Shown here: piece by piece, positions 1 to 64,000 of the stretch
Numbering within the stretch: position 1 is the first letter of the stretch
Layout: the number at the start of each line of letters is the position of its first letter
From: a virus
Virus record (IMG/VR): IMGVR_UViG_3300050343_000212
DNA length: 64,000 bases
Reading direction: 5' to 3' (one strand)
The notes under the pieces: generated by a model
Told to the model about the DNA's origin: nothing
The model's input: the letters and a program-made list of their open reading frames with translations, nothing else
Database searches by the model: none
Translations under genes and position numbers: made by a program

Positions 1-277
1 CGAACTTTCTTACATACCAGAGGAAATCCTTCTGAAAGACTCCTTCTCCACTGATACAAAATTCATCACAAAGTGCGTTGAGTCTAGACTTTGTTGTAAC
101 TGATTGCCAACCACCATCAAAGATTGACATAGTAGTATCATCAACAACTGCAATTTTGTTACCGTGAAGATATACAATAGAGAGATCATCTCCCACATAT
201 TGTACTTCAGTATTACCAGACTTCCAAGACTTATTGTCTTTGATTGCCTGACACATTTGGGATTCGATCTTTCTCAT
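1..277 (-). CDS. conserved cyanophage hypothetical protein, runs off window edge
   Basis: Manual translation MRKIESQMCQAIKDNKSWKSGNTEV...GGWQSVTTKSRLNAL; open to position 1; preceded by copy 1 of the repeated upstream motif. Confidence 0.8.
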   Translation of the reverse strand, partial: MRKIESQMCQAIKDNKSWKSGNTEVQYVGDDLSIVYLHGNKIAVVDDTTMSIFDGGWQSVTTKSRLNALCDEFCISGEGVFQKDFLWYVRKF

Positions 278-303
278 GGTGTTGGTTGGAAGTGTCTTAC
301 ACC

Positions 304-334
304 TATAGGGCAGTTTAGAGGTGAGTAACTTTAA
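304..334 (-). promoter_or_regulatory. repeated upstream motif, copy 1
   Basis: Core TTTAGAGGTGAGTAA at 314-328, 37 nt from the ATG at 277. Confidence 0.75.
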
Positions 335-346
335 TTCATTGATGAT

Positions 347-478
347 TCATCTTGTTTGTTGAATTGTTGAGTCATAATATTTCATCATTTTAGTGTCACG
401 TTCTGATAGGAATAACATGTAGCATGTAAGACCTATGAACACAAAGATCATACCTAGAAAATACTGAGTAAAGTTCAT
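347..478 (-). CDS. small membrane protein (43 aa)
   Basis: Manual translation MNFTQYFLGMIFVFIGLTCYMLFLSERD...; one hydrophobic segment. Confidence 0.55.
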   Translation of the reverse strand: MNFTQYFLGMIFVFIGLTCYMLFLSERDTKMMKYYDSTIQQTR

Positions 479-567
479 TTTGTTTCTGTGGTGTCATAAT
501 AACGTATAGTTGAATGAAACTTATCGATTGGATCTTCCTTCATACCTAATACTTGCTCTATCCTATC

Positions 568-735
568 TTAGAATACGTTGGTCCATGAATGATGCTTTGC
601 AGCACTAATCCTACCATCTTTGAGTAATCCATCACACACTTGACAGAATACTTCAAACTTTTCCAATCGTGTCAGGTTAGCATCAATTTTGTTTGAAGTT
701 TCACCGACGACTTTGAGTAGTTGTGTTTTGAGCAT
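568..735 (-). CDS. hypothetical protein, paralog of 4196..4357
   Basis: MLKTQLLKVVGETS...CDGLLKDGRIS...SWTNVF; likely start at 735 rather than 771. Confidence 0.7.
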   Translation of the reverse strand: MLKTQLLKVVGETSNKIDANLTRLEKFEVFCQVCDGLLKDGRISAAKHHSWTNVF

Positions 736-739
736 GATG

Positions 740-1004
740 TTAGTTAGTGACGTAAGTTTGTGCGATTGCATCAGTCTTAAACTTTCTGCATAGTTTAAAC
801 AGCAGTTTTAAATCATCCTTAATCACATATCGAAACGAGATGATTCGATGATAAACTTATCATCCTCCAACCATACTTGTGGGAGTTGTTTTTTGTAGAT
901 AGGGAAGTCATGGTATAAATCCATACGGCACATTCTGCATCTTCTCCCTGTTGTTCAATCATTCGTGATACTTTGTCTTGAAGTTGCTTGAGAGTGTAAT
1001 TCAT
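740..1004 (-). CDS. apparent fusion of two hypothetical genes (N-part 1004-~918, C-part ~916-740)
   Basis: MNYTLKQLQDKV...WIYT followed in another frame by YHDFPIYKKQLPQVWLEDDKFIIESSRF/YVIKDDLKLLFKLCRKFKTDAIAQTYVTN*. Confidence 0.45.
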
Positions 1005-1006
1005 GA

Positions 1007-1174
1007 TTAGTAGTGATACTCAGTGTCGGTTAGTACGGAAAGATAGTGATAGATTCTCTTATAACATTTTCGATTCATATCTTCATCTTCACCAATGAAT
1101 TCGAAACAATAACGAAGACGATTGTAAGGGTCTTCTAAGTGTTTTTGGATTTCAGTTTGTGTCATCTTATTCAT
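1007..1174 (-). CDS. hypothetical protein (55 aa)
   Basis: Manual translation MNKMTQTEIQKHLEDPYNRLRYCFEF...; packs tightly between neighbours. Confidence 0.6.
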   Translation of the reverse strand: MNKMTQTEIQKHLEDPYNRLRYCFEFIGEDEDMNRKCYKRIYHYLSVLTDTEYHY

Positions 1175-1176
1175 GA

Positions 1177-1404
1177 TCAAAGTTCCTCCATCATTTCGTC
1201 AAGTTCAACTAGGTTAAGATTAATATCATCCAACTTTACTCCATCTAAAGTTGTTGCACCTTCCTCAAAATTACGACGAACAAAATCCTGATAAGAATAA
1301 GAACGACGTGCTAAGTTATACAAACCTTCGTCATTACCAATCCAAAGTGCTACATTCCAGGTCTCATAATTCTCCCAACCGTTGTACGTGGTGTCTTCGA
1401 TTGT
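1177..1404 (-). CDS. conserved phage hypothetical protein (YNGW.NYETW family), start unresolved
   Basis: Open frame ...EDTTYNGWENYETWNVALWIGNDEGLYNLAR...DEMMEEL*; no in-frame ATG, probably a sequence error. Confidence 0.65.
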   Translation of the reverse strand, partial: TIEDTTYNGWENYETWNVALWIGNDEGLYNLARRSYSYQDFVRRNFEEGATTLDGVKLDDINLNLVELDEMMEEL

Positions 1405-1549
1405 GGTTTGACATCATCTTTGCGTTCAGTGCCCTACATCCAGGATATAAATGTTCTGCCTGTTTGTATGCTCGATGAGTCGATTCTGCCATCACTGTGA
1501 TAACAATGTGACGACCACCTTTAGACAATGTGACTTTGAATTCATTCAT
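1364..1549 (-). CDS. hypothetical protein (3' end uncertain)
   Basis: ORF track MNEFKVTLSKGGRHIVITVMAES... Confidence 0.5.
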   Translation of the reverse strand: MNEFKVTLSKGGRHIVITVMAESTHRAYKQAEHLYPGCRALNAKMMSNHNRRHHVQRLGEL

Positions 1550-1586
1550 GATGGTTGTTAATTAGTGTGAGTGTAAAGTAATAGAT

Positions 1587-1779
1587 TCAACGAACATAGA
1601 GGAATGAACCGTAAGGATCTACCAACCCAGGATACTGTGCCAATGATTCAATAAAGAAACGAATACCCTTAGCAGGTGCCTTATAGGATCGGGTTTGTAA
1701 CATGCTCCAGTCTCTTTGTCGATGAACATGAATACACCCTCAGTCTCATATGAACCATCGGAGTTAACACGTTGAATCC
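1587..1779 (-). CDS. C-terminal remnant of a conserved cyanophage protein (FIDKETG.CYKPASYKAPAKG motif)
   Basis: IQRVNSDGSYETEGVFMFIDKETGACYKP / SYKAPAKGIRFFIESLAQYPGLVDPYGSFLYVR*, with one base missing near 1688; no start codon. Confidence 0.55.
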
Positions 1780-2892
1780 CTTGGCGGTAGAGATACCAAC
1801 CTTAGAATAAACAGGGACAACACAGAACCCATAGGTCTTCGATTGTCCACCTTTGCGAAGAACACGACCGATAGTCTGAGTCATCTCAATGATATTCATG
1901 TTCCTCATGAAGATGACACATTCCAGTTGCGACACGTTGATACCTTCAGACAGAATCGAGCGATGAAGTACAACAAACTTTTTGTCTGTATCTTTACCCC
2001 ATGCATTCAGTGTCTCGAAGAATACTTCACGACTGACTTTCTTACCATCAACAACAGCACCTGTCTTTGCAGTTATGTAGAGGTAAGAATATCCACGTTG
2101 TGCAAGTTGGTCTGCAAAGTCAGTCTCAAAGATCGTGGTGAGTTGTTTCGTAGTCTTAGAACATACTAGGATCTTTTTGATATCCATCTCATCAATCGTG
2201 GAGAGAATATTGTTACTCTCAAGGTGTGGAGTAATAGATGCTCTGTCCACCTTATCCATCTCGATCACCTTCACTTTAGGGGGAAGGATGAATCCACCAT
2301 TAACAAGTTCGGGTGCAGATACGCGAGTGATGATGTCACCGTAGATCTCACGATCGTTCATCCCTGGTTTGTTGATAGTGAGCGAAGTCCTACGGGTTGC
2401 AGTGAAGTAGTAACAACGATCTGCATGACGTGAGAAATACTCTGTAGGACCGAAGAAGTTACGTTGAACCGAGTTATGTGCCTCGTCAAAGTAAATCGTG
2501 TCTACAGGGATTCCAGACTCTTGCACACGGTGCAAAGAATGATATGTCGTGAAGATGATGACATGTTCACGAACGGTTTGACACATCTCCACAAACAACT
2601 TGATGCGTTCTGATTTAGTTGTCTTGAAATGTTTGGTTTCTCCACTATGAACATGGAGAACATTTGCGTTTGTGATGTGCTCCAGATACTCAGAACAAAG
2701 TTGTTCTGCAAGAAGAATACGAGGTGCGACAACAACAATCACACGAGGAACTTTGATCTCAAAACGACGCATAGCGTCCATGATTGCGATCAGAGTCTTA
2801 CCACCACCAGTCGGAACAATCACCTGACCGATAGCATTCTGTTTGAGTGCATCGAGTCCACGTTGCTGGTGTGGACGGAGGGTGATTGTCAT
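1681..2892 (-). CDS. SF2 DEAD/DEAH-box (ResIII-like) helicase, C-terminus apparently replaced
   Basis: Walker A PTGGGKT, DEAH, TAT motif, SEGIN, QTIGRVLR. Confidence 0.9.
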   Translation of the reverse strand: MTITLRPHQQRGLDALKQNAIGQVIVPTGGGKTLIAIMDAMRRFEIKVPRVIVVVAPRILLAEQLCSEYLEHITNANVLHVHSGETKHFKTTKSERIKLFVEMCQTVREHVIIFTTYHSLHRVQESGIPVDTIYFDEAHNSVQRNFFGPTEYFSRHADRCYYFTATRRTSLTINKPGMNDREIYGDIITRVSAPELVNGGFILPPKVKVIEMDKVDRASITPHLESNNILSTIDEMDIKKILVCSKTTKQLTTIFETDFADQLAQRGYSYLYITAKTGAVVDGKKVSREVFFETLNAWGKDTDKKFVVLHRSILSEGINVSQLECVIFMRNMNIIEMTQTIGRVLRKGGQSKTYGFCVVPVYSKVGISTAKGFNVLTPMVHMRLRVYSCSSTKRLEHVTNPIL

Positions 2893-2910
2893 AATGTAGG
2901 TGTCTATAAC

Positions 2911-2940
2911 TATAGGGCAATTTAGAGGTGAGTAACTTTA
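2911..2940 (-). promoter_or_regulatory. repeated upstream motif, copy 2
   Basis: Core at 2921-2935 plus TATAGT on the minus strand, upstream of the helicase ATG. Confidence 0.75.
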
Positions 2941-3087
2941 TTGAATAACGTTTGAGGGAGGTCTCATGAGCCTTTCGAGTGCAGATTTTGCCTCTTGTCT
3001 CCTCTCTGCCTCACTATCTGGAGAGAAGATGTTAATAGTGGCAACGAACAATGAACCGATTGCAATGAGGTAAAGAAAACGAATCAT
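2938..3087 (-). CDS. small membrane protein (49 aa)
   Basis: Manual translation MIRFLYLIAIGSLFVATINIFSPDSEAERRQEAK... Confidence 0.55.
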   Translation of the reverse strand: MIRFLYLIAIGSLFVATINIFSPDSEAERRQEAKSALERLMRPPSNVIQ

Positions 3088-3093
3088 GATGAA

Positions 3094-3972
3094 TTAGTTG
3101 AAACGACCGTCAGTGAAGTTAGCGTATGCAAACTCTTCACGATTGACAAGTTTGAATGAAACCTTCTCAGTGTGGAATACATAACCCTCACCATCAGTTT
3201 CTACATCATCAAAAATGAAACTACGAGGTGCATCATTGATAATCATAGAATTCATGATGTCTTCTTTGATCTCGATAATCAGTTGATAAAGATTGGTGAG
3301 ATAGACACAACCAAGAATATCAAATAGGTTGGAATCAGTCAACTCACGACCCTCTTTGACCAGGGAATTGATCTTCTGTTTCGCAACATTTGCCTCTTTA
3401 GTTGTCAGGAACTGAACCTTAGAGGTGTTCAGATTCGGTGCAGTTTCATTGGAAGGAAGACGATCGATAGAAGGTTGCACCCACTTGATGATAGCGGTGT
3501 CATCTAAGATCTCAATCAATGGTTTACATGTTGCGTCACACATAGGACCATCAACAAATACCTGAGTGTGAGGTGCAATCACCATCTTTTGAGAGATTTT
3601 CTCAGGGAAAAGATAAGAAATAGTGTTAGGTTTTAGGAGTTGAGTCCGACCAAAACCCAACCAATCACCCCAATAAATGTTCTCTGTACGGGGCAGATAC
3701 TTGATACAATATGACAGGATCTCAACGACTTCTATTTGATGACCAAAGTGAGTGAAGATGTCATCTGTAGTATAACAAAGACGAATCTTTTTCTTGTTGA
3801 ATGCTGCTTTGGTACAAACAAAAAACTTACCATTCTCAGGATTAGTACCCCAAACAAGTGACATACCATCCATCTTCATAGTAATATCTGCGGGTGCATA
3901 AAGTGCATCAATCACAGAAACATCACCCGTGAGGATAAGATCTTCAGGATGTTCGAGATGGGTGGAAGTCAT
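3094..3972 (-). CDS. RNA-ligase-like nucleotidyltransferase (HLEHxED family)
   Basis: KMDG (motif I), YWGDW (III-like), EGYV (IV), FKLV (V). Confidence 0.55.
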   Translation of the reverse strand: MTSTHLEHPEDLILTGDVSVIDALYAPADITMKMDGMSLVWGTNPENGKFFVCTKAAFNKKKIRLCYTTDDIFTHFGHQIEVVEILSYCIKYLPRTENIYWGDWLGFGRTQLLKPNTISYLFPEKISQKMVIAPHTQVFVDGPMCDATCKPLIEILDDTAIIKWVQPSIDRLPSNETAPNLNTSKVQFLTTKEANVAKQKINSLVKEGRELTDSNLFDILGCVYLTNLYQLIIEIKEDIMNSMIINDAPRSFIFDDVETDGEGYVFHTEKVSFKLVNREEFAYANFTDGRFN

Positions 3973-3994
3973 AATGTTTGTGGTGTCTTACATC

Positions 3995-4030
3995 AATGGG
4001 GCAGTTTAGAGGTGAGTAACAATAATACTC
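3995..4030 (-). promoter_or_regulatory. repeated upstream motif, copy 3, with imperfect hairpin
   Basis: Core at 4005-4019; GTGAGTA-N7-TACTCAA. Confidence 0.75.
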
Positions 4031-4193
4031 AACGTTTTTGTGAAACATTGTTAATCACCACTTTATCTGTGGGATACCTTGACTCTACAAGTTCAATGAT
4101 AAATCGACGCTCTGCACGGTCAGATTCGATCTCAAAATCATGTCTTGCTCCACGTCTATCATACCATGCACCTTTGCAAGTGTAAACTGTCAT
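4029..4193 (-). CDS. hypothetical protein (54 aa)
   Basis: Manual translation MTVYTCKGAWYDRRGARHDFEIESDRAERRFIIELVESRYP... Confidence 0.65.
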   Translation of the reverse strand: MTVYTCKGAWYDRRGARHDFEIESDRAERRFIIELVESRYPTDKVVINNVSQKR

Positions 4194-4195
4194 GA

Positions 4196-4357
4196 TTAAA
4201 AAGGATGTGTCCAGGATTGTTGTTGTTTTTTGGTGATTCTTCCGTCTCTCAAGAGACCATCCACAACATGATTGAAGACCTGTTGTTTCTCTTCTCTTGA
4301 CAGATTATGAGGTTTAGAAGTCTCACGGACCACACGAATTACATCAGTTTTTGTCAT
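4196..4357 (-). CDS. hypothetical protein, paralog of 568..735
   Basis: Manual translation MTKTDVIRVVRETS...VVDGLLRDGRITKKQQQSWTHPF. Confidence 0.7.
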   Translation of the reverse strand: MTKTDVIRVVRETSKPHNLSREEKQQVFNHVVDGLLRDGRITKKQQQSWTHPF

Positions 4358-4553
4358 CTTTAATCATTCTTGTGAGAGTTTCGCGAATAACTCTGAGACT
4401 GGATCGCGAATAACCTATCGAATATGGTGCAGTTTTCTCTACATTACGAGGATCATATTTGTCTACTGTGTAATCAACATTAGACAAAACTTTCATCGTA
4501 TCTTCGATACCTTCAAGAAGGATTTCGAGTTCATACTTATGAATAGTGATCAT
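4344..4553 (-). CDS. hypothetical protein
   Basis: ORF track, 69 aa, overlaps neighbours in operon style. Confidence 0.6.
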   Translation of the reverse strand: MITIHKYELEILLEGIEDTMKVLSNVDYTVDKYDPRNVEKTAPYSIGYSRSSLRVIRETLTRMIKDDKN

Positions 4554-4672
4554 GATTGCTCCTCCTCAAGTTTAACACATTTGTCCATAATTTCACGGAG
4601 TTCTTCTAACTGTTTGTAGAAATCTTCCATGTCATAGATCTCACCGGGTGAGTCTTGAATTTCTTCCCACAT
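4550..4672 (-). CDS. small acidic hypothetical protein (40 aa)
   Basis: Manual translation MWEEIQDSPGEIYDMEDF...; ATGA overlap with next gene. Confidence 0.55.
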   Translation of the reverse strand: MWEEIQDSPGEIYDMEDFYKQLEELREIMDKCVKLEEEQS

Positions 4673-4674
4673 AT

Positions 4675-4857
4675 TCACTTACCGTTTGTATATTCACCTA
4701 GAAGTTGATAATGTCCTTTGACATTATAATATCCAACCTCTGCGTATCCATACTCTTCAGATAAATTGAAACATAAATCCCATGCCCTGTCAAGATCACC
4801 GAAACAATCGGTATTCTCATAAGGATCAGATGGACATTTAACAAGGTAATTAATCAT
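4675..4857 (-). CDS. hypothetical protein
   Basis: ORF track, 60 aa, directly downstream of motif copy 4. Confidence 0.65.
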   Translation of the reverse strand: MINYLVKCPSDPYENTDCFGDLDRAWDLCFNLSEEYGYAEVGYYNVKGHYQLLGEYTNGK

Positions 4858-4880
4858 AGTGGTTTAAAGTGTCTTACATC

Positions 4881-4910
4881 TATGGGGCACTTTAGAGGTG
4901 AGTAACTTTA
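4881..4910 (-). promoter_or_regulatory. repeated upstream motif, copy 4
   Basis: Core at 4891-4905. Confidence 0.75.
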
Positions 4911-5111
4911 ATTGCTGTGATTTTCCATAAATTCATCAAGTGTGTAACCCTCTCCAGTTGATGTTTCCTCAATCAATTGTTCGATTGTAAGTTCTTCCAT
5001 ATCTTTGCGATATTCTTCTGGTGTTGGATCTTCTGGGTCATAATCATCATGGCAGAGATATTCCCACTCATGAACAAGTGCGTCCACAAGTTGTTCTTTA
5101 GTATAATTCAT
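4908..5111 (-). CDS. conserved acidic cyanophage hypothetical protein
   Basis: MNYTKEQLVDALVHEWEYLCHDD...LIEETST. Confidence 0.7.
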   Translation of the reverse strand: MNYTKEQLVDALVHEWEYLCHDDYDPEDPTPEEYRKDMEELTIEQLIEETSTGEGYTLDEFMENHSN

Positions 5112-5116
5112 TATAA

Positions 5117-5719
5117 TTAAGTGCTCATTCTTTTATTGACACGTCCAAGAATCTTTGTTTTACCCTTAGCATCAGGATTGGTTCCAGTTTCTTTCTTATA
5201 CTTAGAAGTTTCTTGATCTTTCATGATACCTTTTAGGTATCTTTCACCCTCTCCACGTATCTTGTCACGTTCTGCACGAGTCTTACCACTTGATTGTGCA
5301 GGTTTGTAGTTAGGAGACACTTTCTTAGGTGTTGTTTTCTTTGTCAGAAGTTTAGATGCTTCTTTTTCCTTTGATCTGCTAGTTTCAGGAGTAGATTTAT
5401 TACCTGCCTCTCTCGCTTTACGTTCTCTATATGCCTTACGTTGTGCTTCTTTAGCAGAAAGTGCTGCTGTTCCTCTTTCTTTTGTTGGTTGTTGTTCTGT
5501 TTCAGAACGTTTACGTTGACTACCAACATCTTTACGATCTTTATATGACACAGGTGCAGTTTTACCACCACCGATTGCCTTAACTCGGCGTGTCTCTGCC
5601 TCGGACTTCTTCCTCTTACGATATACTCTACCACCCTCACCTGATTGTCTAATAGAGGCACCACCTGCTAGTTCATCAGGAATCGAAGCTTCTGAGATAA
5701 ACTCTCTAAATGTTTTCAT
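5117..5719 (-). CDS. highly basic protein with T4-type capsid-targeting N-terminus (putative internal head protein)
   Basis: Starts MKTFREFISEA; K/R-rich; late promoter upstream of its operon. Confidence 0.55.
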   Translation of the reverse strand: MKTFREFISEASIPDELAGGASIRQSGEGGRVYRKRKKSEAETRRVKAIGGGKTAPVSYKDRKDVGSQRKRSETEQQPTKERGTAALSAKEAQRKAYRERKAREAGNKSTPETSRSKEKEASKLLTKKTTPKKVSPNYKPAQSSGKTRAERDKIRGEGERYLKGIMKDQETSKYKKETGTNPDAKGKTKILGRVNKRMST

Positions 5720-5907
5720 CAGACTGTCTCCGTAGTAGCATTATTCCAACCGCCATTTGTACCATAAGGGTTACTCATGGCATCATTAGCTGATGATTTA
5801 TTAGGATAAACTTTAGCTAATGATTTATCGTCAGACCAAGAGGTTCCAGATACAAAATAGACAGTTTTACTACCAAGAATTGATTGTTTTTTGATAATTT
5901 GTGCCAT
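5719..5907 (-). CDS. hypothetical protein, probably late-expressed
   Basis: ORF track, 62 aa; ATAAATA 22 nt upstream. Confidence 0.65.
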   Translation of the reverse strand: MAQIIKKQSILGSKTVYFVSGTSWSDDKSLAKVYPNKSSANDAMSNPYGTNGGWNNATTETV

Positions 5908-5928
5908 CTATTTGCAGGTCTTTAGATA

Positions 5929-5935
5929 TATTTAT
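5929..5935 (-). promoter_or_regulatory. T4-type late promoter ATAAATA
   Basis: tatttat on plus strand, upstream of ATG 5907. Confidence 0.6.
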
Positions 5936-5976
5936 CTCATATATGAGTGCATGATAATATCGACTAATTTCAACTA

Positions 5977-5999
5977 AAGGGAGATCATTGACCTCCCTT
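5977..5999 (-). terminator. hairpin terminator
   Basis: AAGGGAG-N9-CTCCCTT just after the stop of 6009..6215. Confidence 0.55.
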
Positions 6000-6008
6000 A
6001 CATATCAA

Positions 6009-6215
6009 TCAACCTTCCTCTCCTTTAGATTTTCCAGCTTCAGATGGCCCAACCCATACAAGTCCATTATCATAAAAGGACTTAACACGATCTCGGCGAA
6101 GTTCAAGAAGAAGATCATACTTTTGTTTTTGGGAACCAGTAAAACTAAAGTTCTGATCTGTATATGTTTTCTTCATCTCCATAAGTTCACGAAGTACAGC
6201 GGAGTTGTTGATCAT
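6009..6215 (-). CDS. conserved cyanophage hypothetical protein
   Basis: ORF track, 68 aa, downstream of motif copy 5. Confidence 0.7.
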   Translation of the reverse strand: MINNSAVLRELMEMKKTYTDQNFSFTGSQKQKYDLLLELRRDRVKSFYDNGLVWVGPSEAGKSKGEEG

Positions 6216-6240
6216 GATGAGTTAGTTGTCTACAGTGATG

Positions 6241-6274
6241 AGGCAGTTTAGAGGTGAGTAATAATAATACTCAC
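6241..6274 (-). promoter_or_regulatory. repeated upstream motif, copy 5, with perfect 7-bp hairpin
   Basis: Core at 6247-6261; GTGAGTA-ATAATAA-TACTCAC at 6254-6274. Confidence 0.75.
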
Positions 6275-6288
6275 AATTTAGTTGGCAG

Positions 6289-6459
6289 TTACCAACTATC
6301 AGGGGTACTGAGATCCTCAACGTATGCGGTGACACTTTCGGCACCTTGAACATCGAGAACTTTTTCCCAGTCAATGTTATGAGGTTGGAAGTCGTTAAGG
6401 ACATCCAATTCTAGTGTAATTCTGTACTTGGTCTTTTGTGCATATTGGAAGGAAGGCAT
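6289..6459 (-). CDS. conserved cyanophage hypothetical protein (56 aa)
   Basis: Manual translation MPSFQYAQKTKYRITLELDVLNDFQPHNIDWEKVL...AYVEDLSTPDSW. Confidence 0.7.
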   Translation of the reverse strand: MPSFQYAQKTKYRITLELDVLNDFQPHNIDWEKVLDVQGAESVTAYVEDLSTPDSW

Positions 6460-6488
6460 AAGTCAGACCCCTGATTGATTACCCATAA

Positions 6489-6517
6489 ACTATAAGGTAT
6501 ATAGCGTTCTGTGTCAA
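6489..6517 (-). promoter_or_regulatory. sigma70-type early promoter
   Basis: TTGACA-N17-TATAGT. Confidence 0.8.
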
Positions 6518-6711
6518 GATTTGGTGTTCACTTCCTGTTCTGTCACACTAGGGGTATCGAAAAACAATGTTTTTACATTTCCTGCAATGATAAACCCATT
6601 TGTAATCACTAACTGGAGCATAATAAAAGTGCGGATAATGGCAATCTTATCCGCCTCCTTTACATCTCTACCCTCTTTTTGCCCTAATGCTTTAGCCCAC
6701 AATCTCCACAT
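6514..6711 (-). CDS. conserved small membrane protein
   Basis: MWRLWAKALG...EADKIAIIRTFIMLQLVITNGFIIAGN. Confidence 0.75.
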   Translation of the reverse strand: MWRLWAKALGQKEGRDVKEADKIAIIRTFIMLQLVITNGFIIAGNVKTLFFDTPSVTEQEVNTKS

Positions 6712-7194
6712 TTATTTAATTTTAAGTTTATATGCTAATGAAATTCTCATAGGACATTTTTGATATGAATATGAATACCCTTTATGATACATATTACCAT
6801 CAAATAGTAGTAGTCTGTTTTGCACTGGTGGAACAATGAATTGTTCTTCTATAGAGTGTACAATCTGTGTAAATCCACCCCAATTAGGGTGATACTCACT
6901 GATGTATATGAGTGCGGTTATGTCACATCCATCTATATGCAATTCTCCTTCTCTACCAGAGTGTTGACCATTAAAATAAATTCTTTCAAGTTCTGTATCA
7001 ACTCCTATCTCTCGTTGAATTTTATTATATAATGTTTTATTGAAATATTTGATGTGACTCACATCCCACATCAAAAATGAGTCACTATCTCCTGGTAAAC
7101 TAGAGTGTAATTTCCAATTAGCTTGACTAAGTTGGAAATTAATCTCATCTAGATCATAACTTTTAATAAAATTATCAATTATTTTTATATCCAT
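6712..7194 (-). CDS. 2OG-Fe(II) oxygenase
   Basis: HID (HxD), WGGFT, NRLLLFDG..YH, RISLAY. Confidence 0.85.
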   Translation of the reverse strand: MDIKIIDNFIKSYDLDEINFQLSQANWKLHSSLPGDSDSFLMWDVSHIKYFNKTLYNKIQREIGVDTELERIYFNGQHSGREGELHIDGCDITALIYISEYHPNWGGFTQIVHSIEEQFIVPPVQNRLLLFDGNMYHKGYSYSYQKCPMRISLAYKLKIK

Positions 7195-7206
7195 TAAAAG
7201 TTCAAA

Positions 7207-7875
7207 TCACTCGATATATCCTTCCTTAACAAGATACTTACGAGTCAATGGAGTAGGTGGATATTCAGTCCACATTTGACCAGAAGCACAAGCATTTAGT
7301 GCGTCTGCAGTCATTGCTTCAGTCTTACCTGCCCATGATGCTTCTGCTTCCCAAGGCCATGCAGACTTTGGATAGGTTGCTTCTACCATCTCACGCCAGA
7401 TAGGGGGAACACTGTCTTCCGGCATGATAATTGCAATCAAACTATTATCAATCGTTCCTGCCATACAATCCTGTGCTGCATGCCATCCTTCATGACGCAT
7501 GACACTCATCAGAATATGTGGACGACCCATAAATGATTTGTTCAAGAAGAAGTTATTACTTACAGTATGATAGACACCACGATGTCCTACTGGAAAATAC
7601 TTTTCATCAGCAAGATATACCTTCACACCAATTTTATTCAGTGACATGAGCATACTGTTAAACTCTTGTGACACTGGAGTAAATGAATCAGTATTATCAT
7701 ACTGTGAAGAAATATCCAGTAGAGAAAATACTTCTTTCACATCATCAGTACATTCCTGAAGTAACATACAACCCATAGAATCCATGGTGTAATATTCTTC
7801 GACAGGTTCTGCAAGTACCGGTGCAGATGCAGATAATGTAACTGCTGCCATCAATGATGTAATAATCTTTTTCAT
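7207..7875 (-). CDS. signal-peptide protein with HExxH zinc-peptidase motif
   Basis: N-terminal MKKIITSLMAAVTLSASAPVLA; RHEGWHAAQ; EAEA downstream. Confidence 0.7.
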   Translation of the reverse strand: MKKIITSLMAAVTLSASAPVLAEPVEEYYTMDSMGCMLLQECTDDVKEVFSLLDISSQYDNTDSFTPVSQEFNSMLMSLNKIGVKVYLADEKYFPVGHRGVYHTVSNNFFLNKSFMGRPHILMSVMRHEGWHAAQDCMAGTIDNSLIAIIMPEDSVPPIWREMVEATYPKSAWPWEAEASWAGKTEAMTADALNACASGQMWTEYPPTPLTRKYLVKEGYIE

Positions 7876-7893
7876 GTTAAAAATTCAGATAGT

Positions 7894-8154
7894 TTATGTA
7901 TTAGGTTCACTATTATCGTTGAAACCTTTTCTTGATTTTACATATTCTAATTGATGCCAGTTCCAATGATGACAACAAAGTAAAACATGATGTTTTTTGT
8001 GTAGATCGTCAGTTAAAGTACATGTTTTGTTTTTGACATATAATTCAATTGAAATGTATTCTTGATCACAAAAATATATCCACCCTTCATGAATATACTT
8101 ACCATGATGCCATCTCACATAATCGTGTAGTTTTGGCACATACTTATGTGCCAT
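7894..8154 (-). CDS. hypothetical protein
   Basis: Probable start MAHKYVPKLHDYVRW inside the tracked ORF. Confidence 0.65.
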   Translation of the reverse strand: MAHKYVPKLHDYVRWHHGKYIHEGWIYFCDQEYISIELYVKNKTCTLTDDLHKKHHVLLCCHHWNWHQLEYVKSRKGFNDNSEPNT

Positions 8155-8161
8155 CCTATCC

Positions 8162-8356
8162 TTACGTGTTTCCATCTGGAATCCCAATGACTGCAATAGT
8201 CTCTTGTTGTTTGAAGTACAGTTTAACATAACATCGTAGAACTGTCTTCAATGTATCAATGTCATTACACTCCTCAATCTCCCTAGACATCTTTTCGTAC
8301 GCAAAAGATTTTGAAGGAGTAGTTAATGTAATACTATTGGGATCCATGTCTGTCAT
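8162..8356 (-). CDS. NblA-like phycobilisome-degradation adaptor (putative)
   Basis: ITLTTPSKSFAYEKMSREIEECNDIDTLKTVLRCYVKLYFKQQE follows the two-helix pattern of NblA (by-eye alignment only). Confidence 0.5.
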   Translation of the reverse strand: MTDMDPNSITLTTPSKSFAYEKMSREIEECNDIDTLKTVLRCYVKLYFKQQETIAVIGIPDGNT

Positions 8357-8646
8357 AGGAAAGCACTCATTAAGGGATTGAGATTCAACACCATTGCGGA
8401 GAAAGGAGTTGTATTTTTTATATTTACCGGTTTTCCAGGTTTCTTGTGGTTGATGGGAGAGAGGTAAGATTTCTTTCTACTGTCATAAAAGCCCCAAACG
8501 CTAGAAGGATGGATGCCATCAGTGTATACGAAATCGCCAAGGTTGCGAATCCATATACGTTTAATTGTTTTCTTGAAATCATCTGTCCAATACTCATATC
8601 CATCAGGGGCTTTGTGTGGAAATTCCATAATAAAGTTGTCCATCAT
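8353..8646 (-). CDS. conserved cyanophage hypothetical protein
   Basis: FPHKAPDGY...SSVWGFY...YLSPINHKKPGK..NTTPFSAM. Confidence 0.75.
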   Translation of the reverse strand: MMDNFIMEFPHKAPDGYEYWTDDFKKTIKRIWIRNLGDFVYTDGIHPSSVWGFYDSRKKSYLSPINHKKPGKPVNIKNTTPFSAMVLNLNPLMSAFL

Positions 8647-8647
8647 A

Positions 8648-8676
8648 ATTATAACTAATTTTAACTAATTTGTCAA
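8648..8676 (-). promoter_or_regulatory. perfect sigma70 promoter
   Basis: TTGACA-N17-TATAAT. Confidence 0.85.
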
Positions 8677-8679
8677 ATG

Positions 8680-8865
8680 TCAAAGTGGACGAATCTCTGA
8701 ATTAATTGCACCTTTATTTTCCACAACAAATCGTTCAAACAACATTGCGTCTCTGATATCAAAGAACGTTGCTGTCTGAACTGAGTAGTGAGATTTCTTT
8801 TTCTTTGGTTGTTGATACTTGAGGAGGAACTTCATTAGTTTCATGATAATGTTTGAGTGTGTCAA
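8680..8865 (-). CDS. hypothetical protein (start uncertain)
   Basis: ORF track; ...YSVQTATFFDIRDAMLFE... Confidence 0.55.
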   Translation of the reverse strand: MTHSNIIMKLMKFLLKYQQPKKKKSHYSVQTATFFDIRDAMLFERFVVENKGAINSEIRPL

Positions 8866-8995
8866 TGACGAGTTGCCTCCAACCCATTAACTCAGGGAAA
8901 CAACTTTGGTTATATGCACAACCACGGAGTTTACTGTCTGGTTTGTATATACTCTCAATCATGAGATCCAGAGATCTTTTTTCTCTGTCGTTCAT
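8759..8995 (-). CDS. conserved cyanophage hypothetical protein
   Basis: MNDREKRSLDLMIESIYKPDSKLRGCAYNQSCF. Confidence 0.7.
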   Translation of the reverse strand: MNDREKRSLDLMIESIYKPDSKLRGCAYNQSCFPELMGWRQLVIDTLKHYHETNEVPPQVSTTKEKEISLLSSDSNVL

Positions 8996-9222
8996 TCGTC
9001 AAACACCTTACACATAGGTGAACCTGGATGATCATCACAGAACTTATCTAATACCTTATCCAGATGACGATTCTTTGGATCAGCAATTTTACCCTCTGTG
9101 GTAGGATCCCACTCATCATCTGAATGTTCTTCATTGCAATGAAGTTCTACTTTGTATTCATTCCACTTATCATTAGCATCATAAAGTGGATCGGATGGAT
9201 CTTTTTGGCGTGGTTGTGACAT
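8992..9222 (-). CDS. cp12: CP12-like protein
   Basis: C-terminal LDKFCDDHPGSPMCKVFDE matches the CP12 C-x8-C tail; acidic, 76 aa. Confidence 0.7.
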   Translation of the reverse strand: MSQPRQKDPSDPLYDANDKWNEYKVELHCNEEHSDDEWDPTTEGKIADPKNRHLDKVLDKFCDDHPGSPMCKVFDE

Positions 9223-9226
9223 AATT

Positions 9227-9460
9227 TTAGGTAAGAAATGAAGTTACTACTTTAGACTTTTCTTCGTCCAACAGTGCATATTTATTAGATTTTCCTATGT
9301 TCTCACGAAGCTTCGTGTAACATCCAATATTCAATTCATCATCTTCTGATACTACAATATCAAAACATTGTTGATCAGACTCTGCAATAACATTCCACAC
9401 TCCACCATACTCTGACTGGGGAAATGGGACAAAATGATCAATGACGTAGAGGTACTTCAT
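9227..9460 (-). CDS. conserved cyanophage hypothetical protein
   Basis: DHFVPFPQSEYGGVWNVIA. Confidence 0.75.
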   Translation of the reverse strand: MKYLYVIDHFVPFPQSEYGGVWNVIAESDQQCFDIVVSEDDELNIGCYTKLRENIGKSNKYALLDEEKSKVVTSFLT

Positions 9461-9658
9461 TTACTCCTGTGGATTCTCTTCAATTGTATCATTAAGACGC
9501 ATAATTGACAACTGACGTTCCAATTCGGTTGCAATTGATGTCAAATGTTGATAAAGAAATGTTTTATATGGATTATCTACTAGAACATCTACTGTTGCAC
9601 TGATGTGAGCCCTAGCATTAGCTACCTTCTCCATCTCAATCTCTTGTTCTCTATTCAT
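9461..9658 (-). CDS. hypothetical protein
   Basis: ORF track, 65 aa. Confidence 0.65.
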   Translation of the reverse strand: MNREQEIEMEKVANARAHISATVDVLVDNPYKTFLYQHLTSIATELERQLSIMRLNDTIEENPQE

Positions 9659-9784
9659 TTAAATAAATTCCTCAAGGTAGTATTCTAAATTAATGTTTAG
9701 TTCATCAGCCTTTTGTTGACATTCATCAAGAAAGTCTTCCATGTCTGATACTTCAATTTGATCAAGTTTGCGTTCAATGCTCAT
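9659..9784 (-). CDS. small acidic hypothetical protein (41 aa)
   Basis: Manual translation MSIERKLDQIEVSDMEDFLDECQQKADELNINLEYYLEEFI. Confidence 0.6.
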   Translation of the reverse strand: MSIERKLDQIEVSDMEDFLDECQQKADELNINLEYYLEEFI

Positions 9785-9927
9785 TTTTTAAGTTTGCGTA
9801 CAAGGTGTTCTGCCCACTCCTCCATCTTATCAGGATGAATAGCTCGGATGCCGGAGTCTTCAACCGCTTTGCGAATTGACTCCATTTCTCTTGATTTCAG
9901 TTTCTTTCGATCCTGGGGGAGGGTCAT
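9781..9927 (-). CDS. hypothetical protein (48 aa)
   Basis: Manual translation MTLPQDRKKLKSREMESIRKAVEDSGIRAIHPDKMEEWAEHLVRKLKK; ATGA overlaps on both sides. Confidence 0.65.
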   Translation of the reverse strand: MTLPQDRKKLKSREMESIRKAVEDSGIRAIHPDKMEEWAEHLVRKLKK

Positions 9928-10250
9928 AGACTTTCGAGCTCCATGTCAATGTCGTCCTTATATTTACCATTATTTGTTTCTTCTACCCAGTTACTACGAC
10001 GATAAGGAACATCCTCCTGTGCCGCTGTAATTACAGTATTATTCCATGCTTTTTGTGATGCCTTTTGATATTGACTGGTATAGACTGGCATATAAGCAAC
10101 TAAAGCATTTGTGATATCAATGATTTGAGTTCTATCTTCATTGTTCACTGCCTGAGTTAGATCATCAATCATTTCCTCCACAACCTTGATACGATTAAAT
10201 GATTCTTCGAGGTTGTTCATAACCTCCCAAGTTTTCTTGTAGTTGATCAC
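9924..10250 (-). CDS. helical hypothetical protein
   Basis: ORF track, 108 aa. Confidence 0.7.
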   Translation of the reverse strand: MINYKKTWEVMNNLEESFNRIKVVEEMIDDLTQAVNNEDRTQIIDITNALVAYMPVYTSQYQKASQKAWNNTVITAAQEDVPYRRSNWVEETNNGKYKDDIDMELESL

Positions 10251-10441
10251 TTACAGATGCTCCAATTAGGGTCGTTTTCTTTACTCATCCAGAAGTGATA
10301 CCTTCCGGTAATAGATACCAAGAACCACTTTTCTTGATCCTCTTGTTCCACTTTACAGGAATGAAGATAATCCATCATATTAGCGAATCTATTCTTCGCC
10401 TTTGATGATTTAGGCTGAACTGTGATGAACTTTGGTTTCAT
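10247..10441 (-). CDS. conserved cyanophage hypothetical protein
   Basis: PKSSKAKNRFANMMD.LHSC.VEQE. Confidence 0.75.
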   Translation of the reverse strand: MKPKFITVQPKSSKAKNRFANMMDYLHSCKVEQEDQEKWFLVSITGRYHFWMSKENDPNWSICK

Positions 10442-10486
10442 GATCTTAAGGTTGCTTAAATTAACCCTATCTTAGAGGACAAACCC

Positions 10487-10515
10487 AGTCTATAGGATAC
10501 AGGGATGATTGTCAA
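10487..10515 (-). promoter_or_regulatory. sigma70-type promoter at the start of the early region
   Basis: TTGACA-N17-TAGACT. Confidence 0.75.
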
Positions 10516-10553
10516 GCCCCCTCTAGGAGAGTCTCTGACACCCTCATACTATA

Positions 10554-10581
10554 AGACCCCCCCGACGTATCGGAGAGGTCT
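10554..10581 (-). terminator. 12-bp RNA hairpin with UACG loop ending the fibre island
   Basis: AGACCUCUCCGA-UACG-UCGGGGGGGUCU pairs fully (with G-U) on the minus strand only; weak U-tract. Confidence 0.6.
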
Positions 10582-10668
10582 GATAGACACCTTGTGGATT
10601 GTCCTAATCGTCTAATGTATAATATATTCAGTGATATTACATATCAGTTTAATCAGAATATCAATTTT

Positions 10669-11641
10669 TTAGTATGTTGCAGATATAACAAAATCATTAA
10701 CATTTTGGGGTAGATCATCTGCTGATGGTACGATACCTCCAGAAAAAGCATGAATTATAACATATCCATTATTTCTCTGATAGTTTCTATTAGGACTATT
10801 CTGCCCCTGCCCACCAGCACCCCAAGATTGGGTTGGACTAGTAGGTGATGATCCTAACAAAGGATATTCTGTAAAATTATATCCGCTGGAATGGATAATT
10901 CTACCATTTCCTGTATAGTAATTTATAAATGGACCACCTTCCGATTGCGGAATCATTAGTGGACCGTCAATGCGGCCAGATCCGCCACCACCGCCGCCCT
11001 GGCCACCGCCAGCGGCACCACCATAGTAACCACCACCACCGCCACCACCGTTTCCTCCTGGTCCACCCTTCAAATAACTTCCATAATATTGACTACCCTC
11101 TTGACTGGTTCCACCAGCTGATTGAGTGCCACCATAACCTTTACCATTGGGAGCCGGACCAAATCCAGGTTGGCCTGAGGAACCACCACCGGCACCACCA
11201 GCAGTACTGGAATTGATTACAGCACCACCGCCACCACCAGCAATTAAATGAGAAGTCCATGAAGGTTCTGGGTCAGATGGAGTATTTGGACCAGTTAAGA
11301 CTCCACTAAATCCACCACCAGAAGCATATGGACCATAACCTCTACCATTATTACTATTACTTCCTACAGCAACTTTTAATACCTGGCCAGGGGTTACTTC
11401 CATGATACCAGTGGAATAACCACCAGATCCACCATTACCATCAGGGTAAGTATTAGGATAGTTTGAAGCTTCAGCACCTGAACCCATTGCCCTAATCATA
11501 ATGTATTTTATACCAGAAGGAACAGTCCAACTAGAAGCGGATGTATTGTAATTTCTGACACTCTTGAAAAGGTAGGTTCCTTCATATTTCCTCCACCACC
11601 ACTATTTCCAAAGACCAAGTAAAAGATTTGGTATAGATCAC
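10669..11641 (-). CDS. glycine-rich fibre-tip/receptor-binding protein (5' end noisy)
   Basis: WTVPSGIKYIMIRAMG..GGSGG...GGGGG repeats; 5' ~140 nt contains indels. Confidence 0.75.
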
Positions 11642-11655
11642 TAGCTAAATACTCC

Positions 11656-12957
11656 TTATGTTAATCCTGTGAAAGATATAGCAAACTCACTTGCAGATAT
11701 GTACAATACAATTGCTACAATCCATATGCTCCTATTGTTTTAGTTGCAGTCTGCTGCATCAGCCGTAGATACGAAGTGTAACACGCAGTATGCTTTATGA
11801 TATCATAGTTGAGTTACCAGTACTGATATGATAGATTGTAACAACATATCACCAGCAGTCATACACTTTGTGGATACTGTTAAAGTATTATCCACCAGTC
11901 CTTGTAATAGTCTTACCAGTACGTCACTAGCTACAAGTGTATAATTACCTGAACTGCTTTGCCGATATTGGTGTTATTCTTCAGTCGACCGACTTGTGTC
12001 AGTGACTGTGCCAGTTACTGTGACGCCAGATGCTGAGGTTTCAATTTCTTTAGAGTTGTCGTGGTAAAGTTCTACTGCACCACCGGCGATAAACCTTGCA
12101 CCATGTTCAAATGATCCGCCTTGTGCTAACTGAATTTCACCTCCAGCTGGAACTTGGAAACTTATATTGCCATTACTACTTTGAAAAATATTATGAGAAC
12201 CATTATGATAAATCTGTAAATCATCATTAGTTCCAAATCTAATCTTAGAGTTATCTACAAGATCAATATTACCACCAGTAACATCAATACCAGTTCTGGC
12301 AGTAACAAGTCCAACTGAATCAACATTGGTAACATCTTCATAAGTCAATGTACCACCAACTGATACATTACCAGAGAATGAACCAGTTGTTGCAGTTACA
12401 TCACCAGAGAATGAACCAGTTGTTGCATTTACAGCAGTAAATGTTGATACACCAGTGACAACCAAACCACTTGGGAATATAGGCGCATCACCACCATTAG
12501 GTCCTGTAATTTGACCTGTACGAACTCTACCACCTGCACCTGATAAAAGTCCAGAAGTAGTTCCTTCTGTGGATAGACCTAAAACATCAAGTAAAAAGTC
12601 GTCTCCATCAGCAATAATGATATCAGCATTCTCGGTAGTTACAATCTCTTGATTTAGAGTGTATGCAACAGTAGATGAGTTTGGAATATCAATGGTAATT
12701 GTTTCATTGATACCAAGAGTTTTGTCAACATAAAATATGTCCTTTCCTGGTCCTTGAGCGGACATAGCAGTACCAATACCACCTGCACCACCAACTTCTG
12801 CTCCATCAGAAGTAAGAAACTTATCGGCAGTAACAGTGCCTGCAACAGACAGTGTACTACCAGGAGTTGCCGTTACAATTCCTAATCTGTTATCTGTATT
12901 ATTAGGTGTAAGTAAATTTTTAGATACAAGATTAGCTAGTATATTTACGTTAGACAT
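11656..12957 (-). CDS. tail-fibre protein with C-terminal docking domain (3' part frameshifted)
   Basis: TYEDVTNVDSVG module, GTNDDLQIYHNG repeat; degraded YTLVASD.GK...ISFTGLT* tail at 11656-11990. Confidence 0.75.
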
Positions 12958-12981
12958 ATCTATCTAATTTTTAGTTATTTA

Positions 12982-14215
12982 TTAGTACATCAACTGAACA
13001 CCATTGATATCATCAATGGTAATTTTCTCTGGATTAGTATTATTGGCATATTGATCACTTCGATCAACCGAAGTACTGGGGAATTCTCTTTTATTCGCAG
13101 GAATAACAGGACCATTATATCCATAAACAATTCTTACCATACCATGTCCTCCAGCACCCGCATGGGAACTAGAGTGGCCGCCACATCCACCACCTCCACA
13201 GAACCCACCATCGCCGGTGTATTGTGTAACAGGGCCGTCGCTTCTTTGGTTAACATAGATATTTGGGTTAGGAGTTGGCCCATCCCCCCAGTAACCGGTG
13301 GGTCTAGCGTTAGGACCAGGTATATTACTGATGTTACCTGGATATGCAATATAACCGTTTAAACCAGTATTATATGCTGTTGAACCTCCTCCACCATAAT
13401 TATTATACCAGTTACTAGCGGGCGAGCCACCTACACCCGGTGTCCCTTCACCATACACGCCTGTTCCACCCTCCGCCTCCGGCACCATCGGAGCTGTTCC
13501 GACTATTACCACCAGCACCACCGCCACCTGATCCTGGCTGTGGTGGACCAGGAAATCCTGATATGGGATATCCATCGGCTGGTCCACTCGATCCACCGGG
13601 TCCACTATATCCACCGGCACCACCGCCTCCCATTCTGGTACCAGGGGTGTCAGTACCGTTACCACCAGAACCACCACCATCAGCATTAGATGGTGTGAAC
13701 GTCCCACCGGCAATGTTACCCCAAGCGGGGCTGGTGGGATGATCATATCCTCCTTCGCCACCACCAGCTACTGCATAGTTTTGACCTGCAATTCTTATAT
13801 AAGATGGATTTCCATTATATTGAGTACTATTGAAGCTTCCATTGGGATTGCGTCCACCACCACCAACATAAACTTCAACTTGAGCTCCTGGTGAGATAGG
13901 TATATTATTCTTATAAGCTAACGCCCCACCACCAGCACTGGCTCCATCGTGTTGCATTTCTCCAGAACCACCACCACCAACACAAACTACAGAAATGTAA
14001 TCAATATTAGATGAATCTGGAACAGTCCATGAGTATGGTTGTTGTGAGTTCCAACCACTTGCGTGGAATAATGCTTCACCAATAAATCGCGTATCTCCTT
14101 GTGAACCATCTGGCATTCCAAAAACTCTACCAGATCTGGTATAAGGAATGGATCGACCATCTACAAGAGTCTGTTGACCTCTAATTCTAGTTCCTGGCGC
14201 GTTAGATCTAAGCAT
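12982..14215 (-). CDS. glycine-rich tip protein (one +1 frameshift near 13470)
   Basis: Tracked ORFs 13448..14215 and 12982..13764 join by deleting one G; WTVP..ISVVCVGGGG...GGHGMVRIVY. Confidence 0.8.
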
Positions 14216-14230
14216 TTGAAGTACCTCCTA

Positions 14231-14638
14231 TTAGACAGTGTCACCTAAAATTTGAACATTCATTTGTGTTCCTGTACCAACACCAGTCGCGCCCATAACG
14301 GGGGTGAGTAATGTTTATAGCAATTTTGTCACCATTTTCCAAAACTAATGGATAAGCATAATCAAAGAAATACGTTTCCGTTGGGTTTTAAATTTACTTG
14401 AGAAATTAAATGATTAGTTCCAGAACTTGAAGCATTAACCCCGTTTGGAGCAATATAAATCGAACAAGCAGCAGTGTTGATACCACTAGTATTGTGAGTT
14501 ACAATACTACGAATGTACGTGGTTCCAGCAACTCCAGATGAAGTTTGTGTTGTTCCCGAGGTAAAGATACCAATCGGGTTAGGGGGTGATACCAGTTAAG
14601 TTGGTAATACCAATTAGTTTAGTTCTTTTGAGTCCCAT
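14231..14638 (-). CDS. small beta-sandwich fibre adaptor (three +1 frameshifts)
   Basis: Reconstructed MGLKRTKLIGIT...TYIRSIVTHN...ETYFFDYAYPLVLENGDKI...ILGDTV; paralog of 16320..16661. Confidence 0.7.
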
Positions 14639-14659
14639 TGTGATATCTTTTTAAGTTAT

Positions 14660-14959
14660 TTAGTTGAACAAAGCTGCATCTAATTCATCAAAACTGCCAC
14701 CACCACTGGTATTGACACCTTCAAGATTAGAACCATCACCATAATAATAGATCGTACCACTGACAGCGGAGATACTTTGACCGGCTCCTATTTTAATACC
14801 GGATTGAGCAGTAACAATACCAACAGAATCAACATTGGTTACATCTTGATATGTTAATGTACCACCAATAGATATATTTGCAGCAGTCAATCCATCTGGA
14901 AAATTTACTGATCCGCTTGCAGCCCTATTGGTGATTGTATCAACTCTAATTCTGGACAT
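14660..14959 (-). CDS. short fibre/linker protein
   Basis: N-terminal MSRIRVDTITN, TYQDVTNVDSVG module, C-terminal DELDAALFN. Confidence 0.8.
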   Translation of the reverse strand: MSRIRVDTITNRAASGSVNFPDGLTAANISIGGTLTYQDVTNVDSVGIVTAQSGIKIGAGQSISAVSGTIYYYGDGSNLEGVNTSGGGSFDELDAALFN

Positions 14960-14981
14960 TATTCTAGAATCTTTTTAGTAT

Positions 14982-16316
14982 TTAGAATGGTTCATATCTA
15001 TTACTTTTGTAGAGAACATTAGTAAATCTAGATTCAGGGCTAATATTGAAATTCACACTATCACTATTACCAGCACAATAAGCTGAACCGAGGTCTATTG
15101 GTCCATAAGTTTTTACTATAGTTCCACTATCATCAACAATCTTAATCATAATCTTTGAAGTGCCACGACCATAGGTAACGGCATCAAAGTAGGTTATAGC
15201 CATAAATCCTTGTTCATTGATTCTATCAAAACTAATTCCAGAGTGGGGGTTATAATATCGTCCACCTGATGTATTACTTTGATTTGAAAGTGGAATTCCA
15301 AGGTCTTTTGGAACGGCATCAAATGAAGGGTTAATATCTAAATATCCTACCCTATATGAATAATCATAGGTACTGGTCCCATACTTATAAAGTTTGAACA
15401 GTTTTGTGTCTGTTACCCCAATACAAGGATTTCCAGTTGCGTCGTCAATGTGGGAGCTATAAGTTGCACCACCATAACTAAGTCCTTGGGTTAGATCGAT
15501 ACTTGTAGGGTTCGTGGTACCTTCTGTAAATAATTGATGATCCCCTCCCCCAGTGTGGATGATTGCTTTGGTGCTGGACATCATAAAACCACCACTCCTT
15601 GAGTAGTTACTATCAACAAACTTAACCATTGTTGCATTAGCCGTTGGGCTAGCGGCCAAATTTGAAACAGAATACAAATACTGTGGGTAAGGATAACTAC
15701 CACCAGATCCAGGGGAACCACTACCACCAGCAAACAGGTAACGATTACTCAATGAACTCGCCCATTCACGGCCGTGATTAGCAAATCCTACTGTAGGTTG
15801 GACTGAAGCCATATCGGAATATGACACATTGCCTACTGGCAGAGTCCTCAGGACTCCAGTTACAAAATCTAAAATATGGGCAGTCGTTGATCGTATTTTA
15901 ATGAGTTCATTCCCACCAAAGGGTGCAAAAGTCATGCTGTCTGCAAACGACCGCGTAACGACATTAGCTCCATAGATATCACCACCACTTAGATTAGATA
16001 TATCTATAACTTTTACACTGCCGGATGGAAGCTTACATATAATAAGATATGGGTACATAATAGTCAACGACAGTTGACATGTGGTACCACTATATCCAGT
16101 AGCAATTCTTCCAAGTATGGTCCCGTCTGTCTTTAAAATATTAACCCAATAATCGCCTGATTGATCTCTACTTAAAATATAGAGATTGGGTTCAATGATT
16201 CCTGAATATGGTTTATCAGCATCCTCAATATTAATATTAGCTCCTAATTGTCTTGATCTATAAAGGTCAAGAAGATATCCAGAATTTAAAGAGTTGGATG
16301 ATCGTAATGGACTCAT
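14982..16316 (-). CDS. beta-rich putative receptor-binding tip protein
   Basis: 444 aa, S/G/Y/T-rich, no recognisable enzyme motif, follows an adaptor gene. Confidence 0.7.
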   Translation of the reverse strand: MSPLRSSNSLNSGYLLDLYRSRQLGANINIEDADKPYSGIIEPNLYILSRDQSGDYWVNILKTDGTILGRIATGYSGTTCQLSLTIMYPYLIICKLPSGSVKVIDISNLSGGDIYGANVVTRSFADSMTFAPFGGNELIKIRSTTAHILDFVTGVLRTLPVGNVSYSDMASVQPTVGFANHGREWASSLSNRYLFAGGSGSPGSGGSYPYPQYLYSVSNLAASPTANATMVKFVDSNYSRSGGFMMSSTKAIIHTGGGDHQLFTEGTTNPTSIDLTQGLSYGGATYSSHIDDATGNPCIGVTDTKLFKLYKYGTSTYDYSYRVGYLDINPSFDAVPKDLGIPLSNQSNTSGGRYYNPHSGISFDRINEQGFMAITYFDAVTYGRGTSKIMIKIVDDSGTIVKTYGPIDLGSAYCAGNSDSVNFNISPESRFTNVLYKSNRYEPF

Positions 16317-16319
16317 TTG

Positions 16320-16661
16320 TCAAGCCTCCTTGTCGCCCATTATGATGAAATTGATTGCACTATTTCCAACTCCTACAAATAATTTATCACCCGTCTCTGT
16401 TAATACAATGGGATAAGATGGTTCAAGCAATACAGTTTCTTTTGCACTGAGTGTCACATCAAAAATTCTATTGCTTTCGTCTGCACTAGATCCATTGGGT
16501 ACATAGTACACTTGAGCGGTTGGGAACGTGTTTATCCCTACACCGTGAGCAATAATAGATTTTATGTAAACCTTTTTATTGTTCGCAACAGTTATGACAC
16601 TGGTTGTTGATCCAGCTGCTACTTGCACTACTGTTGATAATCTACCTCGTTCTAGAGACAT
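16320..16661 (-). CDS. small beta-sandwich fibre adaptor
   Basis: VYIKSIIAH...ETVLLEPSYPIVLTETGDKLFV...IIMGDKEA. Confidence 0.75.
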   Translation of the reverse strand: MSLERGRLSTVVQVAAGSTTSVITVANNKKVYIKSIIAHGVGINTFPTAQVYYVPNGSSADESNRIFDVTLSAKETVLLEPSYPIVLTETGDKLFVGVGNSAINFIIMGDKEA

Positions 16662-16690
16662 GCCTTTCTTCCTTTTAATTATTTAGTAGA

Positions 16691-17710
16691 TTAGTTGAAC
16701 AACCATGTATCTCTGACATCAGAGGATCCACCCCCGCCGCCACCGATATTGATCACTCCACCCATACTAGGGTGAGCAGTACATTGATAGTACAGTGTAT
16801 TTGGTGCATCAAATTGAACGTTCCATTCTAAAGTTCCATTCGATACATCATTATTGGTAATTCCATCATTATATTGTGTACCAGTGGCACCGTTGGCCTC
16901 GGATTGGATTCTAAATGCATGAGCACCCATATTATTAACAAATTGATACTTCATACCTCTTTGGAGGTAGACAGTTGGATCATCCTCTGCTCCAATCAGT
17001 CCAGGTCCAGTAAAGGTGTAGTGATTTGATCCATTAGCACCTAAAATCCATTTGCCAGATACAACATCTGATGTATCACCATCAAACGAAGTAGCAGTAA
17101 TCATACCAACTGCATTAATACCACCAGCAAGAACTTTAATTCCAGATCTAGCAGTAATAAGTCCAACAGAGTCAACATTGGTAACATCTTCATATGTTAA
17201 TGTACCCCCAACTGATACACTACCAGAGAATGAACCAGTTGTTGCATTTACAGCAGCAAATGTCGATACACCAGTGACCTCAAAGTCATTCTGAATCTTT
17301 ACCTTACTGGTAGTTGTTACACCAGTGTTGTTATCGTAGTTTGTCCAGGTACCAGCAGCACCTGCACTACCTCCACTTCCACCATAAAATGTACCTGTAA
17401 CTACAAGATCACCATTAATAATCTGTGAAGAAGCAGCACCTACAATGGCATCAGCCACACTGAAGGTATCAAATATCTTAAATGATACTTCATCATTTAA
17501 ATTAGATGGTGCAGTTAAAACAACTTTTGATGCATCAGCGGCTTGGAAATCAGTTTGAGGTGTTAGTTTAACACCATTCCTGAAAACATCAATCTGGTTA
17601 ATTCGATAACCACCAACAACAGTGAACTCGGTCTGGTTTGCCGTTGCAGTTACACTAATCGTCTTTGAGGCTACATTGCCAGTTAGATTTATAGGTCTGC
17701 CGATTGCCAT
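16691..17710 (-). CDS. tail-fibre protein
   Basis: ATANQTEF...IDVFRNGVKL N-domain; TYEDVTNVDSVG; C-terminal FDAPNTLYYQCTAHPSMGG cupredoxin-like module; ends DVRDTWLFN. Confidence 0.8.
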   Translation of the reverse strand: MAIGRPINLTGNVASKTISVTATANQTEFTVVGGYRINQIDVFRNGVKLTPQTDFQAADASKVVLTAPSNLNDEVSFKIFDTFSVADAIVGAASSQIINGDLVVTGTFYGGSGGSAGAAGTWTNYDNNTGVTTTSKVKIQNDFEVTGVSTFAAVNATTGSFSGSVSVGGTLTYEDVTNVDSVGLITARSGIKVLAGGINAVGMITATSFDGDTSDVVSGKWILGANGSNHYTFTGPGLIGAEDDPTVYLQRGMKYQFVNNMGAHAFRIQSEANGATGTQYNDGITNNDVSNGTLEWNVQFDAPNTLYYQCTAHPSMGGVINIGGGGGGSSDVRDTWLFN

Positions 17711-17734
17711 GGCGATATCTTTTTAGTTATTTAG
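17709..17734 (-). repeat. 26-nt late-promoter leader identical to 19868..19893
   Basis: CTAAATAACTAAAAAGATATCGCCAT in both places. Confidence 0.9.
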
Positions 17735-18328
17735 CATCTGTTTCATGTAGTTATCTTCGGTTTTTCTAATATCTTCTGGATAAAACTCACCGAAGAATAC
17801 AAAGTTGATTATAAATCTTGCTTTGGTGTTTGTTGGTGTGGTCCCTGTGTGGTTCCAATGTCCTGGGAATACTACCAATCTATTCTCAACACAATCTACT
17901 TTTTTCTTTGTAAGTTTCTTAGGGTCAATGACCTCAGTATAACCATCACTATCATTCATGTAGAATATACCAGAGTAGTAATCATGTTTCCTATCTAGTT
18001 CTGGTTGATCTGTATGATGACCAAGGTAATATGGTTCTTTTTCTGATGGGAACGTAACATTTACTTTCGCCCTATATGTCCAGGGCATAATATCAAGGAA
18101 TGGACACAAGAATTTAGTGTGTGATGATATAAAATAGGGTGTCTTGATTAGTTCACACACCATCTGAGTATCAAATATTTTCTTCTCTAATTCTTCACGC
18201 TCACCTCTAGATGATAGATTAACTTTCCAATCTATCATCTGAGACCACATAAACACATCTTTTAAATGGTTTAGATACTGATCAGATAAAAAATTATCAT
18301 ATACCTGCAACCCCTTCACTTTTGACAT
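17723..18328 (-). CDS. 2OG-Fe(II) oxygenase
   Basis: HTD, GIFYMNDSDGYT, NRLVVFPG..HTGTTPT, RFIINF. Confidence 0.85.
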   Translation of the reverse strand: MSKVKGLQVYDNFLSDQYLNHLKDVFMWSQMIDWKVNLSSRGEREELEKKIFDTQMVCELIKTPYFISSHTKFLCPFLDIMPWTYRAKVNVTFPSEKEPYYLGHHTDQPELDRKHDYYSGIFYMNDSDGYTEVIDPKKLTKKKVDCVENRLVVFPGHWNHTGTTPTNTKARFIINFVFFGEFYPEDIRKTEDNYMKQMLNN

Positions 18329-18349
18329 AATACCTCACTAATAATATAA

Positions 18350-18566
18350 TTATACCATAACCGGTTCGTCTGGTAACGTAACTTTGTCAACATTCTCCGA
18401 TGTGACACCATTAGTAATATTACGAAGAGCTTCTCTATAAGTTCTGATGAGTTCTAGGTAAATTGGATCAAATCTATCCTTATTATCGAATAGAAATACA
18501 TAATCCGTAGATGCAAGACGAGTATTTTCTTGCTGTTCTGAGATCTGATAGGGATGAATAAGCCAT
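18350..18566 (-). CDS. tail-fibre assembly chaperone (one +1 frameshift)
   Basis: Reconstructed MAYSSLSDLRTAR-NTRLASTDY...YREALRNIT...LPDEP; paralog of 19890..20141. Confidence 0.8.
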
Positions 18567-18572
18567 TTATTT

Positions 18573-19864
18573 TTATGATGATAGGTCGTAGGTGAAAGGC
18601 CAGGGGTATGTCGCGACAAGCGTTTTCCCCTGTCCTCTACATCGAATGAAACAGATGTGAGTAGGTGTGGTATCAGAATCACTTGCCCAAACAGGCCAAC
18701 CTCTACAATAACTAGAGTTTAATGAATAGAAACCAGATTTAGTGTTTGATGTTGGTCCCCATTCAAGTGTAGTTAGTTCTCCGGTTGATGGGTTGATCTC
18801 CATCAATAGCATATTTTCATTAGTAGATACCCAAGAACTACTATTCATACCAACTACAAATCTATTATTACCCAATCCAAATCCACTAGTTTGAGAGGTG
18901 TACCCATATGGCCAGCTATATGACAAAGCAGTCTTACTTGAGTAACTAGTGAATTTTTGGGTACCATATTTATTACTATACAGTATAACACTACCATCAT
19001 CCATCTGGAATCCCATCATATTACTATCTAAACCGCTAATACCAGTATTGTGTTCATAATTATTACCATTAGCGGAACAAACCCTAAGCTGGCCGATACC
19101 AGAACCATTTTGATAGTTACATAAATCAACCATCTGACTACCATTTACAGTAGCAGCTGGATTTGCAATCATACAAACTCCATAACTAGTGGATGTATTA
19201 GAACTTGGATTGTTATTGCCACCAACACTCCAACTGCTACCATTGAAGTAACTTTGTCTCCAATATGCCTTATTGCCATCATCTTGATTATATCCAGTAC
19301 TAACTATATAACCTGTTGTTCCGTTTTTACCACCAGTTGGTATCGATTGGTCCCACTGGTTATATGCATGGTCCGCATTGGTTACGGAGTATGAAGCATT
19401 AGAAAGGGCACCACTACTATTGACATAACCATATCCATATCCAAATTTGTATGTACTATGGCCAGGGAAACCAATATTTCCACCATAGAAGAAAGCACCT
19501 GTTCCTTCTGGACTAGTCCAGTGAGTTGTACTCCATCCTGTATACGAACTATTTGACCATGCGTTGGATTCGCTGCCCAGTGTCGAAATGGCACCCGTTG
19601 TTGTATCTACTTGAAATGGAATAACTCGTAATCTTACTGTATTCGATTGATTATTTTTCTCCACGAAGAGCAACAAATTTATTGTTCTTCATTCCTCCAC
19701 CAGCTCTCATCTGGAAGTCATAGGTTGAAGAGGAGGTCCATCCAGATGATTGAAACACTTTATAATCTGATTGAGCTGGCCATTCATCTGAACCGCCGCC
19801 TCCGCCGCCTCCGCCACCACCACCGGCTGCTGTAAAACCCCCTAATATCTGATAGTTTTGTCAT
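18573..19864 (-). CDS. receptor-binding protein B (two +1 frameshifts)
   Basis: Reconstructed start MTKLSDIRGF-polyGly; extra G near 19840 and extra A near 19655; paralog of 20154..21536. Confidence 0.75.
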
Positions 19865-19889
19865 TTGATGGCGATATCTTTTTAGTTAT

Positions 19890-20141
19890 TTAGTATGGAA
19901 ACACTAATGATGGTAACTCGACATCTTCTACAAAAGTTAAAGATGTACCCTCGGACTCTGACTTTGTGTCAGTTACCCCCACTGTAATATCACGAAGTTG
20001 TTGTCTATAAAGTTTGATAGCAGTATCTGATACTTCTCTAAACTCTGGGTTAATTGGTGAATCAGGCAATACCCAAAAGTCACTATCTTTTAATGCGGCA
20101 TCTCTTGCTGCTCTTAAATCTGAAAGATTACTATAAGCCAT
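19890..20141 (-). CDS. tail-fibre assembly chaperone
   Basis: LRAARDAALKDSDFWVLPDSP...YRQQLRDIT typical of phage tail assembly chaperones. Confidence 0.85.
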   Translation of the reverse strand: MAYSNLSDLRAARDAALKDSDFWVLPDSPINPEFREVSDTAIKLYRQQLRDITVGVTDTKSESEGTSLTFVEDVELPSLVFPY

Positions 20142-20153
20142 TGGTTTCTCCTA

Positions 20154-21536
20154 TTAACTGTATACGAGTTGATTAATTATATTTGTCATATCATACGATT
20201 TTACATAAATCTTATTGTCAGCGTCGCTCGCTCCCATCCAGACCAGTTTCTTCTGACCATAACCAGGACCATTACTATTCTCATTTCCAAATGTAAACAT
20301 TTGAGAAGAGTAGTTAATTGTACCCACTGAAAAACTTGAAAATAATCCAGTTTTATACTGGTACTGGTTGTCATAACCAATTAATTTAGAGACTTCTAAA
20401 ATATTTGATGAAGTTACTACACAAGTGTTGGGGTCAAATTTAAATTTCATAAATTTACCACCTGGATAGTGTTGTAACCACTCATCTTGTCCTATATTCC
20501 AACAGAATGTAACTGCTTTATACGATCCAGCTCTAGCCAATGATAGTACTGATTGAGATCCATCAGTTAACGCTGTGAAAGTTCCACTAGTATCAATTTT
20601 GTAAACTGTACCAGCATCCCAAAATACCACGTTACCACTAGAAAGGTGGAAAAAATATCTAGTTTCTTGTAGACCCATTGAAGATCTTGCATTGGTCCAA
20701 CTACCACTGGTTCTTACTTTACCATATAAACCTTCACTTACAGATAAAAAGTTACTATAATATGGTTGTGTGTAATTTGGATCCCACTGCCAAAAACCAT
20801 TTACTCCATAATTGGTAGATGTAGTAGAAGTAGTAAAAGCTTGATATTGAGTATTGGTCATGCTCAAAGAACTAGAACTATAACTGAATTTGAATTCACA
20901 AGGAGCAGCCTTACTGTTACTGCCCGCATATACAGTGAGGTTCTGATTGACTGCCCCACCAATTCTACGTTCATTTGGTGCTACATAATTGATATTAGAA
21001 CTATTTCCTTGTGGATAAAAAGTATTGTTTGAAGCTCTGGATGAACTTGAAGAACCACTAGTATTGTATATTAGTACAGCATCATAACCATAGTTGTGAC
21101 CAGTGCTACCACTGTTTGGGAGATTGCCAGAATAACAATATCTTCCAGTCCATTCATCAGAACATCTACTGAATGTAGAATAATCACTTTGCTGTGATGT
21201 TTGATATACGTTAGTTATATTTTCTCTAGTAATGGCACCAGTTGTTTGATTCACAGAGAACAGTACAAATGTATGAGCAGCATTTCCACTTCCATATGTG
21301 CCACTATTTTTCGTCATCATATTCATTCCAAAATATGCTTTGGTAGATGTGTCAAGACCTCTAATTCTAACAGCTTGAGCATAAGCATCAAGGTTTGTTA
21401 TCTGTAAGTTATAACCACCATCTTGAAGATTGGTGCTATAACTATCAAGAACAGGGCTTGCTCCAGTATATCCGCTACCACCACCACCTGATGATCCAGA
21501 AGCACCAAATCCTCTAATTTCTGATAGTTTTGTCAT
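20154..21536 (-). CDS. receptor-binding protein A
   Basis: MTKLSEIRGFGASGSSGGGG; S/T/N/Y-rich beta protein followed by its chaperone. Confidence 0.75.
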   Translation of the reverse strand: MTKLSEIRGFGASGSSGGGGSGYTGASPVLDSYSTNLQDGGYNLQITNLDAYAQAVRIRGLDTSTKAYFGMNMMTKNSGTYGSGNAAHTFVLFSVNQTTGAITRENITNVYQTSQQSDYSTFSRCSDEWTGRYCYSGNLPNSGSTGHNYGYDAVLIYNTSGSSSSSRASNNTFYPQGNSSNINYVAPNERRIGGAVNQNLTVYAGSNSKAAPCEFKFSYSSSSLSMTNTQYQAFTTSTTSTNYGVNGFWQWDPNYTQPYYSNFLSVSEGLYGKVRTSGSWTNARSSMGLQETRYFFHLSSGNVVFWDAGTVYKIDTSGTFTALTDGSQSVLSLARAGSYKAVTFCWNIGQDEWLQHYPGGKFMKFKFDPNTCVVTSSNILEVSKLIGYDNQYQYKTGLFSSFSVGTINYSSQMFTFGNENSNGPGYGQKKLVWMGASDADNKIYVKSYDMTNIINQLVYS

Positions 21537-22093
21537 TTAATCATCCACCCTGTTGAAGAAATGCCTGTATACGTTAAAGTAGCGGTTGCGTACTGCACAT
21601 CTGCTTCCAAAGATGTTAAAGCACCTTGAATAACCGTTGCTGGTCCGGTAGCTGAGTCGTTTGGTACAATAAATAAACTATTTGTATTAAATGTACCAGA
21701 GGCATCACTTATTCTTACATAATCGCCTATATTAACTGGATGTGGAAGATGTGCTGTAATAACACCAGCAGAGGTATTACTAAAATAATATCGATTAGCC
21801 TTAGTAGTCGTTACAAGACCATCAGCGTCTGGAGAAGTAATTGGAATAAAAGAAATTCCTAGACCAATGGGATCATTATCAACATCCTCTAACCGAATAC
21901 CAGTACTAGTTGATTTGATTAATGATGTAGTGCCACCACCGACAACTTTAACTTCATCAGTAGTTACACTATCCGCAGCAATGTCAACCACTCCAACAAT
22001 ATTATTGCCAGTTAAATCTAAATTGTCTGCGTTTGCAAGTTCTTGAATTTGATTGGAACTTGAATTGGCAATGAGTGGAAATCTATTAGCCAT
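21533..22093 (-). CDS. fibre linker with C-terminal docking domain
   Basis: MANRFPL...; ANRYYFSNTSAGVITAHLP...GDYVRISDASGTF.TN.L...TYTGISSTGWMIK. Confidence 0.75.
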   Translation of the reverse strand: MANRFPLIANSSSNQIQELANADNLDLTGNNIVGVVDIAADSVTTDEVKVVGGGTTSLIKSTSTGIRLEDVDNDPIGLGISFIPITSPDADGLVTTTKANRYYFSNTSAGVITAHLPHPVNIGDYVRISDASGTFNTNSLFIVPNDSATGPATVIQGALTSLEADVQYATATLTYTGISSTGWMIK

Positions 22094-22122
22094 TTTGAAT
22101 TAAACTCCTATGTTGATATTTA

Positions 22123-22608
22123 TCAAATATTGATGGGAACATTTCCACCAGCTCTATTGGAAACATTGAAAGTTTCTCCAGAAATGCCAAAAGTGACTGC
22201 AACTCCCGTTCTTACTCCAATTGTGAAAACAGCTCCACCACTACCTCCACCACCACCAAGATCTTTACCATAATCAGTAATATTAAGCGTAGAAATACCG
22301 GTAATGTTATGCCCATTACCGGTAATATAGTTGCCGGTTATTGTTCCAGATGCTGTAAGTGATCCAGTTGTAAGTATTCCAGCTGTAAGTGTCCCAGTAG
22401 CTGTAATTGTTCCAGCTGTAACTGTCCCTGGAACATCTAGATCAGTTGGGGCAAAATTGGCAACCTCTAGTGTAGTGGAGGTTAACTCTCCTCCACAGTC
22501 TAATGTTGATTTTGGCATTGTGCTAGCAATACCAACTCTACTATTCGCTACATCTATTGTAAATGTACCTGGACTAGCTAAACTAGCAAGTTCTCTGGCT
22601 CTGCTCAT
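22123..22608 (-). CDS. short fibre protein
   Basis: MSRARELASL, RVGIAST.PKSTLD, TAG/TAT repeats. Confidence 0.75.
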   Translation of the reverse strand: MSRARELASLASPGTFTIDVANSRVGIASTMPKSTLDCGGELTSTTLEVANFAPTDLDVPGTVTAGTITATGTLTAGILTTGSLTASGTITGNYITGNGHNITGISTLNITDYGKDLGGGGGSGGAVFTIGVRTGVAVTFGISGETFNVSNRAGGNVPINI

Positions 22609-22632
22609 CGCACTGCTATTTTTAGTTATTTA

Positions 22633-23250
22633 TCAACCAAACACATCAAGGTTAAATGAAGCACTGATTCTTTCTGAATCTGTTTGTTTTGTTGCAACAT
22701 AGTGATTTAAATGAGAAGGAAACAATAAAATCTCTCCTTCTTTTGGTTCATGCACATAACCTATTGACGGAAAATGTGTTGGCTCACAATCTTTATCTTT
22801 AATATAGATGATAGATGACAATGATCCAGCATGACTGTGAACAGGATTGTCATCACCCTTGTATGTGAAATTCAACCAACAGTCATATCCATCATAGTGA
22901 CCAGAGTAGTTACGAAGTTGAACCGCACGAGATCTAAAATCTTTAAATGTTTCGTTAGATGGATAAATAGATCTTAAATAAATCTGACCAAAGTGGAGAA
23001 TATATCCATAGAAAAATGAATGATCAATCATTGATCTTGGGACAGCTATCTGATATGAGTTATGATCAGTTCCGCCATTACGATGATTAAGGAGTTCAGC
23101 ATATGGATCATCCTTAATCTTCCTCATTGGTTCAATCCACAACTTGACTTCATCAAAGATTTTATCAGGTAGTTGTGTTTTGAATATAAGATTGGGTGTT
23201 TCACCAATCAGAGTAATATCGTCAAAGATTTCGTCAATAGTTTTCATCAT
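22633..23250 (-). CDS. 2OG-Fe(II) oxygenase (TIGR02466-like)
   Basis: WLNF...NPVHSH..LSSIIY...EGEILLFPSHLNHYV...ERISASFN. Confidence 0.85.
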   Translation of the reverse strand: MMKTIDEIFDDITLIGETPNLIFKTQLPDKIFDEVKLWIEPMRKIKDDPYAELLNHRNGGTDHNSYQIAVPRSMIDHSFFYGYILHFGQIYLRSIYPSNETFKDFRSRAVQLRNYSGHYDGYDCWLNFTYKGDDNPVHSHAGSLSSIIYIKDKDCEPTHFPSIGYVHEPKEGEILLFPSHLNHYVATKQTDSERISASFNLDVFG

Positions 23251-24014
23251 TCTTTAGCCATATCATTTGCACAGTGTGATCTCTCTCCATCTGATAAAAC
23301 ATAATGGAAGAACACTTGGTGGTAGAAAGTGTCATCTTTATGACCCAACTTACGAATAAGGTAATCACCGGTATGTCGTGATACTAAAGGTTCTCTCCAG
23401 TGTGGTCTCTCACATCCTTTGTAAATCATACCATCACCAGGATTCAGACATACTGATCTCTTCTCACCTGATTCAACAATTTCACCCCTATTCTTTGGTT
23501 CGGAATATGTATCAGGTGTCTTGATCCACAGAGGCCAACATTCTTCTAGATTGGTATTGATGTGAACACTTACAGAAATCTCACAAGCTGGTCTATCCGC
23601 ATGTAAAGAAAGACCCTGTCCTGCAAAATAGAAACGATCATAGTAGTAAGTATTATATAATTTTCTACCAATTACTTTCTCAAGTTTCTGACGAATACCT
23701 ATGTGAATGTGACGATATTGTGGACGAGTGTAACAAGCTAATGATCCTTCTACTTGACCTTCCAAAGGATCAAAACTAAATTGATCTTCTTTCTTACCCC
23801 AATAGTTCATTTGTCCCCTCATCTCTGGAACAGGAACAATTAATTCCTCTGGATCCCACAGATCTTTAACTACAATATATCCATCTTTGTCAAACTGTTC
23901 ATTCCTTGTCCAGGATGATCCAGTATGAACCCTCTCTTGGAACTGAAGTTGTTCCAATGTCATATGTTCTGCCATATCTACCTCACTTCCAACGAGGTCC
24001 GACAGTCCATCCAA
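23247..24014 (-). CDS. 2OG-Fe(II) oxygenase
   Basis: LHADRPACEISVSVH...LNPGDGMIYKGCERPHWRE...YHQVFFHY. Confidence 0.85.
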   Translation of the reverse strand: MDGLSDLVGSEVDMAEHMTLEQLQFQERVHTGSSWTRNEQFDKDGYIVVKDLWDPEELIVPVPEMRGQMNYWGKKEDQFSFDPLEGQVEGSLACYTRPQYRHIHIGIRQKLEKVIGRKLYNTYYYDRFYFAGQGLSLHADRPACEISVSVHINTNLEECWPLWIKTPDTYSEPKNRGEIVESGEKRSVCLNPGDGMIYKGCERPHWREPLVSRHTGDYLIRKLGHKDDTFYHQVFFHYVLSDGERSHCANDMAKE

Positions 24015-24603
24015 CGATAGACTTACGAAGACCAGATTTTACAGGAAGAACCCTATGCATCGTTCTTGAATCAAAGAGAATAACAGTTCCCCTTTTCCTT
24101 GGAGCAAAGTAATTATTACCAGCTTCATCTAACATTTGAAGATTCCCACCCTCATAATCATCAGGATCTGATAGTTGCAGGACAAAAGAAAGCTTCCTTA
24201 CAAGTTCAGTATTCTCATTTACAAAGTCTTGTGCAAGTCCTTCCGTTCTATTACCAACCGTTGCTGGTTTATATGCTCCAGCAATACCAGCATCATTATG
24301 CCAACTATAGAATTGACCAACATCATACTGAGTGTATTGCATTGATTCACCATCAATACACCTCAGATCATATAAGAAGTTTTCTCTATTTGCTCTAGAA
24401 ATATAATGCCACATAAACCCACCTAACCAATGATTGGTGGGAACCCATGCGTTTTTGGAGTTTCTTTTTTCTTTGTTCAGTGCGTCTCCCATGAGGCGAG
24501 AATCTCCCATCTGAGGATCAAATGTCTCAGTTAGGTCTTTCTCGATCAGGTCAACCACTTCTTCAGGTATATCCGTATAATACCATACTGATTGAAATGC
24601 CAT
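23983..24603 (-). CDS. 2OG-Fe(II) oxygenase (PKHD/prolyl-hydroxylase-like)
   Basis: QYTQY..GQFYSWHND...RKLSFVLQLSDP.DYEGG.L...FDSRTMHRV.PV..G.RKSIVGW. Confidence 0.9.
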   Translation of the reverse strand: MAFQSVWYYTDIPEEVVDLIEKDLTETFDPQMGDSRLMGDALNKEKRNSKNAWVPTNHWLGGFMWHYISRANRENFLYDLRCIDGESMQYTQYDVGQFYSWHNDAGIAGAYKPATVGNRTEGLAQDFVNENTELVRKLSFVLQLSDPDDYEGGNLQMLDEAGNNYFAPRKRGTVILFDSRTMHRVLPVKSGLRKSIVGWTVGPRWK

Positions 24604-24627
24604 CTATTCAATAATGTATTCAGGTGT

Positions 24628-24656
24628 ATTATATATCATCAATTATAGAAGGTCAA
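24628..24656 (-). promoter_or_regulatory. sigma70 promoter driving the three-oxygenase cluster
   Basis: TTGACC-N17-TATAAT; the -35 overlaps the upstream stop codon. Confidence 0.8.
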
Positions 24657-25396
24657 TCCGTAACTGTAATTGTAACTGATGATGTGTATCCAACAACTCC
24701 ACTTTCTTGTGGAGCGAATGCAATTCTATACTCACCAGAATGAGATGTGTCAGTGAGAATTCCAGTGTTAATTGTTGCACTTAACGATAAATCTTCACTT
24801 TCGATTGTACCCAAATAATCCAAATAAATCCAAGTTGGATTATTACCATCAATATCTACTACTAATCTCTGCATTGCTGCTTCCATTTTATCTTTAGAAA
24901 CAGTAGCAGATGCACTAACATCTACTGAAGATCCTACAGAAACACTTACAGTTGTGGGAGAAGGTTGTGTATTGATAGTGACAAGTTGTGGAGTGAATAG
25001 AAACCACCCAGTTGAAGAATCTTTCTGATGTTCAGTTTCATTCCAGTAGTAAAAATATCCTAACTCGCGGTCTTCATCAGTGATTGATGGTTCATCATTT
25101 CCATTTGGTGGTTGCCAAAATGCATTAGAGTCCAAAACCCAAGAAGGAAAGGGAGAAGGATCATGAAAAGCATCATGTGTAGAACTGTATACCATTCCTG
25201 TTGAAGGAAACGCTCTTCTGATTTTCATCGAATAAGAACATTGTTTCCAATTAGTGTCGGATCCGTAGAGAGTCTTACAGAATGCAACACCAATATCTTC
25301 ACTCTCTACACCATTTCCGTCACTGGTGTTTTTATTTGAAACAACAATAACGCGCTGAACAATATTGTTGTCATCTAATTCAGCAAAATGAGCCAT
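24653..25396 (-). CDS. MAHFAEL-family protein with C-terminal Ig-like segment
   Basis: MAHFAELDDNNIVQRVIVV...WKQCSY...DAF.DPSPFPSWVLD...WQPP. Confidence 0.75.
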   Translation of the reverse strand: MAHFAELDDNNIVQRVIVVSNKNTSDGNGVESEDIGVAFCKTLYGSDTNWKQCSYSMKIRRAFPSTGMVYSSTHDAFHDPSPFPSWVLDSNAFWQPPNGNDEPSITDEDRELGYFYYWNETEHQKDSSTGWFLFTPQLVTINTQPSPTTVSVSVGSSVDVSASATVSKDKMEAAMQRLVVDIDGNNPTWIYLDYLGTIESEDLSLSATINTGILTDTSHSGEYRIAFAPQESGVVGYTSSVTITVTD

Positions 25397-25426
25397 TTTA
25401 AACTTAACCTCTTTGTGTAATATTTA

Positions 25427-27151
25427 TTATGCACCAGGGTGTGCGTATCTGATCATCATAACTCCAGATCCACCTGGAACACCATACCATTGGCCAGGAC
25501 CTGGTGTTTGAAGATCTCCAGTAGGACCACCAGGTGTATATCCACCACCACCGCCTCCACCTGTATTTTCAAAACCAGCTTGCGCCATAAATGTTGGATT
25601 AGGATTTGGAGGATTTGTTTGATAAGCTCCATCACCACCTCCACCATTACCACCTCTTGCGGAATTGTTCGGTGTCCAGTACTGATTTGGACCCTGTGGC
25701 CAACTGGCACTAGCGTCAGCATAGACTGCAGGGCCACCACCACCTCCAACTACACCTCCTGGGCCCATCTCATTAGTAAGTGTGAGTGGTACTGACATGA
25801 GTGCCAGTTGAGTTCCAGGAAATTCAGGATTAGGTTTACCACTTCCACCACCGCCACCGGCCTTGTGGTTGGGATTTGGTCCAGCTGGACCTTGGGGAGG
25901 ACTGTTAGTTACAGTACCACCGGATCCACCAGCACCACCGCCACCTCCTCCCATATAGGTAGATCCACCCCACCTAGGACTGGGATTAACTGATGTAGTT
26001 CCACCAGGATAACCTTGTTGATTTGGTGACGGATATGAAACTCCTTGTCCAGCAAAAATACCAGCAAAGTTTCCAGAATTAGGATTAGGACTAGTTGCAT
26101 ACCCTGGATTATAAGATGGAGGCGACCATGGACTCGAAACACCATATGTGCCACCACCACCTGATCCACCAGGTTGTCCGGCTTGATGATATGTTGGTGT
26201 AGATTGATTCTGTTGAGAGGGTCGCTGGTAACTTGGTGACGGATAACCAAACTCTCTGCCAAGGCCACCACGACCACCACCGTAAGCAACAATTGTACCT
26301 ACTGGAGTAGGTCCGAATGATGAATTCTGACCTGGTGATGCTTGCACTGGCCATGTACCGGGAGTGTTAGGCGGACTTGTTGGCGGAGCAGTTGTTCCAC
26401 CTGGATTATTAAACGTTCCAGGACCACCAGCTCCAATAGTAACAGTATAGCTACCTGCAGGTAAATTGTTTGAGTTATAGTTCTTGATATACCCACCAGC
26501 TCCTCCTCCACCACCGGAGTAATAGGTACCACCGCCACCACCGCCACCACCTATTATAAAGTAAGCAAAGTCATCTGCAGCTGTACTGGGTCCACTAAAT
26601 GTAGCAATACCCGAAGAGGTAAAGACGTGATATTTGTGATATCCAGTTGGTGATGTAGGTGATACAATTACTTGTTCATAGTCACCACCTTGAACATCAA
26701 AGACTGTTACACCAGTTCTAAATGTATATCCATCTTGAGCGGCAAGGGGATCATTGTAAGTGCCCGCGATACCAGCACCTGGGAATGAGATATGGTAATT
26801 GGTGAAAAATTCAAAGTTTCCAGCTGATGTATCAAGTTGGAGAACATTACTTGCAATAGTAACACCCACACCTGCAGTACCACCATTAGTGATTGCAAAT
26901 GATTCATAAACAGAACTATCAGATGATTTTATAATCTGAATAGTACCAGTTCCGTAAAACTTTATAGGTTGGTCAAATGTAAACTGAAACTGACTAGTCG
27001 ATACCTGAACATCTGTTGACAGTGCAAGTGGACTATATTGTACGATCTTAGGTGCAAACCTAAGACCATCTGCATTTCCACTAACACCATCGACAAATTC
27101 AACGGTACCACCACTAAGGCTTCTTACTCTATTAACTCTTAAATCTGACAT
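25427..27151 (-). CDS. Gly/Pro-rich tip protein 2 with Ig-like (Big_5-type) domain
   Basis: MSDLRVNRV; FTFDQPI..GTGTIQI; GGGGG motifs; ends GGSGVMMIRYAHPGA. Confidence 0.8.
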   Translation of the reverse strand: MSDLRVNRVRSLSGGTVEFVDGVSGNADGLRFAPKIVQYSPLALSTDVQVSTSQFQFTFDQPIKFYGTGTIQIIKSSDSSVYESFAITNGGTAGVGVTIASNVLQLDTSAGNFEFFTNYHISFPGAGIAGTYNDPLAAQDGYTFRTGVTVFDVQGGDYEQVIVSPTSPTGYHKYHVFTSSGIATFSGPSTAADDFAYFIIGGGGGGGGTYYSGGGGGAGGYIKNYNSNNLPAGSYTVTIGAGGPGTFNNPGGTTAPPTSPPNTPGTWPVQASPGQNSSFGPTPVGTIVAYGGGRGGLGREFGYPSPSYQRPSQQNQSTPTYHQAGQPGGSGGGGTYGVSSPWSPPSYNPGYATSPNPNSGNFAGIFAGQGVSYPSPNQQGYPGGTTSVNPSPRWGGSTYMGGGGGGAGGSGGTVTNSPPQGPAGPNPNHKAGGGGGSGKPNPEFPGTQLALMSVPLTLTNEMGPGGVVGGGGGPAVYADASASWPQGPNQYWTPNNSARGGNGGGGDGAYQTNPPNPNPTFMAQAGFENTGGGGGGGYTPGGPTGDLQTPGPGQWYGVPGGSGVMMIRYAHPGA

Positions 27152-27166
27152 TTTGGTACCTCCTTA

Positions 27167-28948
27167 TTATGAACCAGGGTGTGCATATCTGAACATCATA
27201 ACTCCAGATCCACCATTTTGACCTAACCATTGGCCAGGTGCTGGTGTTGGATATATTCCAGTGGGCCCACCAGGTGACTTTCCGCCACCGCCTCCAGAAC
27301 CAGTGTGTTCTGCACCTCTTGTGGCAAACGTCCCTGGGGTTTGGGGATCGTAGTGGAATCCTCTACCACCACCACCATTACCACCTACGTTAGGTCCTGA
27401 AGGCCAGCCAGTCGGCGGACCTGTCATGTATCTACTACCGCCACCACCACCAGCGAGATATCCATTTGGACCTAATTCCTGTACAAAGGGAGCAGGGAAT
27501 CCAGGTATCAATGACATTCCAGGACCAGGGAATTCGGGAGTAGTTTTTCCATTTCCACCTCCTGATGGTGGAATTGGGCCCGAGAGATCGTTATTGTTAG
27601 TACCACCACCGCCACCGGCACCACCGGCTCCACCCCCACCAGAACCACTACCTGCACCATACATAGAAGATTGTCCATTCATATAAACGGGACCACCAGG
27701 ATAACCTTGTTGGTTTGGTGACGGATATGATGCACCACTACATCCTGTAATGTTTATTCTTGTATATGTATACTGATAAAGATAACTTGGATAATAAGCA
27801 GAGATACTATGACCACCACCTGATCCACCAGGTGCTCCACCGGTATTCAATTGGTTATCATTCCAGTTTGTCGTTGGGTATGGTTGACTCGTTGGAGACG
27901 GTGGTAGTGGTGCCGGTGACCAGTTTGGATTCGACGGTTGTGGCATAGACGATGGAATAGTGGTATTCCACCACTTAATCCTGATTGGAGCCTGACTGGG
28001 ATCACCCGGAGAAGGAGGTTGATTACCACGAATACTACCATGGCCACCTGCTCCACCACCATATGCAATAACTGTTCCTACTGGTGTAGGTCCAAATGTT
28101 GAATTGCCACCAGGTGATGGAATTACAGTATATACAGCTGGGCTAGGTGATTTCGATTCATTTGGTGTAGTTGGTGGAGCTCCACTTGTTCCAGTTGGCC
28201 AACTCCAACAACCAGAACCACCACCTCCGATAGAAACAGTGTAGTTTTTAGCTGGTAAATTGTTTGAATTGTAATTCTTTACATAACCACCAGCACCACC
28301 GCCACCGGCACCTGGATCATAGTAACTACAATGTGCAGAACCTCCACCACCACCACCACCGACCATTACATAAGCAAAGTCTACAGCTGAAGCTGATGGT
28401 GATTGGAATGTCGCAATACCAGAACTGGTAAAGACATTATACTTATAATATCCAGTTGGTGATGTAGGTGATACAATTACTTGTTCAAAATCACCACCTT
28501 GAATATTAAAATCTACAAATTCCGTTTGGAACTGATAATTAGTAACTGGTTCAATGAACGAACCTAATGTGTTTGCAATACCAACAGGTGGTAAGGTAAC
28601 AAAGTAAGTTTGACCAGTAGCCAAATCATCCTTTGGATTGATAATAAGAGTTTGACCAACAAAATTTGCTTCAGATGATACACCACAAGTAAATGAAGTA
28701 GTGATTGTTCCGGTTGCCGAACCCTCACGAATGCGAATGGTACCAATACCACTGAATTGCATCGTTTGGTTGAAACCAATCTGAATGTTGGTGGTAATGC
28801 CAACGTTGGTAGCAAGTTGTGCAGGGTTGAAAGATGTTGTACCTGGTTTTAGTATAAGATTATCAGCAGAAGCAACGATACCCTTATCAAAGATTACTGG
28901 TCCGTCATCATTCTGATTAGTGATGTTATCTACTCTAAGTTGAGCCAT
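27167..28948 (-). CDS. Gly/Pro-rich tip protein 1 with Ig-like (Big_5-type) domain
   Basis: MAQLRVDNI; IGFNQTM..GIGTIRI..LIINP..DL; ends GGSGVMMFRYAHPGS. Confidence 0.8.
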   Translation of the reverse strand: MAQLRVDNITNQNDDGPVIFDKGIVASADNLILKPGTTSFNPAQLATNVGITTNIQIGFNQTMQFSGIGTIRIREGSATGTITTSFTCGVSSEANFVGQTLIINPKDDLATGQTYFVTLPPVGIANTLGSFIEPVTNYQFQTEFVDFNIQGGDFEQVIVSPTSPTGYYKYNVFTSSGIATFQSPSASAVDFAYVMVGGGGGGGSAHCSYYDPGAGGGGAGGYVKNYNSNNLPAKNYTVSIGGGGSGCWSWPTGTSGAPPTTPNESKSPSPAVYTVIPSPGGNSTFGPTPVGTVIAYGGGAGGHGSIRGNQPPSPGDPSQAPIRIKWWNTTIPSSMPQPSNPNWSPAPLPPSPTSQPYPTTNWNDNQLNTGGAPGGSGGGHSISAYYPSYLYQYTYTRINITGCSGASYPSPNQQGYPGGPVYMNGQSSMYGAGSGSGGGGAGGAGGGGGTNNNDLSGPIPPSGGGNGKTTPEFPGPGMSLIPGFPAPFVQELGPNGYLAGGGGGSRYMTGPPTGWPSGPNVGGNGGGGRGFHYDPQTPGTFATRGAEHTGSGGGGGKSPGGPTGIYPTPAPGQWLGQNGGSGVMMFRYAHPGS

Positions 28949-28961
28949 TTTCTATTCCTCC

Positions 28962-29843
28962 TTATACAATAGTGAAACTATTACCAGCACCAACGGTGAC
29001 TGTTACACCCACACCACTAATGGTGATTGGACCAAACATACCATAATTATATCCGGGTTCTGTTAGTTGAATACTAGTTGTTATAGAGTTGGGATTAGAG
29101 AATACAAATCCTGTATTAACACCAACTGTGGACAGTCCAGCTCCACCACCGCCTCCTCCTTGAATACTGATATCAACTTGAGTACCAGTTACCTTGAAAG
29201 TGTTACCTGCACCGATGAAGTTTAATGTTTCGATAGCATCAGTAGTAACGACAGTTCCACCGGAACTAATACCGATACCCTTAACACCACCTGAGAATGT
29301 ACCAACACCACTAACAACCAGTGTGTCTGCAACCACATTAGATGTGTTAGCCAAACCTGTAATTGTTACATTACCAGTTGAAGAATCAACTGAAATGTTA
29401 TCACCAGCTGTAATAGTGGTTACAATACCAGTAAAATTTGATCCATTACTACCATCGGTTACAATACCAGTAAGTTGTGATCCATCACCAATAAAACTAC
29501 CTTGGATTGTGCCACCAGCTGTAATGTTTCCACCAGCAGTGAAATCACCATCAGAAGATGATATAATACTAACTATATCGAACGCTTTATAAGCTACAAG
29601 TTCTAATGAGTCCCCACTCTGTGCTGGAATTGTCAGACTAACTGTCTGTTTATCATTAGCAGTATAGTCAAGTCCATTGACTAATTTTGATCCATTCAGA
29701 AAGACATCGATAAATCCAACGTCATATCCTGAAGAGAATGTGAATGATGAAGTTGAACCTGATACCACATACGATTGACGAGCAAAACGAACAGATGTGT
29801 CTCCAGGATTTCTACCTAGATATCCTCCTCTATCACCAGCCAT
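28962..29843 (-). CDS. tail-fibre protein with C-terminal docking motif
   Basis: GYLGRNPG..IDVFLNGSKL..DYTA N-domain; ends GPITISGVGVTVTVGAGNSFTIV. Confidence 0.8.
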   Translation of the reverse strand: MAGDRGGYLGRNPGDTSVRFARQSYVVSGSTSSFTFSSGYDVGFIDVFLNGSKLVNGLDYTANDKQTVSLTIPAQSGDSLELVAYKAFDIVSIISSSDGDFTAGGNITAGGTIQGSFIGDGSQLTGIVTDGSNGSNFTGIVTTITAGDNISVDSSTGNVTITGLANTSNVVADTLVVSGVGTFSGGVKGIGISSGGTVVTTDAIETLNFIGAGNTFKVTGTQVDISIQGGGGGGAGLSTVGVNTGFVFSNPNSITTSIQLTEPGYNYGMFGPITISGVGVTVTVGAGNSFTIV

Positions 29844-30376
29844 CAGTTTACCCCCTGCAGAATGCCAAGAGTTACATCAATACCATTATTGATATCAGAA
29901 TAAACACGAAGTTCATCTGCCGCCAATAAAATTGTCTTACCAGCGTCACTAATTACGAATGAACTTCCGGTCGGAACAGGAATTTCATGAGCGATGTTTG
30001 ATCTGCTAGAACCAGAAACAACCTCAACAAATATGTTGACATTACTTTTTGTTATGTTAGCGAATGTGCCACCAATAAGAATTGATTTAGTACCACCAGG
30101 TGAAGTGTAACAGGTCGTTGGACCCAAAAAGTTAACACTTTGTGTGGTTGCGGTAGCACTATTGGTGGATGTGCTATTTACAGTAACTTGACCAACACCA
30201 ATTCCAGATACCTTAGTTCCACCTCGGAAGTTTTGGTTGTCAACCATATAACCAAGACCCACATTCAGAGTAGAAATACCTGTAATTGTGGTTGCATTAG
30301 CTGCAATAGTTCCAGCTAGGTTTGTCTCAACAATACCTGCCGATGGTGTGAGTGAATTTACAAATACTTCTGCCAT
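29843..30376 (-). CDS. fibre adaptor
   Basis: YTSPGGTKSILIGGTFAN...VPTGSSFVISDAGKTILLAADELRV; related to 16320 and 14231. Confidence 0.75.
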   Translation of the reverse strand: MAEVFVNSLTPSAGIVETNLAGTIAANATTITGISTLNVGLGYMVDNQNFRGGTKVSGIGVGQVTVNSTSTNSATATTQSVNFLGPTTCYTSPGGTKSILIGGTFANITKSNVNIFVEVVSGSSRSNIAHEIPVPTGSSFVISDAGKTILLAADELRVYSDINNGIDVTLGILQGVN

Positions 30377-30402
30377 TTTTCTTTAAGTGTTAGGAATATT
30401 TA

Positions 30403-31266
30403 TCAACTACCGAGAGCGATAGCAAGACCAATCGAAACTCCAGATTGAATGGTTGCGGTAACAATTCCAGCATGTACTGAAGATGCTACTACACCCGAAC
30501 CGCTTGAGGAGTTGATGTTTATCTGAGTAACCCCAGAACCCACAAATGTACCTTCGGCACCAAGACCAATTGTACCACCAGCGGTAGCGGTAACACCTGT
30601 CAGATTGGAACCATCACCGAAGTAAGTTACAACACCAGATGTTGATGTGACTTGACCATTTGAAACCTGTACTGTTCCAAGTGTTGAAATACCACTAATA
30701 TTGATATTTCTACCATTAGCCTCATCATAACTAATGTCACCACCAATGGTCAGATCAGAGGTAATTGTGGCTGCACCACCAACAACCAGGTTAGAGGCAA
30801 TTGAGGTTGCACCACCAATGATCACATCAGAGGTAATTGTGGCTGCACCGCCAACAACAAGATTACCCGAACTTAAATTGACATCACCAGAGAAAACAGC
30901 GTTATAACCACTGAGGTCTCCAGTAAAAACAACATTACCACCATCAACATATAGTGAAGTAAGTCCACTACCCACATTAGAAATGTGAACATTATGATGT
31001 GGTGTAGCTGTATTGAAACCTAATCTTCCTGATTGAACATCAGCAAGAAGTACGGTTCCACCACTACCAACTTTAAGTGTATCTTGGATAGTTGCAAATC
31101 CAACTACAGTTGAATTCCCAAGTGCCTTAAAATCCCCTCCAACTTCCAGGAGAGCATTAGGTTGAGTGGAACCTATACCGACTTTATTTTGGTCAGATGA
31201 AGCAAAAATTAGATCATTTGCTACTTCTATTCCATTTTTGACTACAAAATTCTTGTTTACAGCCAT
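30403..31266 (-). CDS. tail-fibre protein
   Basis: KNFVVKNGIEV, KVGIGSTQP..LEV repeats; ends GVSIGLAIALGS. Confidence 0.8.
   Translation of the reverse strand: MAVNKNFVVKNGIEVANDLIFASSDQNKVGIGSTQPNALLEVGGDFKALGNSTVVGFATIQDTLKVGSGGTVLLADVQSGRLGFNTATPHHNVHISNVGSGLTSLYVDGGNVVFTGDLSGYNAVFSGDVNLSSGNLVVGGAATITSDVIIGGATSIASNLVVGGAATITSDLTIGGDISYDEANGRNINISGISTLGTVQVSNGQVTSTSGVVTYFGDGSNLTGVTATAGGTIGLGAEGTFVGSGVTQININSSSGSGVVASSVHAGIVTATIQSGVSIGLAIALGS
30754..30858. repeat. 72-nt period coding repeat (NLVVGGAATITSD x2)
   Basis: atcagaggtaattgtggctgcacc(a/g)ccaacaac at 30754 and 30826. Confidence 0.85.
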
Positions 31267-31304
31267 TTGTCTCCGTTAGGTTTCACTATCCACCTGATAG
31301 TTAT

Positions 31305-34097
31305 TTATAAGTTTCCAATAATGGTCGCTTCTCTGATAAAGGTATTGGATGTTCCTCCACCTCTGACGAACCACACTCTCCACTGAGTAGAGTTCTGTTT
31401 CTGTATCGCTCCTGCTCGCATGTCTGGATCGGTTGAACCACCAGCAGCTGTGAGATCTGATGTAACGTCAATAGTAAGACCAGTATAGTCAGCATCCATT
31501 GTGACGAGATAATGTTTAGCACCGGTATCACCTGGTTGACCATTACCACTCTCAGACTGAGCAGATACACTAACAATATTACCAGTACTTGTAAGAGAAG
31601 TAGTTCTCTTAGGTCTAACTCTGTTATCAAAGAAGTGTACGAACTGGGAAGTTTCCGTTCTCATGGTAATTTTAGCCAGTCCAGTTGAACCACCAAGACG
31701 AGTTGATATAACCTCTACACTACCATCATTGTATCCTGATCCACCTCCACCACCCTGGCTGGATGATTGTCCACCATCACCACCTGATGCACCATTACCA
31801 CCTTGTCCACCACCAGCTATACCAGCACCAGCTGTTGAAGTGACGGTATATCCAGGTTTAAATCCCCTAATGATAGAAGAACTTGAATTAATAGTTGTCC
31901 CATCAATGTTGACATACTTAATCTCACTTGAACTATTATTACTACAAGCCGAGATAGCCTGGTTTATCCAATAAGAACCCTTGGTACAAGTAATAGTTTT
32001 ACCACCCTGGTTTTGAATTGCTAAGGTATCACCACTCTGCAAACTAACGCTAGATGGTGTTATTGAACCATATACACCATTCAGTGACAGTGATGAATAC
32101 TGACCACCGGAATTACCATTATTACCACCATCACCACCAGAACCATTTGCACCACCACCGGCACCACCTGATACTGAAGATGTAGCGTTTCCACCTTCAC
32201 CAACAACAGCGATAAGAGTTGAACCACGATACAAAAATACAGCCGAATTATTTGAGATACCAATCACGGTATACTCAATATCTTTTTCAGCTGTAAATTT
32301 GATAGTTGCAGTTCCACCTTCTCCACCATTAGAACCAGATCCCTTAGAACCAAACATGTTCATGATGATAGGGTTGTTCCTCTCTACTGAGTGGAATTGA
32401 ATGATATTATACTGTGATCCAAAAGTGTTCTGATCAAGTGTAAATTCAGGATTACTATCAAAGTCTACATCTTTTGTTGCATAGTCATTAGCGAAAGTAT
32501 AAGCTTCAAAAGTAATCAGTGGTCTTGGTGAGACCACTGTCATAGTTACAGTGTTAGTATTCTGAGGTGAATTGAACGACTGTGGGTGTGATACCTCACA
32601 ATATAGATTCTGAACAGTATTATTACCAGCTTCGGGTAGTGACCTATTATGATCAATAGCCCATCTCTCACCAGACATAGTAGAATAGTAGAGATTCATT
32701 CCATTATCTCTACACTTCTTAGTGAACTCATTTATTGATGCTCTGACATTAATCTGAACAGTTCTACCACCAATACCATAGACGATTGGTGAAAGGAAGT
32801 TAAATCCCCAACTCCTCACCAGTGTTGCCTGTCTTCCTGGTCCAAGACTATTAGTCATGTCAAAGGCAACTCTGAATGAGTTTGCACTGAGTCTCTGTGG
32901 GTAACCTGGTGAAACTGCAATAGAATTGTCACCTGCAATTAGACCACTTGCCCTAGTTGAAGTGTTGTTAACATATGCCTCAAGATCAACATCGCCTGTT
33001 GATCCTAACTGGGTGAAAGTAATATCATATCCAATACTTCCGATTGGGTGACTTTCAGTTCCACTAGGAACATTGATAAATCTATTTACTGAGATAAGAA
33101 TATTAGAACCGGTTGGATCTGATACACTTACACTCCCACTATTGTCTGTAATTGATATTGGTCCACCAAATGAATCATCAATTGCCAGAGAGACCGAAGT
33201 ACCAGCTGGAGCATTATTCAATCCAGTCAGAGTGAACCAATCACTTGTCTGGTTTGTATCACCAACGTCCAAATTTATAGCTTGTATAGGATATGCAAGA
33301 CCATCACTAGTGTATGATGAAGGCACCTTCAGAAGACTATCGGAAAATTGTGGTGGTTGTAAGAGATAGAATGGTCTTTGTGGGTAACTTGATCTAAAGG
33401 AGGACCAATCACTATCAATTGTAGATTGACTCTCAAGAGTCAACCCAAGGACACTAATACAAACTGCTGGACCACCAGTTGTTACATTTTCATCAACAGC
33501 AACTTTAACACTATCTGTGTTAGTTCCACTATATGTAAATCCAGCTACACCACCATCATTCCTGATTGAACCATCAAAATACCATTGATACTCGATACCA
33601 GTTGTTAATCCATTCTCCAGTTGAGCTTCAACTGTATATGTTACATCATCACCAGAAGCAACAGTTTGAGTTACTGGTTGAGTCAGGATCTGAATGTTTT
33701 TGATCAGTTCAATTGTACCAGTATCTGACTGAAGTGGTTCATTATTTGCCTGTGATTCACCAGTTGCTGGAATATAATCCGTCTTCAGATAGACTCTTGA
33801 GTTGTCGTTACTTAGTGGAATATTATCAAGAGTAAGTATCGAAGAATTACCAACACTTACTATTGATACAGATGGTGATGTCATTGAACTATTCAGTTCA
33901 CTATCATCCAGATACCATTTGAAATCAAATGTTCCTCCCACATTATCATTTGGATATGTGGCAGTTGTAATACCTGAAAATGTGACAACACCTGTTATAT
34001 GTTGTTTTGTGTCTGTTACTTGTTCTAGATACCCTAAACTAGGTCCATTCAACTTTAGTGTTGTAGGAACGGACCTATTAAATTTGAACCCTATCAT
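31305..34097 (-). CDS. multidomain virion protein (Ig-like, vWA-like and Gly-rich domains)
   Basis: TQPVTQTVASGDDVTYTVEA..YQWY Ig; SLAIDDS segment; GGAGGG C-domain. Confidence 0.75.
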   Translation of the reverse strand: MIGFKFNRSVPTTLKLNGPSLGYLEQVTDTKQHITGVVTFSGITTATYPNDNVGGTFDFKWYLDDSELNSSMTSPSVSIVSVGNSSILTLDNIPLSNDNSRVYLKTDYIPATGESQANNEPLQSDTGTIELIKNIQILTQPVTQTVASGDDVTYTVEAQLENGLTTGIEYQWYFDGSIRNDGGVAGFTYSGTNTDSVKVAVDENVTTGGPAVCISVLGLTLESQSTIDSDWSSFRSSYPQRPFYLLQPPQFSDSLLKVPSSYTSDGLAYPIQAINLDVGDTNQTSDWFTLTGLNNAPAGTSVSLAIDDSFGGPISITDNSGSVSVSDPTGSNILISVNRFINVPSGTESHPIGSIGYDITFTQLGSTGDVDLEAYVNNTSTRASGLIAGDNSIAVSPGYPQRLSANSFRVAFDMTNSLGPGRQATLVRSWGFNFLSPIVYGIGGRTVQINVRASINEFTKKCRDNGMNLYYSTMSGERWAIDHNRSLPEAGNNTVQNLYCEVSHPQSFNSPQNTNTVTMTVVSPRPLITFEAYTFANDYATKDVDFDSNPEFTLDQNTFGSQYNIIQFHSVERNNPIIMNMFGSKGSGSNGGEGGTATIKFTAEKDIEYTVIGISNNSAVFLYRGSTLIAVVGEGGNATSSVSGGAGGGANGSGGDGGNNGNSGGQYSSLSLNGVYGSITPSSVSLQSGDTLAIQNQGGKTITCTKGSYWINQAISACSNNSSSEIKYVNIDGTTINSSSSIIRGFKPGYTVTSTAGAGIAGGGQGGNGASGGDGGQSSSQGGGGGSGYNDGSVEVISTRLGGSTGLAKITMRTETSQFVHFFDNRVRPKRTTSLTSTGNIVSVSAQSESGNGQPGDTGAKHYLVTMDADYTGLTIDVTSDLTAAGGSTDPDMRAGAIQKQNSTQWRVWFVRGGGTSNTFIREATIIGNL

Positions 34098-37000
34098 GAG
34101 AAGTTTTGACCTCCGACTACACCATACAGTGAAGTTCCACCATCAAATGTCATGAATGAATAGATATCAACTCTACCAGCTACAGTTGTTACTATAGGTG
34201 TGATTCCACCTGGCCAGTACACTGGTATCACAGAACTACTCTCTGTCCTAAAGTTATCTATATCAACTGTATAGGGTGTTGTTGCGTCCTGTGTAATTTT
34301 GAGGGTAAATGCTGTTGTGGAATTCAAAGCCGCCCCTTTCAGTGTAAATGATGTGACATTCTCACTAGTTGTCAGAAGGAACGACTGACCTATTGATAGA
34401 TCGAGTTCTACATCATTAGCAGATGATGTGACAGTTTGTGCAATTTCATGATAGGAATTGAATCTAGCTCTACCATCAACATCTAGTGCAGATCTAGCAA
34501 CTGTAGTTCCAATACCAACACCAGTAGATGTTACCGAGAGGATTGTAGAACCGGCTCCAGATTGAATGGTCGTAGATGTAACAACACCAGCGGTAATTGT
34601 ACCGGATGTGTTATCTAAGTCAAATGGTCCAGTTGCTGTCAGTGCTCCACCAACAATAACTCCACTATCAAACCTTGATATACCATCAAATCTAGATTCA
34701 TTACCAACATATAGTGAAGTTTGTGCTGTACCGGCGGAGTGAACTTGACCATAAATGTCTCCAGTACTAACACCTAATCCGAGTTTGATGTTTACATCGT
34801 CCTTGATATAGACGAAGGCGTTTCCTCCACCCTTTTGCCAAATACTATCCTGGTTGGTAATACCAGAACCATCACCATAAATTGTGAATCCAGTACCAAT
34901 ACGAACATCACCTTCGATATTCAGTTTGAGACCATTAGCTGTGGTTCCAAGACCAACACCACCATCGCCATCAATAGTGAATAGTGATGAACCAGAACCA
35001 ACCTGGAATGTCTGATTGGGTAGAATATCTTCAGTTCCAACACCAATCTTATCAAACAACATTTCACTGCCATTTGGATTAATACTGATAGCACCGAATG
35101 GATACCAACCACTCTCAATAGAGTAATTCCATCCGATTGTTCCACCCTTGCTTGGATTTGCGTTATAAACAACATCACCAGGATTACCAGCCAATACTGG
35201 AGTTCCGAGTCCTACAGTGTACTTTCTAGATACAACTGTGTCACCCTGGAGGAACATAGAGTTAACCTCAATACCCTCATCTGAAGTGGATGTAATCTTC
35301 TCGGTGAAGACCACAGGACCATTAAATTCTGATAGGATATTATTCTGAGTACCACCCTCAACCTTAAGACCTCTGGATATAGTAGCGTCAAGTGGGTTAA
35401 TGACATCAACACCAGACTCAGCACCAATGGTAAATATGTCTTCACCAGTAATAGTAGGAACTGGAGTATCAAATACCTCTTCCTTACCAGTGTTAGAGGA
35501 AATTCTCTTGTTGCCAATATAGAAGTCACCCTGATCATTCATACCAGTGTAGACACTGACACCACCATTAGATCTGAATGACTGAGACAACAACTGTTCA
35601 GTCAGACCAGGTTGTGCCGCCTGTCTCTGTGGAAGTGACGTTGAGTAGTTACCAGGACCATATCCAAGATACTCAAACGTATGTCCAGAAGCTCTGATAA
35701 TTGATGTTCTTCTAAGTTCAACAGGTTGAATATGAATCTTTCTAATGACAGATCCTTGAACATGAGTTGAAGTTCTGGTACCAAGAATACCTCTAAAAAC
35801 CTTAATTGGATTGGAGTTAACGGTGGTTTTAACTCTCATAATCTCATTGTTAATTCTTACATAATCACCAATATTGAAGTTAAAGTTGTTCAGATTTTCA
35901 ATCTCAATCTCATCAATTGATGTATTAATGATAGGAGAAGACAATACTGTGGAGATACCAGCGTAAGAGTTGGAAGTTCTACCACCAAAATTTTCATCAT
36001 ACAGAGTAAATGTACCACCTTGAGGTGAAGTACCCACGTAGTAACCAGCAAGTGTACCGGAGGCTACTTGAGAACTCGTACTAATCCCAATATCAATATT
36101 AAATTTATTAAGGTTCGTTACCTGTGTTATCGTAAAGTTTCTATTAAAGAAATTATTGGTAGATCCACCAATTCTAATTACATTATCAGAAACCAATCCA
36201 TGATTCTGTATGGTAGTAACACTAGCAATACCAACGATTGGGTCGTAGTCGATACTATCAATGTCTAATCTAGGACCAGTGACCCTAGAACAAGAGTTGA
36301 CCGTCACATCTCCACCAATAGGAGTAGTTGAATATCCAACAATAAGATTGGCTGATGTAAGAGATACCTTATTAGCTGTAGAGATTCCACTAATTGAGTA
36401 AAATCCGTTGTAGGTCGAGAAAGCAGAATTGATACCACAGATTCTAAGTGTATCACCAACATTATTTTGAATAGCAGATACTGTAACCTGACCACCAGAG
36501 AATCCAGTAGTGGTAGCTGTACCTGTGACATTCAATACGTCACCTACATTATAGTTAGAACCACCACTGATGATCTTGACATCTGCAATTGAACCATTGT
36601 TATCAACTGTAATTCTTGATGTAGCTTCTTTACCAGGTAATGTATTTGAACTCAGAATTGCGTTATAGATATTTTCGCCTGCACCTGTACCGTTACCATA
36701 ACCGGTACCAGGTATGGATATTGATACTCTAGCAATACTATTATACCCATGTTCACGATCTAAGGTAATTTCGTGATCAGTCTCTGAAGTTGATACAATA
36801 CTGGTGACATTTTGAGCCAGGTGATAAGATTTTTCTACTCTCTCAACACCGACTTTTGTAATACTATTTTTGGGGTCATTGACTTCGACACTACCCAAAA
36901 TATTGGAGAGTGCATATGTTTGTGCTGAAGGAGCGTCACTTACTGGATTATCTCTATCAAGTTGAGGATAAAGATTGACAATAGGTGAGGAGAAGGAGAA

Positions 37001-39946
37001 CTCTTCAGAATCATTAAAAGGAGCAACGGATGGGGTGTTTCCAGAATCAATAATGGTCAGATAGTAAATACCATCTTGTTCTCCGGTCTTATACTCTTTG
37101 ATCTGTTCAACATCATAAACGTAGAATGTCTTATCACTTCGTTTAGTTTTGAATGTCGGAAGATCGGTTGTTCTTGCAGATGTATTATTTGTGAATGTTC
37201 CGGGATCAATTGATTGAGAAACAAGGAATGTGTGAGAACTGGAAATACCAATAACAACCTTAGAACCATTATATGCTGAACCTGCAACACCAGTTGGATT
37301 TTCTGTACTGGTCACATTATTAATGACAAGTTTAGAACCAGTTACAAGGTTGTGTGGTTGTTCTGAGGTATAGTAGGCTGTTCCATTATTCCAGTTAGCG
37401 TCGCGAAGGAAACTTAAGTTTCTCATCTGAGACTGGTTGGACATAGTGACCGAACCAGGATTATATTTAAGTGCAATTTCACTATTATCAACACCAGTTA
37501 CGTCGTTAGACATCTGGATAACATAACCGTCTCTAGGTGGTCTAGCAGATTGAATACCTACACCTGATGGAATGACATATCTGTACCTATAGATCCTATC
37601 GGCAAGTGCTCTATTATCTGGGAGTCTGTTAATGAATGTTCTTGAAGTGGCTTCACCAAGAACTGATGTTCCTAGTGTTACAATCTTACTGTATAGTTGA
37701 TTGTCAGTAGAAGAACTAGATACATTTACATACCACTGATCCTCGTTGGTATCATACTGAATTGGGTGTCCAATATCACCAGATACTTTGTCATTGACTC
37801 TAGATTCGACGATCAGATTACCACCAAGATTGTTGATATCAACAGATGTTCCAGTGGAGGCATCATTAGAACTTACAGCAAGTTTAACTTGATCATCGTT
37901 GAGTCCTGTGGTAATAGCATAATAAACTCTATTATTATTAATACCATCTGGGAGTCTAGCATTATCACTAGAAATTCTGATTGTCTCACCATCCATAAAC
38001 CTATGGTCTGATGTGAGATTCAGAGTGTTGTTACTAATACTATTAGATGAACCAACTCTAGCAACATCGAATACTTTTCTAGAAGATTCCTTCTTAGTTG
38101 TGGTGTCATCAGGCATCACAATACGAGCCTGATAGTTGATTGATTCACCACCTTCAGTAATCAGGAGATTGAGTTTATCATCAACCTTGGAACCAATTCT
38201 ATATCCCTGGATGACACTCTTTGGTGGTGCAGACTGGTTTTTCTCGTTGTGGAGATACAATCTACCAGTAGAACCAACACCAACAGTCTTGGTTACATCA
38301 ATAGAACCATACTCAAGGTTGATTGTGGTCGTTGGTAGTTGTTTTGGTGGAATAATATTGGTGATGTACCCAACGTCATCTCTTCCAAAAGCAATATCAC
38401 GATACCCTTTCGATGCAAGAGCAATTGCACCAAAGTTAGAGTTGGAGTTGGTAACAGAGAAATCACCACCACTATCAGTTACAAAGTGTTGAGCATATCC
38501 AATAGCAAAAATGGATACTAACTGAACAACAGAGTTATTTGACGCCTTAATATGGTAGTTGTAATATTCTGGTCTATATTTCGCATTAGGATCACTATGA
38601 ATATTATCTACTGTACTTGCAAACTTAAATGAACCAGTTGATTTGTCAAACTTACAGAATGCATTATCATCCTTCTGAAGTGACACACCCGTAAACTGAG
38701 CAACAACCATGGATTTAAATCCACTAGCCTTTGCACCATCAGCGTGCATACCACATATACCATAAACAGATCTCAATGAGATATTGAAAATGTATGGAGA
38801 TGCAGAAGAAACGGTGTCAATATCCAGATTGACTAATGCACCAGCGACAACAGGTGCAACAGAGTTAGGAATTACAGAGTTAAGATACTTGAATGATGTA
38901 GTACCTTCTGTAGTTGATGTCAGAACCTCATTTACAACAAATGAACCATTATAATCAACGTCACTTACACCATTAATTTGGAAGGCTGTATCTACATCGA
39001 GACCGAAAAGTGGTTCGGAGAGAGTGACAGTGATGATCTCATTCTTACCAAGAATCGTTCCATCACCAGCTTGAATTGCACTAATTTCTGTGCCACCACC
39101 AGTTGGTCCAACAATACGATATTCATCAATTTTAGGTTGAATATCAAGACCAGAAGATGGATAATCTGGTTGAATCTCTCTACCAGAAGATGTACCATAG
39201 GCTAAACCGACCTTTTCGTAGTACATATCAAGGTCAGTTCTTTCTGACTTGAAATTACTAATAAAAGTATCGTCAATTTCTACATTATTAACGCCATCAG
39301 CGTACTCAAAACAGGTTAGTTTGTGGTGTGAGAAGTTTGGAACAATATCTCCACTGGTGTAGTTCCTATAGACAGTCCCGTTTGGATTACCGTCAAAGAT
39401 AGTAAACTGGAAGAAGTAGCAACCACCAGTAATCTTAAAAATAGCCGTTGTTTCAATATTGTCGTTTTCTGGATCTGGAACATAAAGTGGTCTGATTGTC
39501 GTTTTTCTCAGATCCTGTCCAACGAGAGAAACACCACGGGGGACTATGACACCACCAGAGACCGAATTTAACTTATACAGGTCATTCTTAGATGATGTAA
39601 GGTCAAAATTTGATGCAGTATTGAAAGAAGTGAAATCAGAAGACTGAGTTCCGTCTCGAAGCCTATAATCAGACGCATTTAGTGGAATCCAACCCGGTCT
39701 ATTGTCAACAATATGTTCTCCTGGTGAGAGAAGAATTGTTGTTTTACCAAATCTGTCATTATCAAGACCCTGTTGATATGAAAACCTAGCCGCCTCAACG
39801 AGTGCCCTTTGAATAGTAATAAAGGGGCGACCCATTGAATTGCCCTGATTTGTTATACTATCAGTAGCATCTAGGTCATTGGGGTTAACATAAATGATGT
39901 TTCCGCGAACGTTCTTAAGGAAGTTATCAAGTCTCGATAATGGCAT
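34094..39946 (-). CDS. giant virion structural/proximal fibre protein (1950 aa)
   Basis: MPLSRLDNFLKN...YVNPNDLDATD typical of cyanophage giant fibre proteins; repeated H(G/N)L..G..I.I modules; VGIGT repeats. Confidence 0.85.
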   Translation of the reverse strand: MPLSRLDNFLKNVRGNIIYVNPNDLDATDSITNQGNSMGRPFITIQRALVEAARFSYQQGLDNDRFGKTTILLSPGEHIVDNRPGWIPLNASDYRLRDGTQSSDFTSFNTASNFDLTSSKNDLYKLNSVSGGVIVPRGVSLVGQDLRKTTIRPLYVPDPENDNIETTAIFKITGGCYFFQFTIFDGNPNGTVYRNYTSGDIVPNFSHHKLTCFEYADGVNNVEIDDTFISNFKSERTDLDMYYEKVGLAYGTSSGREIQPDYPSSGLDIQPKIDEYRIVGPTGGGTEISAIQAGDGTILGKNEIITVTLSEPLFGLDVDTAFQINGVSDVDYNGSFVVNEVLTSTTEGTTSFKYLNSVIPNSVAPVVAGALVNLDIDTVSSASPYIFNISLRSVYGICGMHADGAKASGFKSMVVAQFTGVSLQKDDNAFCKFDKSTGSFKFASTVDNIHSDPNAKYRPEYYNYHIKASNNSVVQLVSIFAIGYAQHFVTDSGGDFSVTNSNSNFGAIALASKGYRDIAFGRDDVGYITNIIPPKQLPTTTINLEYGSIDVTKTVGVGSTGRLYLHNEKNQSAPPKSVIQGYRIGSKVDDKLNLLITEGGESINYQARIVMPDDTTTKKESSRKVFDVARVGSSNSISNNTLNLTSDHRFMDGETIRISSDNARLPDGINNNRVYYAITTGLNDDQVKLAVSSNDASTGTSVDINNLGGNLIVESRVNDKVSGDIGHPIQYDTNEDQWYVNVSSSSTDNQLYSKIVTLGTSVLGEATSRTFINRLPDNRALADRIYRYRYVIPSGVGIQSARPPRDGYVIQMSNDVTGVDNSEIALKYNPGSVTMSNQSQMRNLSFLRDANWNNGTAYYTSEQPHNLVTGSKLVINNVTSTENPTGVAGSAYNGSKVVIGISSSHTFLVSQSIDPGTFTNNTSARTTDLPTFKTKRSDKTFYVYDVEQIKEYKTGEQDGIYYLTIIDSGNTPSVAPFNDSEEFSFSSPIVNLYPQLDRDNPVSDAPSAQTYALSNILGSVEVNDPKNSITKVGVERVEKSYHLAQNVTSIVSTSETDHEITLDREHGYNSIARVSISIPGTGYGNGTGAGENIYNAILSSNTLPGKEATSRITVDNNGSIADVKIISGGSNYNVGDVLNVTGTATTTGFSGGQVTVSAIQNNVGDTLRICGINSAFSTYNGFYSISGISTANKVSLTSANLIVGYSTTPIGGDVTVNSCSRVTGPRLDIDSIDYDPIVGIASVTTIQNHGLVSDNVIRIGGSTNNFFNRNFTITQVTNLNKFNIDIGISTSSQVASGTLAGYYVGTSPQGGTFTLYDENFGGRTSNSYAGISTVLSSPIINTSIDEIEIENLNNFNFNIGDYVRINNEIMRVKTTVNSNPIKVFRGILGTRTSTHVQGSVIRKIHIQPVELRRTSIIRASGHTFEYLGYGPGNYSTSLPQRQAAQPGLTEQLLSQSFRSNGGVSVYTGMNDQGDFYIGNKRISSNTGKEEVFDTPVPTITGEDIFTIGAESGVDVINPLDATISRGLKVEGGTQNNILSEFNGPVVFTEKITSTSDEGIEVNSMFLQGDTVVSRKYTVGLGTPVLAGNPGDVVYNANPSKGGTIGWNYSIESGWYPFGAISINPNGSEMLFDKIGVGTEDILPNQTFQVGSGSSLFTIDGDGGVGLGTTANGLKLNIEGDVRIGTGFTIYGDGSGITNQDSIWQKGGGNAFVYIKDDVNIKLGLGVSTGDIYGQVHSAGTAQTSLYVGNESRFDGISRFDSGVIVGGALTATGPFDLDNTSGTITAGVVTSTTIQSGAGSTILSVTSTGVGIGTTVARSALDVDGRARFNSYHEIAQTVTSSANDVELDLSIGQSFLLTTSENVTSFTLKGAALNSTTAFTLKITQDATTPYTVDIDNFRTESSSVIPVYWPGGITPIVTTVAGRVDIYSFMTFDGGTSLYGVVGGQNFS

Positions 39947-39967
39947 CTTCTTCGCACACTATATCTA

Positions 39968-40150
39968 TTATGACTTATTTATCAGCTCTCCTGCCTCGTT
40001 ATATGTTGGTGGGTGAAACTCACAGTATTCATTGAATGTTATCTTCATCTCCTTGCAAGTTAGATTGCAATTTTTCGCCGCTTTTGGTAAGTTCCATTTC
40101 GCTTCGAATAACATTTCCATAGATTGTCGCGTTTCTGGTCTCATACTCAT
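39968..40150 (-). CDS. conserved cyanophage hypothetical protein
   Basis: MRPETRQSMEMLFEAKWNLPKAA.NCNLT.KEMKITFNEYC. Confidence 0.7.
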   Translation of the reverse strand: MSMRPETRQSMEMLFEAKWNLPKAAKNCNLTCKEMKITFNEYCEFHPPTYNEAGELINKS

Positions 40151-40276
40151 AACACTTGACTATTTCTTGATACAGAGAAGGGAAATATTGATTCATAAAA
40201 AGTAAAAAAGGGTAAAAATACCCCAGATTTTTTATTGGACCTTTTTACAAAGGAAAGATAAAATAATATACAGGGT

Positions 40277-40510
40277 TCAACCAGCAATAACTGGGTCAGA
40301 ATACACAATCATATCCTCCTCACATATAGCTCGGACAACCTCTAGGATGTCCATAAACTGTTGAGGGGAATTGGCATCGACAACCTTAGTTTCACCCTCA
40401 TTAGAGTACATGTAGAATCGACGAGCACAAGTATCAATCACAACGCGAGTGAGATATTCATCTTCCTCACTATCAACAGTATAGTCGTCACGATCGTACT
40501 TGGAAGTCAT
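40277..40510 (-). CDS. conserved cyanophage hypothetical protein
   Basis: DEYLTRVVID..ARRFYMYSNEGE; own sigma70 promoter. Confidence 0.75.
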   Translation of the reverse strand: MTSKYDRDDYTVDSEEDEYLTRVVIDTCARRFYMYSNEGETKVVDANSPQQFMDILEVVRAICEEDMIVYSDPVIAG

Positions 40511-40533
40511 GGGAGTTTGTCTTGTACTCTCTT

Positions 40534-40562
40534 ACTATAGATCAGACTGAGGTCCGAGTCAA
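40534..40562 (-). promoter_or_regulatory. sigma70 promoter, with palindrome GTGACA-GTT-TGTCAC at 40571-40585
   Basis: TTGACT-N17-TATAGT. Confidence 0.8.
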
Positions 40563-40581
40563 GAAGGCTTGTGACAGTTTG

Positions 40582-42144
40582 TCACTCGTCATCCGGGTCA
40601 GCGTTTATGATATCCTTGTAAGGAGAGTTTTTCATAAGGTCTTCGAAACTAAAATAATTGAGTCGTCTAGCATTTGATGTTCCAATCTGTGCTCTGTATG
40701 CCCAAATTCTCAAATTAAACTCCTCATTGACTTTGGTTTTGATTTGATTTGAAACTTCAGCCATTCCATCCCGAGCAGGATTAGAAGCAAGATTAGATTC
40801 AGCTGTATCTCTAGCCGAAATTGCTTCATTTAATTCAGTGTCATCACATGCTGCTGAAAGGGGGGAATATAAAGTAGCTAAGGTGACAAATGTATCATCA
40901 ATTATTACAGTTGAACCCTCTACCGCGTCAGCACCACCTGGCCAGGTGACTGGTTTATTTGGAAATCCAACTCTATAATAGATTTTACTAGCTCCAATAG
41001 GTGGTTCACTAATTTTCGTATCAAAGTCTTCAGGATCTTCAGTTTCTGGATCAAAGAGTCCATCCAGAAATTTATTCCATGATCTTGTACCACTAGCAAT
41101 TCCAGTATTAGTGTAATAAACTGACACACCAGCACCAGCTCTATTGTATGACATGATCTCAATTGTTTGATCAACATATGGACTATCCTCAATAGAAACA
41201 GCCATTGAATCACTAATGGTAGATGGATCCTGTGAGAACAAGATATCCATGAATTCCCCTGCATCCGACGTAGCTGTGGACAATGGTGCATCAAATCCTA
41301 GAATAGGAAGTTGATCGACAGTAATATAAGGAACAGTATGTAGTCTTGATGTAGCGATACCAGTGAATGAATATGAACTTAGATCAACAGCTGTTGTTCC
41401 AACTCCCGTGACAGTCAAACTCTTAGTTGCAAAGTATCCTGATAGACTAGGTGTTGCTAATTGACCTACTTTAATCTCAATATTTGGATCAAGAATGGTC
41501 ATGAAGTTTGTACTGGCTTGGGTCCCAAGACTGATCGTACCCACACCTACACCACGAAATGTATCAAACACATCTCTTGCATATGGTTCATCATACAGTT
41601 TATAACCATGAAGATTATCTGGTTCATAAAAAGTGTCAAAGAAAGAACCAACACCATTCAGTAAGTCACCCTCTACTGGTAAATCTATACTATTAAAAGT
41701 AGTACCATCAAAGTATGTGACGGAATTTGTAGAAATTCCTACGGAAGAACCAGCACCTGCTGTTGTGGAAGTCAACCCAGCTGCACCACCTGTCTTTTCA
41801 TATACTGAAGAAAGTTTAGTACAAGTAAATGTATATTGAATTGTATGACCATCAGGTGTTCCAGTAGCAGTACTAGTAATACCAGTCAATCTCCAAAACA
41901 AATCACTCCTACAGTTCTGAACATCAACTCTCTGATCATATGCATCTCTAGTAGCATAAAGGGTATCATTGACCGGAGTTATAAGATTATGAAGTGCTCT
42001 ATCTAAGTTTTTTGTTGCATTAGTATATGGTATCTTAGCCGTATCAAGAACGGATATCTGTCTCTTAGCTTCATCTTGTACAATCATTGTATCTCCCGTG
42101 ACAGTCGAGAGAGTATCTAACATTGCATCGCTATTTTCTGCCAT
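40582..42144 (-). CDS. hypothetical structural protein (520 aa)
   Basis: Long ORF in baseplate cluster; late promoter at 42160. Confidence 0.7.
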   Translation of the reverse strand: MAENSDAMLDTLSTVTGDTMIVQDEAKRQISVLDTAKIPYTNATKNLDRALHNLITPVNDTLYATRDAYDQRVDVQNCRSDLFWRLTGITSTATGTPDGHTIQYTFTCTKLSSVYEKTGGAAGLTSTTAGAGSSVGISTNSVTYFDGTTFNSIDLPVEGDLLNGVGSFFDTFYEPDNLHGYKLYDEPYARDVFDTFRGVGVGTISLGTQASTNFMTILDPNIEIKVGQLATPSLSGYFATKSLTVTGVGTTAVDLSSYSFTGIATSRLHTVPYITVDQLPILGFDAPLSTATSDAGEFMDILFSQDPSTISDSMAVSIEDSPYVDQTIEIMSYNRAGAGVSVYYTNTGIASGTRSWNKFLDGLFDPETEDPEDFDTKISEPPIGASKIYYRVGFPNKPVTWPGGADAVEGSTVIIDDTFVTLATLYSPLSAACDDTELNEAISARDTAESNLASNPARDGMAEVSNQIKTKVNEEFNLRIWAYRAQIGTSNARRLNYFSFEDLMKNSPYKDIINADPDDE

Positions 42145-42158
42145 AATATGTTTTTTAG

Positions 42159-42536
42159 TTATTTATTGTGTCTTTTTGGGGTTAATGTACCAATATTCCA
42201 TAATCCTAAAGTTACCCATTCATGATCATATGTCATGGCAACTATTCCATTTTTATATTCTAATCTACTCACAACATAGAACAAGGACTCATAGAATCCC
42301 TCTCTCTGTAATTTAGCCATTCTATGGACTCCATCCTCAATCATATATCCGTTTGGATACTCAATTAAAATACCTGGATATGTGATATCAGCCCCGTCAA
42401 TATGATCTGGATGGGGTGGTGGATAACATATTTCAGAGTGTTTGATGAGTTTGGGTAACCTATGATCACGAACGATTTTAATGCCATTTTTATAATTATG
42501 TCTCATATCTCCAACCACTGTGAGGGATGAGTACAA
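42159..42536 (-). CDS. ParB/Srx-like domain protein
   Basis: PGILI....YMIEDGVHRMAKL (DGxHR). Confidence 0.6.
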   Translation of the reverse strand: MYSSLTVVGDMRHNYKNGIKIVRDHRLPKLIKHSEICYPPPHPDHIDGADITYPGILIEYPNGYMIEDGVHRMAKLQREGFYESLFYVVSRLEYKNGIVAMTYDHEWVTLGLWNIGTLTPKRHNK

Positions 42537-43186
42537 CCCTGATGATATCTATAGTATTTTGGTTTCAGAGTAATTCTTACATCACCAGCAATAGCTACTC
42601 TCTCATTCACTCTAGGTTGTTTCTTAATAGTGTGATGATAAGTTTCAGATGGCATAACAATACAACTACCTTCCCTTGGGGTAATAGTATAATTGTTACA
42701 ATTGTATCTGTTAAACCCAGTCATTAGATTCAGTTCATCTGCAACATCAAAGAACCCCATACAAACCTGATTGGGATTGTTGTCTGAATTCTGATTCACT
42801 ACAAACTTATCAGAAGTTTCATCAGTGTTTAGATAATACACAAAACTGATGTTGGCTTCATTGTGTTTATGTGGTGCTAATGGTGGTGTAGTATCATCCT
42901 TATGGTACACCACCCATGACTTACAAATGTGGTAGTTAAGTTTATTATAATCAATCTTCAGAGTCTCAAGGTATTCATCAAATACCTTCCTCAAACCTAC
43001 ACTAAAAAACTCTCTATACTTCTCATTATGATGTAGAAAGATTCTCTCCGAACCTTCAGGAGATTCATACTTATACCCATTGAACCAATACTTCTTGATA
43101 TCTTCTAGATTCTCTTTAAATTTATTATGACAACTAACATCCCCCTGATAGATTACCAGAGGGAATACTTCATGAACTTTTCCCAT
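42503..43186 (-). CDS. 2OG-Fe(II) oxygenase (TIGR02466-like)
   Basis: KSWVV...PHKHNEANISFVYY...EGSCIVMPSETYH...RVAIAGD. Confidence 0.85.
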   Translation of the reverse strand: MGKVHEVFPLVIYQGDVSCHNKFKENLEDIKKYWFNGYKYESPEGSERIFLHHNEKYREFFSVGLRKVFDEYLETLKIDYNKLNYHICKSWVVYHKDDTTPPLAPHKHNEANISFVYYLNTDETSDKFVVNQNSDNNPNQVCMGFFDVADELNLMTGFNRYNCNNYTITPREGSCIVMPSETYHHTIKKQPRVNERVAIAGDVRITLKPKYYRYHQGCTHPSQWLEI

Positions 43187-43191
43187 TCATA

Positions 43192-44163
43192 TCACAATCT
43201 GTATTCATCATTATCACCCGGATAGTCAGATGTTGTCAAGCCTTTATACTCAGGAATGTTTTTCTCAGTGTCAATTCTTTCTGCGTAGATAGTGTAACTG
43301 CAGTTAATAGGACCACCGTCAGAGTTGATTACTTTAATTGTACTGCACCACTCAACTTCTTCGTAATACAATGGTTGAAATGAACCAATGGGTGTAAGAT
43401 TTACAGTGATACTTTCAGGGTCAACCAAACCTTTCCAATAATCAGGAAGATGAATAGTATTATTACCCTTTAACTTACCTCTTACATATACCTCAGCATC
43501 CGGTCCCTCAAGTGAAACATATCTCAGTCGATGTCCCTCTTTAGTAGGATGAAGAATATCAAATGGTTTCTTACTGACGGCGATGATATTCGTTTTATTC
43601 AGCGTGGCCTTGGGAGTAACATGATCAATCATCTTTGCAATAGTGGATCCTATTATGGGAGCCTGGTTGATAGCTAATGACAAGTTTGCATCAACACCAA
43701 TTTCTGTCTTCGCCCCAGCCTTCACTCGATTACCAATCTCAGTGCTGATAGCTTCGGTTTCAACAACAGTAGCAGCAGCTTCAACTTTGGCAATAGTTAT
43801 AAGACTGATAGCTGCAGCCTCAACTATGAAAGTTGATGCTCCACAGAACACAGTCACACCAACAGGTCCTGATGGGTCACCGATAACAACGTCTTGAGGT
43901 GTCTCAGTACCAGGAATTAGGTTTCTAATTCTGAATAAACCAGGAATGAGAGCTAAAGCATCAGCATTCGTACACCTACCAATCATCATGGTAGCTTCAG
44001 GTAGTGGGAACTTAGTATCGTCACCTACAATCATTGGTGCTTCAATATAAGCACCACCTCTCAGTTCTGCTTTAGATTTACCAAGTGCAGTAGGACCACC
44101 AGGAATTGTTGGGTCACCAACAATGAGTCTTTTATTTACAAATAGATCAGTTACCTTTGCCAT
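43192..44163 (-). CDS. gp5-associated spike-region protein
   Basis: C-domain FDILHPTKEGHRLRYVSLEGP.AEVYVRG...LPDYW..LVD..SITVNLTPIG. Confidence 0.65.
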   Translation of the reverse strand: MAKVTDLFVNKRLIVGDPTIPGGPTALGKSKAELRGGAYIEAPMIVGDDTKFPLPEATMMIGRCTNADALALIPGLFRIRNLIPGTETPQDVVIGDPSGPVGVTVFCGASTFIVEAAAISLITIAKVEAAATVVETEAISTEIGNRVKAGAKTEIGVDANLSLAINQAPIIGSTIAKMIDHVTPKATLNKTNIIAVSKKPFDILHPTKEGHRLRYVSLEGPDAEVYVRGKLKGNNTIHLPDYWKGLVDPESITVNLTPIGSFQPLYYEEVEWCSTIKVINSDGGPINCSYTIYAERIDTEKNIPEYKGLTTSDYPGDNDEYRL

Positions 44164-44426
44164 AGTAGTGTCTCCGCGAATATATGGTAGTAACAGTCGA
44201 TAGGTAAACCAACTTTAGCTTGTAAAGTTACCTTACCCCCCTGAACACCCTTTACAATTATATCTTGATGTGAGCCAATAGGAGTAATACAGACAGTAAT
44301 TGTCTCTACATTTACAACCCCATCCCACTCTTCAGGTAAGTTAATGTGTGTGTCGTGTCTTAGTCTACCCCTACAATAGACACCATTCTCTGGACCACTC
44401 AGAGAGGAATAATCGTTTAATTTCAT
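44151..44426 (-). CDS. stand-alone copy of the 43192 C-terminal domain
   Basis: LSGPENGVYCRG...LPEEW.GVV..ETITVCITPIG. Confidence 0.7.
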   Translation of the reverse strand: MKLNDYSSLSGPENGVYCRGRLRHDTHINLPEEWDGVVNVETITVCITPIGSHQDIIVKGVQGGKVTLQAKVGLPIDCYYHIFAETLLWQR

Positions 44427-45121
44427 TGAAATAATTTTTGAAATGCTGACATTTTACTTTCCAGATTTTGATCAAAACCAACAAGACCACTAACTGCATT
44501 GACTATACCAAAACTATCAAGAACTGTTACAGCTTTGACACCTGTCTTACCTGGTTTAGATGTTAAAGATGTTGCGTTACCATCAGCCATATCAATGATT
44601 CCACCGTAGATATTCATGGTTGTTTGTCCAATAACATCAACAACGTTGTCAGATTTAATTGTGACACTGGAGTTGCCCTGAATATCAACACCATCACCCC
44701 TTCCTTTTATGTTAATCTTCTCATTAGCTTCAATATCAATAAAACCTGTTCCACTAGGTCCACCCTGACCCTGAGCCCTTAATAAGATGTTTTGTGCATC
44801 TAGAATGATCTTACCATGAGGTGCTGAGATAAGTATATCTCCATTCTTCGCACTCATTAGGATAGTTTGATCTTCCTTGCCACAATTATCTCCGGCTCTC
44901 ACTTGGAAAGCACCTGGTGACCTACAGGTAGTACCACCAGCCCTATGTCTTTCCCCTGTACCATCTAGTGAAATATAGTGGTTATGGAAGAAACCACTTC
45001 TAATTAAAAAGGCGGAAATCTCATTATCACCAGTGACATGACCACATTTCATCTCACCATCAGAGTTTCCATATCTGATGGTGTATAGATTTTTCTTTTG
45101 TCCATTATCAGAATCAGACAT
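44423..45121 (-). CDS. gp5 C-terminal-like beta-helix spike protein
   Basis: Repeating (I/V)x(I/L)x(A/G/S) units, e.g. DILISAPHGKIILDAQNILLRA. Confidence 0.6.
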   Translation of the reverse strand: MSDSDNGQKKNLYTIRYGNSDGEMKCGHVTGDNEISAFLIRSGFFHNHYISLDGTGERHRAGGTTCRSPGAFQVRAGDNCGKEDQTILMSAKNGDILISAPHGKIILDAQNILLRAQGQGGPSGTGFIDIEANEKINIKGRGDGVDIQGNSSVTIKSDNVVDVIGQTTMNIYGGIIDMADGNATSLTSKPGKTGVKAVTVLDSFGIVNAVSGLVGFDQNLESKMSAFQKLFQ

Positions 45122-48100
45122 TAAATACCTCCTGATGTGCTATACGATGAAGCTATACTTCCTGTAGTGTCAGTAACATTGACAACTTTATCAACAGTAT
45201 CTGCATCAATTTTGTCTTCTTCAACTCTATTTACACCAAGTTGGGGAAGAAGTCTGGCACCAATACCGGTATCAGACTTGATATAAACTCTGGGCATTTC
45301 TTTGAATCCTTCTCCTGTTTCTGTTACTTTGATTCTATAAACACCGCCACTAGGACTTGTCTCAATTACAGCCTTAGCACCCTTACTAGGTGAAATAATA
45401 ACTTCATCACCATCTTTATATGATGCACCAGGAATATCAATATAGATAGCTCTCAAATATAAAATAACTGGATATGTTCCGTCAGAACTTGTGGGGAAAT
45501 CAAATTTTATTGTGCCCTTAGTTGGATTAGGAACGGTAATGTTTCCACTATTCTTTACAATATAAGGTGTGCCACCAATAATCTCCTCACCACCGCCAGT
45601 TCCATCATCAGATTTCTCTGATACTATCTTTGTTCCAGGTGGAGTCTCTATAATGTCTCCCACCACTAGTTTCAAAAATGCTCCAGGATTAAGTGGTTGT
45701 AAATAAGTTCCATCTATTTTCTTTAAAATGGTTTGATCAGAACGAGACCAAGTTCTATTCATACCACCTTTTGATCCATCTGGTTTGGTCAAATAACCTG
45801 TACCACCATCCTTGATTATAAATCCAATAACACCTTGATTGAGTATAGAATCAGTGGGTAGTCCAGTCGTGTCTATACCAGGTCTTATTGCAAGTTGAGG
45901 ATCAAATATAGATGTAGATATAAATCCACCAGTAAGTCTGTTAGTAGTGATACCAGAAGTAACACTGCTCAGACCAGCGAATGGTGATGAACTAATACTA
46001 GTATACTTAAAACCGCCATCAACTGTTGATCCTAGTGTACTAGTGGAGAAACCAAGACCAAAATCATCAGTGTCACCGATACCAATATTCAATCTACCAG
46101 AGTCAGCAGTAATATTACCGGTAAAGATTGATTGTTGATTCTCTATTTTCTCATCAATAGGTCTCGTTGCAACGAAAGGATCAAAGATAGCAGTAGTGAC
46201 ACCAGTTATATCACCACCAAGAGCCAATCTTTCGGGACCAATACGACCAGTGAAAACCGATCCCAAACCAGCAAATGCTGGTGATGTTATTGAAGGACCA
46301 TCAGCACCACCACTACCAGATCCTAATTCAAACCTTCTGTTTTGCCAGAAAGAATCAAGAACACCTCTCTGCCCTTGACCCACAAGGTCATCACGATCAC
46401 CAAAACCATCTTCATATCCATTCAATCTATCCCAAATGTCATCCCCAAATTGTCCAAGGAATGGAATAATTACACCACCATTACCATTGCCACATGCATC
46501 TACAATTTTTGCATAGGAACCATCACCATATCCACTACCCATTGATACAAGATCTATACCAATGATTGATCCGCTTTCACTAATGATAGGATTGGCTGCA
46601 AATCCAGCACCAGTACCACCAAAGATTGCTATACTTGGAGGACCACACAACAAAGGACCGATTTCACAATCAGGTTTATCAAAGATACTATCCAAATTAA
46701 AGTTAAACTGATTCTCTATGACATCACTGATACCATTGGTAAAGTCAAATACTTGATTGAACTGGTCACTAAATCCTTTAACCTTATCAACGATACTACC
46801 AAGGCTTTTTCTATCACTTTGACCACCCGTAAGAATATTCCATTGATCAACACGATAAGCCTCACAAGAATCATTTGCCTCACAATCAAGAATAGAAAGA
46901 ATGTCCTGAACAAATGAAGTAATATTGGCTGCAATACTAAGTGCTTGATCACCTACATTAATGACACCATTGATAACATCCATGGCCGCACCGAACACAG
47001 TATTGATAAACTGAGTAAGAAGGTTATCAATTTGTGCCAAGATAGAAGCTATAAAGTCTTCTACGAAACACCTAGCTACATTGATAACCTTATCAACTAT
47101 AGAATCAACCAGATCACCCAGATATTCAATTAGAGCTTGGAATACCGCTTTGACTGCACAAATAAAACCATTAACTGTCTGAACAAATCCCGGTTGACCA
47201 GCATAGTTTTCATTTGCTCCTGCTATTCCCTGCAGGAGTCGATTTATTTCATTTCCAAGTCCCGATACTTTCTTAATCATCTCATCAAATACCCATTTCA
47301 AGGCAGAAGAGATGTCCTCTTTCATCTGTGTTTTCTTCTCAAGAATCATACTCTGGAAGTCAGATACGCCTCTGGTTGCTGATAACCTAGCGTCACTAAG
47401 TGTTCCTCTTAATTTCTCAATGTCCTTAATAGAGTTGGCCATTGATAGTTGAAGACCAGCCATAGGAATTTCACTACATTCTGCTGGTTTGGGTACCGGT
47501 ATATATTCTTCTTTGTCCTCAGCAGAAACTGAATCAGCTGCAGATTTTCCCTCTGATGAGTGTTCCTCTGGACTATTGTTTACTTGACTGTTCTCTTGTG
47601 GTTCTCCATTAACCTCTGATGATGTGGGTGCAACCTCACCCTTACTGTCACTGGCTGATCTTGCATAGGTAGCAACTCTATCACCATTCTCTGGTGATAG
47701 ACCAGTGAAAGGAATGAACTTAGCATCAGGAATATTCTTCATAACAGCTGTGTAGCTGTTAGTTCCAATCACGCCCATGATTACAGGTTGTTGTCCGTCT
47801 TCTCCATCCATGAAGAATCCAAACACAAACATACCCTGTCTCAGGTTACATGATTGTGATGAAGCACCCGTACCACCACCAGCGGTGACTGGGTACATAA
47901 CTGATGCCCAAGGTAACTCATCATCGGACAACTCAGACGGAACAGCCGTGTGGTGCCCCATGATACGAACCTTATATCTCTCACCAAATCCAGGAGTTTT
48001 CTTATTGTCATCACTTGGAATACCCCTCTTATTATCCCTCCATGATTTCTCTGGTGCAATCTGACCTATCCACCAATAGAAACCATCTCTACCTACAAAA

Positions 48101-48129
48101 TATTTTTTAAATAAACCCTGTTCTATCAT
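45121..48129 (-). CDS. gp5: baseplate hub/spike protein gp5-like
   Basis: OB-fold N-terminus FYWWIGQI..RYKVRIMG.H..LPWA..GMFVFGFFMDG..QQPVIMG; no T4 lysozyme domain seen. Confidence 0.85.
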   Translation of the reverse strand: MIEQGLFKKYFVGRDGFYWWIGQIAPEKSWRDNKRGIPSDDNKKTPGFGERYKVRIMGHHTAVPSELSDDELPWASVMYPVTAGGGTGASSQSCNLRQGMFVFGFFMDGEDGQQPVIMGVIGTNSYTAVMKNIPDAKFIPFTGLSPENGDRVATYARSASDSKGEVAPTSSEVNGEPQENSQVNNSPEEHSSEGKSAADSVSAEDKEEYIPVPKPAECSEIPMAGLQLSMANSIKDIEKLRGTLSDARLSATRGVSDFQSMILEKKTQMKEDISSALKWVFDEMIKKVSGLGNEINRLLQGIAGANENYAGQPGFVQTVNGFICAVKAVFQALIEYLGDLVDSIVDKVINVARCFVEDFIASILAQIDNLLTQFINTVFGAAMDVINGVINVGDQALSIAANITSFVQDILSILDCEANDSCEAYRVDQWNILTGGQSDRKSLGSIVDKVKGFSDQFNQVFDFTNGISDVIENQFNFNLDSIFDKPDCEIGPLLCGPPSIAIFGGTGAGFAANPIISESGSIIGIDLVSMGSGYGDGSYAKIVDACGNGNGGVIIPFLGQFGDDIWDRLNGYEDGFGDRDDLVGQGQRGVLDSFWQNRRFELGSGSGGADGPSITSPAFAGLGSVFTGRIGPERLALGGDITGVTTAIFDPFVATRPIDEKIENQQSIFTGNITADSGRLNIGIGDTDDFGLGFSTSTLGSTVDGGFKYTSISSSPFAGLSSVTSGITTNRLTGGFISTSIFDPQLAIRPGIDTTGLPTDSILNQGVIGFIIKDGGTGYLTKPDGSKGGMNRTWSRSDQTILKKIDGTYLQPLNPGAFLKLVVGDIIETPPGTKIVSEKSDDGTGGGEEIIGGTPYIVKNSGNITVPNPTKGTIKFDFPTSSDGTYPVILYLRAIYIDIPGASYKDGDEVIISPSKGAKAVIETSPSGGVYRIKVTETGEGFKEMPRVYIKSDTGIGARLLPQLGVNRVEEDKIDADTVDKVVNVTDTTGSIASSYSTSGGI

Positions 48130-49472
48130 TTGTTCGTGAACCCTGTGTTTTTGCCAAATGAATCTCTGACCAATGAAAGACTACTGAAAGAATCCTGTGG
48201 TGTAATACGATGACAGACGTGTGCTACCATATATATGCCTCCACTCTGATCATTAACTTCTAATCCACTCTCACCTTTTAGTTCTGGGAAATCACAATAG
48301 ACAAGATCTCCAGCCTTAATACTAAAGTCACCAGCAATAGTGATGTTTATTTGAACGGCGAAGAGTTGATTATATCTCATCACCGATTGGACCATACTTC
48401 TCTCAGCGTCATAGTTAGAAGATTGTTTATTGTCCTGCCAGTTCTTTAATTGAGCATCAGATGTGGCACCTCTAGGAATTGTACCAACATCCAACACATG
48501 ACTAAACAATCTCGTCGGAGATTGTGTAAACTCTCTTGCTACTTGACTAGGTGCAAACTTCTTACCAGCAGTAGTAATCTTGTTCTTCTGTTTACCAATA
48601 TCATACTCAACAACCTTGTAGTTCATTGAATAGAAGTCAAAGAAGATTGACCTGTTATTATATGCACCTGTTGCCAGGCTGTCTTTCATATCAACATCTC
48701 TATCGATATCATAGGATAAAACATTACCATCATATCCATCTGCTGGATTCTTACCTGAGTTGTTGTAAATATATCTTTTGTTGACAGTTTGATCAAAAAT
48801 TGTATCAATAGATCTGAAATTGAATCCTTCTCTTGTTTGGAAGAATAGATATCCAGCAGCTCCACCTATACTATTCTTACCCTTACCAGATCCTAAAGGA
48901 ACCGACTTAGATGCCAACCAGGTACAGGTGTATAGAGGTTTCCTGTCATTACCTATAAAATTATAATCAATAGCTGTTGAATCAATATTGAAAGATCCAC
49001 CTTTAGACTTAAGAACCTCAGTTAAAATTGAAGAAACACTATCAGAGATCTTACCCTCATATCTCTTCACTACTCTAGTTTGTTCATTAGCAAAGTATTC
49101 TTTTGAACAGAGGTCAATGTAATATACATCTTTCTGTGTTCCAGGTGTTGCATTCCTGGCTCTATTCACATAGAGACCCTGTTTAAAACTAAGTTTATTG
49201 CCCTGTTGATCTTCAATATCAACATCAACTCTCTCCCCACCTCTGATCGGAAGACCATCAAGAAGGCCCTGTGTTGCTAGAGTATCTTTCCCTTTAGATT
49301 CGTATCCAGTCTCAGCCACAACCATAGTGGCAGTGATAGTGTTTGACAACACACTCTCATAGTATGATATCTCTGGCGTGATAGCAGAAATATCCACAAC
49401 TTCACCATCAGTATTAGATGAGATGGTAAGCTTGTTTATATTAGCAGCTGCTGTTGATGAATATTGTGACAT
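48126..49472 (-). CDS. baseplate hub protein, gp27-like
   Basis: YYESV.SNTITA...GYLFFQT..GFNF.SID...ITIAGDF.IKAGD.V...SGG.YMV..VCH; adjacent to gp5. Confidence 0.6.
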   Translation of the reverse strand: MSQYSSTAAANINKLTISSNTDGEVVDISAITPEISYYESVLSNTITATMVVAETGYESKGKDTLATQGLLDGLPIRGGERVDVDIEDQQGNKLSFKQGLYVNRARNATPGTQKDVYYIDLCSKEYFANEQTRVVKRYEGKISDSVSSILTEVLKSKGGSFNIDSTAIDYNFIGNDRKPLYTCTWLASKSVPLGSGKGKNSIGGAAGYLFFQTREGFNFRSIDTIFDQTVNKRYIYNNSGKNPADGYDGNVLSYDIDRDVDMKDSLATGAYNNRSIFFDFYSMNYKVVEYDIGKQKNKITTAGKKFAPSQVAREFTQSPTRLFSHVLDVGTIPRGATSDAQLKNWQDNKQSSNYDAERSMVQSVMRYNQLFAVQINITIAGDFSIKAGDLVYCDFPELKGESGLEVNDQSGGIYMVAHVCHRITPQDSFSSLSLVRDSFGKNTGFTNK

Positions 49473-52400
49473 TAACCTTGTTTATATAAAAATCCTAGTA
49501 GTTGTGATTTATAGTAACTATTTACCACATCACCAGAACCCATTATTATAGGTGTTCCAGACCTTCCACCACCACCTACGCTACCACCAGACTGACGACC
49601 ACTTGGGTGCATCAGGATTGTAGTTCCACCTATTGTTTCATATGATAGTTGTTGTGATATGTCAGACACTGGAGAAGGTGTTTGTCCTGGTCTGATAGCA
49701 GCTGGTGTAGAAATAGAAGACTTTTGACCTGGTGATACAGACCCTGATTGTGATGGTGATTTAGTAGATGGATCCTGTATCGAAAGATTAGGAGTTCTAT
49801 CACTTGTTCCAACAGAAGAACCATCTCCCATTTTACCAATAGCAATATACTTGACATATGGCATTGGGTCTTCATCTTGTTGATAACCACCAGTTCCAGC
49901 AGGACTGACTTCAAAGTGTAGGTGTTCACCAGTTCCTGCACCAGTGTTTCCAATCTCACCTATGATCTCACCATTATATGATTGACCTTTTGATACCATG
50001 GTCTGTGCAAGGTGAGCAAACAAGAAGTCTTTTCCACCAGAGGTGATAACAACAGTCTTACCATACCCATCAAATGTACCAACATCTGATACCTTACCCT
50101 TCAACTTGAGTGCAACATAATATCCCCTCTTACCACTTGTTCCAATATCTACACCTCTATGCATTTTACCCCATCTCATACCTCTTCCACTGGTCATACC
50201 AACTTCACCAGTCCCACCACCAATTGATTGTAAGTTTTCAACTGGAACAACATTAGTCAAACCAGTACCAGTTGGAGCAGCTGCCGGTGGTGGATTTTGT
50301 ATAGATGGAGTTGTTTGAGGTGTAGTTGTAGTTCCTCGTGGAGTCTTTGTTGTAGCTGGAGTAACAATTCCAGGTTGCACCTTTACTGGTGCCTCAGCCA
50401 TTGGTGTGGTTGGTCGTACTTGTGGTGTGGTGGTTAATGGGGTGGTTTGTACTGGTGGAGCTCCAAGTTTACTTAAAGATGATCTCATTTCCGCAACAGT
50501 TGCACCGGATGCGTTTCTTCCATCTCCTGCATAGTATGATTGACCAGCCTTTACATATTGATGCTTACCCTGCATGTCTACAGGCATTGGGAAGGCTGCC
50601 CATTCCATACCCAAACGAATCATTGCTTCATTTGGATCATTTTTAATCATCTCAGGAGTGATTTCTCTTTTGTTTACAATCAGACTGATAGCCATCTTAT
50701 CCTGATTCTCAGGGGAGAACATATCAGTTCCCTTCAGTTTAGCAGATTTTGCTTGACTTAGAATATGCATAAACTGATATCTACCTGCCGCAGCAGATCC
50801 TCTTTCAAGAGTAGTTGATGCTTGCCATTTGGATGCCTCAGCTATTGTCATTTCCGTTAGTGCCTTTCCACCATACTTCCTTTGTTTTGTGGTGGATGGA
50901 TATATTGAATCATAAGAACCTCCATATGATTCCTTCTTCGCGATAGTTTCTAAGAGAGGACCCCAATAAACAGCATCAGATGTAGTTCTAGTTCTAGTTC
51001 TTGTACCAACAGTTGGTTCATTCTCCAAGTCCTCCCTATATCCATCTGGAGCAGGATCGGTCATTTCGGGTTGGATCTTTATCTCCTCAGGTTTTTCTTC
51101 GGATTTAACATCACCCTTATTCATTGGATCTCTGGTAAAGAAAGCCTTATAAACTTTAGGTATCACCGACAATGGATTCGCGAGTAATGGAAGTGGATTA
51201 ATCACATCTTTTCCACCAACAAAAGGAACAAAACCAGGAACCGCAAACTTAGGAAGACCATCCATTAATCTCTCGAATCCATCACCAGCCCAACTAAGAG
51301 CAGCCTGACCCATGGATAACATACCCTTGATATCTTCCTGCAACTTCTTACCGACGGCCTCAGGACCACCTCCCATAAAGAGATGATACATCAGGTCACC
51401 AGTATACTCACCAATAAGTTCACCAAGTAATGTTCCCACAACTGGGATAGGTATGAATGATCCTAAGAAACCACCCAGGACGGCACCAGCTGTCTTAAAC
51501 AATGCCTGACTTATTGGATCACCACTCAACAAGGAGACGACCAATGTGATGAGACCACCAATGACGGGTATTCTCTTAAGGAACTTAAGTGCTCCCTTAC
51601 CCAAAGTAAGGAGTGACTTCTGACCGGCTTTCTTAGCAATTTTTGATCCTACAGCCTTAGCTGGTTGAGATGTTATCTTACCAGCCTTGACAGCTGTATT
51701 GACTCTTCTTGAAGCCTTAGCAGGGTTCATTCCCTTATCAACTAATTGTTTAAATCTTTCAGCTGCCTCAGGACCGTGTTGTTTTAACACTCTTCTGAAT
51801 GAATTGGTTACCTTACCACCCTTCTTAGCAGCATTTTTAGCAGCATTCGCAATACCCTTAGGAGATCCCTTCGGTGGTTTCTTACCACCAAATGGATTCA
51901 TTAAAAACTTACCTAAGCTTTTGATTTTATTAATTATCCCTTTAGCCAGATTCTTCAATCCATTACCAATACCTTTAAAGGCACCCTTTATCGACTTACC
52001 AGCAGTCTTAAAAATACCTTTTATCGATTTACCAAGTTTACCCAATCTTGGAAATGCCTTGCCGATAACTCTAAGGCCAGCTTTAATTCCTTTACCTAGA
52101 AGAGTGAAAGCTCCTTTAAGTATCTTACCAAAATTATTGAAGAAAGCTAGTCCAGCCTTAAGAAAACCAATTATCTTACTTCCGTTCTTTGTGATCCACA
52201 ATAGGAGTGAACCAAGGAATATTTGAGTAAAGAATTTTAATGGATCAAATGGAGCAGCTTTACTAACCATACCCTTGGCCAGTCCACCGACAAAACCGGC
52301 ACCTTTCTCCAACAGATTTTCTTTTTGTCTCTTTTTATCTTTTTCAGCAGCCTTACGTTCAGCCTTTTCTCTATTGTTGGCGGTTTTTAACTTGACCTGT

Positions 52401-52771
52401 GATGTTTTTTTGAGAACCTCAGTCAGACCAGCAATACTATCAAGTTGATTATTGACACTCTCAAAAGATAACTCAGATGGTTTTCCCTCAATGTCTGGTT
52501 TATCTGGTAGTGACTCTACTCTATAGTTACCAACTATCGGTGTGGAGGCAACGATACTACCACCCTGTTGTTCTCCTTGAACACTTTCATCTTTGGATTT
52601 TACCAGGGCACCACCTTTACCACCCTTTTCCTTCTTCTTTTTACCTTTACCAGTAACAAAATTCTTTGCCTTATCCTTTACAGCACCTTTTGCAGCACCC
52701 ATCGCTGCCTTTTTTACTGACCCTGAGGCTAAAGCTTTGATTGCTGGACCTATAAGTGCTTGTACTGCCAT
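49472..52771 (-). CDS. tape-measure-like protein with lysozyme-like and M23 peptidase domains
   Basis: IAKKES..YD...AAGRYQF...FSPENQD (muramidase); HRGVDIG...FAHL...GEHLHFEV (M23). Confidence 0.8.
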   Translation of the reverse strand: MAVQALIGPAIKALASGSVKKAAMGAAKGAVKDKAKNFVTGKGKKKKEKGGKGGALVKSKDESVQGEQQGGSIVASTPIVGNYRVESLPDKPDIEGKPSELSFESVNNQLDSIAGLTEVLKKTSQVKLKTANNREKAERKAAEKDKKRQKENLLEKGAGFVGGLAKGMVSKAAPFDPLKFFTQIFLGSLLLWITKNGSKIIGFLKAGLAFFNNFGKILKGAFTLLGKGIKAGLRVIGKAFPRLGKLGKSIKGIFKTAGKSIKGAFKGIGNGLKNLAKGIINKIKSLGKFLMNPFGGKKPPKGSPKGIANAAKNAAKKGGKVTNSFRRVLKQHGPEAAERFKQLVDKGMNPAKASRRVNTAVKAGKITSQPAKAVGSKIAKKAGQKSLLTLGKGALKFLKRIPVIGGLITLVVSLLSGDPISQALFKTAGAVLGGFLGSFIPIPVVGTLLGELIGEYTGDLMYHLFMGGGPEAVGKKLQEDIKGMLSMGQAALSWAGDGFERLMDGLPKFAVPGFVPFVGGKDVINPLPLLANPLSVIPKVYKAFFTRDPMNKGDVKSEEKPEEIKIQPEMTDPAPDGYREDLENEPTVGTRTRTRTTSDAVYWGPLLETIAKKESYGGSYDSIYPSTTKQRKYGGKALTEMTIAEASKWQASTTLERGSAAAGRYQFMHILSQAKSAKLKGTDMFSPENQDKMAISLIVNKREITPEMIKNDPNEAMIRLGMEWAAFPMPVDMQGKHQYVKAGQSYYAGDGRNASGATVAEMRSSLSKLGAPPVQTTPLTTTPQVRPTTPMAEAPVKVQPGIVTPATTKTPRGTTTTPQTTPSIQNPPPAAAPTGTGLTNVVPVENLQSIGGGTGEVGMTSGRGMRWGKMHRGVDIGTSGKRGYYVALKLKGKVSDVGTFDGYGKTVVITSGGKDFLFAHLAQTMVSKGQSYNGEIIGEIGNTGAGTGEHLHFEVSPAGTGGYQQDEDPMPYVKYIAIGKMGDGSSVGTSDRTPNLSIQDPSTKSPSQSGSVSPGQKSSISTPAAIRPGQTPSPVSDISQQLSYETIGGTTILMHPSGRQSGGSVGGGGRSGTPIIMGSGDVVNSYYKSQLLGFLYKQG

Positions 52772-55485
52772 TATCCTACGATATTGTAGATTGATTTGAT
52801 GACAATGAATTCAGGGTTCCCCATATCTCTAGCCGAGAACGAGGGAACTTGTTTCTGCCCGGCAGACGCAACAGTTGAATTTTGTGGTCTTGATGCAGAC
52901 TCTCCACCAGGTAGCGCCATAATAGACGCTTGTCCCTGTGATTTCGGTGGTGGTACATTTGGTTGTTGTGGTGTTGTTGGTGCTACTTGTGCTGATGGTG
53001 TTGTTGGCGTAACCTGTGTCGTCGAAGGAGCTTTGCTTATAATATCTTGTTGTTCTTTGATGAGGAAAGATACTCTCTCATCAAATACTGCTTTACTAAT
53101 CTCTTCCCCACTGGGGTTAAAATACTTGTTAGTTGGGAGGAATCCCATGGTGGTCCCCTCAACATATGTTCCAGCACCAGGGATGACAACACTGTCACCT
53201 GATCCGGTGTTGTTTGCACTCCTCTCATCAATATTCGCCATAGCCTTATCGATAAAGGCCAATGTATTCTTTGCCTTGGTGGCATCCCCACGTTGTGGGG
53301 TCATTGGTGTCTGTGGATCTATAGACATCAATGTAGTGTTAGGTTTAAGACCCGACCCAACCACAGCAGCGTCTGCAATGTTGTTTGCGAACTGTACAAA
53401 CTCTGGGTGTGAAGTAAAGTCCTTACCATACTTCTTTTCCCAGAAGGTCATGATACCAAGTTCAACCAGTGCAGTTGGTGATGCCTCACCCTTATTCACA
53501 GTGGTATTACCAGCCGTGTCCTGTGCTATCTTACCCAGATCAGGATTGGCACTTTGGAACTCAGCAAGAACCTCCTGAATAGGATCAGCAAATCTCTTAT
53601 CGTCTGTATCACCGGCTCTAGTTCTTGTGAGGAAACCAGTTCCTACAATCTTACCACTAGCATCTCTACCAGCATCAAAGTGAAGTGGCATGATCCTGAC
53701 ACCCATCTTCGCTTGTTGTTGTAGATATTTGTCGTAGGTTTCATAGTCACCAGCATCTTCTGGTGAATAAATTCTTACTCTAAATCCCTGTTTAGCCATC
53801 CTATCTGCTATAATCTTAGCTGCTGGGTCCTGTGCTTCTCTCTCCCTACCAGCAGCTCCGGTGGCATTTGATGCTTTAAATGTACCTCCACCAGCTGTAT
53901 CTGGAATGGTTCCAGGTTTTCTTGTATGGTCCAGTGGAATGATGACATCATATTGAGCATCACTTGACAGTGTCATTTGAGCTCCAACCTGACCACCACC
54001 AGAGAACCCTTGGACACTACCCATGGTTGGGATGTTAGTGCCTCCAGCATCCCTATTCATGGCCAGAAGATTATTGGCACCATAGGATTGGACAGCTTTC
54101 TTACTCATCACAATCTCACCGGGTTGAGCCGCAATTAACTGAGTATCGGGTCCCATACCTGTGATGGTCTGACCAGAACTACCAGTTATAGAACCACCAC
54201 CAGCAAATCCCATGTTGGATATCTCAACAGGAGGGTTCACTATATTACTCATGGCAATCATACCACCACCAGCCATACCGACTATTGGTTTCATGACATT
54301 AGTACCACCCTTCCACCCACCGACGTTCAGGTTGATTACCTGCCCACCCTCCTTATATCCTGTTACCTTAGCACCTTCTACCTCACCACCACCAGCCATA
54401 CCTTTGACTGGAGTAGATTCTTCTTTCTTTGGTGCTTCTGGTTTGAAGTATGGTATATTTGGTATTTGTGGAACTTCTGCCTTTGGAATATCAGGCAAAT
54501 CAACTTTATCTTCTTCTGCTACCTCACCGAATAAACCAAAGACACCATTGATCATATTCTCAAGATTACCAAGACCACCATTAAGCAGTCCAACAAAGAC
54601 ATTGATACCATCAAATATTCCCCCAAAGAGGAAACTTACAGTTCCATTCAGCAGATTAATGACTCCATTTATCATGGAGATAAATGGATTGAAAAACATC
54701 ATTGGATTGCTGATGGCCTTCATAAGCCATTGAACTGCAGATCCAAGGAAGATTTGAGTAAAAAAGTTTATTAATGTATCAAAGAATCCCTTGACTGGTG
54801 CTGTTACCTTATCTGTTATTGTTTTTCCAACTGATCCTAATGCACTACTTTCTAAATTATTCTCTTTCTTTCTTTTCTTCTGTTTCTCTCCAGTGATCCT
54901 ATCACCTTCTACATCTTTTTTCTCATTAGCAATCTGTTCAGACTCAAGGTCGAGCATATCACTAAGATTCTTCTCAATCTTTCCTAATCTTTCAGAAACA
55001 TCACCTAAAAACTTCTGTATACCCTCAATTTTACCTGTCTTCTCCTCCTCTGATGAGTCTACCTCTACCTTTGGTGTCCCTGCAGGCGGAAGACTAATCA
55101 TTGGTGAGCTAGGACTTGACGACTCCTTGCCCCTCTTTGAAGTTTCACTTACGAAAGACGTAAAATTTATCTTATCTTTCTTTACCTTAAACCTTCCTGT
55201 ATTTCCCTTTACTCTTTTAAACTCATTAGTAAGTAACTCAGTCTCCTCTGTTGCCATATTAGTACTTGACAACCTACCAGCCATCATCTTTTCTCTTAAA
55301 AGAGACTTGTAGGTAGCATAGTCAAGGTCAATGGCATCATCAAGACCCAAAAGGTTTAAGATTCTTTCATCAATTTGTTCAGAGACAAGATCCTCTTCTC
55401 TTGAATCCGGTACATAAAGAGCCAACGCATTGTATGGTTTCTCATTCCTAATGGAATTAAGCAGGTCGTTAAGCCCTTCTGGCAT
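52771..55485 (-). CDS. tape-measure-like protein with Amidase_3-like domain (true start may be ~55582)
   Basis: IIPLDH...GREREA...PLHFDA...ALVELG; shares FFTQIFLGS with the neighbour. Confidence 0.75.
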   Translation of the reverse strand: MPEGLNDLLNSIRNEKPYNALALYVPDSREEDLVSEQIDERILNLLGLDDAIDLDYATYKSLLREKMMAGRLSSTNMATEETELLTNEFKRVKGNTGRFKVKKDKINFTSFVSETSKRGKESSSPSSPMISLPPAGTPKVEVDSSEEEKTGKIEGIQKFLGDVSERLGKIEKNLSDMLDLESEQIANEKKDVEGDRITGEKQKKRKKENNLESSALGSVGKTITDKVTAPVKGFFDTLINFFTQIFLGSAVQWLMKAISNPMMFFNPFISMINGVINLLNGTVSFLFGGIFDGINVFVGLLNGGLGNLENMINGVFGLFGEVAEEDKVDLPDIPKAEVPQIPNIPYFKPEAPKKEESTPVKGMAGGGEVEGAKVTGYKEGGQVINLNVGGWKGGTNVMKPIVGMAGGGMIAMSNIVNPPVEISNMGFAGGGSITGSSGQTITGMGPDTQLIAAQPGEIVMSKKAVQSYGANNLLAMNRDAGGTNIPTMGSVQGFSGGGQVGAQMTLSSDAQYDVIIPLDHTRKPGTIPDTAGGGTFKASNATGAAGREREAQDPAAKIIADRMAKQGFRVRIYSPEDAGDYETYDKYLQQQAKMGVRIMPLHFDAGRDASGKIVGTGFLTRTRAGDTDDKRFADPIQEVLAEFQSANPDLGKIAQDTAGNTTVNKGEASPTALVELGIMTFWEKKYGKDFTSHPEFVQFANNIADAAVVGSGLKPNTTLMSIDPQTPMTPQRGDATKAKNTLAFIDKAMANIDERSANNTGSGDSVVIPGAGTYVEGTTMGFLPTNKYFNPSGEEISKAVFDERVSFLIKEQQDIISKAPSTTQVTPTTPSAQVAPTTPQQPNVPPPKSQGQASIMALPGGESASRPQNSTVASAGQKQVPSFSARDMGNPEFIVIKSIYNIVG

Positions 55486-55582
55486 ATTTTTATCATAATC
55501 TTCCCCTAAAATTTCTGAATCACTCCTAATAGAGCCAAGCAGATCATCTTTGGAATATTTTGATTATTGGAGTCAGGATTCA

Positions 55583-55756
55583 TCATTGGTTAGCCTTTTG
55601 CTTTTCCTCTTCCTCTTTAATATGATTTTGGAGAAGTGCTACATAAACATCACGCTCCCAAGGCATCATGTTTTCAATCTCAGTTAATGAATATTTATGG
55701 TACTGCATCAAGGCAAAGTTTAGTCTAAAGTATGACTCAAGACTCATGTGAGCCAT
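55583..55756 (-). CDS. gp51: baseplate hub assembly catalyst
   Basis: Manual translation MAHMSLESYFRLNFALMQYHKYSLTEIENMMPWERDVYVALL. Confidence 0.9.
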   Translation of the reverse strand: MAHMSLESYFRLNFALMQYHKYSLTEIENMMPWERDVYVALLQNHIKEEEEKQKANQ

Positions 55757-55758
55757 AC

Positions 55759-56475
55759 CTACGCGAAAAAACTTGATAGTCCTTCCAGTACAACTTCACT
55801 CTCCACTTTTGTATTTGGATTAGTTACTTTCAATTTGTGTGATAACTTAGGCATTGTCTCAAAGAACTTCTCAATCTGTTTGAATTGAATTGAGTTCATA
55901 CCTTCAAGGAATTCCATCACTTCTTTCTTAGTGACATCATCTGTGCTCCAGACCTCTTCCTCATTGTAAATCTTAGACACACAAGTAGCAATCAATTCAA
56001 ATGACTGATCAAAGTTAGAATCATTTACATCAAAATTATTTTTAATAAACTGCTCAAGTGATGGATATTTCATCTCCATCATCAACGTATCATCCAATTT
56101 AATTTGTTTAGTGTGTTCTGGATTCTCAGTGACTTCAATTTCATCAATACCAATTGTCACAGGAATCTCAGTGACACCATCATCAGGAGCAATGATATTA
56201 ATTTCGACTTCTTCACCAACAGACTTACCACGAATGTTCAGGAACAGAAATTCAATATCAAAAGTAGGAAGTTGTTCTACCTTGATACCTCTTGTGGAGA
56301 TACAATTTTTGATAACTGATTTGACAGCATTTGTAATTTCTTTCTGATCTTCTGTTTCTAGAGCAAGAACTAAAAGTTTTTCTTCCTTGACTAGGAAAGG
56401 TCTATACTTGATTGTCTTTTTTGTCGAAGGCAATAACAACTCATATGTTGGTGTAGCAATTTTTGGTAAAGGCAT
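55759..56475 (-). CDS. gp26: baseplate hub subunit
   Basis: MPLPKI.TPTYEL.LPS..K.IKYRPFLVKEEK.L. Confidence 0.9.
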   Translation of the reverse strand: MPLPKIATPTYELLLPSTKKTIKYRPFLVKEEKLLVLALETEDQKEITNAVKSVIKNCISTRGIKVEQLPTFDIEFLFLNIRGKSVGEEVEINIIAPDDGVTEIPVTIGIDEIEVTENPEHTKQIKLDDTLMMEMKYPSLEQFIKNNFDVNDSNFDQSFELIATCVSKIYNEEEVWSTDDVTKKEVMEFLEGMNSIQFKQIEKFFETMPKLSHKLKVTNPNTKVESEVVLEGLSSFFA

Positions 56476-56508
56476 AATATCCTATAACGAGAAGGTCAGT
56501 GAATTTAT

Positions 56509-57192
56509 TTAGTCTTCATCATTGAAGAACTGATTGTAATCATTTAAGACTCCTTTCTTAGTTCTGAATCTGACATACCTAGTGTATGCAAATGAGACAC
56601 TAAGTTTCAACACCTCACTCTGGGCATAAGAGACAGGCATTGAGATGATATTTAGTGGAAAAGCATCAACGAACTCATAAGAGAGTTGGAAGTCTGATAG
56701 ATCTTTCTCATACTTAGTAACAAAGATTGGAGCCCTGTATGTTTTAGGATAGTTCATCCTATAATTAGCACTATCAGATTTATACGTTGCTCTAGGATCA
56801 ACAGCACGTTGTGGTTTAACATTCATACCAGAGATCCAATCAACCCACCCCTCAAAGAATTCAACTACACCATAATCTTTATCGACATAAAATGTCATAT
56901 CAATAGTTGAATCAAACTGACGACGGTATGCCATCCTCTCACTAACACCATGATAATCATTCGTCACCTCATGAGTGGCGAATGTTGTTCCGGGTAAGGA
57001 TGTTTCATGACAAAGGAGTTCTATATTTTCTCCCTCTTTATCATAATTAAACTTCCTATTAGAACTATTAATAAATTTTTTAACTTTGTCGGGGGGTTGA
57101 ATCATTACCTGATAGACAGATGTTTGAGCAAGATTCAATATCTTGCTCTTCAAAGCCCCAGTACTAAATGATTTTGGACTTGCACCAGGCAT
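56509..57192 (-). CDS. tail tube/tube-initiator family protein (gp54/gp19-like)
   Basis: LCHETSLPG...RRQFD...TFYVD...YEFVDAFP.NI..MPVSY. Confidence 0.7.
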   Translation of the reverse strand: MPGASPKSFSTGALKSKILNLAQTSVYQVMIQPPDKVKKFINSSNRKFNYDKEGENIELLCHETSLPGTTFATHEVTNDYHGVSERMAYRRQFDSTIDMTFYVDKDYGVVEFFEGWVDWISGMNVKPQRAVDPRATYKSDSANYRMNYPKTYRAPIFVTKYEKDLSDFQLSYEFVDAFPLNIISMPVSYAQSEVLKLSVSFAYTRYVRFRTKKGVLNDYNQFFNDED

Positions 57193-57193
57193 C

Positions 57194-57201
57194 TATAAAT
57201 A
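57194..57201 (+). promoter_or_regulatory. T4 consensus late promoter TATAAATA
   Basis: Exact match upstream of gp4. Confidence 0.75.
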
Positions 57202-57232
57202 AGATTGACTACTATTACTATGTATGTGAGTT

Positions 57233-57739
57233 GTGGGAGAAAGTATTAAGTCTAAATTTAGACCATCTAATCCTCTTAAGTATATGGGTGATCCCAACAA
57301 TATCATTTGTCGGTCTTCATGGGAAAGAAAGATGTGTCAGTGGTGTGACACACAACCAAATGTATTGAAATGGGCGAGTGAGGAGTTTAGCATCCCATAT
57401 GTCTCACCAAAAGATGGTAAGGTGCATAGATATTATCCTGATTTCTTAATCGAATTTCGTGATGTCAATGGTAAGACTAAAAAACAAATAATTGAAGTAA
57501 AACCCAAAAGACAGACAAGACCACCTGAAAGAAAGTCAAGGGTAACTAAATCATATCTCTATGAATCAGTCACATATGAGATAAATATGGCTAAGTGGAA
57601 GGCTGCCAGTGAGTTCGCCAAAGATAATGGGATTGAATTTAAGATTATCACTGAAGACGAACTAGGTATCAAACAGAATGGAAGAGGAACAGGAAGAGTA
57701 CCTAAAAAGCGACACCCTAAGAACAGACGGTCTCATTGA
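57233..57739 (+). CDS. gp4: head completion protein
   Basis: KY.GDPNNIICRSSWE..MC.WCD...WASEE..IPY.SP.DG..HRY.PDF...EVKP..QT. Confidence 0.9.
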   Translation: MGESIKSKFRPSNPLKYMGDPNNIICRSSWERKMCQWCDTQPNVLKWASEEFSIPYVSPKDGKVHRYYPDFLIEFRDVNGKTKKQIIEVKPKRQTRPPERKSRVTKSYLYESVTYEINMAKWKAASEFAKDNGIEFKIITEDELGIKQNGRGTGRVPKKRHPKNRRSH

Positions 57740-58061
57740 TGTTTGTGCTGGGATATCTGACTCAGACGACAAGATGTTAGAAGTCTTAGAAAGATTGTCA
57801 GAAGTTGAGATTGTCCCCAATGTAGGAAGATATTACACTTTCATATATAACCCCAAAACTCCGCGTATTCGATATGATGAATACCCACTTATTGCCTGTA
57901 TAGAAGTTAATCGATGGGGATTCAGGGGTGTAAATTATCATTGGGGTAAGTTTAGAAACTACACATGGGATGAAGTACAGAGCAATCTCCATGTAATTTA
58001 CCCAAGAGAACTTGAAGACCTGAGGTCTATCGGATATCAAAAATTTGAACTAAATATTTAA
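57678..58061 (+). CDS. DNA end-protector (gp2)-like protein
   Basis: YTFIYNPKTP..YDEYPL....WGFRGVNYHW. Confidence 0.55.
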   Translation: MEEEQEEYLKSDTLRTDGLIDVCAGISDSDDKMLEVLERLSEVEIVPNVGRYYTFIYNPKTPRIRYDEYPLIACIEVNRWGFRGVNYHWGKFRNYTWDEVQSNLHVIYPRELEDLRSIGYQKFELNI

Positions 58062-58070
58062 AAAAGATAA

Positions 58071-59615
58071 ATGCCACTCGATCTATCTAATTGGTCTAAA
58101 GCAGACCCCGATTCAGAGAAAAAATATAATCGAGTGACTCGCCTGCCTATAGGTGAGAAATCTATGAATAAAAAACAAAAGTTATTGATTCAAAGCGACA
58201 TCAGGACCGGCGATTATAAAATTTTTGCAGCTGGTAAGAAAGAATTTGGTGGGAAGAGGAATGAAGACATTCTCATCTATTCATATAATGCCGATGAAGA
58301 TGATATAACGATTAATAATACTGATTATTATTCAGGTATGTTTGAACGTAAGGGTGGAAATAGAACACTCAAAAAATTAAACAGTGAGGTTAGATTAGAT
58401 ACATACAATCTTGCTAGAGAGAATCAAAATACACGTAGTAATAGAAAAAAATTTGAGTCTTTAGGTGAGAAACCAGGTTACAAATCAGCTTTTAATCAAT
58501 CTATTGTGCCACCTGAATCAATAGTCTCACCTATCGTTGAACCATCTGGAATTAGAATTAATAATGATTCCAGACGAAATGTCAGTACAAGAGTCACACC
58601 TAATACAGATATAGATGGTGGTGAATCAACAGATGACATAACACCATCTATAGATAGTGGTGGATCAGGATCTGGCGGCGGTGGCGGTGGTGGATCACCT
58701 AGATCTCTTGGTCTTCAGAACGCTGGTGTATCTAACTACATGAGATATCCAATGGGTAGGTTACCTAGTCTAGGGTATGACTATATTCAGATAAGAGCAT
58801 TTAAGTATGCAGCAGTGGGATTACCAACAGAATACAATCAAGAAAGAAAGAAAGCCAAAGATAGATTAGTTGAAGCCACTGGAGATATAATTCAATTACC
58901 AATGATTGGATCAATCTCTGAGACTAATGCAGTGTCTTGGAGTGATGATACGGTCAGTGAGATCCAAAACATTGCTGCTGGTATTGCTCTTAGTGGTATT
59001 ACAAAAGATACAGATCCATTTTCAGCAACCTTCGGAGCCATGAAAGCAGTATTGGCGAATGCCACTGAAGCTTTCAAGACTGAAGAAATAAGAATGGCGA
59101 TCGCGTCTTACTTTGCAGGACAAGCAGCTGGTGTCCCCAATGTATTACAAAGAAACACAGGTCAAATGATCAACAACAACCTTGAGTTGTTGTTTAGTGG
59201 TCCAAACCTTAGATCATTCAACTTCGCTTTTAATCTTAGACCAAGAGACAAAGCAGAAGCAGATATGTGTAGACAAATTATCAGATCTCTCAAGGCATCT
59301 TCTGCCCCCAAACTCAGTGCTGACTATATGTTCTTGGAGACTCCAGATGTCTTCAAGCTTGAGTACATATATAATAGTAGTGCAAACACTACTTTATCAG
59401 CAGATGCTTCCCCTAAGGAGCATCCTTATATGAATAAGATCAAACCATGTGCCCTCACAGGTCTGAGTGTAAACTATACACCAGAAGGATCATACGCAAC
59501 CTATGAGGACGGAGGATCAATGACTGGTTATGATCTATCATTATCATTTAAAGAACTAGAACCTGTATATCAGAAAGATCAACTGAATGCAGGTGAAGAA
59601 AATATGGGTTACTAA
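58071..59615 (+). CDS. gp48: baseplate tail-tube cap
   Basis: NNNLELLFSGP.LRSF.F.F.L.PR...FL.TPDVF.LEY...KPCAL....VNYTPEG; CTAAATA at 58050. Confidence 0.8.
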   Translation: MPLDLSNWSKADPDSEKKYNRVTRLPIGEKSMNKKQKLLIQSDIRTGDYKIFAAGKKEFGGKRNEDILIYSYNADEDDITINNTDYYSGMFERKGGNRTLKKLNSEVRLDTYNLARENQNTRSNRKKFESLGEKPGYKSAFNQSIVPPESIVSPIVEPSGIRINNDSRRNVSTRVTPNTDIDGGESTDDITPSIDSGGSGSGGGGGGGSPRSLGLQNAGVSNYMRYPMGRLPSLGYDYIQIRAFKYAAVGLPTEYNQERKKAKDRLVEATGDIIQLPMIGSISETNAVSWSDDTVSEIQNIAAGIALSGITKDTDPFSATFGAMKAVLANATEAFKTEEIRMAIASYFAGQAAGVPNVLQRNTGQMINNNLELLFSGPNLRSFNFAFNLRPRDKAEADMCRQIIRSLKASSAPKLSADYMFLETPDVFKLEYIYNSSANTTLSADASPKEHPYMNKIKPCALTGLSVNYTPEGSYATYEDGGSMTGYDLSLSFKELEPVYQKDQLNAGEENMGY

Positions 59616-60286
59616 TGGCCAAACACTATTTCAGAAACGTCCCAGACTTTGACTACGTCAGTAGACAAGAAGGACAAAATAACATCTCAGAGTATGTCAG
59701 AGTAAAGAATCTCTTCAAACGTGTCAAGATAAGAGAAGACCTTTTTAATGAACTAACATACTTCACCAAATATAAAATTGTTGGTGACGAAAGACCAGAT
59801 CAGATTGCCAACAAAATATACGGAGACTCAAGATACGACTGGGTCATTCTATTGTCCAACAATGTAATGAATGTTGAGTCAGAATGGCCACTAGATTCAG
59901 TGTCCTTTCATAATTACATGGTCAGAAAGTATGGTGGTGATGATAAACTCTCTGCTATTCATCACTATGAAACCACCGATGTAAAAGATAGCCTCGGAAG
60001 AATCATAGTCCGTGCAGGACTTGAGGTACCTTCAAATTACGTTGTCAATTTCTATGATAACAATACAGGTTCACAAGTTACTGTTAATAATGCAGTGATT
60101 GGTATAACAAACTACGAATATGAAATTCAAAAAGATGATGACAAGAGACAGATCTTCTTATTGAAACCAGAGTACCTGGGCATAATCAAGAATGATATTG
60201 ATGAGATCATGCCATACCCTGAAGGTTCGGAACAATATGTCAATGAAAATCTTGTCAGGGGTGACGACATCAGAATCTATTCATAA
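59615..60286 (+). CDS. gp53: baseplate wedge subunit
   Basis: Y.IVGDERPDQIA..IYGDSRYDWVILLSNN. Confidence 0.9.
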   Translation: MAKHYFRNVPDFDYVSRQEGQNNISEYVRVKNLFKRVKIREDLFNELTYFTKYKIVGDERPDQIANKIYGDSRYDWVILLSNNVMNVESEWPLDSVSFHNYMVRKYGGDDKLSAIHHYETTDVKDSLGRIIVRAGLEVPSNYVVNFYDNNTGSQVTVNNAVIGITNYEYEIQKDDDKRQIFLLKPEYLGIIKNDIDEIMPYPEGSEQYVNENLVRGDDIRIYS

Positions 60287-60307
60287 AAAAGTAATAGGCA
60301 TAAAAAA

Positions 60308-60332
60308 TTCTGGGGAATATTTTTCCCCAGAA
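60308..60332. terminator. bidirectional hairpin between convergent transcripts
   Basis: TTCTGGGGAA-TATTT-TTCCCCAGAA perfect 10-bp inverted repeat. Confidence 0.75.
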
Positions 60333-60357
60333 AATGAAACTAAACTTCGATTTTCAT

Positions 60358-60426
60358 TTACCCCTTAAGGAGGTTGATGTATGATGCAACAACCAGTAGA
60401 GTAAGACATACTTGATTGTATTTCAT
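60358..60426 (-). CDS. 22-aa hydrophobic micropeptide
   Basis: MKYNQVCLTLLVVASYINLLKG, starting 2 nt after the gp32 stop. Confidence 0.45.
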   Translation of the reverse strand: MKYNQVCLTLLVVASYINLLKG

Positions 60427-60428
60427 TA

Positions 60429-61355
60429 TCAACTGTCAGCTAGTTTAGCAAAGTACGACATGGGATCATCATCGTCATCAGAGGATGATGGTTCCGTAGT
60501 CTTTGATGCCTGATAAGAATCCTCAAGTTTCTTTAGGACTTCTTCCTCAGATACCTTCTTCTGTTCTGTTGCTGCGTAGTTATCATACTCAGTCTCCTCT
60601 TGTGGAGCCTGTCGTTTCTTAGTCCCCAACACATAGTCGAGACGCTTCTTCAGTTCGTCATAGGACTTGAACTGATCATCTGCAACGAATGAAGTGAGTG
60701 AATACTCCTTCTTCCAGATAGCTTCCAGTGCGTCATCATCATCCAGGAGAGGGGACACACGGTCGAACTCAGAACTATCATAGTTCCAGTAACCAGCAAC
60801 CTTCTTCAGTTTCAGTTTGAAGTTAGCACCTTGCCAGAAATCGAAAGGATTAATGGGGGTCTCATCTTCAAACTCAGGTTGCATTGCCTCCATGATCTTG
60901 TCAAAGATCTTCTTACCAAACTTATACAGGAAGACCTTACCCTCGTTCTGAGGATTAGATTTATCCTGTACCACATAGATGTTGGCGTAGAAGGAGAGTT
61001 TACGTTTCTGTTTACGAACTGTCTCTTTATCTTTATCGCTACCACTATTCCACAACTCTCGGTTCAGTTCACCGATAGGATCTTTTCCACCGACTGTAGT
61101 CAGAGAATTTTCAATATACCAACCACCTGGTCCTTGGAAGGCGTGGGAGAATAGTTTAACCCAAGGGAGATCTTCTCCATCAGGTGCTGGGAGGAATCGA
61201 ATGACGGCATATCCGTTACCAGTTTTGTCCATCTCTGGTTTCCACAGACGTTCATCTGATCCTCCACCAGTATTACTTTGCTTCTCTACTTCTTTTACAA
61301 GCTTAGCAGTAAGACTACCAAGAGAAGATTGCTTTTTAAGGTCTCCGAAACCCAT
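60429..61355 (-). CDS. gp32: single-stranded DNA-binding protein
   Basis: DERLWKP..DK.GNGYAVIRFLPA...WYIENSLTT.G..DP...WNYD.SEF; acidic tail. Confidence 0.95.
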   Translation of the reverse strand: MGFGDLKKQSSLGSLTAKLVKEVEKQSNTGGGSDERLWKPEMDKTGNGYAVIRFLPAPDGEDLPWVKLFSHAFQGPGGWYIENSLTTVGGKDPIGELNRELWNSGSDKDKETVRKQKRKLSFYANIYVVQDKSNPQNEGKVFLYKFGKKIFDKIMEAMQPEFEDETPINPFDFWQGANFKLKLKKVAGYWNYDSSEFDRVSPLLDDDDALEAIWKKEYSLTSFVADDQFKSYDELKKRLDYVLGTKKRQAPQEETEYDNYAATEQKKVSEEEVLKKLEDSYQASKTTEPSSSDDDDDPMSYFAKLADS

Positions 61356-61425
61356 TGTGTTACCTCGTATGTTTGTATTTGGCTTTTGTCCCGTGGCTTA
61401 AAGGGGATTGGGTAGCCCCTGGTCT

Positions 61426-61454
61426 AGTGTAGGTCCTAATGGACCTCGTGTCAA
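61426..61454 (-). promoter_or_regulatory. sigma70 promoter of gp32 with palindromic spacer
   Basis: TTGACA-N17-TACACT; spacer contains AGGTCC-ATTA-GGACCT. Confidence 0.8.
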
Positions 61455-61786
61455 GACCCTTCTTGTATTGTTTTTTTCATAGTCTCGATGATGGAAGACA
61501 TGTTTGAAAAAACATATCCCAGGTCAACATCGGGAGGAAATCCTAGTTGTTTAGCAGACGTGATAATGTTTTCCTTCATCGCCTTTGCTTCAGGATCATT
61601 AGACAAAGATAGTCTAGTATAGAGAACCTTCTGTTTATTGAGAAGTTTATCCAACATATCTATATGAAGAATTTTGTCATCAGCATTCATAGATGAAAAA
61701 CTGAATACCTTCGCATAAATTTCATCCTGGAGTTCTGAAATTTCTTTCATCTCCTTTTGAACAATATCAGAATCGAAGAAGTTCAT
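61451..61786 (-). CDS. DUF1825-like conserved cyanophage protein
   Basis: MNFFDSDIVQKEM.EI..LQ..IY...LLNKQKVLYTRLSLS.DPEA. Confidence 0.7.
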   Translation of the reverse strand: MNFFDSDIVQKEMKEISELQDEIYAKVFSFSSMNADDKILHIDMLDKLLNKQKVLYTRLSLSNDPEAKAMKENIITSAKQLGFPPDVDLGYVFSNMSSIIETMKKTIQEGS

Positions 61787-62389
61787 TAAACTACTATGTC
61801 TTTTAGTAACTTTTTGTATTTAAAGATGTCAATCTTTAAGAAGGTGTTATATTTATCCATCCTCATGGATAGAAATTTCCAGACGGGGTCGTCTAGTTTC
61901 TTGTCATAAGTTTTCTTAAATCCCAAAATTCTATCAAGGATTATAAATGTTTCAAGAGAGATGTTCTTTATTAGGTGTTCCTTGACAACCTGAGGGTGAC
62001 TCAAACCTTTGAGTTTAAACATATCATCAAACTTCTGTCCTGTAAATACAGATTCCACCTCTTGACGAAAAACATATGTAAGTGATTGGGTTCTCTTCTT
62101 CCAATCAGTGTAACTTTGTTCTCCATTCTGCATTATCTCCCCAATCCACAAAGCCTGTGGATCATTACATGCTACGAAGTTGGAGACAAAGAATTCAATT
62201 ACTTCAGTATCATCTTTTTGCCTACTCAATTTTTCAAAGAAAAATCTATCTCTACGTTTATAGAAACTCTGTAGGGAAGCACGACTCTTACCACAATACT
62301 TGTGATAGTCATACTTTGGTTTAGTAAAGTGGTTCTTAAGTCCTAGGTAAGACTTGTAGGCATCAAACGGGGGTCACCTTCGGTATCAT
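61786..62389 (-). CDS. gp59: helicase loader (one +1 frameshift near 62371)
   Basis: Reconstructed MIPKVTPFDAYKSYLGLKNHFT..YDY.KY.GK.RAS..SF..R.DRFFFEKL. Confidence 0.85.
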
Positions 62390-62561
62390 CTATTTGATCA
62401 AATCCAATAATATCTTCAATTTTTGCGATGTGTTGTCCTGCAATTAAGTAGGAATGGGAACCATCGATTTCCCCAACATATTTCAATTCATCCTCACGGA
62501 ATTGATTCTCTCTGAGGGCGGCTTGTAATTGTAAGTGTCTTAGTTCTACTTCAGAAATCAT
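62343..62561 (-). CDS. hypothetical protein (true stop probably ~62364)
   Basis: ORF track; the same extra C extends its tail. Confidence 0.6.
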   Translation of the reverse strand: MISEVELRHLQLQAALRENQFREDELKYVGEIDGSHSYLIAGQHIAKIEDIIGFDQIDDTEGDPRLMPTSLT

Positions 62562-62822
62562 ATTGGTAGTTTAGCATGAGATGTTCTCTTTAAGTAGATT
62601 CAATTCCATTGCTTCGTACTTCAACTTTTCCTTCAGTGGTTTAGACAATAGTTTAGGAACTGATTCAATGTCAATACTATTTTCTTCACAGAAGTAAACT
62701 ATAGCATCAATGTACTTCATGCCATTTCCATCATTGGCAATAGTCTCGATTTCTTCTGTAAATTTACGAGAACAATAGAACTTATTCTCGATAATCTTAT
62801 TGATGTCGTCAGGCTTTACCAT
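62558..62822 (-). CDS. gp33: late transcription coactivator (one +1 frameshift near 62590)
   Basis: YIDAIV.FCEEN.ID.ESVPKLLSKPLKEKLKYEA.ELN; corrected end LLKRTSHAKLPI. Confidence 0.9.
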
Positions 62823-63484
62823 ATTCCTGTAGTTTAAATTCAACAAACTCTCTAATATATTCGGAGAGAAGATTGATGTACTTTCTCTTGTCATATTCTT
62901 CATAGACTTTGACTTCTCCGTCTTCGCAAGACATAATGATTACAAATTTCTTGACCATGATCCCGGTCATCTCAAATAACATACAAGCGTATGCTGCACA
63001 CTGAACGAAGTGGTGATCCACCCACTCTTTTGGTTTTGGTTTCTTAGATGTCTTAAAGTCAATGACAGCCAACTCACCATCATACTCCGCAATACAATCA
63101 ACACTACCAGCTATTCCCAGTTCATAACTGAATAAAGCCTGTTCCTGTGCATGAATGTTATCGATGTTATCCAGGGTAGGTTTAGCCTGCTTGAATAACA
63201 TTTCTGCCAAAGGTTGAACATTTGGTACATCAAGGTTCTTCAAATAATATTCAGAGCAGGTGTGCATATCTGTACCCCTACTCGTTGCTTGTTTGGTAAC
63301 CTTATTGGCCTCATCATTTCCTACCCTAGCTCTCCACGCACGGAAAATCTCACGATTGTAGTGGCTAATAATAGAAGTGATTGATACTAGTTTTTCACCC
63401 TTTGGGGTGTCATAATATCTGACTCCATCAATCGTCTCCCGTGAGAGAGACGGATAATCTATTTCAATGTGAGTTAAAACTCAT
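62809..63484 (-). CDS. PD-(D/E)xK exonuclease (one +1 frameshift just after the ATG)
   Basis: RGTDMH...AGSVDCIAEYDGELAVIDFKTS...VQCAAYA. Confidence 0.9.
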
Positions 63485-64000
63485 AGACCCAGTTCATGTT
63501 TAGCGACGATGTATTCCTTGACAAGACCACTCCTACAGATGTCCTCTGGTTGGAACTCAATAGTGTCGAAGGATGGCATTTGATTGATGATTCTCATGAA
63601 GTCAACAATACCATTCCTCTCATGAGTTTTCACCAAGTCAGTTTGTGTTGCGTCTCCACAGAAATGGATCTTGCTGTTCTCACCTACCCTAGTAATGATT
63701 GAATCAAGTTCATGAAAGTTCAGGTTCTGAAACTCATCAATGATAAGAATAGCATTATCAAAAGTTGTACCTCTAATAAAAGATGTACTCCAGAAACTTA
63801 TTGTACCCTGAGATTTCAGATTTGCATAGAGCATCTCGAAAGAATTATCATCAGGCATCTCAAACATGTATTTTACCATATTCTTATAAGGAATCTGATA
63901 GATGTCAGACTTATCTTCATGGTCACCAGGAAGGAAACCAATCTCTCTGGTGGGTACAAGAGACCTGACGATGTAAATCTTCTCATATGGTGTCTTTGGA
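63481..64000 (-). CDS. phoH: PhoH-family ATPase, 5'-truncated by the window
   Basis: IVRSLVPTREIGFLPGD...STSFIRGTTFDN..LIIDEFQN...CGDATQTDL. Confidence 0.95.
   Translation of the reverse strand, partial: PKTPYEKIYIVRSLVPTREIGFLPGDHEDKSDIYQIPYKNMVKYMFEMPDDNSFEMLYANLKSQGTISFWSTSFIRGTTFDNAILIIDEFQNLNFHELDSIITRVGENSKIHFCGDATQTDLVKTHERNGIVDFMRIINQMPSFDTIEFQPEDICRSGLVKEYIVAKHELGL

What the first reader, a model, noticed from the sequence alone, without database searches (positions are those of the whole stretch)
10669..39946. Plug-and-socket gene grammar suggesting a branched, multi-tip adsorption apparatus
Seen: the fibre island reuses a few terminal motifs in fixed gene order. (a) Fibres ending in a short hydrophobic tail (30403 ...GLAIALGS; 16691 ...DVRDTWLFN; 14660 ...DELDAALFN) are each followed by a small paralogous adaptor (29843, 16320, 14231). 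(b) The GPITI...VTV...FTIV tail of 28962 is followed by two proteins starting MxxLRV(D/N), and a third (14660 MSRIRVD) lies further on. (c) The ANRYYF...GWMIK tail of 21533 is followed by two MTKLS.IRGF proteins. (d) The YTLVASD.GK tail of 11656 is followed by a Gly-rich tip. (e) 28962 and 16691 share an N-domain, and 22123 and 12957 have similar MS...LA.L starts. Inference: C-terminal sockets bind N-terminal plugs of the next gene products, so the virion could display about 6 different tips as branches or alternatives. This would be a non-covalent, combinatorial host-range system different from T4 gp34-38.
Basis: partly seen in the sequence, partly recalled or inferred. Interest (0 to 1): 0.72.

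Follow-up and report, generated by a model that had tools for sequence, protein, structure and literature searches.

The report
Snap-together tail fibres of a cyanophage
This marine T4-like cyanophage encodes its host-recognition fibres as many separate pieces whose touching ends match in fixed pairs, some joined through a small, unnamed jelly-roll protein, so it probably assembles several different receptor-binding tips from exchangeable parts, as some other phages are known to do.

Summary
The same upstream-tail/downstream-head pairs recur without cross-pairing in 5 cultured cyanophages and about 25 virome contigs.

I found at least seven junction types.
- Four use a small jelly-roll protein (adaptor A, B1, B2 or C, one superfamily) between a hydrophobic fibre tail and a tip with a subtype-specific head.
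- The "socket I / MSxLRVD" junction is covalently fused in gene 11974 of this window and in 108 of 120 long homologues, which is Rosetta-stone evidence.
- One "socket" is homologous to the XD1 domain of the CBA120 TSP4 tailspike.
- An adaptor homologue in phage S-SCSM1 is annotated as a virion protein.

Adaptors carry their own late-promoter-like TAAATA. Tips behind them never do.

The frameshifts that break five genes here are sequence errors, because a 91-98% identical contig has all five intact.

Non-covalent, gene-order assembly is likely but physically untested. It is not "different from T4 gp34-38": it follows the logic of T4 gp34-37, T2/S16 gp38 and the CBA120/G7C branched complexes. 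Branching versus alternative tips is unresolved.

This scan already found the same cassettes in other cyanophage genomes. I found no published description.

The parts
34094..39946 (-). 1950-aa conserved large fibre. Its C-terminus ...LYGVVGGQNFS overlaps the start of the next gene.
   Evidence: phrog_529 tail fibre, E 0. It is 48-52% identical to the 'fiber' proteins of P-TIM68, S-SM2, Bellamy and SynMITS9220M01.
31305..34097 (-). 930-aa variable protein with a conserved head (..L.LNGPSL..) that follows the large fibre in all relatives.
   Evidence: phrog_24848; synteny and N-termini.
30403..31266 (-). 287-aa stem (head MAVNKNFVVKNG) ending in the hydrophobic tail ..SIGLAIALGS. A TATAAATA lies 43 nt upstream.
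   Evidence: In the junction table, an IALG tail is followed by adaptor A in 6 of 6 cases.
29843..30376 (-). Adaptor A, 177 aa: an N-terminal beta domain plus a C-terminal jelly roll. Its stop codon overlaps the start of the next gene.
   Evidence: phrog_26609, E 8e-64. AF2 pLDDT 95.4. Jelly-roll analogues. The C-terminal half matches the A2 family at E 1e-30. Present in 7 cultured cyanophages in the same position.
28962..29843 (-). 293-aa stem with the head ..GYLGRNPGD, which is cognate to adaptor A. Its N-domain is shared with 16691, and it ends in the socket-I tail ..GVTVTVGAGNSFTIV.
27167..28948 (-). Tip 1, 593 aa: MAQLRVDN head, Big_5 Ig-like domain and Gly-rich domain.
   Evidence: PF13205 at 36 bits; PF21722 at 23.6 bits, just under the cut-off. 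41% identical to 25427.
25427..27151 (-). Tip 2, 574 aa: MSDLRVNR head, Big_5 domain and Gly-rich domain. Paralogue of tip 1.
   Evidence: PF21722 at 35.6 bits; PF13205 at 28.6 bits.
22123..22608 (-). 161-aa stem (head MSRARELASLAS) ending ..NRAGGNVPINI.
   Evidence: A PINI tail is followed by a MANRFPLIAN head in 3 of 3 cases. One of these is L030, where the upstream protein has a different head.
21533..22093 (-). 186-aa stem: MANRFPLIAN head plus a C-terminal XD1-like beta-sandwich that ends ..GWMIK.
   Evidence: Residues 100-185 match CBA120 TSP4 residues 96-174 (PDB 7RFV, 7RFO, 7REJ) at E 2e-4. The XD1 domain is defined in PMC8825819.
20154..21536 (-). Tip 3, 460 aa, head MTKLSEIRGF. Its start overlaps the stop of 21533.
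   Evidence: No family hit.
19890..20141 (-). Tail-fibre assembly chaperone (Tfa type), 83 aa.
   Evidence: PF16778 at 33 bits against a cut-off of 26.6; phrog_4912.
18573..19873 (-). Tip 4, head MTKLSDIRGF. It is broken here by at least 2 frameshifts and is an intact 428 aa in the near-identical contig.
18350..18682 (-). Second Tfa-type chaperone. The true gene is about 71 aa, and its start is frameshifted in this assembly.
   Evidence: phrog_4912. Intact in L028 and L029.
16691..17710 (-). 339-aa stem: N-domain shared with 28962, the GGTLTYEDVTNVDSVG module, a cupredoxin-like part (judged by eye), and the tail ..DVRDTWLFN.
16320..16661 (-). Adaptor B1, 113 aa, a single jelly roll.
   Evidence: phrog_20100. 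AF2 pLDDT 93.7. Fold analogues. 139 homologues found.
14982..16316 (-). Tip 5, 444 aa, head MSPLRSS, the head type that follows adaptor B1. Its body is not Gly-rich.
   Evidence: Adaptor B1 is followed by an M(A/S)PxKS head in 16 of 16 cases.
14660..14959 (-). 99-aa stem: MSRIRVD head, GGTLTYQDVTNVDSVG module, tail ..FDELDAALFN.
   Evidence: Bellamy gp36 has the same head and tail.
14231..14638 (-). Adaptor B2. It is broken here by three +1 insertions in C5, A4 and C5 runs and is an intact 134 aa in L028.
12982..14215 (-). Tip 6, Gly-rich. Frameshifted here and an intact 408 aa in L028.
   Evidence: PF21722 at 47 bits.
11656..12957 (-). Fused stem of 423-429 aa when intact. In order: a gp52-like module with an internal socket I (..ADGDDFLLDVLGL), a G/S linker, an MSxLRVD-type head (RVRTGQITGPNGGDAP), a shaft, and a C-terminal YTLV domain. 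The last ~330 nt are garbled by insertions in this assembly.
10669..11650 (-). Tip 7, a Gly-rich protein. It is an intact 323 aa in L028, with head MSIPNLL.
   Evidence: PF12810 ALK_LTK_GRD at 50.4 bits.
12969..22632 (-). Six copies of the late-promoter-like motif TAAATA(A/C)(C/T)(A/T)AAAA at 12969, 14972, 16673, 17721, 19880 and 22620. A seventh lies at 42153. Each is 12-25 nt before a stem or adaptor start.
   Evidence: 7 matches against 0.03 expected. TAAATA lies upstream of 36 of 36 adaptors and 0 of 35 tips behind adaptors.

Best explanation
The island encodes multi-segment tail fibres that are put together after translation. Each protein carries a C-terminal module that is recognised by the N-terminal head of its partner, which is in most cases the product of the next gene, so gene order largely mirrors order along the fibre.

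There are three kinds of joint.
1. Direct joint. A beta-rich 'socket I' end (..G.G.T...VL.L) is followed by an MSxLRVD..G.GAP.FP.G head. In many homologues the two are simply one chain joined by a Gly/Ser linker.
2. Connector joint. A short hydrophobic tail (..IALGG, ..SMVFG, ..DTWLY or ..AALFN) is followed by a free-standing jelly-roll protein of about 100 residues (adaptor A, C, B1 or B2). Behind that comes a tip whose first 8-10 residues are specific for the adaptor subtype. Adaptor and tip are made from one late transcript and are probably translationally coupled. They would dock as a pair on the stem.
3. Domain joint. A C-terminal XD1-like or YTLV domain is followed by a tip with a matching head (MTKLSxIRGF, MMQQxLVG or MSIPNLL).

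The distal proteins are four glycine-rich proteins of the Pam3 gp24 / S16 gp38 adhesin type and three other tips, two of which have Tfa chaperones.

Shown here: the motifs, their exclusive pairing across genomes, the fusion, the folds, the promoter layout, and a connector homologue annotated as a virion protein. Inferred: the physical contacts, trimeric state, stoichiometry and receptor binding.
For: - Exclusive pairing of tail and head classes in de-duplicated junctions from the window, 5 isolates and about 25 virome loci.
- Pairing survives when the rest of the proteins differs. The DTWL(F/Y) tail sits on a 339-aa stem here and on 100-190-aa MSxLxVD stems elsewhere. The PINI tail sits on two different stems. 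The YTLV domain with an MMQQ head occurs on P2-type and P3-type stems with different tips.
- A near-identical phage (L028) swaps tail, adaptor and tip together.
- Rosetta stone: residues 15-128 of g11974 equal the whole of Bellamy gp52 (E 3e-22). Residues 144-233 equal a stand-alone MSKIQVN protein from its residue 3 (E 7e-23). 108 of 120 long homologues have the same fusion.
- The C-domain of g21533 is homologous to CBA120 TSP4 XD1, a T4 gp9/gp10-type domain.
- All adaptors fall in one jelly-roll superfamily.
- In S-SCSM1, gp26 (long tail fibre, ends ..FILALGGN) is followed by gp27 (112 aa, A2 family at E 1.7e-20, product 'virion protein' in a record whose paper reports virion mass spectrometry) and then gp28 (tail fibre).
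- TAAATA lies before 36 of 36 adaptors and 0 of 35 following tips. Gaps between adaptor and tip are -1 to 14 nt.
- True Tfa chaperones in the same island sit downstream of their tips, unlike the adaptors.
Against: - No contact, complex or stoichiometry was tested.
- Adjacent genes are inherited together, so co-occurrence alone could be linkage. The loci are related, so the p-values overstate independence.
- MSxLRVD heads outnumber socket-I tails, and about 30 of 50 follow an unrelated gene. Their docking site is therefore not always the previous gene product.
- XD1 is described as a spacer, not a binding surface, in TSP4.
- No XD2/XD3-type domain was detected.
- Adaptor fold matches in the PDB are generic (Z at most 9.6).
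- I inferred the virion status of S-SCSM1 gp27 from the GenBank product name and the paper's methods. I did not see it in a peptide table.
- Apparent adaptor-tip fusions in databases look like read-through or frameshift artefacts.
Confidence: 0.6

Rival explanations
1. The small jelly-roll proteins are assembly chaperones that are not kept in the virion. The conserved hydrophobic tails or tip heads are chaperone recognition tags, and tips join stems directly or not at all.
For: - 'Fibre then small gene' is the classical fibre-chaperone order (T4 37-38, Mu/P2 Tfa, Pam3 gp24-gp25).
- The Gly-rich tips here have no Tfa gene of their own.
- Adaptor and tip are co-transcribed, as expected for a client and its chaperone.
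- Adaptors are never truly fused to partners.
Against: - The adaptors are all-beta jelly rolls and have no Tfa or Pam3 gp25-like helical trimerisation domain.
- They have no Pfam or PHROG chaperone hit.
- Genuine Tfa genes in this island lie after their tips.
- The S-SCSM1 homologue gp27 is annotated as a virion protein.
- Two BFVD structural neighbours are also named virion structural proteins.
- The upstream stem tail co-varies with adaptor subtype although it lies in another transcript.
Confidence: 0.2
2. There is no docking between neighbouring gene products. The shared heads and tails reflect tandem duplication and conserved gene-boundary sequences (promoter, ribosome-binding site, first codons) that serve as recombination points for cassette shuffling. 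Each fibre binds the baseplate on its own.
For: - The boundaries do carry a conserved DNA motif, TAAATAACTAAAA.
- Cassette swaps between close relatives break near domain borders.
- Many MSxLRVD proteins follow unrelated genes, which fits a common baseplate site.
Against: - Heads are conserved at the amino-acid similarity level and not as identical DNA. For example MSRIRVD, MSQLFVD, MAQLRVD and MSKLQVD all occur.
- C-terminal tails lie upstream of the promoter motif and still track the adaptor subtype.
- The socket-I/head fusion places the two motifs next to each other in one chain in over 100 homologues.
Confidence: 0.15
3. Several cassettes in this phage are decaying pseudogenes, so the real number of tips is 3 or 4.
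For: Five genes are interrupted in the window. The interruptions are confined to the fibre island, and the rest of the window is intact.
Against: - A 91-98% identical contig has all five genes intact.
- P0274 is an intact copy, 100% identical over the first 135 aa.
- The isolated shifts are +1 insertions in C5, A4-5 or G runs. The stretch 11600-12000 carries about 35 scattered 1-2 nt insertions, which is an error signature and not evolution.
Confidence: 0.05

Closest known systems
T4 long tail fibre gp34-gp35-gp36-gp37, with gp38 as a separate Gly-rich adhesin in T2/T6/S16
   Same: Fibre segments are encoded by consecutive genes in order of assembly and joined non-covalently end to end. Small connector proteins sit between long trimeric segments. 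A separately encoded glycine-rich adhesin caps the tip. The host here is a T4-like myovirus with late-promoter-like elements before the cassettes.
   Different: No sequence relation to gp34-38 was detected. The connectors are ~100-residue jelly rolls of an unnamed family. There are many short cassettes (7 tips) in place of one long fibre. Several junction types re-assort.
Branched tailspike complexes of Ackermannviridae (CBA120 TSP1-4) and G7C (gp63.1/gp66), built on T4 gp10-like XD domains (PMC8825819)
   Same: Several different receptor-binding proteins sit on one virion and are held by dedicated N-terminal or anchor modules. g21533 carries a domain homologous to TSP4 XD1. Jelly-roll modules act as trimer-trimer docking units in those systems.
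   Different: In CBA120 the docking jelly rolls (XD2, XD3) are domains of the anchor protein. Here the jelly rolls are free-standing proteins, and no XD2/XD3 homology was found. The tips are Gly-rich adhesins and other domains, not beta-helix depolymerases.
Cyanophage Pam3 tail fibre gp24 with chaperone gp25 (PDB 7YPX/7YFW; PMC9608196)
   Same: Glycine-rich (plus TNF-like) distal receptor-binding domain in a cyanophage fibre. The Pfam families hit here (PF21722, PF12810) describe that domain type.
   Different: Pam3 gp24 docks on the baseplate by its own helical N-domain and uses a downstream Tfa-like chaperone that is absent from virions. Here the tips sit behind a stem and an upstream jelly-roll protein. 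There was no direct sequence hit to the PDB entries.
Mu/P2/lambda-type tail fibre assembly (Tfa) chaperones
   Same: 19890 and 18350 are of this kind and follow their tips.
   Different: They account for only two of the small genes. The adaptors are a different fold and sit upstream of the tips.

Membership tests
T4 gp34-gp38 long tail fibre proteins | Sequence homology to gp34, gp35, gp36, gp37 or gp38 | tested here: not met
   No Pfam or PHROG hit to these families for any island protein. No PDB sequence hit for the tips.
T4 gp34-gp38 long tail fibre proteins | Consecutive genes whose products join end to end in gene order | tested here: inconclusive
   Gene order and junction pairs are conserved, and one junction is fused in homologues. 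Physical order is not testable here.
gp10-like XD-domain branched RBP complexes (CBA120 TSP4/TSP2, G7C gp66) | XD1 beta-sandwich domain | tested here: met
   g21533 residues 100-185 against TSP4 residues 96-174, E 2e-4, 86 columns aligned. Domain limits from PMC8825819.
gp10-like XD-domain branched RBP complexes (CBA120 TSP4/TSP2, G7C gp66) | XD2/XD3 jelly-roll domains that bind partner trimers | tested here: inconclusive
   No sequence hit. The adaptor models did not list 7REJ or 5IV5 among the top fold matches, which does not exclude a relation.
Glycine-rich adhesin tips (Pfam PF21722 Gly_rich_2 / PF12810 ALK_LTK_GRD; Pam3 gp24, S16 gp38 type) | Match to the glycine-rich domain model above the curated cut-off | tested here: met
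   13448 scores 47 bits and 25427 scores 35.6 bits against a cut-off of 24.3. 10669 scores 50.4 bits against 24.5. 27167 scores 23.6 bits, just below the cut-off.
Glycine-rich adhesin tips (Pfam PF21722 Gly_rich_2 / PF12810 ALK_LTK_GRD; Pam3 gp24, S16 gp38 type) | Receptor binding by distal loops; trimer | not testable with these tools
   Taken from PMC9608196 for Pam3 only.
Tfa-type tail fibre assembly chaperone (PF16778) | Match above the cut-off and position downstream of the fibre tip | tested here: met
   19890 scores 33 bits against 26.6. 18350 and its intact L028 copy hit phrog_4912. Both follow MTKLS tips.
Jelly-roll fibre connector superfamily (phrog_20100, phrog_26609, phrog_1276; unnamed) | ~100-residue single jelly roll encoded between a fibre with a hydrophobic C-terminal tail and a tip gene | tested here: met
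   AF2 models. Family links. Context in more than 30 loci.

The most novel reading that the evidence does not exclude
Free-standing jelly-roll proteins form a widespread, so far undescribed class of structural fibre joints. Each subtype reads one hydrophobic fibre tail and one tip head. A promoter-adaptor-tip cassette can therefore be moved between phages as a self-contained host-range unit. A single cyanophage virion, or a burst of virions, would then carry a mixture of up to seven different adhesins.
Probability: 0.35. Interest if true: 0.75.

Novelty: new variant of a known kind. Interest (0 to 1): 0.6.

Why it matters
T4-like cyanophages kill a large share of marine Synechococcus and Prochlorococcus, yet what sets their host range is largely unknown. 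Most of their fibre-island genes are annotated as hypothetical.

A readable set of rules for which stem takes which connector and which tip would help in three ways.
- It would allow annotation of these islands in thousands of virome contigs.
- It would explain how close relatives differ by whole cassettes.
- It would give defined parts for testing host recognition in cultured phages such as Bellamy or S-SCSM1.

The principle of modular, non-covalent receptor-binding assemblies is already established in coliphages and Klebsiella phages. The gain here is a new connector family and a new group of phages, not a new concept.

Tried and rejected
I could not fetch the 40 contigs that carry the identical adaptor B1, and used an IMG/VR near-identical contig in their place.
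- No whole genome is held for this window.
- A megablast of the island against cultured phages found only a 100-nt match.
- A single-protein scan of IMG/VR with adaptor B1 found nothing. The alignment query worked.
- A search for natural adaptor fusions gave 3 proteins that look like read-through or frameshift artefacts. I rejected them as Rosetta evidence.
- Direct hhalign of adaptor A against adaptor B gave nothing. The link exists only through the A2 family.
- I suspected by eye that the YTLV domain is XD1-like. Neither a PDB profile search nor hhalign supported this, so I dropped it.
- PDB sequence searches with three Gly-rich tips returned only low-complexity matches. The Pam3/S16 relation therefore rests on Pfam models and the literature.
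- PDB fold searches for the adaptors gave only generic jelly rolls.
- The ESM Atlas gave only unnamed viral clusters.
- Pfam has no family for the A2 proteins.
- The perfect T4 late promoter TATAAATA occurs once in the island. The relaxed TAAATA motif is the informative one.
- A programmed frameshift or phase variation was considered for the broken genes and rejected. The runs are only 4-5 nt, there are several shifts per gene, and the relative is intact.
- The literature searches found no description of these connectors in cyanophages.

Full report
**What the window is.** The region 10.6-40 kb is the fibre island of a T4-like cyanomyovirus (Kyanoviridae). All genes are on the minus strand. 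The 1950-aa protein is the conserved cyanophage 'fiber' (phrog_529; 48-52% identical to P-TIM68, S-SM2, Bellamy and SynMITS9220M01). DNA-level similarity to cultured phages is almost nil. No whole genome is held.

**Sequence quality.** Five genes of the island are interrupted:
- adaptor B2 (14231-14638);
- the Gly-rich tip (12982-14215);
- the 3' part of the 11974 gene;
- the second MTKLS tip (18573-19873);
- the start of the second Tfa gene.

The rest of the 64-kb window is densely and cleanly coding. An IMG/VR contig that is 91-98% identical (IMGVR_UViG_3300028197_001237; L028 and L029) has every one of these genes intact: 134, 408, 429, 428 and 71 aa. P0274 is an intact 423-aa copy of the 11974 gene, 100% identical over the first 135 residues. 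The isolated shifts are single extra bases in C5, A4-5 or G runs. The stretch 11600-12000 carries about 35 scattered 1-2 nt insertions relative to L028. I read these as sequencing or assembly errors in a poorly covered hypervariable stretch.

**Check of the observation.** Two corrections apply.
- 'YTLVASD.GK' is not a tail. It is the beginning of a C-terminal domain of about 85 residues.
- The three 'adaptors' are not equally related. 16320 and 14231 are one family (phrog_20100; hhalign 99.95%). The C-terminal half of 29843 belongs to a very widespread ~110-aa family that I call A2 (E 1e-30). The B adaptors, and a further type found in relatives (adaptor C), match A2 at about 90% hhalign probability, E 2e-6.

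AF2 models are confident (pLDDT 93.7 and 95.4). They show a single jelly roll for adaptor B, and a beta domain plus jelly roll for adaptor A.

**Is the grammar conserved?** Yes. I compared the window with five cultured relatives, 22 IMG/VR loci found with an adaptor-B alignment, and L028-L030. After removing duplicate junctions, each tail class pairs with one head class only:

| Upstream end | Next gene | Count | Gene after that | Count |
|---|---|---|---|---|
| ..IALG(G/S/A) tail | adaptor A | 6/6 | ..GYIGR.P.D head | 7/7 |
| ..A(L/M)S(M/I)VFG tail | adaptor C | 4/4 | MGYLGRRIG Gly-rich tip | 6/6 |
| ..(D/S)xWL(Y/F) tail | adaptor B1 | 12/12 | M(A/S)PxKS tip | 16/16 |
| ..AALFN-type tail | adaptor B2 | 5/11 | — | — |
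| ..GGNVPINI tail | MANRFPLIAN head | 3/3 | — | — |
| YTLV domain ending ..ISG(S/T)QL | MMQQxLVG head | 2/2 | — | — |
| socket I | MSxLRVD head | 11/13 | — | — |

For the AALFN class my regular expression was loose, which explains the lower count.

The pairs persist while the rest of both proteins changes:
- The DTWL(F/Y) tail sits on a 339-aa stem with a different N-domain here, and on 100-190-aa MSxLxVD stems elsewhere.
- The PINI tail sits on an MSRAR-type stem here and on a GYIGR-type stem in L030.
- The YTLV/MMQQ pair occurs on two stem types with a Gly-rich or a non-Gly tip.
- L028 replaces the tail, adaptor B1 and tip 14982 of this phage, all together, by a YTLV domain plus an MMQQ tip. 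It keeps the first ~150 residues of the stem.

Fisher tests on raw adjacencies give p = 4e-27 and 4e-30. The loci are related, so these numbers are descriptive only.

**Fusion evidence.** Gene 11974 of this window contains, in one chain:
- the whole of a protein that is separate in Bellamy (gp52, 153 aa, ending ..DLVLDVLQLR; residues 15-128, E 3e-22);
- a linker of about 15 residues;
- a segment equal to a stand-alone MSKIQVN-type protein from its third residue (residues 144-233, E 7e-23).

Among 120 longer homologues of the N-terminal module, 108 show the same arrangement..ADGDDF.PD.LGL, a G/S/T linker, then R(I/V)RA(D/G)N.TNKAG.GAP.FP.G. So for this junction the 'socket' and 'plug' are neighbouring parts of one fibre, sometimes covalent and sometimes split.

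**Links to known docking modules.** The C-terminal domain of 21533 (the 'ANRYYF...GWMIK tail') is homologous to the XD1 domain of CBA120 TSP4 (PDB 7RFV, 7RFO, 7REJ; E 2e-4 over 86 columns). XD1 is a gp9/gp10-type beta-sandwich. It lies in the anchor of the branched CBA120 tailspike complex, where jelly-roll XD2/XD3 domains bind partner trimers (PMC8825819). That paper regards XD1 as a spacer. Here it is terminal, so its distal face is free, but binding is not shown. I could not link the YTLV domain to XD1.

**Are the adaptors structural?** Four points argue that they are.
- They have no chaperone-type hits and no helical trimerisation domain such as Pam3 gp25 or Tfa proteins have.
- Real Tfa genes in this island follow their tips.
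- In the BFVD library the fold recurs in many ~110-aa phage proteins, three of which are named virion proteins.
- In S-SCSM1, gp26 ('long tail fiber protein', ends ..FILALGGN) is followed by gp27 and then by gp28 ('tail fiber protein'). gp27 is 112 aa, hits the A2 family at E 1.7e-20, and carries the product name 'virion protein'.

The S-SCSM1 paper reports 45 virion proteins by mass spectrometry, 13 of them of unknown function. BLAST alone had left ORF27 'hypothetical'. I infer that the product name reflects detection by mass spectrometry, but I did not see the peptide table.

**Expression layout.** A motif TAAATA(A/C)(C/T)(A/T)AAAA occurs 7 times in the window against 0.03 expected. All copies are on the coding strand, 12-25 nt before starts. 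Across all loci, TAAATA lies within 50 nt upstream of 36 of 36 adaptors and 43 of 51 MSxLRVD stems, and upstream of 0 of 35 tips that follow adaptors. Adaptor-tip gaps are -1 to 14 nt. The units are therefore [stem] and [adaptor + tip]. The stem's tail lies just before the promoter of the cassette it matches.

MSxLRVD heads are more numerous than socket-I tails. This window has three free heads and one free socket; Bellamy has five heads and three sockets. About 30 of 50 such genes follow the Gly-rich tip of the previous cassette or an unrelated gene. Cassettes are arrayed in tandem, so adjacency is not always contact. Where these heads dock, and whether paralogous tips (27167/25427; the two MTKLS tips) share one socket as alternatives or as branches, cannot be told from sequence.

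**Comparison with known systems.** The logic is that of the following:
- T4 gp34-gp35-gp36-gp37, where gene order equals assembly order and small connectors join the segments;
- T2/S16 gp38, a separate Gly-rich adhesin;
- T4 gp10-gp11/gp12;
- the branched complexes of CBA120 and G7C.

The statement that the system differs from T4 gp34-38 therefore does not hold in principle. It is not a sequence member of those families. What appears new is the free-standing jelly-roll connector superfamily with subtype-specific tails and heads, and the number of cassettes.

Earlier notes of this scan describe the same stalk/jelly-roll/Gly-tip cassettes in other cyanophage genomes. My tests agree with them. 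I found no paper that describes the connectors.

**Verdict.**
- Observation: confirmed.
- Interpretation: partly supported.
- Novelty: new variant of a known kind.
- Confidence in non-covalent, cassette-wise fibre assembly: about 0.6.
- Chaperone rival: 0.2.
- Pure linkage or recombination rival: 0.15.

Noticed in passing
window 11600-12000, and single sites at 14582, 14386, 14300, 13725, 13469, 19831, 19654 and 18525: There is a local burst of 1-2 nt insertions, plus isolated +1 homopolymer errors, confined to the hypervariable fibre island. The rest of the window is clean. This suggests low coverage or mixed strains during assembly.
   Followed up: yes
window 14990-17260 against L028:1596-3798: A 94-98% identical phage carries a different C-terminal half of the 16691 stem and a different tip (381 aa, head MMQQMLVG). 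These replace the LFN tail, adaptor B1 and tip 14982, so a whole cassette has been swapped with a breakpoint inside the stem.
   Followed up: partly
window 23983-24603, 22633-23250, 17723-18328 (and 23247-24014): Three 2OG-Fe(II) oxygenase genes sit between the Pro/Gly-rich fibre genes, together with a protein that PHROGs calls 'ferrochelatase'. The same genes sit in the fibre islands of Bellamy and S-SM2. Modification of fibre proteins is conceivable but untested.
   Followed up: no
window 24653-25396: This 247-aa protein starts MAHFAELDDNNIV (phrog_7759, unknown function). Homologues sit after Gly-rich tips in Bellamy (gp34), L021 and L029. The role is unknown, possibly another accessory of the fibre cassettes.
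   Followed up: no
window 16691-17710, residues ~220-322: The stretch ..HAFRIQ...YYQCTAHPSMGG.. looks by eye like a cupredoxin (type-1 copper) site. Similar stretches occur in L028 (HYQCSAHGYMGN) and L030 (YYQCQNHAAMAG). There was no Pfam hit at E 0.01; phrog_677 is annotated 'baseplate wedge tail fiber connector'.
   Followed up: no
window proteins 30403, 16691, 14660 and 11974: The module GGTLTY(E/Q)DVTNVDSVG(I/L)(V/I)TA recurs directly after the MSxLRVD-type head. It also occurs in PHROGs annotated as baseplate wedge subunits.
   Followed up: partly
window 34094-34097 and relatives: The large fibre ends ..LYGVVGGQNF. in all relatives. The overlapping next gene always has ..L.L(N/D)GP.(L/I).. 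near its start.
   Followed up: partly
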